The notes under the pieces were generated by a model. That model ran no database searches. It was given only the letters and a program-made list of their open reading frames with translations, and was not told the DNA's origin. A program made the position numbers and the translations under genes. Below are positions 1-41,757 of a DNA stretch of 41,757 nucleotides, in pieces. Origin of the DNA: Candidatus Nomurabacteria bacterium (GTDB taxonomy: Bacteria > Patescibacteriota > Minisyncoccia > Phycocordibacterales > UBA10002); assembly GCA_943354745.1 (NCBI GenBank), contig CALRDB010000004.1, positions 1 through 41,757 of the forward strand. Reading direction: 5' to 3'. The first letter of the stretch is position 1; the number at the start of each line of letters is the position of its first letter.

Positions 1-136
1 AATTTTTGGTTTTTGCTCCCGCGACCGAAGGGAGCGGACGAGGCGCGCAGATTAGTCCTCGCTCGGATTGTTTTGGAAAAAAGTTCGGATTTTGTTCAGG
101 AGACACAGCCCGAATAAAACTAAAACTAAAAATTTT

Positions 137-745
137 ATGACTGAATGGAAAAAACTTATGTTGTGTGTCGGGGTACTTCTGGTAGCGGCTTTTTATGTTG
201 GAGTTCGTTATCAAAGCGCTCAAGACAGTTTCTCCAATTCAGCAGTAGACATTAGTGGTATTGATGTGGGCAGTTTGTCGCAAGCTCCCGTTCCTGATAT
301 AAACAACGAGTATCAAGGTGTTTCTACAACAACGCCGCTTACGGATGAGAAGGGTAATCCCATTTATTTTAAAAACTCCAGATTTGATTTTGAGCCACTG
401 TCAGGTAGTACTGGATGTGAATCCGGTGCTTTTGAAGATTTGGGTGTACTCGGGTACACGAGTATGGGAGGCGTGCCAACCGCGGTAACACTTGTTCACA
501 CCAGAACCTGCGGTACGGGTTATTTCCCTTTTATTGTTTTATATCAAGCAAAAAGCTGGGATAACAATAGTGAACATAAAAACCCGACTATTACCGACAT
601 TGTGGGGATTGGCGGAGATAGGATAAATATAACCTCATTAAAAATCTGGCCCGACCATATTTCGCTGACATATTCGTCTTGGTCTGAATCTCAAAATACC
701 ACAGTAAATTTGGAATATGTCGGGGGTAAATTGGTTAAAAAATAA
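137..745 (+). CDS. Hypothetical membrane-anchored extracytoplasmic protein
   Basis: ORF 68..745; ATG at 137 gives MTEWKK followed by a hydrophobic N-terminal segment (LMLCVGVLLVAAFYVGV), then a soluble domain with two Cys. No family recognised. Confidence 0.7.
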   Translation: MTEWKKLMLCVGVLLVAAFYVGVRYQSAQDSFSNSAVDISGIDVGSLSQAPVPDINNEYQGVSTTTPLTDEKGNPIYFKNSRFDFEPLSGSTGCESGAFEDLGVLGYTSMGGVPTAVTLVHTRTCGTGYFPFIVLYQAKSWDNNSEHKNPTITDIVGIGGDRINITSLKIWPDHISLTYSSWSESQNTTVNLEYVGGKLVKK

Positions 746-941
746 TAAAAGCGGTATTGACCTCAGGGTAAGCCCTCGTTTTAAGGAACAAGCAATGCTT
801 GTACCTCGGGGGGACAAGCCTTGCGGTATTACACCCTTACATTTTGTCTTCTTCTCCTTATCCTCTTCATCCATACTATTCCGATGGTATAGGACAAACC
901 AGTCGGATAATGATAAAGTAGGAGATGCGTGAAAGCTCAAT

Positions 942-1157
942 ATGTTTCAAAATTTTTTGATGAAAAAGATGCTCAAGGCGCAAGGTGTGCCGGAAGCCCA
1001 GATTGATATGCTTATTGTGATGATGGAAAAGAATCCACAGCTTTTTCAGACTATTGCTACTGAAGTACAGGAAAAAATAAAAAGTGGGATGAATCAAATG
1101 GATGCGGGAATATCCGTGATGAAAAAGTACGAAGATCAACTAAAGAAGTTAGTATAG
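942..1157 (+). CDS. Small helical hypothetical protein (71 aa)
   Basis: Clean ATG ORF with GGAG upstream; Met/Lys/Gln-rich amphipathic helices; fills the gap between genes. Confidence 0.75.
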   Translation: MFQNFLMKKMLKAQGVPEAQIDMLIVMMEKNPQLFQTIATEVQEKIKSGMNQMDAGISVMKKYEDQLKKLV

Positions 1158-1179
1158 CTTAGTAGCTTATTGTGGGACT

Positions 1180-1764
1180 ATGAACAAAGAAATAAAAGTA
1201 CTTGTGCTAAGTGGCAGTATCCGTAAGGAATCGTATACGAGAAGTTTGGCGGAGCACACTGTGGGAATTCTTGGAAAGAAGAACGTGTCAGTCATACACT
1301 GGAATTTGCTTGAAAAGCCACTCCCTATTATGGTCCCTGAGCTTCGGGACGATGTAGACAATCACCCCGACGCAACCGTAAAGGAGTTTGCCAAGCAGGC
1401 AAGAGAGTGTGATGCCTACGTGCTCGCAAGTCCTATCTACCACAACTCATTTTCTGGGGCTCTTAAAAATGCTATAGACCATCTTCGTAGTGCACACTTC
1501 ACCTATAAACCTATGGGGCTGATGAGCTTTGGGGGAGATGGAAGCCTTCAAGCAGTGGATCAACTGCGCATTATCGGAAGGTCGGTTCACGCCATCGTCA
1601 CAACGGAAATCGTGTGTGCGTCTGAAGATGATTTCAGCGGTATGGAGCTCACCTCTGAGGAGCTCAAAAACCGTATTGAGAAGTTTTGCGATGAACTCAT
1701 TCTTTTCGCAGAGACCTTCGGCCCGATTCGCGAGACGAAGAAAAAGCATGTCAAAAATAAGTAG
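1180..1764 (+). CDS. NADPH-dependent FMN reductase (flavodoxin-like)
   Basis: N-terminal LSGSIRKESYT, SPIYHNSFSGALKNAID and KPMGLMS motifs. Confidence 0.92.
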   Translation: MNKEIKVLVLSGSIRKESYTRSLAEHTVGILGKKNVSVIHWNLLEKPLPIMVPELRDDVDNHPDATVKEFAKQARECDAYVLASPIYHNSFSGALKNAIDHLRSAHFTYKPMGLMSFGGDGSLQAVDQLRIIGRSVHAIVTTEIVCASEDDFSGMELTSEELKNRIEKFCDELILFAETFGPIRETKKKHVKNK

Positions 1765-1812
1765 TCTGATAGCCGATGTGGATGATATCCACGGCTGTGC
1801 TTCGGTACGCAG

Positions 1813-1842
1813 TTGACGTATACCCCCTGGGGGGTATACACT
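1813..1842 (+). promoter_or_regulatory. Sigma70 promoter with overlapping CsoR-type operator
   Basis: TTGACG (1813-1818), 18 bp, TACACT (1837-1842). Perfect inverted repeat GTATACCCCC-TG-GGGGGTATAC at 1818-1839 has the C/G tracts with TAC/GTA flanks typical of CsoR/RcnR operators. Confidence 0.88.
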
Positions 1843-1848
1843 ACGTAC

Positions 1849-2112
1849 ATGCACACAAACAATGCAAAAATTGTACGGCGGCTACAAATTATTGAGGGTC
1901 AAGTTCGCGGCTTGCGCGAAATGATAGAGAAAGAAACCTATTGCGTAGACATCATCACGCAAAGCTCTGCCGTTAAGCAGGGTCTTTCGAACGTTGAGAA
2001 CATGCTTCTTGAACAACATCTCTCGCATTGTGTTGTTGACCAAATAAAAAGTGGTGCTACTAAAAAAGCGGTTGACGAAGTTTTAAAAGTGTACAAACTT
2101 AAGAGAAAATAA
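1849..2112 (+). CDS. csoR: CsoR/RcnR-family metal-sensing repressor
   Basis: RRLQIIEGQVRGL...YCVDIITQ...HLSHC (Cys-His-Cys Cu(I) ligands); lies upstream of a Cu ATPase. ATG 1849 preferred because the upstream TTG falls in the -35 box. Confidence 0.9.
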   Translation: MHTNNAKIVRRLQIIEGQVRGLREMIEKETYCVDIITQSSAVKQGLSNVENMLLEQHLSHCVVDQIKSGATKKAVDEVLKVYKLKRK

Positions 2113-2113
2113 T

Positions 2114-4408
2114 ATGCGTACCGAAACCTACAACGTAAAAGGGATGCACTGTGCTTCATGTTCTTCCGTTATCGAAAAGACACTAAAAAAAGTCGATGGA
2201 GTAGCCTCTGTTGAGGTGAACTATGGTACAGAGAAGGCCAAAGTTTCGTTTGATGAGACGAAGACCGAGGTAGAGCTTTTTTCAAAGCGCGTAGAGCCCC
2301 TTGGGTATGCTCTCGAAGTTTCTTCTGTAAAGGACATGATGGTACGTGTCGATGATGGTCGTGTTGACCACACTGGACATATGAAATCCAAAAAAGAGAA
2401 GCAAAATGAGATCGCGAGACTTCGATCGAAGGTACTTTCCGCTATCCCTCTTGCTGTAATCAGTATTTTTATTATGGGGTGGGATATTTTAGCGGAGTAC
2501 AGCAAGGTTCCTGCGATGGCCTATACGGTGAAGGAATTTTTCCATCATCTTTTACCGATTATGGCGACCTATGCACTGTTTGTGGTGGGTACACCCTATC
2601 TTTTGGGACTATACCGGTTCCTACGCTATGGAAAGGCAAATATGGATACTCTTATCGGTATTGGCACGGTGACTGCCTTTCTTTACAGTTTTGCGGTCTC
2701 CGCTTTTGAGGATGCACTTAAACCATTTATTAATGTCGACTATACCTACTACGACGTCACTATTGTCGTGATCACCTTTATCGCGCTCGGTAAGTATCTC
2801 GAGGCGAAATCTAAACTAAAGACCGGCGACGCGATTGAGAAATTGCTTAACCTTCAGGCAAAAACAGCGTTAGTTGTTCGTGACGGCAAGGAGCAAGAGA
2901 TAGCCATACATGAAGTAGTTCATGGCGACCTTATCGTGATAAAACCCGGCGCTCGTATACCTGTTGACGGGGTCATTACTGAAAGCTCGTCGTTCATTGA
3001 TGAGTCAATCATCAGTGGCGAATCGATGCCGGTAGAGAAAAACGTCGGTGATACGGTGGTAGCGGGAACGATGAACACAACTAAATCTTTTATCTTTAAA
3101 GCGACAAAAATTGGTGCTGAAACAGTACTCGCGCACATCATTAAAATGGTCGAGGATGCACAGGGAAGTCGAGCGCCCATACAAGCATTGGCGGACAAGA
3201 TATCGGCAGTGTTTGTGCCTGTTGTACTTGTCCTTGCTTTTCTGGATTTGGGTGCGTGGCTTTTCTTCGGCATTCCCTCCCTCGGTTTTTCGGCCGCACT
3301 TTCATACGGACTTACTTCTTTTGTCGGCATTTTGGTCATCGCTTGTCCTTGCGCACTCGGTCTCGCTACCCCGACAGCAATCATTGTTGGAGTAGGTAAG
3401 GGAGCAAAGGAAGGTATTTTAATCAAAGATGCGGCAACACTTGAAAAACTTCACAAAGTAACAACAATCGTGCTCGATAAAACAGGTACGCTTACTAAAG
3501 GGAAGCCGGAGCTCACTGGCTTTCATAATGTATCCACACTTCCCGACGGAAAGGTTATTTCACTTCTCGCCACCCTTGAGAGCAAGTCGGAGCACCCCAT
3601 TGCTCATGCGATTCTTGAGTATGCAAAGATGAAGGGCGAGAGGAATCTAGTACTATCGGATTTCGAGATACTAAAAGGGAAAGGTGTGAAAGGCTTTATT
3701 GAAGACACTTTGTACTTTGCAGGGAGTGTGGCATTAATGAAGGACCTCGGTCTCTCCTATGACGTACAGACGATTGAGTCTGAGACATTGAAAGGTAAGA
3801 CGCCAATACTGCTCGCTTCGAAAAACAGCGTCATCGCCATGGTACTGGTTTCGGACCCTGTTAAATCAGAGGCAAAAGTGGCCGTGGAGCAACTCCATAA
3901 GCAAGGAATTTCGGTGATTATGCTCACTGGTGATCATAAGAATACAGCTGTCTCAATAGCGCGAGAAGTCGGCATTACGGAAGTGATAGCTGAAGTACTG
4001 CCTGAAGATAAGCTACAGAAAATTAAGGAATTGCAGAAAGAAGGGAAGATTGTAGCAATGGTAGGTGATGGAGTGAATGATGCGCCGGCGCTCGCGCAAG
4101 CGGACGTAAGTATAGCCATGGGTACCGGCGTCGATGTCGCTATCGAAGCTGCCGGTATCACGCTACTTTATGGTGATATCTCAAAATTGGTTAAAGCCGT
4201 CAGGCTCTCAAAATTTACCATGCGTGGTATCAAACAGAATCTTTTTTGGGCGTTCTTCTATAATGTTGTTGGTATTCCGCTTGCCGGTGGAGCGTTGTTT
4301 CCATTGTGGGGTTTGCTCCTCAGTCCTGTTTTTGCCGGACTTGCGATGGCATTTTCAAGTGTTTCGGTGGTTGGTAATTCATTACGGCTTAAAACTAAAA
4401 AAGCATAG
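2114..4408 (+). CDS. copA: Copper-translocating P1B-type ATPase
   Basis: HMA GMHCASC, SGES actuator (TGES variant), CPC, DKTGT, EHP, GDGVNDAP, YN and MAFSS Cu(I) signatures. Confidence 0.95.
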   Translation: MRTETYNVKGMHCASCSSVIEKTLKKVDGVASVEVNYGTEKAKVSFDETKTEVELFSKRVEPLGYALEVSSVKDMMVRVDDGRVDHTGHMKSKKEKQNEIARLRSKVLSAIPLAVISIFIMGWDILAEYSKVPAMAYTVKEFFHHLLPIMATYALFVVGTPYLLGLYRFLRYGKANMDTLIGIGTVTAFLYSFAVSAFEDALKPFINVDYTYYDVTIVVITFIALGKYLEAKSKLKTGDAIEKLLNLQAKTALVVRDGKEQEIAIHEVVHGDLIVIKPGARIPVDGVITESSSFIDESIISGESMPVEKNVGDTVVAGTMNTTKSFIFKATKIGAETVLAHIIKMVEDAQGSRAPIQALADKISAVFVPVVLVLAFLDLGAWLFFGIPSLGFSAALSYGLTSFVGILVIACPCALGLATPTAIIVGVGKGAKEGILIKDAATLEKLHKVTTIVLDKTGTLTKGKPELTGFHNVSTLPDGKVISLLATLESKSEHPIAHAILEYAKMKGERNLVLSDFEILKGKGVKGFIEDTLYFAGSVALMKDLGLSYDVQTIESETLKGKTPILLASKNSVIAMVLVSDPVKSEAKVAVEQLHKQGISVIMLTGDHKNTAVSIAREVGITEVIAEVLPEDKLQKIKELQKEGKIVAMVGDGVNDAPALAQADVSIAMGTGVDVAIEAAGITLLYGDISKLVKAVRLSKFTMRGIKQNLFWAFFYNVVGIPLAGGALFPLWGLLLSPVFAGLAMAFSSVSVVGNSLRLKTKKA

Positions 4409-4410
4409 CT

Positions 4411-5430
4411 ATGAAAACGTATACATTTCATGTTGCCGGTATGCACTGCAAGGCATGCGTCGTGCTTATTGAAAGTGAACTTGATGAAATACCCGAGATA
4501 GCAAAAGTGAGGGTGTCACTCGCAGACTTTAGTGTTGCGGTAACCGGAGAGTTTGGCGATAAAGCACCCGAACATATTGCCCAGGATTTAAGCGTCGCGC
4601 TTACGCCTCATGGATACACGCTTTCAGTGCAAAAAGGGAGGCATGTGGTCTCGTGGTCTGACTTTAAAACGGCCGTACCAATTGCCGGAGGATTTATCGC
4701 GTTATTTATTATTTTGCAAAAGGTGGGCATTGTGAATTTAGTGACGACATCGGAAGTTGGGTACGGCACAGCGTTTATTATTGGCCTGATAGCTTCTGTT
4801 TCGACCTGTATGGCAGTGGTTGGGGGTTTGGTGCTTTCAATGTCTGCAAATTTCGCAAAAGAAGGTGAAAGCATTCGTCCACAAATTCTTTTTCATGTGG
4901 GACGTCTGGTCTCATTCTTTATCTTGGGTGGAGTGATAGGGACGATTGGATCGGTGTTCCAAATCGGGGCAACGGGAAGTCTTGTTCTTGGTGTACTTGT
5001 TGCATTGGTACTGTTAGTTCTTGGGTTGAATCTTCTTGACGTGCTTCCCTGGGCGAAAAGACTTCAGCCAACTATGCCTCATTTCATTGGCAAGCACATT
5101 CACGGATTAAAAAAGATAAACCATACACTAACGCCTGTTCTCGTCGGTATCGCAACCTTCTTTCTTCCGTGCGGATTTACTCAGTCAATGCAACTCTACG
5201 CTCTTTCCACCGGTAGTTTTGTGACAGGCGCACTAAGTATGTTCATGTTTGCACTTGGCACACTTCCCGTACTCGCACTTCTTAGTTTTAGCTCACTTGG
5301 AATTCACAAAAAGGCTCAGTCGGGAATATTCTTTAAGTCGGCAGGTTTGGTGGTAATTTTCTTCGGATTACTTAACTTGCTAGGCACATTTGTGTCAGCC
5401 GGCATCATACAGCCGTTCCTTAACTTTTAA
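4411..5430 (+). CDS. HMA domain fused to a DsbD_2/TauE-SafE-like membrane domain
   Basis: GMHCKAC; STCMAVVGG, FHVGRLVSF, LPCGFTQSM and FALGTLP motifs; multiple TM segments; in the copA operon. Confidence 0.85.
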   Translation: MKTYTFHVAGMHCKACVVLIESELDEIPEIAKVRVSLADFSVAVTGEFGDKAPEHIAQDLSVALTPHGYTLSVQKGRHVVSWSDFKTAVPIAGGFIALFIILQKVGIVNLVTTSEVGYGTAFIIGLIASVSTCMAVVGGLVLSMSANFAKEGESIRPQILFHVGRLVSFFILGGVIGTIGSVFQIGATGSLVLGVLVALVLLVLGLNLLDVLPWAKRLQPTMPHFIGKHIHGLKKINHTLTPVLVGIATFFLPCGFTQSMQLYALSTGSFVTGALSMFMFALGTLPVLALLSFSSLGIHKKAQSGIFFKSAGLVVIFFGLLNLLGTFVSAGIIQPFLNF

Positions 5431-5457
5431 GTCGTATGGTACACTAGTCTTATTCAA

Positions 5458-5853
5458 ATGAAACAAACTCTTTTTTCAATTCTTGTGGCAGGAGTGCTTA
5501 TCGGAGGGTCCATACTACTCACCACTAAACAAAGTTCAGGCGATAGTGCTTCAGCTTCCGTTGATAATGTGTCGGTTGTTGATGGAACACAGATTATCGC
5601 GCTTACAGCGAAAGGGGGATACTCTCCTCGCATAACCAAGGCAAAGGCTGATATGCCTACTGTGCTTAAGGTGAACACAAAAGGTACCTTTGACTGCTCC
5701 TCTTCGATTGCTATCCCTAGTTTAGGATATCGAGGTAACCTCCCGCTTTCGGGTGCTACCGACATACCTATTCCGCCCCAAAAGTCAGGCACTACCATTC
5801 GAGGGCTTTGCGGAATGGGAATGTACGACTTTTCCATTAATTTTGAATCGTAG
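5458..5853 (+). CDS. Cupredoxin-domain protein (copA-associated)
   Basis: N-terminal TM; GGYSP, FDCSS and CGMGMY motifs. Confidence 0.85.
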   Translation: MKQTLFSILVAGVLIGGSILLTTKQSSGDSASASVDNVSVVDGTQIIALTAKGGYSPRITKAKADMPTVLKVNTKGTFDCSSSIAIPSLGYRGNLPLSGATDIPIPPQKSGTTIRGLCGMGMYDFSINFES

Positions 5854-5923
5854 GTTGGAGAAAAGACAACAGCTATGGTAGACTGATATGGTTATATTTT
5901 AATTAACAATAAAGACATAACCT

Positions 5924-6178
5924 ATGGCAAAAGAGAACTCTGCGTTTATGAAGCCGCTCACGGTGAGTGCCGACCTAGCGGTCGTTGTAGGAAAAGGCCC
6001 GATGCCTCGTTCAGAAGTGGTTAAGAAGCTCTGGGTGTATATCAAAGGCAAGAATCTTCAGGACCCCAAGAACAAGCGAAACATCGTTGCAGACGCTGCC
6101 CTTAAAAAGGTATTTGGAGGTAAGGATGTCGTCAATATGTTTGAAATGACCAAACTTGTCTCGGTACATCTTTCCTAA
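5924..6178 (+). CDS. SWIB/MDM2 domain protein
   Basis: PRSEVVKKLWVYIKGKNLQDPKNKRNIVAD...MFEMTKLVSVHL matches the SWIB signature. Confidence 0.92.
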   Translation: MAKENSAFMKPLTVSADLAVVVGKGPMPRSEVVKKLWVYIKGKNLQDPKNKRNIVADAALKKVFGGKDVVNMFEMTKLVSVHLS

Positions 6179-6192
6179 TCGCAGTATAGTTA

Positions 6193-6235
6193 AAACAAAA
6201 AGCCGTTATCTCAAAGCGATAACGGCTTTTTGTTT
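6193..6235 (+). terminator. Intrinsic terminator
   Basis: AAACAAAAAGCCGTTATC-7nt-GATAACGGCTTTTTGTTT; 18-bp perfect arms after the SWIB gene. Confidence 0.85.
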
Positions 6236-6317
6236 GCAAGGCTGTATGTCGCCGTTGAAAGGGAATATATGAGGCATCGCTTGCTTTCTTACCAATTACC
6301 GCTTACTCTCTTAGTAT

Positions 6318-6860
6318 ATGAAAGATTTTAGACCAAAAAACACATTTGGCGGAGGAGGAAATCGAGGCGGTGATAGAGGTGGTTTTCATGGGGGTAACAA
6401 GTTCGGTAAAAGAGATTTTGGACCCAAGGAGATGTTTGATGCTACCTGTGCGAAATGTGGTAAATCGTGCCAAGTACCATTCCGTCCGAACGGTGAACGG
6501 CCGGTCTATTGTCGTGACTGCTTCGTTGATGTGAAGCCTCCAAACCAGGGGCAACCGAGTAACTACCAACGGTCAGATGCTCCGCGACGAGAATTTTCTG
6601 CTCCTTCAGCACCAAGACAGGAGGGTGGAGATAGTCAAAACAAACAGATTCAAGAATTAAAGCGTCAACTCGATATCGTCAATACGAAACTTGATCGACT
6701 TCTCGATAGGACTGCCGGTGATCAGAAAAAGCCAGCTTCGACCCCAGCGACAACGAAGGAATTACCAAACGTGAAAGAAATTCCGGTAGTCACCGTCACC
6801 AAAAAAGCAGTTTCTGTTAAGAAGGCCACAGGCAAGAAGACAATAAGTAAGAAGAAGTAA
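6318..6860 (+). CDS. CxxC-x17-CxxC domain protein with RG-rich N-terminus and Lys-rich tail
   Basis: MFDATCAKCGKSCQVPFRPNGERPVYCRDCF; promoter TTGCTT-17-TACTCT (6281-6309). Confidence 0.9.
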   Translation: MKDFRPKNTFGGGGNRGGDRGGFHGGNKFGKRDFGPKEMFDATCAKCGKSCQVPFRPNGERPVYCRDCFVDVKPPNQGQPSNYQRSDAPRREFSAPSAPRQEGGDSQNKQIQELKRQLDIVNTKLDRLLDRTAGDQKKPASTPATTKELPNVKEIPVVTVTKKAVSVKKATGKKTISKKK

Positions 6861-6867
6861 AAGAGAA

Positions 6868-6907
6868 TCAAACAAAAAACAGGCGATAAGGCCTGTTTTT
6901 TGTTTGA
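6868..6907. terminator. Bidirectional intrinsic terminator
   Basis: TCAAACAAAAAACAGGC-6nt-GCCTGTTTTTTGTTTGA; 17-bp arms between convergent genes. Confidence 0.88.
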
Positions 6908-6929
6908 CTTGTCTTCTGTTTGTTAAGGG

Positions 6930-7316
6930 TTAAAGTCCTGCCTTTTTCGCTATACGAACACTACCTTTTGATATATCTCGTCTTGCCCTCTTTACTGAGT
7001 GAGTAAGGCTGCTCCAATGTTTTTTTAGGTCGTTGGCAAGAGCACTTATTTCCTTCCCACCGGCTTTCTTACCTTTTGTGTATTCCTCTGCTACTGAATC
7101 AACGATTTCATGATACACAGACTCACTAACACTTTTAGTCTTTTCAAGTTTTTCCACGACATCTCCTTTCATCCTGATTGCCCAAGCCTTAGTATGTTCG
7201 CGATTTTTTTGCCCCTTCGGTCCGAGGAAAAAGTAAGCTGCCGCGATACCGGCAACACTTGCTCCACTAATACTGAGTGTAACTGCCGGTGAACTCTTTT
7301 GCTCGATCTTTTTCAT
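6930..7316 (-). CDS. Hypothetical protein (YtxH-like: TM, PKGQKNR, then helical)
   Basis: AGIAAAYFFLGPKGQKNREH pattern; ends at the bidirectional terminator. Confidence 0.75.
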   Translation of the reverse strand: MKKIEQKSSPAVTLSISGASVAGIAAAYFFLGPKGQKNREHTKAWAIRMKGDVVEKLEKTKSVSESVYHEIVDSVAEEYTKGKKAGGKEISALANDLKKHWSSLTHSVKRARRDISKGSVRIAKKAGL

Positions 7317-7467
7317 ACAGATAACGTTACTTATTACTAATTAACTTCGAATTTGGAAGCGCGTACAGACATCGTAATTTCGCAAGGCCACGATGCAGTT
7401 GAACCGCGATGGCATTCCTCGATTGCCCGGTAATAAGTGAGATTTCTTTCAGTGTTAAGTCCTGCAC

Positions 7468-7956
7468 ATGCCTCATCTTCATTACTCTTTGATACTGAGC
7501 AGGGAGACGGTGAATAAGAAGTGTCGCAGCCTTTCAATCCCGTCTATCAAGGTACACGCCCTCATTACATCAGTTGGTCTTACCGCAGAAGGAAACGTTG
7601 ACGTTCCGAAGGACCCTGCGAATGTAGCGTGGTTCAGTCTCGGCCCTTTGCCGGGAGAGAAGGGAAACGCTGTTATTGTGGGGCACTCCGGCTGGAAAAA
7701 TAGAAAACCGGCCGTATTTGATCATCTCTCACAGGTCCATATTGGAGACAGACTCTTTATTGAAAGTGTGAACAAAAAAGTTCTTACCTTTGTTGTTCAG
7801 TCACTTAGGACATATCCCAAAAATGCTACCACCTCGAGTATCTTCAATTCAAATGATGGGAAGGCACATCTTGTCTTTATCACCTGCAAAGGTATTTGGG
7901 ACAAAGTAAAAAAAGAATACGCTGATCGGCTTGTTGTATTTGCAGACTTAGAATAG
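7468..7956 (+). CDS. Class F sortase catalytic domain (no N-terminal anchor; start uncertain)
   Basis: LSIPSIKV, VAWF...GPLPGEKGNAVIVGH, PAVF, FITC and R-LVVFA; His/Cys/Arg triad present. Confidence 0.8.
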   Translation: MPHLHYSLILSRETVNKKCRSLSIPSIKVHALITSVGLTAEGNVDVPKDPANVAWFSLGPLPGEKGNAVIVGHSGWKNRKPAVFDHLSQVHIGDRLFIESVNKKVLTFVVQSLRTYPKNATTSSIFNSNDGKAHLVFITCKGIWDKVKKEYADRLVVFADLE

Positions 7957-7984
7957 TCGCACGGCTAAATGGTAGGATTACCTC

Positions 7985-8302
7985 ATGAAAACGTTTAGTG
8001 AACGGGTGGTGGAGATCGCACTTTCGATACCGAAGGGGAGAGTGACGACCTATGGACGAATTGCTCGAGCAGCAGGAGGAGGAGCAATGGCTTCGCAAAG
8101 TATTACGTCCATCCTTGGAAAGGCCTATGATACCGGCATTAGAAATATTCCATTTCATCGAATTGTCTATGCTGATGGACGTGTCTGGATAAGTGAGGAT
8201 CAACGAAAGGATCGGATGAAACTGTATAAAGGAGAGGGAATTAAGATAGACATGCGGGACCGAGTAGTGAATTTTCCGGATGTTTGTTTGGAACTAAAGT
8301 AG
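7985..8302 (+). CDS. MGMT-family alkyltransferase-like protein (ATL)
   Basis: IPKGRVTTYGRIA; PFHRI replaces the catalytic PCHR. Confidence 0.88.
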   Translation: MKTFSERVVEIALSIPKGRVTTYGRIARAAGGGAMASQSITSILGKAYDTGIRNIPFHRIVYADGRVWISEDQRKDRMKLYKGEGIKIDMRDRVVNFPDVCLELK

Positions 8303-8347
8303 TACCTGTGCGTGATAAAAGTACGCAAATAAGGTATCATGATGTCT

Positions 8348-9889
8348 ATGATTAGTGAAGAGTTAAAACGGCTCTGTGAAGGCCTCAGTTCCACTACGGA
8401 CGCGGAAAAGGAGGAACAGGGACCGTATATCACCGTCGAACATTTGACGGGTAAGTTTGGGGCGATGTATGAAAAAGTGCGCTCCTTTGTCGACTATAAG
8501 GACTACCATGTCATTCGACAGAGTGCGATACGTCGTATGTTGAAGCGCCAGCTGTATCTTGAGCGTAAGCCAAACTCCGGAGGCGCGCTTCTGCGCGAAC
8601 TTGTGAGTGGAGGATATCTCCCCAACAACAAAATTCCGGAAGCACGAGGTATTGAGCTTCAGAACATTATCCATAAATGGTTAACTTTTGAGCGGGAGGG
8701 TCTCGCTATTGCGTTGTCTCTTGATTTCGCTTCCATTGAAATTGAACAGTTTCTCTTTCCCGATGTTGCACAGAGTCTGCTTATAAATTCGTTTTTCCAG
8801 TCGACACTTCGAGCAATTTCATATCAGAGCAAGGATACTATCGATCATACTCTTATAACACTTGCCGCCTGTCGGCGCAGTTTTTTCTCCGAAGACAAAT
8901 CACGATTACTGCACGCTCTCATTACGCGAGAAATTCCAGAGCTTCTCTCGCACAACAGTCACAGCGACCAAGTGCTTATGGTACTTGCCCCGCGAGTCTT
9001 GAATAGCTTACGAAAAGCCGAAGATGTGGCCACTCACCCCCTGGTGTGGAAGGTTTCCGCGCGTTTACATAATCATGCTCTCTACTACTCCGTACTTCTC
9101 GAAATGTTTCGTTCCTACGGGAAAGGATCTGAAATTGTTTTAAGCGAAGAGGAAAAACTCAAGGAATGCGTTGAGACTATTGCGAAAAATAAGCAACAAC
9201 AGCAAAGGAAGTTGCTACGCATAAGTGGCCGACGAGCGGTTATTTATTTGCTTTTGACGAAAATAATTCTCGGAGTCGCATTCGAGTGGCCGTACGAACA
9301 TTTTATTCTTGGTAAGGAAAATTATTTTGCGCTTGGTACCAACGCATTCTTTCATCCGCTCCTGCTCCTTTCGATGGTGACGTTTGTCGCCAAGCCTCGG
9401 AAAAGCGGACTACAGCGAATTGTCGACGGAGTTTCTGCTATTGTGCAAGGTAAGGAGATGAAGCAAATCTTTATTAAGCCTCCGGCTAGCACAGTCACAT
9501 TCTTTTTTGTCATGTGTTTTTATGTCGCTCTTTTTATTGTTTCCTTCGGAATTATTTTAGCCGGCCTTATCGCCATTGATTTCAATATAGCCAGCATTAT
9601 TTTGTTCTTTGTATTCTTGACACTTGTTAGCTACTTCGGTCTTCGTATCCGCGGAAGCGCGAGACGGTGGGAGCCTGTGCGTGAGAAACCTGGGACGTTT
9701 GGCATGGTGTGGAACCTTTTTACATTTCCGATTGTGAATACCGGGCGCTGGTTTAGTGTTCGATTTTCCACCGTTAATGTATTCGTCCTTTTTCTCGATT
9801 TTTTGGTCGAAGTACCCTTCAAGGCATTTTTAGGTATCTTTGACGCCTCTCTCTCGTTTATTAAGGAACACCGAGTGGATACCTATTAG
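8348..9889 (+). CDS. Hypothetical membrane protein (soluble N-half, multi-TM C-half)
   Basis: 516-aa ORF from 8339; ATG 8348 lies 7 nt after TATCAT; about 5-6 hydrophobic segments in the C-terminal half. Confidence 0.8.
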   Translation: MISEELKRLCEGLSSTTDAEKEEQGPYITVEHLTGKFGAMYEKVRSFVDYKDYHVIRQSAIRRMLKRQLYLERKPNSGGALLRELVSGGYLPNNKIPEARGIELQNIIHKWLTFEREGLAIALSLDFASIEIEQFLFPDVAQSLLINSFFQSTLRAISYQSKDTIDHTLITLAACRRSFFSEDKSRLLHALITREIPELLSHNSHSDQVLMVLAPRVLNSLRKAEDVATHPLVWKVSARLHNHALYYSVLLEMFRSYGKGSEIVLSEEEKLKECVETIAKNKQQQQRKLLRISGRRAVIYLLLTKIILGVAFEWPYEHFILGKENYFALGTNAFFHPLLLLSMVTFVAKPRKSGLQRIVDGVSAIVQGKEMKQIFIKPPASTVTFFFVMCFYVALFIVSFGIILAGLIAIDFNIASIILFFVFLTLVSYFGLRIRGSARRWEPVREKPGTFGMVWNLFTFPIVNTGRWFSVRFSTVNVFVLFLDFLVEVPFKAFLGIFDASLSFIKEHRVDTY

Positions 9890-9903
9890 CTTCTGTAAAA
9901 GGC

Positions 9904-9941
9904 TTGACAGAATCGTGAATCATGCTATCCTAAAAGCATGA
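9904..9941 (+). promoter_or_regulatory. Sigma70 promoter with operator-like inverted repeat
   Basis: TTGACA (9904-9909), 16 bp, TG-c-TATCCT (9926-9931); inverted repeat TCATGCT/AGCATGA at 9920-9941. Confidence 0.7.
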
Positions 9942-10038
9942 CGGTATTACAAGCCACCAGCAAGAATTTTTTTGGAAACTTCGGTAAACCGAAGGCTGTT
10001 GCAGTGTAAACCCGATGTTTCTCCTAACGAACACACAA

Positions 10039-10063
10039 CCGGCCTTCTAGGGCCGGATTTTTT
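10039..10063 (+). terminator. Terminator-like hairpin in the ABC transporter leader
   Basis: CCGGCC-ttctag-GGCCGG-ATTTTTT, lying between the promoter and the start codon. Confidence 0.65.
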
Positions 10064-10129
10064 GTGCCGAAAGGAGGAGCTACCAGGTCTTTGAAAATTA
10101 AATACAAAAACCCAACCAAAGGATAGTCT

Positions 10130-11959
10130 GTGCTCTATAGAATTAACCGTGCTCGTGTCTGGACACAAGCGCAGTACCAGTCGTTTCGCTCGGAATGGCC
10201 ACATCTTAAGAAAAACGTCCTGCGTATTTGCGCTATCTATCGTCCGTTTCTGTTTCCGCTTATTGTCATTACGGTGCTCTCGCTTGGGAGTCAAGCATGT
10301 CTTCTCGCTATACCGTTCTTCATCGGGAAGATTATTGAAGCACTCTTTCGTGGTGAGGAATTTACTCGCATTGTGCTTCTCTCGGCTGGAATGGTGGCAA
10401 GCTTCACGTTTCTTAGTCCAATACAGTTTCTCCAGGACATCAATCGGAACAGAAATCTGGACATCAAGAATCGATGGCACCTTACTAACGTAACGTTTAA
10501 GCGGCTGCTTACCTTTTCACTCAGGCAAATAGCGGGAGGAAATTCGGGTCTCCGCCAGGCGACCATCGGAAAAGGAGAATACGCAGTCCATGAGATTGTT
10601 CGCACGTTTGTGAAGGAGTTTACTCCTCCGTTCGTGAAAATTCTTTTTACGTTCGGTATGCTCCTCGCGTGTTATGCGCTTATCGGACAAGTCAGCGCGG
10701 TACTCCTTGTCGTGTATGGAGCGGTCAGCTTCATACTTAACGTACAGGTCTTTCCGGAGCTCAAGAAGTGCGAAGACCTGGATGAAAAAGTTGACGCGGA
10801 ACATGCTGAGCTTCTGACCCATCTCGAACTCATCATAACCAGTGCGGAGGAAACGAGAGCACTAGACGAGTTCAATCGTCGGTATGCCGAATTCCAAAAA
10901 CGTGAGGAGGCCTTGTGGGTGAGATACTACACCACTTCGGCATGGCTTCGTGATCCGATCATTATCATCGGATTCATGTTGGTTACCGCGATCGGCATTT
11001 ATCTCATTCGTACAGGAGTATATAAGCCGGGTGATTTCGCGGTCATCATCAGTTGGTCAGTGGCGCTGTTCACCGGACTTGCTCCGTTTGCGGCGCTTCA
11101 ACGTAAGTTCATGCGTCATTATTCGATGGTGCGGCGGTACTTTGAAATGCTTGACCAGCCTCCGGAAACAGCGACAGCACAGCTCTCGTATGCTCCGCAA
11201 AAGCTTACCGGACGTATTGAGTTTAGTGGAGTGTCCTACACCCATCGGGCAATAGATGGAAATGGAGGCGACATACCCGCAATCAAAAATATCTCGTTCT
11301 CAATTCAAGCCGGTCAAACTATCGGAATCGTTGGACACACCGGTTCGGGTAAAAGCACACTTGTTAAGGCGATTCTGCGTTGGTACGACCCAGATCAAGG
11401 GTCGATCCTCGTCGATGGAGTGGACTTACGCACCTACAACCTTTCGTGGTATCGAAAGAAAATTGGGTATGTGCCACAGCAAGTGCATCTTTTCGATAGC
11501 AGTATTCGGCGGAACATCAGTATGGGTTCGGGACGTGACCTTGTCGACACAGAACTGGAAACGTTATCCACACTTGTGGGTATTGATACATTCTACGACC
11601 GACTTGGTTCGAAACGGTTCGATATTACGGTGGGAGAACTTGGCAGACATCTCTCTGGTGGTCAAGTACAGCTTATCGGCATAGCTCGCGCGCTCGCGAA
11701 AGATCCCTCGATACTTATCTTCGATGAAGCGACGGCAAGTCTGGATTACGGAAGCGAAGCGGTGGTCCAGAGGGCAATGCGAACTGCGCTTAGTGGCCGA
11801 ACGGGCATTGTGATTGCACACCGGCTTTCCACCGTTCGTCACCTCGATATCATTGCGGTGATGAATCACGGATATATTGTGGGAATTGGTGCGCATGACG
11901 AACTCATGCGTTCGTGCAGTGAATATCAGAAACTTGTGAAGTACGAGCTCCGCGCTTAG
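10130..11959 (+). CDS. ABC exporter, fused permease/ATP-binding (MsbA/MdlB-like)
   Basis: TM domain plus Walker A GHTGSGKS, LSGGQ, IFDEAT and IAHRLST; AAGGA upstream of the GTG. Confidence 0.93.
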   Translation: MLYRINRARVWTQAQYQSFRSEWPHLKKNVLRICAIYRPFLFPLIVITVLSLGSQACLLAIPFFIGKIIEALFRGEEFTRIVLLSAGMVASFTFLSPIQFLQDINRNRNLDIKNRWHLTNVTFKRLLTFSLRQIAGGNSGLRQATIGKGEYAVHEIVRTFVKEFTPPFVKILFTFGMLLACYALIGQVSAVLLVVYGAVSFILNVQVFPELKKCEDLDEKVDAEHAELLTHLELIITSAEETRALDEFNRRYAEFQKREEALWVRYYTTSAWLRDPIIIIGFMLVTAIGIYLIRTGVYKPGDFAVIISWSVALFTGLAPFAALQRKFMRHYSMVRRYFEMLDQPPETATAQLSYAPQKLTGRIEFSGVSYTHRAIDGNGGDIPAIKNISFSIQAGQTIGIVGHTGSGKSTLVKAILRWYDPDQGSILVDGVDLRTYNLSWYRKKIGYVPQQVHLFDSSIRRNISMGSGRDLVDTELETLSTLVGIDTFYDRLGSKRFDITVGELGRHLSGGQVQLIGIARALAKDPSILIFDEATASLDYGSEAVVQRAMRTALSGRTGIVIAHRLSTVRHLDIIAVMNHGYIVGIGAHDELMRSCSEYQKLVKYELRA

Positions 11960-11984
11960 CACATTCGCTCATTAGTATCATGTA

Positions 11985-12018
11985 AGCCACCGGCACGCTG
12001 CTGGTGGCTCTTTTTTTT
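11985..12018 (+). terminator. Intrinsic terminator
   Basis: AGCCACCGGCA-cgc-TGCTGGTGGCT-c-T8. Confidence 0.85.
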
Positions 12019-12046
12019 GGTCGAAAAAATGCTACTATTCTTGAAT

Positions 12047-12979
12047 ATGAAGCGACTTCTTGGCAACGTATTTCTTCTTGCCTTCATGGGGATACTTGCC
12101 TATATATACCGAGAGCCAATTCAAACGGGGTGGGCGGTAGTGTACAACCAGTATTTTCCGTGTACGCGGCCAATTACGTACCGCGTTGAGTCCTTTGATC
12201 CGCGTTTCGGTCTGTCAAAGGAACAATTTCTAAAATCAATTTCGGAAGCAGAGGGGTTATGGGAAAAAGTTTCGGGGAAGAATTTGCTTGAATATTCTCC
12301 CACCGGAGTATTACGTATTAATTTGGTTTTTGACTATCGCCAAGAAGCAACTGAGCGAATGAAAAAAATAGGTTTGGTTGTGGACGATAACCAAGCTTCT
12401 TATGACGCGCTAACCGGGCACTTTAATTTATTAAAAAGTCAATTTGCTGAACGAGAGGATTCCTACAAGCAGGAGGCGGCACGAATCGATGAGAGAACTG
12501 TTTCCTATAACGCTGAAGTTCAGAGCTGGAATAAAAAGCGTGGGGCCCCGCCGGATGTATATGCACGACTTGCTACGGAAAAAGATTCATTGAAGAGGGA
12601 GGTTGATCAACTGCGCACGGAAGAGGCGAACCTCCAAACGATGATACGTGATATAAACGCCCTCGTAACGGTGGTAAATCAAGTCGCCAACAATATAAAT
12701 GTAAACGCGGAGGAGTTTAATAAAATTGGTAAAGCTCGTGGTGAAGAATTTACTGAAGGTTTGTACACTAGTGACCGGTCGGGACAAAGAATCGAGATTT
12801 TTCAATTTACCGATGCGAAAAAATTGACACGAGTGCTCGCGCATGAGCTCGGTCACGCGCTCTCACTTGAACATGTAGGCGACCCGAAAGCTATTATGTA
12901 CCGACTTAACCAAGGTACCGCGACCGCACTCACATCTGCTGACATCTCGGCGATCAAAACTCGCTGTGGAATTAAGTAA
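12047..12979 (+). CDS. Matrixin-family (M10) zinc metallopeptidase with coiled-coil insert
   Basis: HELGHALSLEH zinc motif, AIMY Met-turn, N-terminal TM; ATG 12047 lies 8 nt after TGcTACTAT. Confidence 0.9.
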   Translation: MKRLLGNVFLLAFMGILAYIYREPIQTGWAVVYNQYFPCTRPITYRVESFDPRFGLSKEQFLKSISEAEGLWEKVSGKNLLEYSPTGVLRINLVFDYRQEATERMKKIGLVVDDNQASYDALTGHFNLLKSQFAEREDSYKQEAARIDERTVSYNAEVQSWNKKRGAPPDVYARLATEKDSLKREVDQLRTEEANLQTMIRDINALVTVVNQVANNINVNAEEFNKIGKARGEEFTEGLYTSDRSGQRIEIFQFTDAKKLTRVLAHELGHALSLEHVGDPKAIMYRLNQGTATALTSADISAIKTRCGIK

Positions 12980-13092
12980 CTCGGTATCGTATGCTCCTTC
13001 AGAAAAAGATGGCTCATTCGGATGAATCGGAGGATGTATCTGATTAAACTCATTTTTCTGTACACCAATTTTAAGAATGTTACACTAAAGAC

Positions 13093-13638
13093 ATGACCCT
13101 ACCGACAAAGGACGAAGCGCAGAAACTTTTGGAATCGCACGTACAAGACGAGTACCAACGCTATCACGCCAAGATGGTGGCGACGGCGATGGAAGGATAT
13201 GCACCGCAGTTTGGTGGCGACCCGCTTCTGTGGTACGTCACGGGGTTACTTCACGATATTGATTTTGAGAAGTTTCCGCATCAACACCCCGCCGAATCGC
13301 TTAAATGGTATAAAGAATGGGGTTACCCCGAAGAACTGATTCATGCGGTGGAATCACACGCATATGGGTACAACGGCTTCACGACTTTGCCGCAGACAAA
13401 ACTTGCCGCCGCTCTTATGGCGTGTGATGAGTTGTCCGGGATTTTTTACGCCTACCGTAAGATGAATCCGATTCCGTACGGGCAAATGAAAGTCAGTTCC
13501 ATTTTGAAACGCCTAAAGGAGAAGGCCTTTGCCGCCAAAATTGACCGAACCGTTATCACTCGAGGCGCCGAAGTCCTCGGCGTTCCGCTCGAGAAGCACA
13601 TTGAAAATCTTATTTCCTTTTTTTCGACGTTAGTTTGA
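13093..13638 (+). CDS. HD-domain phosphohydrolase
   Basis: H...GLLHDIDFE...H...ESH...ACDELSG. Confidence 0.9.
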   Translation: MTLPTKDEAQKLLESHVQDEYQRYHAKMVATAMEGYAPQFGGDPLLWYVTGLLHDIDFEKFPHQHPAESLKWYKEWGYPEELIHAVESHAYGYNGFTTLPQTKLAAALMACDELSGIFYAYRKMNPIPYGQMKVSSILKRLKEKAFAAKIDRTVITRGAEVLGVPLEKHIENLISFFSTLV

Positions 13639-13661
13639 AATTATCAGCGTAAGATACATCT

Positions 13662-14297
13662 ATGAGTAAAGAAATGCCAGATTCACTTGACTCTTTCGCG
13701 GGGGTTCCCGACCAGAAGAAGAAAGAAGAGAAGATTGTCTTCCATCAATTCCCCGGTCTTCCCAAAATCCTTCTCGAGCTGGCAAAGAAGAATGGGGATA
13801 CCGCAAGGCTTGCCGACGTCCGCGAATCCTTTCGTAAAGCTCCATACGAGGATCAACTGGATGTCCAGAAGGCCGAAGACCAAGAGGTCTATGAGTATAA
13901 GCTTGGATTCCAAAACTGGAGGGGTCTTTTGTTAGACATGGACCCTGAAAAAATCGAGCTCCCAAAAATACTAGAGTATATCGACTGGGCTTCGGAGAAT
14001 TTCACTGACAGAGGCATCGAAGGTTTGGCACTTATCCCCGGTCAGGAGGCTTTTCGAACCGAGCTTGTCGAGCTTACCAAGCTCGCAAAGGAACTACGTG
14101 TGGAATGTGTAAAGCAGCAGGATGAAGAAAAGAAATTTTTGAATAGAGTTCGTGGTCGGAAAGACAGAGGCGAAGTCTCTCGTCTGCATACGGCGCTCTG
14201 CTCAAAGATTCGCGCTATACACGAGAAGTACGGGGTCGGTGAGTGGTCGGACGAACAAAAGAGACTGGCACAGGAGCGGCGAAGCTACGACATCTAA
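13662..14297 (+). CDS. Hypothetical charged helical protein
   Basis: 211-aa ORF; TAAGAT 6 nt before the ATG; no motif recognised. Confidence 0.7.
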   Translation: MSKEMPDSLDSFAGVPDQKKKEEKIVFHQFPGLPKILLELAKKNGDTARLADVRESFRKAPYEDQLDVQKAEDQEVYEYKLGFQNWRGLLLDMDPEKIELPKILEYIDWASENFTDRGIEGLALIPGQEAFRTELVELTKLAKELRVECVKQQDEEKKFLNRVRGRKDRGEVSRLHTALCSKIRAIHEKYGVGEWSDEQKRLAQERRSYDI

Positions 14298-14379
14298 AGT
14301 ATGAGTTGGTCCGTGGTTGATTTTGCTATCAGGCCTCCGGTCCGTGCTATAATGAAGCTTACTATCTCCATCAAACATC

Positions 14380-15291
14380 ATGTCTCCGCAAAGCTTTACA
14401 TCTCAAACGTCGGCTGTACCCACTTCCGTAAGAATAGGAAAGTTTAAGGCGAGTAGGATTATTTTAAAGGAGTCGTGGGCGCTACTTTCGCATGACAAGG
14501 AGATTTTGTGGCTCCCCGTGCTTTCTGCCATTACTTTCTTCGTTAGTTTGGCGATTGTAGGAGTAATCGTTTATTTCGGTGTTCTAGGAGGGAGCCTTGA
14601 TGCTCTCAAAGGACTGGAAAACGCTGAACAAGGAGTTAAGGACGTGGCAGTGTACGCCACTATTTTCGGATACTATCTTCTGATATTTTTTATTACCAAT
14701 TTTTTCCAGGCCAGTATCTTCGCTATTGTACATGCTCGGTTTAACGGAGGGAACTTTAGTCTTGGAGACGGCCTTGCTTCGGCGAGAGCGCATATGGGGA
14801 GGATTTTCATCTGGTCGCTTATTTCAGCTACGGTCGGGGTTATCTTACAGGTTGTCTCCGACAAATCGAAGGTTGTTGGAAAAATAGTTGCTGCGATATT
14901 AGGGTCTGCCTGGAATATTTTGACTTACTTTAGCCTTCCGTCGCTCGTTATCGGTCAGGCAAGTCTGACTGATTCATTCAAGGAGTCGGCTTCTATGATT
15001 CGCAAAACGTGGGGTGAAACCATCATTGTTAATTTCGGAGTTGGGCTTATTTTCGGACTCATCAATACACTCCTATTCGCTGTTGGAATCGTTATCCTGA
15101 TATTGTTCCCCACAATGAACGTGGCTATAGGCATTGGGAGCTCTCTGATTTTTTTGATTATTCTGCTTTCTATTCTCTCTACTTCTCTAAACGCCATCTT
15201 CAAGCTGGTACTGTTCGAGTACGCCCGCACCGGCACGGTTCCGCAAGGCTTTTCCTTGGATGTAGTGCAAAGTGCCATCAAGGTGAAATGA
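14380..15291 (+). CDS. Membrane protein (DUF6159-like)
   Basis: SWALLSHDKEILWLP, IFIWSLISATVGV, RKTWGE; about 6 TM segments; TGcTATAAT upstream. Confidence 0.75.
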   Translation: MSPQSFTSQTSAVPTSVRIGKFKASRIILKESWALLSHDKEILWLPVLSAITFFVSLAIVGVIVYFGVLGGSLDALKGLENAEQGVKDVAVYATIFGYYLLIFFITNFFQASIFAIVHARFNGGNFSLGDGLASARAHMGRIFIWSLISATVGVILQVVSDKSKVVGKIVAAILGSAWNILTYFSLPSLVIGQASLTDSFKESASMIRKTWGETIIVNFGVGLIFGLINTLLFAVGIVILILFPTMNVAIGIGSSLIFLIILLSILSTSLNAIFKLVLFEYARTGTVPQGFSLDVVQSAIKVK

Positions 15292-15359
15292 GCTCACACC
15301 TGCTGACATCTCGGCGCTAAAGGCACAGTGTCAGATTAACTAATTTCTAACACACTACC

Positions 15360-16064
15360 ATGTATAGCGTGACCGATCTCAAAAAAGAACTGGAAAACAA
15401 AGCAAATCCCGCACGAGCGAAAGTCTCTGCGGGGTACTTTAAGACTGGAAAAGGGCAGTATGGAGAAGGAGACATCTTTCTCGGAGTGACTGTTCCCGAT
15501 CAACGGAACATTGCCAAAAAGTTTTTGCACTGCACGTTCCATGACTGTGAAGAACTTTTGCAAAGCGTTGTGCATGAACATCGTTTTTGCGTACTTGAAA
15601 TCCTGACACGACAGTTCGAGAAAGGAAATGAAACACAGAAAGAAGGAATCGCGAAGTTTTACATTAAACATGCGGAGCTAGTAAATAACTGGGATTTAGT
15701 GGATACCTCAGCTTCGTATATTTTGGGCGATTACCTACTACATCGGGACAAGAAAGTTCTTTATACTTTTGCCAAATCACCGAACCTCTGGAAACGGCGC
15801 ATCGCGATTATCAGCACCGGCGCTTTTATTCGCGAAGGACGGTTTGAAGACACGCTTGCTATTGCTACTCTGTTACTTTCGGATACACACGACCTTATTC
15901 ACAAAGCTGTTGGCTGGATGCTTCGTGAAGTGGGCAAGCGTTCCTCTGAAACTGAAGAGGAGTTCCTTAAACAGTATGCGCGGACTATGCCTCGCACGAT
16001 GCTCCGCTACGCTATCGAGAAATTTCCTCACGCAAAACGAGTTCGGTATCTTAATCGGTACTGA
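15360..16064 (+). CDS. DNA alkylation repair protein (AlkD-like HEAT-repeat glycosylase)
   Basis: YFKTGKGQYGEGDIFLGV, NNWDLVD, LWKRR, HKAVGWMLRE, RTMLRYAIEKF. Confidence 0.92.
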   Translation: MYSVTDLKKELENKANPARAKVSAGYFKTGKGQYGEGDIFLGVTVPDQRNIAKKFLHCTFHDCEELLQSVVHEHRFCVLEILTRQFEKGNETQKEGIAKFYIKHAELVNNWDLVDTSASYILGDYLLHRDKKVLYTFAKSPNLWKRRIAIISTGAFIREGRFEDTLAIATLLLSDTHDLIHKAVGWMLREVGKRSSETEEEFLKQYARTMPRTMLRYAIEKFPHAKRVRYLNRY

Positions 16065-16071
16065 GACAAAT

Positions 16072-16097
16072 TCTATTTTCTAATTCGCGCGAATAAG
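16072..16097. repeat. Upstream copy of ArsR-flanking repeat (operator-like)
   Basis: TCTATTTTCTAATTCGCGCGAATAAG; 24/26 identical to 16436-16461; core palindrome ATTCGCGCGAAT. Confidence 0.85.
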
Positions 16098-16122
16098 CAT
16101 ATAAGATGTATATTAGTTATAT

Positions 16123-16383
16123 ATGAAAGAATATGAACGTGTGTTAAAAGCTCTAGCAAATCGTAGAAGACTTTCTATTATTGCTATCCTGAAAAAGCGC
16201 AACGAAGCGACAGTGGGAACGATTGCCGACTCTATCAAACTTTCCTTCACATCGACATCCAAACACCTGAACATGCTCGCGCGAGTGGATATCCTGGACA
16301 AACGTCAGCAAGGACTTGAAGTCTTTTATTTTCTTGGTGCAAGGGTGCCGGAGGTTGCGAGACCGATTATCTCTCTACTCTAA
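16123..16383 (+). CDS. ArsR/SmtB-family winged-HTH protein
   Basis: LKALANRRRLSII...TVGTIA...TSKHLNML...RQQGLEVFY; no Cys. Confidence 0.9.
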   Translation: MKEYERVLKALANRRRLSIIAILKKRNEATVGTIADSIKLSFTSTSKHLNMLARVDILDKRQQGLEVFYFLGARVPEVARPIISLL

Positions 16384-16433
16384 ATCCTGTCTCAGGTCGC
16401 TTTTCTCCACTACTTTCGGCATTTTCAGTCCCG

Positions 16434-16471
16434 CATCTATTTTCTTATTCGTGCGAATAAGAAAATAGATG
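16434..16471. repeat. 38-bp palindrome downstream of the ArsR gene
   Basis: CATCTATTTTCTTATTCG-TG-CGAATAAGAAAATAGATG; 18-bp perfect arms, 2-nt centre. Confidence 0.92.
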
Positions 16472-16522
16472 AGGTATGTCGGGAGGAGTGTTTTAGAAAA
16501 AATTTCTTGGTATACTAACGCT

Positions 16523-17011
16523 ATGGAATTTTCGATACGGGAGTATAAAGACAGTGACAGAGACGCGCTTGTGAAATGCATGGTCGAACTGCAGGAGTAT
16601 GTGATGAGTGTGGACCCGCGAATGCTCGTGCAGTGCAAGCCGGAGTTTGGTGAGCTGTATACGGTGTGGCTTTTGAATTTACTGAAGGAAAATAGCGGCA
16701 TTGTTTACTTTGCAGAAGTAAACGGAAAAATTATCGGCTGCGCTGCCGGAATCATGCCCGCACATGAGCCGCAGGAAACGGCTGGCGGAGGACCCATAAA
16801 ATACGGACGCGTTCAAGAAATGTATGTGGACGCAAATTATCGTGGCGCGGGAGTAGGGAAGGTTCTCATGGAGAAGACCGAGGAGTATTTCCGAAAGAGC
16901 GGATGCGATACGGTCTATGTCGAAGTATTCGCCCCCAACAAGAGTGCGCATGAATTTTACAAAATTTGTGGTTATGCGGACAGAGATATTAATTTGATGA
17001 AAAAACTTTAA
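16523..17011 (+). CDS. GNAT-family N-acetyltransferase
   Basis: MYVDANYRGAGVGKVLM, N..AHEFYKICGY; ATG 16523 lies 6 nt after TGgTATACT. Confidence 0.9.
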   Translation: MEFSIREYKDSDRDALVKCMVELQEYVMSVDPRMLVQCKPEFGELYTVWLLNLLKENSGIVYFAEVNGKIIGCAAGIMPAHEPQETAGGGPIKYGRVQEMYVDANYRGAGVGKVLMEKTEEYFRKSGCDTVYVEVFAPNKSAHEFYKICGYADRDINLMKKL

Positions 17012-17052
17012 TTCTGGGTACTATCCATCGTAATTCCAAACCTTAAACCCCT

Positions 17053-17706
17053 ATGATAAAAGCAATCATCTTCGATATGGACGGACTACTCATCGACTCC
17101 GAGCCGATTTGGCAGGAGGCGGAGGGGACGGTGTTGGGAAATCTCGGCGTGCGGTTCGCTCCTCCGGAACTGCGGCAAACCATGGGACTTAAAGTGACTG
17201 AAGTCGTCCAGTTTTGGTACGCACGGCAACCGTGGGAGAATCTTTCGATAGAAAAAACAGCGACCGATATTATGGATACGGTCGTTTCGCTGGTGAAGTC
17301 AAAAGGGACTGCTATGCCAGGCGTCCGTCACGCGCTTGACGTGTGTAAAGAGACGGGCCTTCCGATGGCGATTGCTTCCGGTTCGTTCTTCAGAGTCATT
17401 GAAGCGGTTTTGGAAAAACTCGGAATCAAAAATGAATTCTCGGTTATTTATTCGGCCGAGCATGAACCGTATGGCAAACCGCACCCGGGTGTCTATATTA
17501 CCGCTGCGAACAAACTCGACGTCGCCCCCGAATGTTGTCTCGCGTTTGAAGACTCGCCGAACGGAGTGCTTTCTGCAAAGGCCGCGCGTATGAAGTGTGT
17601 TACCGTCCCTGATGTTCATGTAAAAAGCGACAAACGATTTTTAATTGCCGACCTCAGACTAGCTTCGCTAGACGAACTGACTATCGAACAGTTATCGAGC
17701 CTTTAG
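17053..17706 (+). CDS. HAD-family sugar phosphatase (HxpB/YniC-like)
   Basis: FDMDGLLIDSEP, SAE..YGKPHPGVY, FEDSPNG. Confidence 0.9.
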   Translation: MIKAIIFDMDGLLIDSEPIWQEAEGTVLGNLGVRFAPPELRQTMGLKVTEVVQFWYARQPWENLSIEKTATDIMDTVVSLVKSKGTAMPGVRHALDVCKETGLPMAIASGSFFRVIEAVLEKLGIKNEFSVIYSAEHEPYGKPHPGVYITAANKLDVAPECCLAFEDSPNGVLSAKAARMKCVTVPDVHVKSDKRFLIADLRLASLDELTIEQLSSL

Positions 17707-17729
17707 GTGTCTTTTTGCATACTTCCTTC

Positions 17730-17891
17730 ATGGATAGAAAAATTATTTGGTTGGGACTTTTTGTTGGTTCCTCACTTGGAGGTTTTATCCCAAGCCTTTG
17801 GGGGGCGGGACTGTTTTCTCTATGGGGAGTCATCTTCACCGCGCTCGGAGGAATCGCGGGGATTTGGTTCGGTCTGAGGATAAGTGAGTAG
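17730..17891 (+). CDS. Small Gly-rich two-TM membrane protein (53 aa; absent from ORF track)
   Basis: MDRKIIWLGLFVGSSLGGFIPSLWGAGLFSLWGVIFTALGGIAGIWFGLRISE*; CATACT 6 nt before the ATG. Confidence 0.78.
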   Translation: MDRKIIWLGLFVGSSLGGFIPSLWGAGLFSLWGVIFTALGGIAGIWFGLRISE

Positions 17892-17898
17892 CTGTAAT

Positions 17899-17929
17899 AA
17901 AAAACGCCAGCAACAGTTGTTGCCGGCGT
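17899..17929 (-). terminator. Intrinsic terminator (possibly bidirectional)
   Basis: A6 then ACGCCAGCAAC-agtt-GTTGCCGGCGT (one mismatch), between convergent ORFs. Confidence 0.7.
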
Positions 17930-17959
17930 GTTGAGATTTCGAAATAGAAGAAGAGGAAG

Positions 17960-18376
17960 CTACTTAGGCCTCAGAAATAAAACCCGCCATAGCTGGCTTT
18001 TTGTATAGAGAAGATTCCGATAGGCTTTGCTAAAAGCTTCCACGCCAATCATAAATTCTTGTTGGTAGAACTCCGGCCACTGAAACAAGATCTTGACGAT
18101 ATCGAGCTCTTCGCGAACACGTGCTTCGCTAAACCTCTGTATGCCTTCGTTGCCCACCTCTACGCAAAGTCGCCTCTCAGCTTGATCAAGCAGGTAGCCG
18201 TACAACTTTCCCAGACTGACATGTTCACGCGACATCAGGAAACTAGGGGGTAAAAGACGCGCCCTGTTGCCTTCGAGACGTAAAACTCCTCTGCTCTGTG
18301 CGAATCGGACAATGTTCGTGTACTCCCCAGCTTTAAGAAGTTTTTCAACTTCCTCACCTGTTATATGCGATATCAT
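17960..18376 (-). CDS. Hypothetical protein (138 aa)
   Basis: ATG ORF followed by a minus-strand terminator; no motif recognised. Confidence 0.6.
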   Translation of the reverse strand: MISHITGEEVEKLLKAGEYTNIVRFAQSRGVLRLEGNRARLLPPSFLMSREHVSLGKLYGYLLDQAERRLCVEVGNEGIQRFSEARVREELDIVKILFQWPEFYQQEFMIGVEAFSKAYRNLLYTKSQLWRVLFLRPK

Positions 18377-18384
18377 AGGTAGAG

Positions 18385-18419
18385 AAAAAAATTCCCTGCA
18401 GTGGTAACGCTGCAGGGAA
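18385..18419 (-). terminator. Intrinsic terminator between two co-oriented minus-strand ORFs
   Basis: TTCCCTGCAG...CTGCAGGGAA with A7 on the + strand (U-tract on -). Confidence 0.75.
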
Positions 18420-18442
18420 AATATGGATGACGCCGTCCAACG

Positions 18443-18655
18443 TTATGCGGGAACAAGTTCCACTTCGTTTGCTGTTGCGGTCTCTCGGACCGTGATTTGT
18501 GTAAGATCTCCGCCGACAATGTCGACAGTGACCGCATTTCCCCCGTAGGAAAAATCCTGTGCGATAATCGCAATAGCGCAAAGATCGTGCATTGCTATAA
18601 GATCCTGTGTGAACTGGAGGGCTGTTGGGCCAATGGTTATGGTAGAAGCATTCAT
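18443..18655 (-). CDS. Small hypothetical protein (70 aa)
   Basis: ATG ORF with protein-like composition, ending just before the terminator at 18419. Confidence 0.55.
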   Translation of the reverse strand: MNASTITIGPTALQFTQDLIAMHDLCAIAIIAQDFSYGGNAVTVDIVGGDLTQITVRETATANEVELVPA

Positions 18656-18783
18656 AGAATAACAAAGTTTCAGACTTTAAAGTAACATATTTCGACAGTT
18701 CTAGCAAACTTCACTAAACGTCGGGAGAATGCCGTCAAGAGATCTCTTCCTATTTCGGCTCAAATACGGTATCCTTTGGCCTT

Positions 18784-20256
18784 ATGGCGAAAAATGACAC
18801 GGTACTTAGTTTTGACAATGTTACGTTCGAATACGGGCCAAACAACCCCATACTGCATGAGGTTGATTTTTCGGTGCGGCGCGGAATTAAGGTGACACTT
18901 ATGGGTCAGAATGGTGCGGGCAAGAGCACTCTTTTTCAACTTATCACTGGAGCGGCTGTCCCTGAATCTGGGCGAGTGAATATTACGAACGGGGTGACAA
19001 TAGCCACAGCAAGACAGGTGATACCTCGCGATCAGATGGAACTCACCGTGCGCGAATTTTTTCAGAAATGCTTTACACAAAAAATGTACGATATTGACCC
19101 ACGTATCGATGAAGTATTGGAGGTAGTGAATCTCAAAGGCCACGAGAAGGTACATGACCGCATTGTTAAGTCGTTTTCGGGCGGACAACAGGCCCGTCTT
19201 CTTCTTGCCTCGGCACTTATTCAGAAACCGGACCTTTTGTTACTTGATGAGCCAACAAACAACCTCGACAAGGCGGGTATTGAGCACCTCACGACCTTTT
19301 TGAAGGACTATAAAAAGACGTGCATTGTCATCTCTCACGATTCTGATTTCCTAAACTCGTTTACGCATGGCGTTTTGTATCTAGACATTTTTACGCACAA
19401 GATAGAGCAGTATGTCGGTGACTATTTTGATGTGGCACAGCAAATTACGGCACGACTCGAAAAAGAAAACCGTAAGAATGCCCAGCTTGCTAAGTTAATC
19501 CAGGAAAAGAAAGACCAGGCAAACGTGTTCGCAAACAAAGGAGGCCAGATGCGCGTTGTAGCAAAACGTATGCGTGAGAAAGCCGAGGATCTTGAAGAGG
19601 AGATTGTCGAAGTCCGGAAGGAGGATAAAACTATTCGCAACTTTACGATCCCGACTCAGCAGGAACTCATTGGAGAAATTCTACATCTCACCTCCTGTAA
19701 AGTTCTACAGCACAAGAAAGGGGTCATAAAGCCGGTGGAACGCAAGGTAAACATCACACTAAAGAAAAACAACCACCTGCTTCTTGCTGGTCCGAACGGT
19801 ATCGGCAAGTCAACGCTTCTTGAAGCAATCGCGCACAGCAAAGCGTTGGGGGCGAAGGTAACTGAAGGGGTGAAAATCGGATACTACCGGCAGGATTTTT
19901 CCACGCTTAATTTTGAGGATACGGTGCACGAGTCGCTCTCTTCGGTGATGGACAGACAAACTGAAGAACATTTACGCTCGGTTGCCGCAGGGTTCCTTAT
20001 TACTGGAGATTTGATGCATAACCGAATTAAAAGCCTATCGGAAGGGCAGAAGGGGCTTGTAGCCTTCGCTCGCCTTGTTCTTGAGAAACCGGGCCTCTTG
20101 ATCTTGGATGAGCCGACAAACCACATTAACTTCCGCCACATACCGGTCATTGCCGAAGCGTTAAATAAGTTTGAAGGTGCGATGATTCTTGTCTCGCACG
20201 TCCCAGAGTTTGTCGCGAAAATCCGCATTGACGAAATTCTTGATCTGGAGAAGTGA
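18784..20256 (+). CDS. ABC-F family ATPase (ribosome-associated)
   Basis: Two NBDs (GQNGAGKS, FSGGQ, LLDEPTNNLD; GPNGIGKS, LSEGQ, LDEPTNH), helical linker, no TM. Confidence 0.93.
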   Translation: MAKNDTVLSFDNVTFEYGPNNPILHEVDFSVRRGIKVTLMGQNGAGKSTLFQLITGAAVPESGRVNITNGVTIATARQVIPRDQMELTVREFFQKCFTQKMYDIDPRIDEVLEVVNLKGHEKVHDRIVKSFSGGQQARLLLASALIQKPDLLLLDEPTNNLDKAGIEHLTTFLKDYKKTCIVISHDSDFLNSFTHGVLYLDIFTHKIEQYVGDYFDVAQQITARLEKENRKNAQLAKLIQEKKDQANVFANKGGQMRVVAKRMREKAEDLEEEIVEVRKEDKTIRNFTIPTQQELIGEILHLTSCKVLQHKKGVIKPVERKVNITLKKNNHLLLAGPNGIGKSTLLEAIAHSKALGAKVTEGVKIGYYRQDFSTLNFEDTVHESLSSVMDRQTEEHLRSVAAGFLITGDLMHNRIKSLSEGQKGLVAFARLVLEKPGLLILDEPTNHINFRHIPVIAEALNKFEGAMILVSHVPEFVAKIRIDEILDLEK

Positions 20257-20392
20257 CCCAAAATAAGGAGTCCCGCCTGAGCGGACGACTATATTTTGGG
20301 TCATCCCCGCGGAGGCGGAAATCCAGAGTAATCTACAGTTTGAAGACTGCATAACCACTTTTTTGGGTCATCCCACAAAAGCGGGGATCCAA
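20254..20392. repeat. REP-like palindromic cluster between convergent genes
   Basis: TGACCCAAAATA (20254-20265) is inverted at 20292-20303; TTTTGGGTCATCCC is repeated at 20294 and 20361, each copy followed by GCGG..ATCCA. Confidence 0.7.
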
Positions 20393-20403
20393 AACAAATT
20401 TAC

Positions 20404-21405
20404 TTAGTATTCAAGGCTCTTAAGCACCTTCAAATACATATCCTCCACGATTTTTTCCTGTGTTTTGCCACTTCGGGCGTAGTGGTCGAGACCCGGAGCT
20501 GCGTTCACTTCGAGTACCCAAAAGTTCTTTGGTTTTTCTTCGAGAGTTCCTTCGACCATAAGATCGACTCCACAAAGGCGAAGACCCATGTCCCTGGTTA
20601 ACGCAATAGCGAGTTTTCCAAACTCAGGATGAATATGTTTGACTTCAACCGCGTCGCCACCTGTCGAAAGATTGGCGTTATCCAGAAGAAAGACTTTTTT
20701 AGCTTCGTGTAGCACTGACTGCAATGACAGTTTCTGATTTTTTAGTTTAATTCGGATACGAGGATCGTTTAGTGTTAACTGAGTATCTCGACTTGAAGCG
20801 ATAAATGCCTGTTGCTTACTTTTTAGCAAAGAAAGTATGCTGGACTGTCCATCTCCCGTAACACTGAGTGGAATACGCTCGTATGCGGAAATAATTTTAT
20901 TGTCGAGTACAACAACGCGGTAATCACGGCCGCACACATATTTTTGAACTAGAGCGATTCTGTCGCGTTTAAAAATAGCTCGTAGTGCCCTATAAAATTC
21001 AGTTTTGGAGTGCACAAGCGAAACATTGCTACCCTGACTTCCGCTATTAGGTTTTAAAATAACGGGGAACCCGATTTTCTCCGCGAACCGAAACGCCTGA
21101 TTGATTTTTCTGTCTGAACCAATCGCTTCGGCCCATTCATCTGAATAGAACGTCTTACCGTGGACAGTTGGGTACCCCATGCGCTTCATAAAGAAGTTCG
21201 CGTAGTCTTTATCTTTAGCGATCTCTGAAGCGCCAAGCGGATTAAGATCCAGGCTGGAGTAACGGAAGTAGCGTTTTCTACCGTTTTTAAATGTAATTTG
21301 GCCAACAATCTTCCAAAATGGCTCAAGAATGACAGTCGCACCGATTAAAGGTGCAATTTTCTTAAGTATGGTTCCAAGGATTGGTTGAACTCCCTTTTTT
21401 TTCAT
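20404..21405 (-). CDS. ATP-grasp ligase (cyanophycin synthetase/GshAB ATP-grasp-like, stand-alone)
   Basis: AKDKDYA, PVILKPNSGSQG, GRDYRVVV, ERIP..VTGDG, NANLSTGG, GVDL, LEVNAAPGL. Confidence 0.85.
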   Translation of the reverse strand: MKKKGVQPILGTILKKIAPLIGATVILEPFWKIVGQITFKNGRKRYFRYSSLDLNPLGASEIAKDKDYANFFMKRMGYPTVHGKTFYSDEWAEAIGSDRKINQAFRFAEKIGFPVILKPNSGSQGSNVSLVHSKTEFYRALRAIFKRDRIALVQKYVCGRDYRVVVLDNKIISAYERIPLSVTGDGQSSILSLLKSKQQAFIASSRDTQLTLNDPRIRIKLKNQKLSLQSVLHEAKKVFLLDNANLSTGGDAVEVKHIHPEFGKLAIALTRDMGLRLCGVDLMVEGTLEEKPKNFWVLEVNAAPGLDHYARSGKTQEKIVEDMYLKVLKSLEY

Positions 21406-21452
21406 GTTCCAGAAGGATAGTCGAAATGCTCACGAAAGTATATACTGATGTT

Positions 21453-21782
21453 ATGCAAGAATTTATGAAAGCCGATATTTTCTTCTTTATCACTTCAGTT
21501 GCTGTTGTGGTGGTGACCGTTGGTGTTGTTGCCATCCTGCATTATCTAGTGAAGATTCTTCAGAGTATAAAGAATATTACCGATAGAATAGAAGAAGGAA
21601 GTAAGACACTCGAAGAAGATTTTCAGTCGCTGCGCACTAAGATGAAATCAGGAGAAATTGCACTAAAACTTACACAATCAGTTTTTGAAAAGGCGAGCAA
21701 GTGGTTTTCAAAGTCATCGCCAAGAAAAAAAGCCCGCACGACCCAAAAAACAGCTGAGGAATCAGTTGATCCCACGATCTAG
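21453..21782 (+). CDS. Single-TM coiled-coil protein (DUF948-like)
   Basis: ADIFFFITSVAVVVVT TM then coiled coil; ATG 21453 lies 6 nt after TATACT. Confidence 0.75.
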   Translation: MQEFMKADIFFFITSVAVVVVTVGVVAILHYLVKILQSIKNITDRIEEGSKTLEEDFQSLRTKMKSGEIALKLTQSVFEKASKWFSKSSPRKKARTTQKTAEESVDPTI

Positions 21783-21785
21783 CTA

Positions 21786-23045
21786 CTATCGGTAATTTGC
21801 TTCGGTACCTGCCACGAAGCCAGTCGTCCAGCAGAGTTGGAGCGAGTATCCGCCAGACGGTCGGTCAATATCTAGAATATCTCCGACGAGAAACAGGTTT
21901 GGAAAGAGGCGAGAACGCATTGTCTTAAAATCAACTTCATCCAGAGAGACACCTCCGCTTGTCACAATTGCTTTGTCGGCGCCAAGAAGTCCCTTCACCT
22001 TCATCGGGATATCTTTCAGTAATTTGACCAGTTTCAAGCGCTCTTCGCGAGTGATGGAGTTGCACTTTGTATCCGCACTAATATCAGAAAGCTCCACGAT
22101 AATAGAAGAGAGGGCTGAGGGTACAAGCGACTTTAAACTATTCTTAAATTTCTTCGTATGCTCTTCCTTAAATATTTCTTGTAGCTTGGTATTCAGCATT
22201 CCGTAATCAAGTTCTGGAAGCACGTCGAGTGAAAGTACCACCTCTCCATACTTCAGAAGCTCTCCGACATCCTTACTCATATTGATAACAGTTGGGCCGC
22301 TCACGCCGAAATGAGTAAACAAAATTTTGCCCCTCCGTACTTCCTGTTTAACACCATTCTGAGATGAGGTAAGTTTTATATTTTGCAGACTTACTCCTTG
22401 TAAACGCTTCACCCACACATCTTTAATCGCGATTGGCACCAGTGCGGAATCCGGCTCCGTCACTTTGTGACCGAGTTTCCGAAGCCATGTGAATCCATCG
22501 CCTGTTGAACCTGTTTCGGGTCGGGACTTTCCTCCTGTCGCAATAATTACCGAGCGCGCGCGGATGCCTTCTCCATTCGCGAGGAGGACTCCGGTAATCG
22601 TGCTCTTGTCTACCAGTATCTCAGCAACGGGGGAGTTGGATTGTACCGTCACCTTTCCGACCTTCAGATATTCAACCAACACGTCCCATACCGACTGCGC
22701 CTTCTCGCTCTTCGGAAAAGCACGTTTTTCCGCCTCAATTTTTGTTTCCATCTTCCGTGCATGGAAAAAATCAAGTGTCTCCTTTACTCCCCATTTGGAA
22801 AAGGAGGAAAACAAAAATTTGTCACTCCCTTTAAATTTTGAAAGAAAGATACGTACATCAAGCTCGGCGTTGGTCACGTTGCATCGGCCACCCCCTGTAA
22901 TAAGGAGCTTTTTGCCAAGCGTTTCGTTTTTCTCAACCAAGATAACCGATGCGCCAAGCTCGGCCGCGCGCCCAGCCGCCATCATCCCCGACGGCCCTCC
23001 GCCGATAACGGCCACATCCCAGATTTTCAGACTCCCTTTTTGCAT
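21786..23045 (-). CDS. HI0933/YhiN/BaiN-family FAD-dependent oxidoreductase
   Basis: GGGPSGMMAA, GKKLLITGGGRCNVTN, ATGGKS.P.TGSTGDG, LFTHFGVSGP, VTSGGV, GGYSLQ. Confidence 0.93.
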   Translation of the reverse strand: MQKGSLKIWDVAVIGGGPSGMMAAGRAAELGASVILVEKNETLGKKLLITGGGRCNVTNAELDVRIFLSKFKGSDKFLFSSFSKWGVKETLDFFHARKMETKIEAEKRAFPKSEKAQSVWDVLVEYLKVGKVTVQSNSPVAEILVDKSTITGVLLANGEGIRARSVIIATGGKSRPETGSTGDGFTWLRKLGHKVTEPDSALVPIAIKDVWVKRLQGVSLQNIKLTSSQNGVKQEVRRGKILFTHFGVSGPTVINMSKDVGELLKYGEVVLSLDVLPELDYGMLNTKLQEIFKEEHTKKFKNSLKSLVPSALSSIIVELSDISADTKCNSITREERLKLVKLLKDIPMKVKGLLGADKAIVTSGGVSLDEVDFKTMRSRLFPNLFLVGDILDIDRPSGGYSLQLCWTTGFVAGTEANYR

Positions 23046-23067
23046 GACTACATCCTAGCATAGTGTA

Positions 23068-23097
23068 TTGACTATAGCCTAATTTTAGGTTATAGTC
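23068..23097 (+). promoter_or_regulatory. Promoter covered by an operator-like palindrome
   Basis: TTGACT-17-TATAGT; inverted repeat GACTATAGCCTAA-TT-TTAGGTTATAGTC (23070-23097, one mismatch). Confidence 0.7.
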
Positions 23098-23235
23098 CTC
23101 AGCGTAAAAGTTCCTTCACATCCTCCGAATTCGCTACAGCCTCTAGCGCATAGATTTTTATGCATTGAGGGTTGTAGCGACTTTGTTACTACTTCATTCG
23201 GTCAACCTCAACTGCAATGTAAAGAAAGGAAATAT

Positions 23236-23604
23236 ATGGTTGTAAAGCAAGCTGGTGAGAAACACTTCACCAAAAAGTTCAGGCAGGGTTTTTCACACAG
23301 GGTGATACTTCCGGGTCGGGACCCCGAGGCGCGAGTAAAAGTTACGGACTTTACCGGGCTTGCGGGGCAAAATTTTACTGACGTAAGTTACCCTGTTGAC
23401 GAAACCGTCTGCGTTATTTCTGGACATGCCAGGATCACGGATCATCAAGGCTGTATTGAGGACATTCTGGCTGGCGGAACCTACTACGTTCCCGCTGGAG
23501 AAAGCTACGACATCTGCTTCATTAGGGAGACTAATGTTCTCTGTGTATTTTCACAGGCCGCAGATGGCACGCTCCCCACTGACGAGCCAGATCCTGGGGA
23601 ATAG
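23236..23604 (+). CDS. Cupin-domain protein (EutQ-like)
   Basis: YPVDETVCVISG...AGGTYYVPAG cupin motifs; AAGGA SD upstream. Confidence 0.78.
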   Translation: MVVKQAGEKHFTKKFRQGFSHRVILPGRDPEARVKVTDFTGLAGQNFTDVSYPVDETVCVISGHARITDHQGCIEDILAGGTYYVPAGESYDICFIRETNVLCVFSQAADGTLPTDEPDPGE

Positions 23605-23657
23605 ACGGGAAGAAAGTCGGGGGAGGCAGCGACTTAAATCTTCATCGCCCGTTAGAG

Positions 23658-23695
23658 AAAGTCGCCCGACTCTCCTCTACCGGGCGACTTTTTTT
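23658..23695 (+). terminator. Intrinsic terminator
   Basis: AAAGTCGCCCG-12nt-CGGGCGACTTTTTTT. Confidence 0.8.
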
Positions 23696-23712
23696 ACCCA
23701 AAAATTTCTCTA

Positions 23713-23741
23713 TTGACAAAATGAACCTTTTAATATATACT
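23713..23741 (+). promoter_or_regulatory. Near-consensus sigma70 promoter of the DEAD helicase
   Basis: TTGACA-17-TATACT. Confidence 0.82.
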
Positions 23742-23874
23742 CCTGCCATAACTAAATCTCAGGGGTTTCGTTTTTGGAGATAGTATCTCGTAAAGAACGT
23801 TAAGGCATATGTCTTTTTGAACCTTCGAGAACTGGCCATCACTTAGTTAACGGCTGGAAGGTTACTAAAAGAAT

Positions 23875-25137
23875 ATGTACCCACGTACAACACAAGGGCC
23901 CTCTTCTTCGGGCAGACGATTTGAAAAGCCTTCCTTTGGTGGAAGTCGCTTTTCTAGACCAACAAATCGGACATCAAGCTTCGGCGGCCCACGCCGGACA
24001 TTTCAAGGTGGCAGAGGAGGCGGACGAAAGTTTAGCGAGTTTAATGATGTCTCAAAATTCGTAAATAAAGCGGTTATTACTGAAGAGACCGTCGCATTTA
24101 TTCCCGAGCATAAATTTGCTGATTTTCTCATCGACGAGAGGCTCAAGCAAAATATCATTACCAAAGGATACGTTGCTCCGACTCCGATTCAGGACCGGGC
24201 TATTCCGCATGTTCTTCGTGGTTCCGACGTTGTCGGTATCGCAAATACCGGCACCGGTAAAACTGCGGCATTTCTTATTCCCCTTATCAACAAAGTGCTT
24301 AAAAATCCGCGAGAGGGCGTACTCATTATGGTACCAACCCGCGAGCTTGCGATTCAGATTGATGAAGAGCTTAAAGGATTTATCAAAGGATTTAAGATAT
24401 TTTCAGTGGTATGTGTGGGTGGTGCGAGTATGAGCAACCAGATTCGCAATCTTCGCTATCAAAACAACTTCATTATCGGTACCCCCGGTAGGCTTAAGGA
24501 CCTCGTGGAGCAGAAATATCTTCATTTGGAAGGTTTCAAAACCGTGGTACTCGATGAAGCCGATCGCATGCTCGATATGGGTTTCATTCATGACATGCGA
24601 TTTATGATGTCGAAAATGGCGAAAGAAAGACACACGCTCTTTTTTTCCGCGACTATGTCGCGTGATATCGAAGCACTTATTAAGGATTTCCTTAAAACTC
24701 CCGTAAGCATTTCGGTGAAGACCGGTGATACGGCAAAGAACGTCGACCAAGACGTGATAAAAACTCGTGGGAAGGACAAGGTAGATGTGCTTCATGATCT
24801 TCTCGACACTCCCGATTTTAAGAAAGTGCTCGTCTTTGGACGCACGAAACATGGAGTCGAAAAACTTTCGAAAATTCTGGCTGAGCGAGGATTTAAGGCT
24901 GAGTCAATTCATGGAAATAAAAATCTTTCCAAGCGACGTCAGGCACTGACACTTTTCAAAGATAATCATATTCAGGTTCTTGTCGCGACCGATGTTGCTG
25001 CGCGAGGTCTCGATATTAGCGATATTTCACACGTGATTAACTACGATCTTCCCGCAACCTATGACGACTATGTTCATCGTATTGGACGAACCGGTCGTGG
25101 AAGCAAGAAGGGAAAGGCGTTAACGTTCATAGAGTAA
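23875..25137 (+). CDS. DEAD-box RNA helicase (RhlE/CshA-like) with RG-rich N-terminus
   Basis: PTPIQ, TGTGKT, PTRELA, TPGRL, DEAD, SAT, ARGLD, HRIGRTGR. Confidence 0.96.
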   Translation: MYPRTTQGPSSSGRRFEKPSFGGSRFSRPTNRTSSFGGPRRTFQGGRGGGRKFSEFNDVSKFVNKAVITEETVAFIPEHKFADFLIDERLKQNIITKGYVAPTPIQDRAIPHVLRGSDVVGIANTGTGKTAAFLIPLINKVLKNPREGVLIMVPTRELAIQIDEELKGFIKGFKIFSVVCVGGASMSNQIRNLRYQNNFIIGTPGRLKDLVEQKYLHLEGFKTVVLDEADRMLDMGFIHDMRFMMSKMAKERHTLFFSATMSRDIEALIKDFLKTPVSISVKTGDTAKNVDQDVIKTRGKDKVDVLHDLLDTPDFKKVLVFGRTKHGVEKLSKILAERGFKAESIHGNKNLSKRRQALTLFKDNHIQVLVATDVAARGLDISDISHVINYDLPATYDDYVHRIGRTGRGSKKGKALTFIE

Positions 25138-25241
25138 GACACGGAAGTGACACGGATTAAGAACGCGGAACTAGACCGAATCAATTGCCGACAAGTTCTG
25201 GTTCCGTTCCGTGTAGGCCTCGTTCAGTTTTAGTTCAGCGT
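25138..25241. repeat. Intergenic degenerate ACNCGGA repeats with inverted counterparts
   Basis: GACACGGA at 25138 and 25149, ACGCGGAAC at 25163; then TTCCGTGT at 25207 and GTTCAGCGT at 25233. Confidence 0.6.
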
Positions 25242-25247
25242 CCTTAT

Positions 25248-25451
25248 ATGAAAAACAACAAACAAAAACCGAATAACATAATGACTCCTTCCCGTAAGAC
25301 GTTTCAAAATAACGTCGGTAAGTGGATTGAAAAGCGGACTCGTACTGAGATCTTGCTTTGCTCGTGTGGCAATAAATATATCAAGAGCCGCAAGGAGCAA
25401 GTGGTATGTGTTCGCTGTATCTACCGTACGCTTCCAGTTAAGGTAATTTAA
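25248..25451 (+). CDS. Small basic protein with CxC...CxxC (putative zinc ribbon)
   Basis: CSCGNKYIKSRKEQVVCVRC; ATG 25248 lies past the repeat block. Confidence 0.65.
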   Translation: MKNNKQKPNNIMTPSRKTFQNNVGKWIEKRTRTEILLCSCGNKYIKSRKEQVVCVRCIYRTLPVKVI

Positions 25452-25605
25452 CTCTTACGTATTCTTATCCTGTAAGGTTATGTAGATGTTGCTGTTTTTC
25501 CGGATGTATCGTATTATATAAGCGTTACGTTCTGGCCGAGAGGCCTCCTTTTTATTATCTACTTTACTGTTCGTTATTTCGTATCTTGTTCGTAGTTCGT
25601 ACTCT

Positions 25606-27402
25606 ATGGAAATTAGAAACATAGCCATCATCGCTCACGTCGACCACGGGAAGACCACTCTTACTGATGCTATTTTGAAGCAATCAGGTGTGAGTAAGGA
25701 AGGGGCCACCATGGACTCAAACGCACTCGAGCTTGAGCGTGGCATTACCATATATGCCAAAAATACTTCCATTCCATACAAGGATGGGAAGATAAACATT
25801 GTGGACACTCCAGGGCACGCAGACTTCGGTTCCGAAGTTGAGCGTGTACTCCGTTCCATCGACTGTGTGCTTCTTGTCGTGGACGCGCAAGAAGGCCCGA
25901 TGCCCCAGACGCGCTTTGTATTAAAGAAGTCCCTAGAGCTTGGTCTTAAGCCGATTGTCATCATTAATAAGATCGACAAGCCCGCCGCCGATCCAGATCG
26001 GACACACGAACAAGTGCTCGAGCTTTTCTTTGAACTTGGAGCGAATGAGGCTCAGGCCAACTTTCCGGTTGTGTACGCTATCGGCAGACAAGGTATTGCT
26101 AAGAAAAATCTAACCGATGATTCAAAAGATCTCACGCCACTCCTCGAAACAATTTGCGAGCATGTTCCGAGTGTAGACACTCCCGAGCTCATTGCAAAAC
26201 CGCTTCGGATGCAGCCGTTTAATTTGGCATACGACAACTTTCTTGGCCGTATGGCGGTTGCGCGTGTCTATGAGGGTGTCGCAAAGCCTGGTATGAACGT
26301 TTTTATACGGAACGCAAAGGGCGAGACTCGCACCGGCAAGATTTTGAAACTGTTTACCTGGAAGGGGATGGAGAAAATTGAAGCTCTTGAGGTGCAGTCG
26401 GGCGACATTACGCTTATTGCAGGACTTACCGATATTGAAATTGGCGAAACTATTTCTTCCGACGAGAACGCGACCGCGCTTCCGCTTATCGCCATTGATG
26501 AGCCAACTATTGAACTTCAGTTTCTTATCAACACCTCACCGTTCGGCGGACAGGACGGAAAATTCGTCACTTCGCGCCAAATCCGTGAGTATCTTGAACG
26601 TGAATTGGAAGTGAACGTGGGACTTAAGGTGGATTTCTCGTCAAATGAATATTTTAAGGTGCTTGGCCGAGGAGAGCTTCATGTCGCTATTTTGCTTGAA
26701 AATATGCGGCGCGCCGGCTATGAGATTCAGGTATCTCAACCTCAGGTCATCATCCGTAACGAAAACGGAGTGAAGCAGGAGCCATTTGAAGAAGTTACCA
26801 TAGATACGCCAGCGGAATATCAAGGTGTTATTATTGATAAATTAGGTCGTCGGGCATTCCAAATAACAGACATCAAAGAGCACGCCGGCAGTATTCGTCT
26901 TACCCTTGAAGGCCCAACTCGCGGAATTCTCGGCTATCGCAATCAGTTTGTGATTGATACGAGAGGCGAAGGCATCATGTCTTCACGTGTTGTCGGCTTC
27001 AAGCCGTACGCAGGCGATATTCAAAAGCGTGTCGTCGGCTCTATGATTTCTATGGCGACAGGAAAGGCTCTTGGTTACGCGCTTTGGGGCTTCCAGGAGC
27101 GTGGCGTCCTTTATATCGGTCCCAGTACGCCTGTCTATGAAGGCATGGTTATCGGCAATACATCAAAGGGAGAACAAATGGAAGTGAATCCGACGAAAGG
27201 GAAACAACTAACTAACGTTCGGGCGTCGGGAACTGATGAAGCAATTGACCTCGTGCCCCCGTATGAGATTACGATTGAACGCGGGCTTGAAGTTATGGCA
27301 GAAGATGAGTATTTGGAAATTACACCGAAAAATGTTCGTTTGCGAAAACAATTTTTGACCGATATTGACCGCGCCAGAGCGAAGCGAAAGGACGTGAAGT
27401 AA
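25606..27402 (+). CDS. typA: Translational GTPase TypA/BipA
   Basis: AHVDHGKTT, ERGITI, DTPGHADFG, NKID, GRGELH, KQLTNVRASG, EITPKNVRLRK. Confidence 0.97.
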   Translation: MEIRNIAIIAHVDHGKTTLTDAILKQSGVSKEGATMDSNALELERGITIYAKNTSIPYKDGKINIVDTPGHADFGSEVERVLRSIDCVLLVVDAQEGPMPQTRFVLKKSLELGLKPIVIINKIDKPAADPDRTHEQVLELFFELGANEAQANFPVVYAIGRQGIAKKNLTDDSKDLTPLLETICEHVPSVDTPELIAKPLRMQPFNLAYDNFLGRMAVARVYEGVAKPGMNVFIRNAKGETRTGKILKLFTWKGMEKIEALEVQSGDITLIAGLTDIEIGETISSDENATALPLIAIDEPTIELQFLINTSPFGGQDGKFVTSRQIREYLERELEVNVGLKVDFSSNEYFKVLGRGELHVAILLENMRRAGYEIQVSQPQVIIRNENGVKQEPFEEVTIDTPAEYQGVIIDKLGRRAFQITDIKEHAGSIRLTLEGPTRGILGYRNQFVIDTRGEGIMSSRVVGFKPYAGDIQKRVVGSMISMATGKALGYALWGFQERGVLYIGPSTPVYEGMVIGNTSKGEQMEVNPTKGKQLTNVRASGTDEAIDLVPPYEITIERGLEVMAEDEYLEITPKNVRLRKQFLTDIDRARAKRKDVK

Positions 27403-27432
27403 CAAGTAGAACGTAAAAAAGAAAGAAGATAT

Positions 27433-27459
27433 GAAAAACCGCCCAAAAGGCGGTTTTTC
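27433..27459 (+). terminator. Intrinsic terminator
   Basis: GAAAAACCGCC-caaaa-GGCGGTTTTTC. Confidence 0.85.
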
Positions 27460-27510
27460 CATACAGACACGTACTTGTACTGAAAATTAAATGTAGTGTA
27501 CTATACGACA

Positions 27511-30500
27511 ATGGAAGAAACTCCGAGAGAGATTTTACCTTTGCAGAATGTAGCGGAAACGCCGTCTTCTTTTACCTACAACTGGAAAGCAGGTGTTGGT
27601 GTGCTTCTTGCACTTGGAATTATAGCGGTTTTGGTCTTTTCACTGTCTGGCGCAGGACGAGGTACTCCACGTGGAGTAGCTGAAGAAACCTACACACTGG
27701 TCCGCGATAAGATTTCAAAGAGTGCAGCCATCGTACTCGCGTTGCCAAAAGGCACCACAATAACACCAGTAGAGGCTGCAGAGAAAGTGAAGTTTGAACC
27801 GGCTGTTGATGGGAAATGGGCTGTGGGAGGAAACGCTCAGGAACTCTTTTTTGAGCCAAGTAAAAAACTAACAGAGGGGAACTACTATACTGTTTCGCTT
27901 CAAACAGCCGATGGAGTTCTTTCCAAGGATTTTCTGGTAGACGATGATCCTAAAATTCTTGCCATATTTCCCCGAGCGAAATCCGAAGCTCCCGAGAATA
28001 GTGAAATCACTATCGTCTTTAGCCGACCGATGGTTCCTCTTACGACACTTGACGCGTTGGATGAACGCGATATCCCGGTTGAGATAACTCCTCTCACAAA
28101 GGGAAAGTTTAAGTGGATTAGCACGCGTAATCTGCAATTCATTCCTGAAACGCATCTTGTCCGCTCTGCCACATACACCGTTACCGTTAAAGACGGTCTT
28201 ACGTCTGTTGACGGGCTACCGGTAAAGGGGATCACCCACACCTTTACGACGAGACCACTCCGGTATACCGATCAGATTCCCGGCGTCGACATGACCGTAT
28301 CTTCGTTTCAGGAAAAACTGAATACGATTATGAATGTTGACTCGTTGCCTCCACCGTTGTCCGACGCAGGACCCGCTTTCCCGGTTACATCTCAACAACT
28401 GTTATATAATCAGCCTTTTACCATCAGCTTTAATCAACCGGTTGATATCGAGCGAACGAAAGGTCAGATTTCAGTTAAGCAAAACGGCAAAAACATTCCA
28501 CTTATCTTCGAGTACGGGAAACGAGCTCTGTATAACGAGGGAAGTAGGAGCGAGAAAGAATATATTGATAAATCGGTTATTTCAATATCTAACGCCTTAG
28601 ATCGGAACGGGCGCGCTCGCTTTTGGGATTTTAACACCTCGTACACCGTCGCAATTCAAAAGGCGTACCCGACCGATGGCGACATTGTTCTTACTGCTGG
28701 CAGATCTTTTGCATTCAATGTTTCTGAGGTAATTAGCGGGATAACCGCGGAGTCCGACCGATCTTCACATGTTACACCGGAGATGTTTGATCCTAAAGGT
28801 ATGTTGATAGTGCGTTTCTATGAAGAAATAAACAAAGACGCCAGTAGTTTTTCGGCACCGCACGTAAAGGCGATCAAGTACCAAGAAAAATGTAAATTGG
28901 ATGATATTGGGAATCAAATATACGTAGATGGGAAATGTGTAGTGGAGCCTGACAGGACGAGTATCTCGATTACTTTTGATTCTGACGCGTTTGTGAACGG
29001 GCAAGCATTTGATCTAACGATCAAGAAAGTCGTGAACAGTGCCGGAATGTCACTTCTCCCTCAGCCAGTAAACTATCCGGTAGTTATTTTTCCAAAACTC
29101 TCGATACGAAAGACGTCTCCCGAAAACGGCACAACAGGAGCAGTCCTGACAAATCTTGTTCTTTGTTCAAACACCCCGATTAAAATGCCGGAGGAAAAAG
29201 ATTTCTATGACAAAGTGAAATCAGTGCTCACTATTGGTAAATGGAATTGGAACGAGTCGTATCGTGTCGACGGCTCAAGCACAACAGGTCCATGTGTGAC
29301 AGGCGAATTTTTGACAACCATTCGTTACGGTCTTATTCCGGAGAGCGCTTACACGCTAAATCTTTCGCTTCAGGACGATTTCGGGCAGGAGGCAAAGAAG
29401 AGTTTGTCATTTTCGAGCGGGAAAATTGCGGAAATGTACCGTCGCATTACTCCGCTTCAGAAGGCATACAATGTGACGTCGCCTGAGCGTACTAAGCTCG
29501 TTTTCGGTATTGAAAATCTTGAGTACGTCAACGTACATATCTGTGAAACGGATGCGCTTACCATGATGAAATACCTCGATCGGGAGAGTGCGCCCAAAGT
29601 CATGCTGGCAGGCGAACAATTGTCGTGTATAAAGGGGTGGACAAAACGAGTTGAGCTTCCCAAGCGGTATTGGACAGTGAACTTTTTTGAATTTAATCTT
29701 GCAGACTACGTACCGAATCCGCTCGGACATTATGTCGTCTCGCTTAGTCATCCCGAATATCGCCAGGCCATTTACGATTATCGAACCGGGAAGAATACAC
29801 CCGGTGTGCTTGTGTATGAACATTCACTTCTTACGGTTACACGATTGGCTGTACAGGAGAAAAAAGTTGAAAGTGACGAGTTTATGCCAGATGTATATCC
29901 GCCACTTACTACAAAAGTTCAACTCGCGAGCAAAGGAAATCTGTATTGGGTAACAGAGTTTGGAACTCTTGCGCCGGTGGTAGGTGCCGATGTTACTGTG
30001 TACCAAAAGGGAGGTATATGGGCATCAGGAGGTAAAACCGACGCGGAAGGTATTGCTCGGACTCCTGTCGCGCACACGGCCACTGCGGCAATCGTGACGG
30101 CAGGCAAAGACAGCGCTATTGTCACGGGCGAAACGGATAAGTTCCAGTGGGCACAGTCACTCGCGTCGGCTCAAAAAACGTATATATACAGCGATCGGCC
30201 TATCTATCGACCGACGGAAGACGTATTCATAAAAGGGCTTTACCGAATTGGATACGACGGTACCTATGAAATTGTTCGAGATCGAAAAGCAGACATCGTT
30301 GTCTACGATAGTCGTGGCGAGAAAGTAACTGAAGGCGAAGCAGATATTTCTGAAAGCGGGACGTTTACGTTTAAACTTACGCTTGGCAAAACAGCTCCCC
30401 TCGGTATGTATCGAGTTGAAGCTCTCGGTGGATACGGTTATTTTGAGGTTCAAGAGTACGTTCCGTCCGCATTCAAAGTAGACGTCACTAGTAGCAAAGA

Positions 30501-33500
30501 AGAGTACATCGCCGGAGAAACCATGAACCTTGGTATTGATGGCGCGTACTATTTCGGCGTCCCGCTTGAAAAAGGAGACACCGTGGAGTACTCGATGCTT
30601 GCACAGGACTACTATTTTGACCGCTACAGTGATGGGTGGTTTGAATTCGGTAAGGGTTGGTATTATGGCGGCGGTGGAGGCTACTACGATCGGTTTTTGC
30701 TGCGCGGAAAAACAGTTCTCAACGAGAAAGGAAAAGCGACCATAACCCAATCACTTGATTTTAAGAAATTCTTTCCAGAGACTGAGCAGGATGAAGGAAG
30801 CGCCGACCGAAGCAAAATCTTTACCGTCAACATCACCGTAAAAAATAAACAAGGACAGAGTGTCTCCTCACGTAAATCACTTATTGTGCACAAAGGAGCG
30901 ATCTATCTTGGTACAAATCTTGAACGACGATATTTCGGCGCCGGTGAACAAAATAAGATTCTATTAAAATCAGTTGATACTACTGGCAAGGGAGTGGGGG
31001 CGAGTGGTATTACAGCGACCATCTCTAGAGTGACGTGGGAATCGTACAAGCGACAGGAAGTTGATGGCCGTTTCTACTATCAGTCGACTCAAAAAAAGGA
31101 GCCGGTGAAAACAATTCGCATGAGCACGAATTCGTCCGGGGACGGGACTGAAGCGTTTTCTCTCGACACAGCCGGTCAATATGAGCTGGAAGTGAAAGGG
31201 GAAGACCGTGCAGGCAACAGAGTGGTTTCCTTACTTGATTTTTACGTATACGGAGCTGGAGTTGTTTCAGTCAAACCGACAAACAACGAAACCTTGGAAC
31301 TCGCGGTAGACAAAAATAAGCTCAAAGTGGGTGATGTGGCGAACGTGGTTATCAAATCTCCCTTTGAGAAAGGGAAAGCGCTGGTAACAATTGAACGCGG
31401 TAGAATATTCGAATATCAAATCGTCGATGTTAACCAAAGTCTCATAAACATCGGTATACCGATAAAGGAGGAGTATCTTCCTAATGTTTATTTTTCTGTG
31501 GTGTTACTTTCACCTCGACCTGAGATTAAGTACGGGCAAGTGCAATTTTTAATCAGTTCGGCGGAGAAGGAACTTTTTATCTCGGTGCATTCCGATAAGA
31601 AGAACTATCTCCCCGGCGAGAAGGTACGTCTTTCGATAGAAGCGAAGGATTCAAGTGGAAAACCCTCGCAGTCTGAAGTATCGGTCGCGGTCGCTGACAT
31701 GAGCGTGCTCGCACTTAAAGGAAATCCGAAAAAAGATCCAGTTTCATTCTTTTATGCTGGATTTCCATTGGGTGTCGCAACTGCATCAAATATTAAAAAT
31801 ATTTTGTATGAGGCGGAAGTGCCGAAGGGTACCAAAGGTGGTGGCGGAGGAGAAGATCTGGCAAAAAAGAAACGCGGAGACTTTCGTAGCACCGCGCTTT
31901 GGCAGGGAGTGGTTCAAACTGACTTGGATGGAAAAGCAGAGGTGGCGTTTACACTTCCTGATAATTTAACCACTTGGCAAAGTGAAGTCGTTGGTATTAC
32001 GAAGGATACAAAAGTCGGTGTTGGCTATTCCGAGCTTGTTGCTCGAAAGGAGGTAATGGTAACACCGCTTAAACCTCGCTTTATCGTCCCCGGAGATACC
32101 TTTAAGCTTGGCGCGAAAGTATTTAATCAATCCGATCAACTCATCCGTTTCAACATTAAGCTAGAAAGCGCAACACTTATCCTTCCTAGCGTGAAGAATG
32201 CGTTTGAAAAAATCAATCCCGGAGAATCGGTCGCAGTGTATTTCGACGCCAAAGCTCCCGAAACCACGGAAAAGGGAAGTCACCTCTTCACTATATCTGC
32301 GGAAGGGGGCGACCTCTTGGATAGCGTTGAAGACAAAATAGCCATAACAAAAAATGATACGTACGAATCGGTCGCAACCTCGTTTTCGACTTCCAAAGAA
32401 AAGGCTAAAGAATATGTATTCTTGCCGGCGAATGTTGTTCCTGATAAAGGAACACTGACCATTACCGCTAACTCGACACTCGCGCTCTATCTTACCGACG
32501 CGCTGAACTATCTTATTTCGTTCCCATACGGGTGTTCTGAGCAAATCGCTAGTAAACTTTCGGCAATTGCTGTTATAAAACGCTCCTACGTTGCGAAAAA
32601 TGATCTCGCTACGTTTGAAAAGATGCGCGTCGAACTCGACGGGCAAAGCTATTCTCCCGACGATCTTATCAATATCGGACTTTCCCGAATCTATTCGAAC
32701 CAGACGCCTGAAGGAGGATTCACGTATTACCAAGGAACTCCTTCAAACTATTACCTTACCGTGCATGTGCTAAACACACTTCTTGACCTCCAAAAAGCAG
32801 GTTATGCCGTGAAATCTGAGGTTCGCCAGCTCGCGGCACGGTTTATCGCAAACGGCGCGCTTTACGACGATGTCTACCGCAAAGATCAGGATCTTGTAGT
32901 GCTCGCTGCGTACGCGCTAGAGCGCTCGAGTGATGTTTCTGGAGTCGTTAATCCTCTCTACCGCAAGGTAGTGGAGATTGCGAACACGAAGAAATTTGTT
33001 CGAGAAACGGGCTCGAATCTTTCGCTTAGCTATCTCGCCCTTCTTCTTTCCTCCGGAAATTATTCAATAGCACTTCGCGATGAGGTACTTTCCGCGCTCG
33101 AAAATCGCTTGACGATTGATAGTCGCGGAGCGTTTTTGAAAACCGGAGACCGGAACGTTCTCTATGGTTACTACGAAACACCGATCAAAGACACGGCTAT
33201 GCTTCTTCGTGTGTGGTCTAGTGCCAAGAAGGACCATGAATTAACCGATAAAGTACTGCGCTGGTTGCAAAAAAGTCGATCAAAGGATGGTTCCTGGGGA
33301 TCAACAAATAACACACTTTCCGCGGTTGAGGCATTAACCGACTATATGGAGTGGAAGAAGGAAGCGGATTCAAAATTTGAGCTTTCGATTTTGCTCGATG
33401 GGGTAGAGAAGAGTAAATTCGCTTTTAACAAAGGGGTAAAAGCACCAACAACTTCGTTGGTTATTCCTATTGCCGACCTCGAGAAGGCAAAAATGCATAC

Positions 33501-34152
33501 GATAGACTTTGTTAAGAAGAACCTTAACGCGCTTGCCAATACTTTCTACTATGACCTTTCCCTTACCTATTTCCTGCCAATAAACTCGGTGCCGGCACGA
33601 GATGAGGGATTTGTTGTTGAACGAAATTTATACGCACTTTCGGATGAGAAAATGGAGCGTCCGCTGAGTGAAGCAAAGGTTGGAGAGGTACTGAAAGGAG
33701 TGCTTCGCATTATGGTCCCAAAGGAACGTCGGTTCGTTGCAGTTGAAGACTTTATTCCCGCAGGCATGGAGCTCGTGAATTTTAAACTTGATACGGAAGA
33801 TCAATCACTTCAGAATGCAGAGTCCCAGTACAAGGTAACGGGGACTATGAGCGGAGGTGGAGGGAAACTTGTGGCTGTGTTTGGAATGGGAGGAGCGGAG
33901 GACCTACCTGATGAGGCCTATAATGAAGTTGTCGCTACTCGTCAGAGATTGTATGCCGATTTTGAAGAAAGTCATGACGATCGTCTGTTCCTGTTTAAGG
34001 AAAATCTCTCTGCTGGGGTTTATGAGTATACCTACTTTATTCGCGCACTTGTTCCTGGCCTCTTCCACCATCTTCCCGCCGTCGCAAGCGAACTCTATTT
34101 CCCCGAAAACTTCGGCCGCACAAAAGGTGAATACTTTACCGTTACGCAGTAA
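27511..34152 (+). CDS. Bacterial alpha-2-macroglobulin with Ig-like N-terminal domains and intact thioester motif
   Basis: N-terminal TM, FSRPMV Ig-like domain, SDRPIYRP (MG2), LPDNLTTW, PRF..PGD, PYGCSEQ, GSWGST, VEDFIPAG, ELYFPE; ATG 27511 lies 6 nt after TACTAT. Confidence 0.95.
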   Translation: MEETPREILPLQNVAETPSSFTYNWKAGVGVLLALGIIAVLVFSLSGAGRGTPRGVAEETYTLVRDKISKSAAIVLALPKGTTITPVEAAEKVKFEPAVDGKWAVGGNAQELFFEPSKKLTEGNYYTVSLQTADGVLSKDFLVDDDPKILAIFPRAKSEAPENSEITIVFSRPMVPLTTLDALDERDIPVEITPLTKGKFKWISTRNLQFIPETHLVRSATYTVTVKDGLTSVDGLPVKGITHTFTTRPLRYTDQIPGVDMTVSSFQEKLNTIMNVDSLPPPLSDAGPAFPVTSQQLLYNQPFTISFNQPVDIERTKGQISVKQNGKNIPLIFEYGKRALYNEGSRSEKEYIDKSVISISNALDRNGRARFWDFNTSYTVAIQKAYPTDGDIVLTAGRSFAFNVSEVISGITAESDRSSHVTPEMFDPKGMLIVRFYEEINKDASSFSAPHVKAIKYQEKCKLDDIGNQIYVDGKCVVEPDRTSISITFDSDAFVNGQAFDLTIKKVVNSAGMSLLPQPVNYPVVIFPKLSIRKTSPENGTTGAVLTNLVLCSNTPIKMPEEKDFYDKVKSVLTIGKWNWNESYRVDGSSTTGPCVTGEFLTTIRYGLIPESAYTLNLSLQDDFGQEAKKSLSFSSGKIAEMYRRITPLQKAYNVTSPERTKLVFGIENLEYVNVHICETDALTMMKYLDRESAPKVMLAGEQLSCIKGWTKRVELPKRYWTVNFFEFNLADYVPNPLGHYVVSLSHPEYRQAIYDYRTGKNTPGVLVYEHSLLTVTRLAVQEKKVESDEFMPDVYPPLTTKVQLASKGNLYWVTEFGTLAPVVGADVTVYQKGGIWASGGKTDAEGIARTPVAHTATAAIVTAGKDSAIVTGETDKFQWAQSLASAQKTYIYSDRPIYRPTEDVFIKGLYRIGYDGTYEIVRDRKADIVVYDSRGEKVTEGEADISESGTFTFKLTLGKTAPLGMYRVEALGGYGYFEVQEYVPSAFKVDVTSSKEEYIAGETMNLGIDGAYYFGVPLEKGDTVEYSMLAQDYYFDRYSDGWFEFGKGWYYGGGGGYYDRFLLRGKTVLNEKGKATITQSLDFKKFFPETEQDEGSADRSKIFTVNITVKNKQGQSVSSRKSLIVHKGAIYLGTNLERRYFGAGEQNKILLKSVDTTGKGVGASGITATISRVTWESYKRQEVDGRFYYQSTQKKEPVKTIRMSTNSSGDGTEAFSLDTAGQYELEVKGEDRAGNRVVSLLDFYVYGAGVVSVKPTNNETLELAVDKNKLKVGDVANVVIKSPFEKGKALVTIERGRIFEYQIVDVNQSLINIGIPIKEEYLPNVYFSVVLLSPRPEIKYGQVQFLISSAEKELFISVHSDKKNYLPGEKVRLSIEAKDSSGKPSQSEVSVAVADMSVLALKGNPKKDPVSFFYAGFPLGVATASNIKNILYEAEVPKGTKGGGGGEDLAKKKRGDFRSTALWQGVVQTDLDGKAEVAFTLPDNLTTWQSEVVGITKDTKVGVGYSELVARKEVMVTPLKPRFIVPGDTFKLGAKVFNQSDQLIRFNIKLESATLILPSVKNAFEKINPGESVAVYFDAKAPETTEKGSHLFTISAEGGDLLDSVEDKIAITKNDTYESVATSFSTSKEKAKEYVFLPANVVPDKGTLTITANSTLALYLTDALNYLISFPYGCSEQIASKLSAIAVIKRSYVAKNDLATFEKMRVELDGQSYSPDDLINIGLSRIYSNQTPEGGFTYYQGTPSNYYLTVHVLNTLLDLQKAGYAVKSEVRQLAARFIANGALYDDVYRKDQDLVVLAAYALERSSDVSGVVNPLYRKVVEIANTKKFVRETGSNLSLSYLALLLSSGNYSIALRDEVLSALENRLTIDSRGAFLKTGDRNVLYGYYETPIKDTAMLLRVWSSAKKDHELTDKVLRWLQKSRSKDGSWGSTNNTLSAVEALTDYMEWKKEADSKFELSILLDGVEKSKFAFNKGVKAPTTSLVIPIADLEKAKMHTIDFVKKNLNALANTFYYDLSLTYFLPINSVPARDEGFVVERNLYALSDEKMERPLSEAKVGEVLKGVLRIMVPKERRFVAVEDFIPAGMELVNFKLDTEDQSLQNAESQYKVTGTMSGGGGKLVAVFGMGGAEDLPDEAYNEVVATRQRLYADFEESHDDRLFLFKENLSAGVYEYTYFIRALVPGLFHHLPAVASELYFPENFGRTKGEYFTVTQ

Positions 34153-34197
34153 AACAGCATAGCTCTCTGCATCGATCCGACCTTCTTCACATCTGAA

Positions 34198-34219
34198 ATC
34201 CTTTCATACTTTAAAGTAT
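34198..34219. repeat. Upstream copy of YerC/TrpR-flanking repeat (operator-like)
   Basis: ATCCTTTCATACTTTAAAGTAT, identical to 34702-34723; core palindrome ATACTTTAAAGTAT. Confidence 0.92.
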
Positions 34220-34230
34220 AGAAGTAATGC

Positions 34231-34695
34231 ATGCCGAGATCTAAGCCACAACAGCTTGAAACTAAGGAAAGGTATACACTCCTGAATGAGTTTTGGACAA
34301 CTATCGCCTTGCTTGAAAATGTTGATGAGATAAAGAATTTCTTTAAGGACCTACTTAGTGAAACTGAGGCTCTTATGCTTGCTCGAAGATTTAGGATAGC
34401 TCAGCTTATTTATGCAGGATGGAGTTATGAGAAAATTGAAAAATCCCTGCATACCTCCACTGCGACAATCGCCACTGTGCACTCGTGGCTTGATGGCGGT
34501 TTCGGAGGATATATAGGAGGAATGGCTCGGTTAAAAGTCGAGTTAAAGCGGCAAGAGTCAATCCAGACCAAAAAAAAGCAGGCCACAGATCCGTCATCTT
34601 TTGAATATTTAAAGAAAAAATACCCATTGCATTTCCTGTTGTTTAATATAGCTGATGATGTTAAATACCGCCTTCCCAAACGATTACGAAAGTAA
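34231..34695 (+). CDS. YerC/YecD (TrpR-like) HTH protein with C-terminal extension
   Basis: FFKDLLSETEALMLARRFRIAQLI..GWSYEKI....STATIATVHSWL..GFGGY. Confidence 0.9.
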   Translation: MPRSKPQQLETKERYTLLNEFWTTIALLENVDEIKNFFKDLLSETEALMLARRFRIAQLIYAGWSYEKIEKSLHTSTATIATVHSWLDGGFGGYIGGMARLKVELKRQESIQTKKKQATDPSSFEYLKKKYPLHFLLFNIADDVKYRLPKRLRK

Positions 34696-34737
34696 TTGTA
34701 TATCCTTTCATACTTTAAAGTATGAAAGGATATACAA
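34696..34737. repeat. 42-bp perfect loopless palindrome starting at the base after the stop codon
   Basis: TTGTATATCCTTTCATACTTT|AAAGTATGAAAGGATATACAA (21-bp arms). Confidence 0.95.
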
Positions 34738-34747
34738 AAGGGAGGTG

Positions 34748-36862
34748 CTAGTTCGGGTTAACAAGGAAGATGGTAATACGTTGATTCGTTGTTTCCGTAC
34801 GGGCCTCAATGTGGAACTTCTTTGTTTGCTTAGGTGAAAGTGTAATGCTCTTTGCGTGTTGTTTAAAAGTGTTATCAATAAACCAGTCAACATCTTCGCG
34901 TGCAAGAAGTTGAATCACCGTGCCCGGTGTAAGCTCGACTCTGTCGCCATCGTGTGGTGAGAGAATAATCGAGGGTTGTACAAAGAGATTACGGGAAATA
35001 TCGTAAGTATCCCCGGCAAGGCCATACTCGATACTAGCGGAGTTCGTAAACTCCTTTACTCGGTCGAAATTGAACGGAGTTGCGTGATTATACGGTGAGG
35101 TATACATGAGTGTCATGACGTCTTGCCATATCGCCCCAGCACCTGTTTGCCCGGTAAGTTCACGCATGGCGGTGTTGTCGCTATTGCCGAGCCAGACGCC
35201 CACTAGGAAGTCGGGCGTATAGCCGATAGTCCAACTGTCGTGATAATCACGCGATGTCCCGGTCTTAAGCGCGTAGTTCTTGTACGGTAACGTTAAGTTA
35301 CTTCGTAATCCAAACTGTTCAACCGCCATCTCCCTGTCGGAAAGAATTTTATTTACCAATTGGACAAAACTTTTTTCCGCCACGCGCTTTTCCGAAAGCA
35401 GTTTCTTCTCCATTGGCGTCTCAAGACCCCCGACTCTTGTCCGTTCCAGTGTAAGAGGTTTTAGTACTCCTTCGTTCGGGAAAATGGTAAAGAAATGTGA
35501 AAGTGTAAGAAGATCCATTTCTAATGCGCCAAGTGCAATGCCAAGCTCGTAACGCTCGAGTGGCTGGAGTGATGTAAAACCGAGTGACTCGCGAAGGAAT
35601 GTATAGAAGGTTGAAAGGCCGACATACTCAAGTGTTTTAACCGCAGGAACGTTTAGACTGTTCGAAAGCGCATTGTGCAGGGTAACTGCTCCGCGAAATC
35701 GCCCATCGAAATTTTTCGGGTAAAAAGCAAAGCTCGTTCCTATTGTGTAGCTATACTCCTCGTCATTCACAAGTGTGTAGGGTCTGGCGCCCTTCGCGAA
35801 TGCAGCAAGATAAATAAAGGCCTTTGCGGTGGAACCTATCGGGCGGGGTTCGATTGCCATATTGATCTGTGCTCCGGAAGCAAGAGAGGTGGGGTCTGGT
35901 GTACCGACTAAAACGAGAAGCTCGTTTTCAGGTAGCTTAATAACAACGATTGCACCATTAGTTACGTTCGACTCCGATCTCGACTCAGACTCGATTTTAC
36001 GGCGAAGTATGTTTCGGATCTTTTCAGTAAGAAGAGCATCGACGGTAAGATTGCATGGGTCACAGGTAAGGCCCAGTGTTTTCAGCTCAAACGAAGTGCG
36101 CAACGTAGTGCTCGGAGAAAATACGAAAGGACTTGTCGAAGCTTGATAATGCAAGTCACTTTCAGTAGCAGAAATTACCTTTGGTAGTAATTTTTCATTT
36201 TGCGTGCTTCCTGGAAAGCGAGTAGATGGACTTCCAAGCGCTGTAATCAAAGAAAGTATCTCAACCTCGTTTAGTTCAGTTGGTTTTTTGTTAAAAAAGT
36301 AGAGTGAAGCTTCAGTGACACCTTGGCGACTTTTGCCGAAATAAGCAACCTCCTCATACAGCGAAAGAATGTCTCGTTTGGAAGTGTGCAATTCAAGAGC
36401 GACAGCGTACAACGACTCTACAAATTTATTTCTCAGCGTCCGGGTACCTTCGTTGCCGAGTAGAACCTTGACCAACTGCTGTGTAATTGTGCTGGAACCC
36501 TCGGTCTTGCCGGTACGTAGTTTATGGAAAAATCCACGCACCATACTCACTGGGTTCACCCCTAGGTGATAGTAAAAGTATCGGTCTTCTTTTTGCAGCA
36601 ACAGTTTTTCAAATAGTGGGGGAGTAGGTTCTGTAATAGTCACAAAATGACCTTTCTCATTTGACTTCAGTTGTACCGATTTCCCATTCCTATCGTGCCA
36701 CGCGACCGTTTTTAAGCCTTGCTCGGCTGACGTAAGGCGCGAAACGAGTGGTATAGTACCTAGATAAAGGATAAGAAAGAAAGTAAGCAGTAGGTAGAGC
36801 ACGGTGCGCCCATGCGTACGTTCCTTCAATGGCTCTAGTCGAATTCGCTTCAGGCGGTGCAT
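34748..36862 (-). CDS. pbpC: Class A penicillin-binding protein 1C
   Basis: TM; transglycosylase EDRYFYYHLGVNP and GSSTITQQL; transpeptidase STAK, SLN and KTG; C-terminal domain; adjacent to A2M. ATG 36862 lies 6 nt after TGcTATTCT. Confidence 0.88.
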   Translation of the reverse strand: MHRLKRIRLEPLKERTHGRTVLYLLLTFFLILYLGTIPLVSRLTSAEQGLKTVAWHDRNGKSVQLKSNEKGHFVTITEPTPPLFEKLLLQKEDRYFYYHLGVNPVSMVRGFFHKLRTGKTEGSSTITQQLVKVLLGNEGTRTLRNKFVESLYAVALELHTSKRDILSLYEEVAYFGKSRQGVTEASLYFFNKKPTELNEVEILSLITALGSPSTRFPGSTQNEKLLPKVISATESDLHYQASTSPFVFSPSTTLRTSFELKTLGLTCDPCNLTVDALLTEKIRNILRRKIESESRSESNVTNGAIVVIKLPENELLVLVGTPDPTSLASGAQINMAIEPRPIGSTAKAFIYLAAFAKGARPYTLVNDEEYSYTIGTSFAFYPKNFDGRFRGAVTLHNALSNSLNVPAVKTLEYVGLSTFYTFLRESLGFTSLQPLERYELGIALGALEMDLLTLSHFFTIFPNEGVLKPLTLERTRVGGLETPMEKKLLSEKRVAEKSFVQLVNKILSDREMAVEQFGLRSNLTLPYKNYALKTGTSRDYHDSWTIGYTPDFLVGVWLGNSDNTAMRELTGQTGAGAIWQDVMTLMYTSPYNHATPFNFDRVKEFTNSASIEYGLAGDTYDISRNLFVQPSIILSPHDGDRVELTPGTVIQLLAREDVDWFIDNTFKQHAKSITLSPKQTKKFHIEARTETTNQRITIFLVNPN

Positions 36863-36944
36863 GTAGCTAGAATAGCATAACAGCACATCGTTCTTCGAAG
36901 TTGTATGTAGAGCTGATGTCAAAAGCGTTATATAATCGAAGAAC

Positions 36945-37805
36945 ATGAAGACAATACTCATAACCGGAGGTGCAGGTTTTATAGGCTCAAATCTTATCGA
37001 ACAGCTTGTTAAGAATCCGGAAAACCGGGTTTTTTCGCTTGATGACTACTCGACTGGAAAGAAGGAGAATCATATTTCCGGCGCAACGTATATTGAGGGT
37101 AATACGATCGATATCGCCACGTTGGTTACGGTAAAACCGGACCTTGTCTATCATCTTGGCGAATACGCTCGAGTAGAACCAAGTTTTGAAGATATGCTGC
37201 TAGTGTGGAAATCAAATAAAGATGGCACGTTTGCCGTCCTTGAGTTTTGTCGTAAGCATGCATGCAAACTTGTGTATGCGGGATCAAGTACGAAGTTCGG
37301 CGATGGGGGACTTGGCAGAGATCAAAGCCCTTACGCGTGGAGTAAAGCTTCAAACACGGAGCTCGTGCAGAATTACGGAGCATGGTTCAATCTTAAGTAC
37401 GCCATTACTTATTTTTATAATGTATACGGACCAAGAGAGCTTTCGGGTAAATATGGAACAGTAATCGAGATATTTCGCGAGGCGTGTGTTCGTGGAGAAC
37501 CTTTGAATATCGTGACTCCAGGAACTCAAACTCGCATCTTTACTCACGTTGCTGATATTGTGAACGGTCTTATCTTAGTAGGCGAGAAGGGAATTGGTGA
37601 CGGATACGGCTTGGGCGCGGAAGAAGCGTATACCATTCTCGAGGTAGCGAAAATGTTTGGAGGAGATTTGATCATGCTTCCGTCAAGACCAGGAAACCGT
37701 ATGACTTCTTCGATAGATCTTTCTCGTTCTAAAGGTGAACTAGGTTGGGAGGCAAAAAAGAGCGTCAAGGATTATATTGAGAATTGCACTACTTCCCTCC
37801 AGTAA
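36945..37805 (+). CDS. NAD-dependent epimerase/dehydratase (extended SDR)
   Basis: TGGAGFIGS, YAWSK (YxxxK), FYNVYGP, RIFTHVAD. Confidence 0.92.
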   Translation: MKTILITGGAGFIGSNLIEQLVKNPENRVFSLDDYSTGKKENHISGATYIEGNTIDIATLVTVKPDLVYHLGEYARVEPSFEDMLLVWKSNKDGTFAVLEFCRKHACKLVYAGSSTKFGDGGLGRDQSPYAWSKASNTELVQNYGAWFNLKYAITYFYNVYGPRELSGKYGTVIEIFREACVRGEPLNIVTPGTQTRIFTHVADIVNGLILVGEKGIGDGYGLGAEEAYTILEVAKMFGGDLIMLPSRPGNRMTSSIDLSRSKGELGWEAKKSVKDYIENCTTSLQ

Positions 37806-37873
37806 GAGCCTGTGTGTATAACTTTCTTTTCTAAAACAGGTATACTTAAACAACTTATTACTAATTTTTTACT

Positions 37874-38035
37874 GTGAAAAACAAACTTATAATCCTCATC
37901 GTACTTGTTGTTGTCGTCATATTTTTCGGCCAGTTTTTTGTTCCAGCAACATCTCCTGCGGAACAGGCTAAACTTGACGAGTCGGCTACGCAACAGACTT
38001 TCGATACGATTGAAGGAGATCAGGTCACTGAATAA
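37874..38035 (+). CDS. Small single-TM protein (53 aa; absent from ORF track)
   Basis: GTG start, MKNKLIILIVLVVVVIFFGQFFVPATSPAEQAKLDESATQQTFDTIEGDQVTE*; TATACT at 37841; its stop abuts the convergent kinase stop. Confidence 0.65.
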   Translation: MKNKLIILIVLVVVVIFFGQFFVPATSPAEQAKLDESATQQTFDTIEGDQVTE

Positions 38036-38431
38036 CTACTCGACCAACGAGAGTGTTGAACGTATTCTTTCCAAATCGCTTCCTATCTGTTTCCTCAGCA
38101 GGTTTTCATCGGTAAAGGTAACAAATGGGCGAATGAATTCCATACAGTATATGGTTAATGTCTGACCGTATAGATCGCCGGTAAAATCCAGGAGATGCGC
38201 CTCAATTTTTGGCGTTTTGTTTTTTGTTAAAGGGGTTACGACAACTCCCGCTCTATACTTGCGCGAGTCCGTACCTATTGTAGCGTATCCTGAGTACACT
38301 CCTTCGGGAATACTGACCGGTGGGTCTATAAGTTCCTCTCCGTCCAAATTTGCAGTAGGAAAACCGAGTACTCGTCCATACTGGCTTCCTCGTATGACGT
38401 GAGCAGTTACCGTATACATGACTTTTTTCAT
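38036..38431 (-). CDS. Stand-alone riboflavin kinase (RibF C-terminal domain only)
   Basis: GSQYGRVLGFPTANL, EGVY, EAHLLDFTGDLYG, FIRP..F. Confidence 0.9.
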   Translation of the reverse strand: MKKVMYTVTAHVIRGSQYGRVLGFPTANLDGEELIDPPVSIPEGVYSGYATIGTDSRKYRAGVVVTPLTKNKTPKIEAHLLDFTGDLYGQTLTIYCMEFIRPFVTFTDENLLRKQIGSDLERIRSTLSLVE

Positions 38432-38478
38432 CTAGGAAAGAGTAGCATGCCCTCGATGATGCGTATACAATGGTTGGT

Positions 38479-38964
38479 ATGACACACTTCACACTTGTTT
38501 TTTTGTTCACACTTTTGCTTCTTCCGGGACTTTTTATGGCATGTATCCCCATGCTCCCGGCTTTCTGGTATTTACTAGCCGGAGCATCAGTATTCGCTCT
38601 TATAGACGGCTTTTCACATCTGACATTGTCGAATCTCGGAATTCTTGCTTCACTTTTTACACTTTCGATACTAGTGGATTGGAGTGCTGGACTACTTGGC
38701 GCAAAGATGGGTGGAGCAGGATGGAAAAGCTTACTTTGGGGTACGCTCGGTTCCCTCATAGGTCTTTTCATAGTTCCGCCCTTTGGAGTCTTTGCCGGGC
38801 TTTTCATCGGTGTGCTCGTTAGCGAGCTGTGGCGAAAAAGGGATCAGCAAAAAGCGCTCCGGGCGGCCTCGGGAGCGCTTATAGGCTCATTGGTAGGAGT
38901 AACGATCAACGTAGCGCTTGCATGTATCTTTGTGATGTCCTTTGTGTTGCTTTCATTATCCTAA
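38479..38964 (+). CDS. DUF456-family membrane protein
   Basis: IPMLPA, D..AGLLGAKMGGAG, Gly-rich TM segments; ATG 38479 lies 7 nt after TACAAT (38470 is the alternative). Confidence 0.85.
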   Translation: MTHFTLVFLFTLLLLPGLFMACIPMLPAFWYLLAGASVFALIDGFSHLTLSNLGILASLFTLSILVDWSAGLLGAKMGGAGWKSLLWGTLGSLIGLFIVPPFGVFAGLFIGVLVSELWRKRDQQKALRAASGALIGSLVGVTINVALACIFVMSFVLLSLS

Positions 38965-38981
38965 AAACAACAAAGAAAAGT

Positions 38982-39686
38982 TTACTTCTTGTGTGCGGGG
39001 GTAACTTGTACCGGGACGGTGCGGATAGCATTTATAATTTCAGCGTCATCGTCTGTAATTGAGTAAAGATTCAAATCAGACGAACTGATAGCTTGGTGCA
39101 GTTCAAGCATATTTTCTTTAATAAAGGTATTAAGTGGATCCCAGTAGTCCTTACCCACCATAAAAATTGGAACCTTGCGTATTTTTTGCGTCTGCACAAG
39201 CGTAACAATCTCGAAAAACTCATCAAGCGTCCCAAAACCTCCAGGAAAAAATATGTAGGCTTCAGCCGCAAACGAAAGAGCAACTTTTCGAGCGAAAAAA
39301 TATGAAAAGTCCATAGAGGCTGTCGTGTACCTGTTTCCCGCCTGTTCCTGTGGGAGTCTAATGTTAAGGCCGACCGATTCACCACCAGCTTCGAATGCGC
39401 CTCGGTTTGCCGCCTCCATGATGCCGTTACTGCCACCTGTAAGTACGGTATACCCGAGCTCCTTTGCAATTTTACCAGCAAGTGATCGAGCTTTAATGTA
39501 GTGCTCGCTTGTTTCCGTGAAGCGGGCAGAACCAAAAAAAGTTACTGAGCGTGGATAGCTTTTCAAAAATTGAAAACCATCGGAAAATTCGTTGTCGATG
39601 CGAGAAATTCTCGATTTAATTTCCGCCTGTATTTCCTCTCTCGTAAGTGGTAGATTGTTAGTGCTATTAGTTTTGTGTGTAGTCAT
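38982..39686 (-). CDS. LOG-family (TIGR00730) nucleotide phosphoribohydrolase-like protein
   Basis: VTFFGSAR, TGG..GIMEAANRGA, YFFARK, PGGFGTLDE. Confidence 0.92.
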   Translation of the reverse strand: MTTHKTNSTNNLPLTREEIQAEIKSRISRIDNEFSDGFQFLKSYPRSVTFFGSARFTETSEHYIKARSLAGKIAKELGYTVLTGGSNGIMEAANRGAFEAGGESVGLNIRLPQEQAGNRYTTASMDFSYFFARKVALSFAAEAYIFFPGGFGTLDEFFEIVTLVQTQKIRKVPIFMVGKDYWDPLNTFIKENMLELHQAISSSDLNLYSITDDDAEIINAIRTVPVQVTPAHKK

Positions 39687-39737
39687 ACGTGTATTCTAGC
39701 GAGTAACTTATGGGCTGGCAACTATAACCGCGTGGAT

Positions 39738-40940
39738 ATGTTTAGTATACAGAAAAAATTAGCGGGGAAGCTTGGTCGGGTCGGCCTTCTTAAAACCGGA
39801 CATGGTAGTATCGAGACACCTGCGTTCGTGACCGTGGGAACTAAAGCAACCGTTAAGGCGCTCACCCCTCGCCAAGTTAAAGAAACAGGATCACAGGTTG
39901 TTCTTTCGAATACGTATCATCTGTATCTAGAACCAGGCGAGAAAATAATCAAACAAGGAGGAGGTCTAGGAAAGTTCATGGGTTGGGACGGACCAACTAT
40001 GACCGATTCGGGAGGTTTTCAGGTATTTTCTCTTGGAGGAAAAGGGTCATCAAAAATCGCATCCTCAAAACAACATTCTAATATTTTGCAGAATGTCAGA
40101 ATGTTTCCGGGTGAAGAACAGACAGCACCGCTCGTAAAGATAGACGAGGATGGCGTTACCTTTAAATCGTACAAAGATGGGAGTGCACATCGATTTACAC
40201 CTGAACGTTCAATTGAAATTCAGCATGCAATTGGGGCGGATATTATTTTTGCATTCGATGAGTGTACCTCACCACACGCTGGAAAGGAGTACCAGAGGGA
40301 GGCAATGGATAGGACACACCGTTGGGCAGGACGATGCTTGAAGCGTCACCAACAACTCACAACAGACAACCAACAGCCAAAACCGATGCTTTTCGGGATT
40401 GTGCAAGGAGGAAGGTTCCAAAATTTGAGGAAGGAAAGTGCTCGTACTATTGGAGAAATGGATTTTGACGGCTTTGGTATCGGAGGTTCATTCGATAAAG
40501 AAGATATGGGAAATGCGGTGCGATGGGTAAATGAACTTCTTCCCGAGGAAAAACCACGACATCTTCTTGGTATCGGTGAGCCGACTGATCTCTTTGAGGC
40601 GGTTGAAAACGGATGCGACTTGTTTGATTGTGTCGCACCAACAAGGCAGGCAAGAACGGGTTCGCTCTATACCAAACATGGGCGGTTTAATATTGAAAAT
40701 GCCCAATACAGGAATGATTTCGCGCCTCTTGAAGAGGGTTGCGGGTGCTATACATGCCTACATTTTACAAGAGCGTATCTCGCACATCTGTTCCACTCTG
40801 GAGAGATTTTGGCGAACACACTAGCCTCAATTCACAACGTCTATTTCATCGTACAGTTGGTAAAAAAAATGCGACAAGGGATTCTTGAAGAGACATTTTT
40901 CGAGCATAAAAGAGAGTTTCTGGATTCGTACAAAAAATAA
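39738..40940 (+). CDS. tgt: tRNA-guanine(34) transglycosylase
   Basis: ETPAF..VGT, SNTYHL, TDSGGFQ, FDEC, GIVQGG, FDCVAPTR, CGCYTC...H zinc site. Confidence 0.96.
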   Translation: MFSIQKKLAGKLGRVGLLKTGHGSIETPAFVTVGTKATVKALTPRQVKETGSQVVLSNTYHLYLEPGEKIIKQGGGLGKFMGWDGPTMTDSGGFQVFSLGGKGSSKIASSKQHSNILQNVRMFPGEEQTAPLVKIDEDGVTFKSYKDGSAHRFTPERSIEIQHAIGADIIFAFDECTSPHAGKEYQREAMDRTHRWAGRCLKRHQQLTTDNQQPKPMLFGIVQGGRFQNLRKESARTIGEMDFDGFGIGGSFDKEDMGNAVRWVNELLPEEKPRHLLGIGEPTDLFEAVENGCDLFDCVAPTRQARTGSLYTKHGRFNIENAQYRNDFAPLEEGCGCYTCLHFTRAYLAHLFHSGEILANTLASIHNVYFIVQLVKKMRQGILEETFFEHKREFLDSYKK

Positions 40941-40941
40941 T

Positions 40942-40966
40942 GGCACCGAGCGGAAGGCTCGGTGCC
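40942..40966. terminator. GC-rich hairpin between convergent genes
   Basis: GGCACCGAGC-ggaag-GCTCGGTGCC; A-tract on the left gives a U-tract on the - strand. Confidence 0.75.
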
Positions 40967-40980
40967 GAAGCAGGGCAGTG

Positions 40981-41568
40981 CTATTGCATTCCCCTGATAA
41001 CGTCGCGAAAGGTTTGGAGGTTGGGCCCCAGTAGCCCTTGGAGAATCTTCAGGTGCTTGACGATGATCAAGATGCTGGTGAGGGGGTTTCCCCCCTCCGT
41101 TTCGTCAGGTTTATTGCCAGGAAGGACCTGCGGAGTTTTGTTGTCCTTGACCGCCACCAGCGCCCACTGGCGACGCACCTCTACGTGTTCACCTGGCTGA
41201 AGGATTCCACTCGGCAGCTTTTCTTCCATCTTTGAGCGGAAGAGACGAAAGGTGACCACACCGTACTCCCGCAACTCATCCAATGCTCTGTCATAGTCAG
41301 GGTTTCCGTCAGGACTTAGTGTGTCGGCGACACTTACGAGTTCGCGGCGTAACGAGAAAAGGCTCCGTGCAACTTCCGAATCGAGGGTTAGATCGAGCAC
41401 GCGGTCGCTAGGACCAACCGGCTGAACCGGGTGATGCACTGGTCCAGCAATTTTTTTGCCCTGCATGGAGACAAGAAAATTTGCCAAAAACCATTTTGCC
41501 ATTGAGTCCGAGACCGAGCGATCGGCGTCGGATTTTTCCGTGGGGGGAGGGGATGTCTTCTTCTTCAT
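40981..41568 (-). CDS. Hypothetical protein
   Basis: ORF 40981..41613; ATG 41568 (MKKKTSPPP) preferred; no motif recognised. Confidence 0.6.
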   Translation of the reverse strand: MKKKTSPPPTEKSDADRSVSDSMAKWFLANFLVSMQGKKIAGPVHHPVQPVGPSDRVLDLTLDSEVARSLFSLRRELVSVADTLSPDGNPDYDRALDELREYGVVTFRLFRSKMEEKLPSGILQPGEHVEVRRQWALVAVKDNKTPQVLPGNKPDETEGGNPLTSILIIVKHLKILQGLLGPNLQTFRDVIRGMQ

Positions 41569-41652
41569 AGTATGATGCTTTCTGTCCGCTCGGATTTGTT
41601 TGTGAAAAGGCAACTTAAAGATAGAATTCGAATTTTCTTGTATACTGGCGCG

Positions 41653-41757
41653 ATGAAAAAAGAAACAAAGGTGAGCATATTTCTCAGAGCGAACGCGTAT
41701 TAATAGAGTCGCTTCTGAACCGCGGTGTTTCTCAAAAAGAAATAGCCGGGGAAATCG
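41653..41757 (+). pseudogene. Frameshifted N-terminus of an IS30-type (HTH_38) protein, cut by the window edge
   Basis: ATG 41653 lies 6 nt after TATACT; its frame stops after 16 codons, while the -1 frame from 41661 reads RNKGEHISQSERVLIESLLNRGVSQKEIAGEI. Confidence 0.6.

What the first reader, a model, noticed from the sequence alone, without database searches (positions are those of the whole stretch)
16072..34737. Recurring cassette: lone HTH gene with upstream motif and downstream long palindrome (two unrelated families)
Seen: an ArsR-like gene (16123-16383) and a YerC/TrpR-like gene (34231-34695) share one layout with different sequences. A 26-bp or 22-bp motif lies just upstream of the start. 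The same motif recurs 364 or 504 bp later, just past the stop, extended into a 38-bp or 42-bp palindrome with a 2-nt or no loop. In both, the upstream copy equals left arm + centre + part of the right arm, so the gene is bounded by direct and inverted repeats at once. Identity extends about 8-10 bp beyond the self-complementary core, more than a simple operator needs. Neither gene has an evident target operon, and no recombinase is nearby. Inference: a minimal protein-plus-cognate-site module. It could be a tiny mobile cassette inserting at or regenerating palindromes, a DNA-looping autoregulatory unit, or a nucleoid-organising system with genome-wide sites. I know of no description of this, but could not search.
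Basis: partly seen in the sequence, partly recalled or inferred. Interest (0 to 1): 0.85.

Follow-up and report, generated by a model that had tools for sequence, protein, structure and literature searches.

The report
Regulator genes bracketed by own palindromes
Two small DNA-binding regulator genes of a tiny candidate-phyla bacterium are each bracketed by two copies of their own palindromic binding site, a layout that turns out to be conserved across the whole phylum and may be a so far undescribed way of wiring or fencing off regulator genes.

Summary
Both genes carry a near-identical motif just before the start codon and just after the stop codon, and shuffles give 0 chance matches.

It is also much wider than two cases:
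- The 0.92-Mb genome holds at least 9 such bracketed HTH genes: 4 ArsR-like, 1 long YerC/TrpR-like and 4 PaaX-like.
- All 11 genus orthologues of the TrpR-like gene that have both flanks readable carry a palindrome on both sides.
- So do 63 of 77 homologous loci from many Patescibacteria lineages, against 8.3% of mismatched control pairs.
- The palindrome core changes together with the protein's recognition helix.

Each protein has a few further perfect sites elsewhere, 2 to 20 per genome. Some lie at conserved positions inside housekeeping genes.

Best reading (about 0.6): an autorepressed DNA-binding protein with an operator over its own promoter and a second, module-owned site about 30 nt past its stop codon. 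That second site would act as an auxiliary operator, a roadblock or a hairpin boundary.

The mobile-cassette reading is only partly supported. Genomic context varies and three empty sites hold one solo palindrome. But other empty sites hold none, no excision joints were seen, and the layout is ancient.

I found no description in print in six limited searches.

The parts
16072..16103 (.). Upstream copy of the ArsR-type site. It holds a partial palindrome with core CTAATTCGCGCGAATAAG. Its centre lies about 34 nt before the ATG, so it overlaps the presumed own promoter.
   Evidence: The -10-like TATAAG/TATATT hexamers between the site and the ATG were read by eye. The consensus scan found no sigma-70 promoter here.
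16123..16383 (+). 86-aa minimal ArsR/SmtB-like winged-HTH gene. The protein has no cysteine.
   Evidence: There are five paralogues in G000 and 2-9 hits per genus genome.
16431..16474 (.). Downstream copy of the ArsR-type site. It is a 38-bp perfect palindrome (44 bp with 1 mismatch) with a 2-nt centre. It lies about 55 nt past the stop codon and about 25 nt before a TGGTATACT extended -10-like element of the GNAT gene.
   Evidence: Equivalent copies sit about 35-50 nt upstream of TGnTAtACT-like elements at C26 and C8 (read by eye).
16514..17011 (+). GNAT acetyltransferase gene, a possible co-regulated neighbour. The start at 16514 is inferred; the longest ORF starts at 16469.
   Evidence: Pfam Acetyltransf_1; for the sequence.
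34198..34224 (.). Upstream copy of the TrpR-type site. The 14-bp perfect core ATACTTTAAAGTAT sits inside a 27-nt copy. It ends 7 nt before the ATG, and its right arm carries the -10-like TATAGA.
   Evidence: Orthologues show TATAAT/TATAGT/TATGGT at the same place (read by eye).
34231..34695 (+). 154-aa long-form YerC/TrpR-like gene. It has a TrpR core (residues about 17-95) plus a conserved C-terminal extension: a long helix at 93-119, the motif KYPLHFLL and the tail PKRLRK.
34696..34737 (.). Downstream copy of the TrpR-type site. It is a 42-bp perfect loop-less palindrome that fills most of the 52-bp gap between the convergent stop codons of this gene and of the PBP gene (34748-36961, -).
   Evidence: The consensus scan calls it terminator-like on the - strand.

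Best explanation
Each locus is a self-contained module: a gene for a small dimeric helix-turn-helix DNA-binding protein, bracketed by two copies of that protein's own palindromic binding site.

1. Cognate pairing (shown). The protein recognises both copies. Site sequence and recognition helix change together.
2. Upstream copy (inferred from position). Its centre lies about 20-40 nt before the start codon and overlaps the -10 region. Binding there would shut off the protein's own promoter, giving negative autoregulation.
3. Downstream copy (position shown, action inferred). Its centre lies about 20-45 nt past the stop codon. It belongs to the module, not to the neighbouring gene. It would act as a second operator that strengthens and sharpens repression by cooperative or looped binding. 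It may also act as a protein roadblock or hairpin boundary that keeps read-through and convergent transcription out of the regulator gene. That would matter in a compact genome where no Rho was found.
4. Other copies (shown to exist, role inferred). The few further perfect copies elsewhere are the protein's other targets. They lie after genes, before some promoters, and at conserved places inside a few housekeeping genes.

The same design is used by three unrelated HTH families in this organism. For the long YerC/TrpR-like family it holds throughout the Patescibacteria.
For: 1. The motif pairs are far above chance.
2. Genus orthologues of the TrpR-like gene: 11 of 11 loci with both flanks readable have a TACT-N4-AGTA-type palindrome on both sides. 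9 of 11 share 19 or more identical nt between the two copies, yet the sequence differs between genomes.
3. ArsR-like genes: 15 of 21 well-located loci share an identical word of 12 nt or more between the flanks. Lineage-specific cores are ATTCG-NN-CGAAT or TTCTCAAGAA.
4. Phylum-wide: 63 of 77 loci do so, against 8.3% of 759 mismatched control pairs. In G000 itself only 16 of 579 genes of 60-260 aa do so.
5. Geometry is symmetric. The upstream centre lies a median 30 nt before the start and the downstream centre a median 29 nt after the stop. The downstream neighbour is convergent in 34 loci and co-directional in 27, so the 3' copy does not depend on the neighbour.
6. Recognition helix tracks the core: TTIASVH with TACT-N4-AGTA, DTIxRV with GATATATC, DNIAKV with the CCATAATT/CGTAATCC type.
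7. In syntenic orthologues (the C5-type gene after dnaX in G000, G003 and G009) both copies are conserved while the surrounding intergenic DNA has diverged completely.
8. Extra sites are specific. There are 4, 11, 5, 4 and 1 ArsR-type copies in five relatives, with reversed-pattern controls at 0. The site before the glyoxalase-like gene is conserved between G000 and G020 together with its -10-like element.
9. Sites about 750 bp inside miaA evolved in place next to an arsR/miaA promoter site. This resembles promoter-plus-auxiliary-operator pairs.
10. The long-form TrpR-like protein has an extra long C-terminal helix that the short paralogues lack. This could support higher-order assembly (inference only).
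11. No Rho RNA-binding domain was found in the 99.8%-complete genome.
Against: - No binding, expression or 3'-end data exist. No RNA run holds this DNA.
- The simple sigma-70 scan finds no promoter for either gene, so the overlap with a promoter rests on -10-like hexamers read by eye.
- In two relatives (G002, G017) the only TrpR-type sites found are the two flanking the gene. A regulator that regulates only itself is odd.
- Copies are nearly all perfect: 15 of 20 exact in G042 and 5 of 5 in G041. Ordinary regulons show graded sites.
- In G000 the sites avoid divergent promoter regions (0 of 112) and favour gene ends (10 of 127 convergent junctions). That fits a boundary or terminator role better than classical promoter control.
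- Spacing shows at most a weak helical phase preference.
- The outer arms differ between copies yet stay self-complementary. Protein binding alone does not require this.
- Short YerC-like paralogues without the C-terminal extension also share flank words in 3 of 9 loci.
Confidence: 0.6

Rival explanations
1. REPtron-like selfish or portable module. The perfect palindromes are small replicating or converting repeat families. The HTH protein is their cognate maintenance or mobilisation factor. Its gene is flanked by two copies because the cassette enters and leaves the genome by recombination at solo copies: site-gene-site goes to a solo site plus a circle or fragment, and back.
For: - Cassette context differs between genomes while the backbone synteny is kept.
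- There are three occupied/empty pairs in which the empty locus holds one solo palindrome:
  - pbpC/A2M: G000 occupied, G001 solo.
  - C8up295/glyoxalase-like gene: G020 occupied, G000 solo.
  - Next to the C8:11180 orthologue: G017 and G015 occupied, G014 solo.
- The cysS/NTP-transferase junction holds a PaaX-like cassette in 8 genomes and a TrpR-like cassette in G014.
- Copy number varies from 2 to 20 with nearly all copies identical.
- Stems co-vary as in REPs.
- The layout mirrors RAYT genes flanked by REPs. The REPtron/REPIN papers were seen only as abstracts in the listing.
- The genome also has three IS200/RAYT-like genes flanked by their own palindromes.
Against: - The proteins have no catalytic domain: ArsR-like 86 aa, and a TrpR core plus helices.
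- The bracket is ancient and largely vertical. The B-type TrpR-like gene sits at the tkt junction in 6 of the 7 genomes whose cassette lies there (the seventh, G009, carries the A-type). The C5- and C37-type ArsR genes are syntenic.
- Empty junctions without any solo copy exist: the G000 tkt junction and G017/G020 at cysS.
- Intragenic copies are not insertions. They lie at the same codons in orthologues with no length change (IscS, MiaA).
- No joint removing either cassette appears in the contigs of 4 DNA runs.
- Copy numbers are far below those of REPs.
Confidence: 0.2
2. The palindromes act mainly at the RNA level, as 3' hairpins that terminate transcription or stabilise the mRNA. The HTH proteins modulate these boundaries, or are only secondarily tied to them. 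The upstream copy would simply be the terminator of the preceding gene.
For: - Sites cluster right after stop codons and at convergent junctions and are absent from divergent regions: 10 of 127, 16 of 541 and 0 of 112 junctions respectively.
- The locus-2 palindrome scores as terminator-like for the PBP gene.
- In G001 the solo copy is the only hairpin between pbpC and A2M.
- The empty G000 tkt junction has a canonical terminator instead.
- Copy-specific compensatory arms point to base pairing.
- No Rho was found.
Against: - A hairpin need not have the same sequence on both sides of a gene, nor co-vary with a recognition helix.
- Most copies lack a U-tract.
- Canonical GC-rich terminators with T-tracts exist elsewhere in this genome.
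- The exclusion between palindromes and my strict canonical terminators is not significant: 0 of 26 against 74 of 754.
- Symmetric arm growth can arise from template-switch mutation at palindromes without any selection (recalled mechanism).
Confidence: 0.12
3. Chance resemblance or an assembly artefact at repeats.
For: Contigs of the public runs break inside or next to the palindromes, for example at 34725. This is typical of repeats.
Against: - Shuffles give 0 matches.
- The same architecture is present in dozens of independent assemblies.
Confidence: 0.01

Closest known systems
HisR (B. subtilis YerC), TrpR-family histidine repressor (PMC9413887; passages read)
   Same: - Same Pfam and NCBIfam family.
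- The closest solved folds are 3kor, 3frw and 3g1c.
- It binds a palindromic operator and is often autoregulated through a site before its own gene.
- The TACT...AGTA core recalls the TrpR GNACT half-site.
   Different: - HisR is under 100 aa, senses histidine and controls his and transport genes.
- Here the protein is 140-156 aa with a conserved C-terminal extension.
- The organism's sites are not at his genes.
- A second copy behind the stop codon is the rule here. That paper does not mention such a copy in the passages I read.
- A separate short YerC-like paralogue (G000 C14:7234-7584) looks like the true HisR-type. HisR-like CTCTTTAC-N4-GTAAAGAG hairpins occur in the genome.
ArsR/SmtB autorepressors. 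SdpR is the second-best NCBIfam hit. The 12-2-12 operators are recalled, not taken from a call.
   Same: - Winged-HTH of the family.
- The inverted repeat has a 2-nt centre over its own promoter region, implying autorepression.
   Different: - The protein is only 86 aa with no cysteine and no evident metal site.
- The palindromes are 30-44 bp and perfect.
- There is a second copy after the gene.
- Copies lie inside coding regions (IscS, MiaA, TrmD, Tgt).
Auxiliary-operator and DNA-looping repressors such as lac O1/O2/O3, gal OE/OI and lambda OL/OR (recalled; PMC3708714 seen only in the listing)
   Same: - Two identical high-affinity sites lie 330-700 bp apart, one of them at the promoter.
- An intragenic second site, as in lacZ and galE, is seen for miaA.
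   Different: - Here the loop would enclose the regulator's own gene.
- Tetramerisation is not shown.
- There is no clear helical phasing.
- The design recurs in three unrelated families.
REPtrons: RAYT/TnpA-REP genes flanked by REP palindromes (PMC8266576, PMC3116915, PMC3337134; abstracts in the listing)
   Same: - A gene is flanked by two copies of the palindrome it is tied to.
- Further copies are dispersed, often at gene ends.
- Stems co-vary.
- Inheritance is persistent and largely vertical.
   Different: - The protein is an HTH binder, not a Y1 HUH transposase.
- There are 2-20 copies rather than hundreds.
- There are many paralogous protein/palindrome pairs per genome.
Tus-TerB and RTP-Ter (recalled)
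   Same: A small DNA-binding protein whose gene abuts its own roughly 20-30-bp site and is autoregulated through it. The genome holds few sites.
   Different: Those sites are asymmetric, polar replication-fork barriers with one system per genome. Here the sites are symmetric and there are about ten or more paralogous systems.

Membership tests
YerC/YecD (HisR) branch of the TrpR family | Sequence match to the family models | tested here: met
   Pfam PF01371 at 51.2 bits (cut-off 27). TIGR02531 at 48.4 bits (cut-off 42.2).
YerC/YecD (HisR) branch of the TrpR family | TrpR-like fold | tested here: met
   The AF2 model has pLDDT 82. Foldseek top hits are 3kor, 3frw and 3g1c, with target-normalised TM 0.74-0.86 over about 90 residues.
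YerC/YecD (HisR) branch of the TrpR family | Short single-domain protein (under 100 aa) that controls histidine genes through cacTTTA-N6-TAAAgtg operators | tested here: not met
   The protein is 154 aa with a conserved C-terminal extension. Its sites are of the wTACT-N4-AGTAw type and lie at its own flanks and at C23. The family description comes from PMC9413887.
ArsR/SmtB metalloregulators | Winged-HTH matching the family models | tested here: met
   NF033788 at 60.2 bits (cut-off 55). HTH_20 at 27.2 bits (cut-off 27) and HTH_5 at 22.8 bits (cut-off 22).
ArsR/SmtB metalloregulators | Metal- or thiol-sensing residues (alpha3 Cys or alpha5 His/Asp/Glu sites; feature recalled) | tested here: inconclusive
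   The 86-aa sequence has no cysteine (read by eye from the DNA; no call printed this protein). No alignment to characterised sensors was made.
ArsR/SmtB metalloregulators | Imperfect inverted-repeat operator at its own promoter | tested here: met
   The ATTCG-NN-CGAAT core lies 34 nt before the ATG. Binding itself was not tested.
REPtron (RAYT plus REP) | The flanked gene encodes a Y1 HUH transposase | tested here: not met
   Only HTH domains were found. True IS200/RAYT-like genes lie elsewhere in the genome (HUH motif read by eye).
REPtron (RAYT plus REP) | The gene is flanked by its cognate palindromes, with dispersed further copies | tested here: met
   Copy number is only 2-20.
Looping repressors with auxiliary operators | Two or more operators within about 1 kb, one of them at the promoter | tested here: met
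   Spacing is 364 and 504 bp here. Across 63 loci the range is 448-632 bp with a median of 501.
Looping repressors with auxiliary operators | A protein able to bridge two sites (tetramer or higher) | not testable with these tools
   There is only a predicted extra long helix at residues 93-119. No complex job was run.
IS / MITE / integron cassette | Transposase or integrase, terminal inverted repeats with target duplication, or attC | tested here: not met
   The neighbours are alkD, GNAT, HAD, A2M and PBP. The flanks are whole palindromes, not half-sites. There are no joints in the DNA contigs.

The most novel reading that the evidence does not exclude
Patescibacteria carry a phylum-wide class of 'protein plus own perfect palindrome' systems, built from at least three unrelated HTH families. 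They behave like HTH-based counterparts of REPtrons. Each protein gene is bracketed by its palindrome, which makes the module portable between its own sites. The dispersed copies serve as protein-dependent transcription boundaries at gene ends. Some copies are written in frame into housekeeping genes at conserved positions. In these small genomes, where no Rho was found, this would be a previously unrecognised layer of genome organisation.
Probability: 0.2. Interest if true: 0.85.

Novelty: new variant of a known kind. Interest (0 to 1): 0.68.

Why it matters
Almost nothing is known about gene regulation in the Candidate Phyla Radiation.

- A rule of the form 'the regulator's site is the palindrome on both sides of its gene' gives each of dozens of uncharacterised regulators its binding motif straight from sequence. 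The long YerC/TrpR-like, minimal ArsR-like and PaaX-like families are all covered. Their targets then become directly testable by DAP-seq, EMSA or reporters in a surrogate host.
- The module-owned 3' site may prove to be a looping operator or a protein-dependent boundary. Either would be a distinct wiring principle for compact genomes in which no Rho was found.
- The perfect palindromes at conserved codons inside iscS, trmD, tgt, mutY and miaA raise a separate open question: why do such genomes write operators into coding sequence?

Tried and rejected
- RNA evidence: the look-up of sequencing runs listed no RNA holder. It gave only 4 lake-water DNA runs from one study, one of which may be the source of this DNA.
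- Reads: I laid their contigs on 15300-35200. No joint removes 16100-16460 or 34200-34700. Contigs merely break at the repeats. Contigs cannot show rare excision, so this is not evidence either way.
- Weaker partner sites near the solo copies: none above the reversed-core control.
- Canonical-terminator exclusion test: 0 of 26 palindrome junctions against 74 of 754 others. My criteria were strict and the result is not significant.
- Helical phasing of the two copies: only a mild excess in one bin, inconclusive.
- 'Palindromes inside genes are insertions': this was my first reading. I rejected it after aligning orthologues. There is no length change, and the same codons carry different palindrome types in G000 and G020 IscS.
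- 'Cassette always leaves a solo copy': rejected.
- Integron, IS and MITE readings: no integrase or transposase next to either locus.
- Complex prediction for tetramers: not run. A pass would not separate an intra-dimer coiled coil from bridging.
- Literature: searches found no description of this layout. They cover only the open-access library held, and supplements were not seen. PMC9413887's additional files might list hisR sites downstream of genes.

Caveats:
- Gene calls in scripts come from my own longest-ORF caller. It mis-called C8:7294-7704(-), where the real gene is 7321-7728(+). It also over-extended ORFs at C24:4404 and C12:6500, so 2 of the 9 'intragenic' sites and 1 of the 10 'convergent' sites are artefacts.
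- In one search I dropped L050 and L052-L058 (weak hits that tblastn mis-located) and L038 (downstream flank only 70 nt) before counting 15 of 21.

Full report
**1. What is there**

The window is contig C4 of a 0.92-Mb, 44-contig, 46.7% GC genome (G000). The closest public relatives carry titles such as Candidatus Taylorbacteria / Parcubacteria.

Locus 1:
- It is an 86-aa ArsR/SmtB-like winged-HTH gene at 16123-16383.
- It lies between alkD and a GNAT gene.

Locus 2:
- It is a 154-aa YerC/TrpR-like gene at 34231-34695.

The repeats are exactly as described:
- 16072-16097 recurs at 16436-16461 with 2 mismatches, inside a 38-bp palindrome with a 2-nt centre.
- 34198-34219 recurs exactly at 34702-34723, inside a perfect 42-bp loop-less palindrome.
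- Shuffles give 0 chance matches.

**2. The pattern is general in this genome**

A palindrome scan of G000 found 148 palindromes with arms of 13 nt or more. Many are ordinary GC-rich terminators with flanking A/T tracts. Several families are long, loop-less and AT-rich.

Pairs of the same palindrome bracket these genes:
- A second ArsR-like paralogue, C5:721-981.
- A third, C32:11635-11844.
- A fourth, C37 (about 6926-7204).
- Four PaaX-like genes of about 200 aa (winged-HTH plus Cas2-like PaaX_M domain) on C24, C43, C17 and C7. Each has its own TTAGC...ACGGCCGT...GCTAA variant.

Among 579 G000 genes of 60-260 aa, only 16 share an identical word of 12 nt or more between the 150 nt before the start and the 150 nt after the stop. 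Five of the sixteen are these HTH genes. The rest are transposase-like, RAYT-like or GIY-YIG genes with inverted repeats, or housekeeping genes preceded and followed by a shared ACGAAT-rich promoter-region module.

**3. Homologues carry co-varying flanks**

TrpR-like gene in the genus:
- 12 same-genus genomes hold orthologues at 46-68% identity.
- In all 11 loci with both flanks readable, a wTACT-N4-AGTAw palindrome lies just before the ATG and again after the stop.
- The two copies match each other (19-29 identical nt in 9 of 11) but differ between genomes.

ArsR-like genes:
- 15 of 21 well-located loci share 12 nt or more between the flanks.
- Cores follow the protein lineage: ATTCG-NN-CGAAT variants for the C4/C5-like group and TTCTCAAGAA for the C32/C37-like group.

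Phylum-wide:
- A profile-guided scan of one genome per species returned 80 loci from many Patescibacteria lineages.
- 63 of the 77 with adequate flanks share 12 nt or more, against 8.3% of 759 mismatched upstream/downstream pairs.
- The copies sit symmetrically. Centres lie a median 30 nt before the start and 29 nt after the stop, with spacing 448-632 bp.
- This holds whether the downstream neighbour is convergent (34 loci) or co-directional (27 loci).

The recognition helix changes with the core:
- ...TTIASVH... goes with TACT-N4-AGTA (15 loci).
- ...DTIxRV... goes with GATATATC (22 loci).
- ...DNIAKV... goes with the CCATAATT/CGTAATCC type.

This is the strongest computational evidence available that each protein reads its own bracket.

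**4. Where the copies sit**

Upstream copies:
- The right arm of the upstream TrpR-type copy carries a -10-like hexamer 6-17 nt before the ATG: TATAAT in G017 and G014, TATAGA in G000, TATAGT or TATGGT in others (read by eye).
- This implies promoter occlusion and short or absent leaders.
- The consensus scan, which demands a -35, finds no promoter. This step is therefore inferred.

Downstream copies:
- They begin 1-62 nt after the stop, and in two lineages they include the stop codon.
- The locus-2 copy is scored terminator-like for the convergent PBP gene.

**5. Other sites**

- ArsR C4-type copies lie before a glyoxalase-like gene (C8), before a Gmad2-domain gene after dinB (C26), and between convergent genes (C18). 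The TrpR-type extra copy lies on C23.
- Five relatives hold 4, 11, 5, 4 and 1 ArsR-type copies, with controls at 0.
- TrpR-type copies number 7, 6, 4, 2 and 2 in five relatives. In the last two genomes these are only the gene's own bracket.
- A complete Kaiserbacteria-titled chromosome has 5 perfect copies. Another genome has 20 copies, 15 of them perfect.
- In G000, palindromes of the 11 families occupy 10 of 127 convergent, 16 of 541 co-directional and 0 of 112 divergent junctions.

**6. Copies inside genes**

The C32-type 30-bp palindrome lies in frame, read as HSNILKNVGM, in six housekeeping ORFs of G000. A degenerate seventh copy lies in tgt in the window at 40074-40103.

I first read these as insertions. 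Orthologue alignments say otherwise:
- The IscS-like genes of G000 (C32-type) and G020 (C4-type) carry different palindromes at the same codons, with the same centre and no length change.
- miaA of G012 and G007 encodes RLFARIR through a C4-type core, where G018 and G000 have RLLTRIN and RLETRL.
- The mutY-like, trmD and tgt copies are positionally conserved between genomes. G003's mutY-like copy has a symmetric double change.

These are old, selected sites. The miaA copy lies about 750 bp from a promoter-proximal copy, which fits an operator-pair design.

**7. Mobility**

In favour:
- Backbone synteny is conserved while cassettes come and go.
- Three empty loci hold a single solo palindrome where another genome has the whole cassette.
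- The cysS/NTP-transferase junction holds a PaaX-like cassette in 8 genomes and a TrpR-like cassette in one.
- One junction (dinB / Gmad2-domain gene) carries an ArsR-type site in G000 but a TrpR-type site in G009.

Against:
- The tkt junction of G000 and the cysS junction of G017 and G020 are empty with no solo copy.
- Several cassettes are stably syntenic.
- No excision joint is seen.

I conclude that the bracket makes the module portable over evolutionary time, but that mobility is not its reason for being.

**8. Structure signals**

- Outer arms differ between copies yet remain self-complementary. The covariation score is 0.180 against 0.102 ± 0.018 in shuffles (0 of 500 reach it). 74.5% of cells are paired, against 25-45% when the partner is slid.
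- This fits selection for a hairpin or cruciform. It also fits the known tendency of palindromes to be perfected and extended by template switching (recalled). I cannot separate the two.
- The TrpR-like protein models as a TrpR core plus a 27-residue helix and two short helices. Only the core matches solved YerC/HisR-like structures. The extension is absent from the short YerC-like paralogues.

**9. Verdict**

The finding is real, non-random and much broader than reported.

- Most likely (0.6): an autorepressed DNA-binding protein with a promoter operator and a module-owned 3' operator or boundary.
- A REPtron-like selfish or portable system (0.2) and an RNA-hairpin-first reading (0.12) remain open.
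- It is a new variant of known kinds (autoregulated repressors with auxiliary operators; genes flanked by cognate palindromes).
- I found no description of it in the open literature searched.

Noticed in passing
window 40074-40103 (inside the tgt-like ORF 39675-40940); G000 C1:4755-4784, C18:12804-12833, C2:66937-66966, C3:42087-42116, C5:32343-32372, C35:2481-2510: A 30-bp perfect palindrome (the one that brackets the ArsR-like gene on C32) lies in frame inside six housekeeping ORFs, read as HSNILKNVGM. A degenerate copy sits in the window's tgt. The positions are conserved in orthologues and there is no length change, so these are not insertions.
   Followed up: partly
G000 C14:1912-1947 (inside the QueA-like ORF 1058-2185): A 36-bp PaaX-type palindrome lies in frame inside a queA-like gene. 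Several genes that carry intragenic palindromes are tRNA-modification genes: tgt, queA, trmD, and miaA in relatives.
   Followed up: no
G000 C16:941-1714, C19:11974-12690, C7:5157-5831: Three IS200/RAYT-like genes (LMPNHFHL motif read by eye) are each flanked by their own inverted palindromes. These are classical REPtron-like units in a CPR genome.
   Followed up: no
G000 C34:7174-7692, C9:1226-1621, C12:10594-11349, C21:2711-3420: Ribosomal protein L24 and L35 genes, dcd and ndk are preceded and followed by direct repeats rich in ACGAAT/ATTCG words, up to about 105 nt. They look like a shared promoter-region module or the array of a global regulator.
   Followed up: no
G000 C14:7234-7584 and hairpins at C6:28207, C3:37408, C30:2973, C3:29183, C14:6959: A short (116-aa) YerC-like paralogue has no bracket. 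CTCTTTAC-N4-GTAAAGAG palindromes elsewhere in the genome match the published HisR operator shape TTTA-N6-TAAA. In relatives, 3 of 9 such paralogues share a TTGCTACACTTTAC word on both flanks.
   Followed up: partly
window 23022-23707 (palindrome 23070-23097 plus the 122-aa cupin-like ORF 23236-23604): Contigs of two runs join 23021/23025 to 23708/23710, with 39 other letters in between. A co-occurring strain or relative therefore lacks this small gene and its upstream palindrome. The likeness threshold was 85%, so the source may be another organism.
   Followed up: no
G000 whole genome: No match to the Rho RNA-binding domain (PF07497) in a 99.8%-complete genome. The same search rings in 9 of 14 control genomes.
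   Followed up: no
G000 C32:7979-8016 and 9609-9646: A 495-aa SEC-C-motif protein gene, not an HTH gene, is bracketed by a PaaX-type 38-bp palindrome. The cognate PaaX-like gene was not identified.
   Followed up: no
G000 C15:7577-7919: A 93-aa GIY-YIG nuclease gene is flanked by 28-nt inverted repeats.
   Followed up: no
L226-L244 (G042) and G000 C3:42082-42121, C32:11563-11602, C18:12801-12836: Individual palindrome copies carry copy-specific extra arms that are self-complementary, even inside coding sequence. This points either to hairpin selection or to palindrome growth by template switching.
   Followed up: partly
L130 (G009), compared with G000 C26:4089-4122: The same junction (dinB / Gmad2-domain gene) carries a TrpR-type palindrome in G009 and an ArsR-type palindrome in G000. 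Positions seem conserved while the identity of the palindrome, and hence of the protein, is exchangeable.
   Followed up: partly
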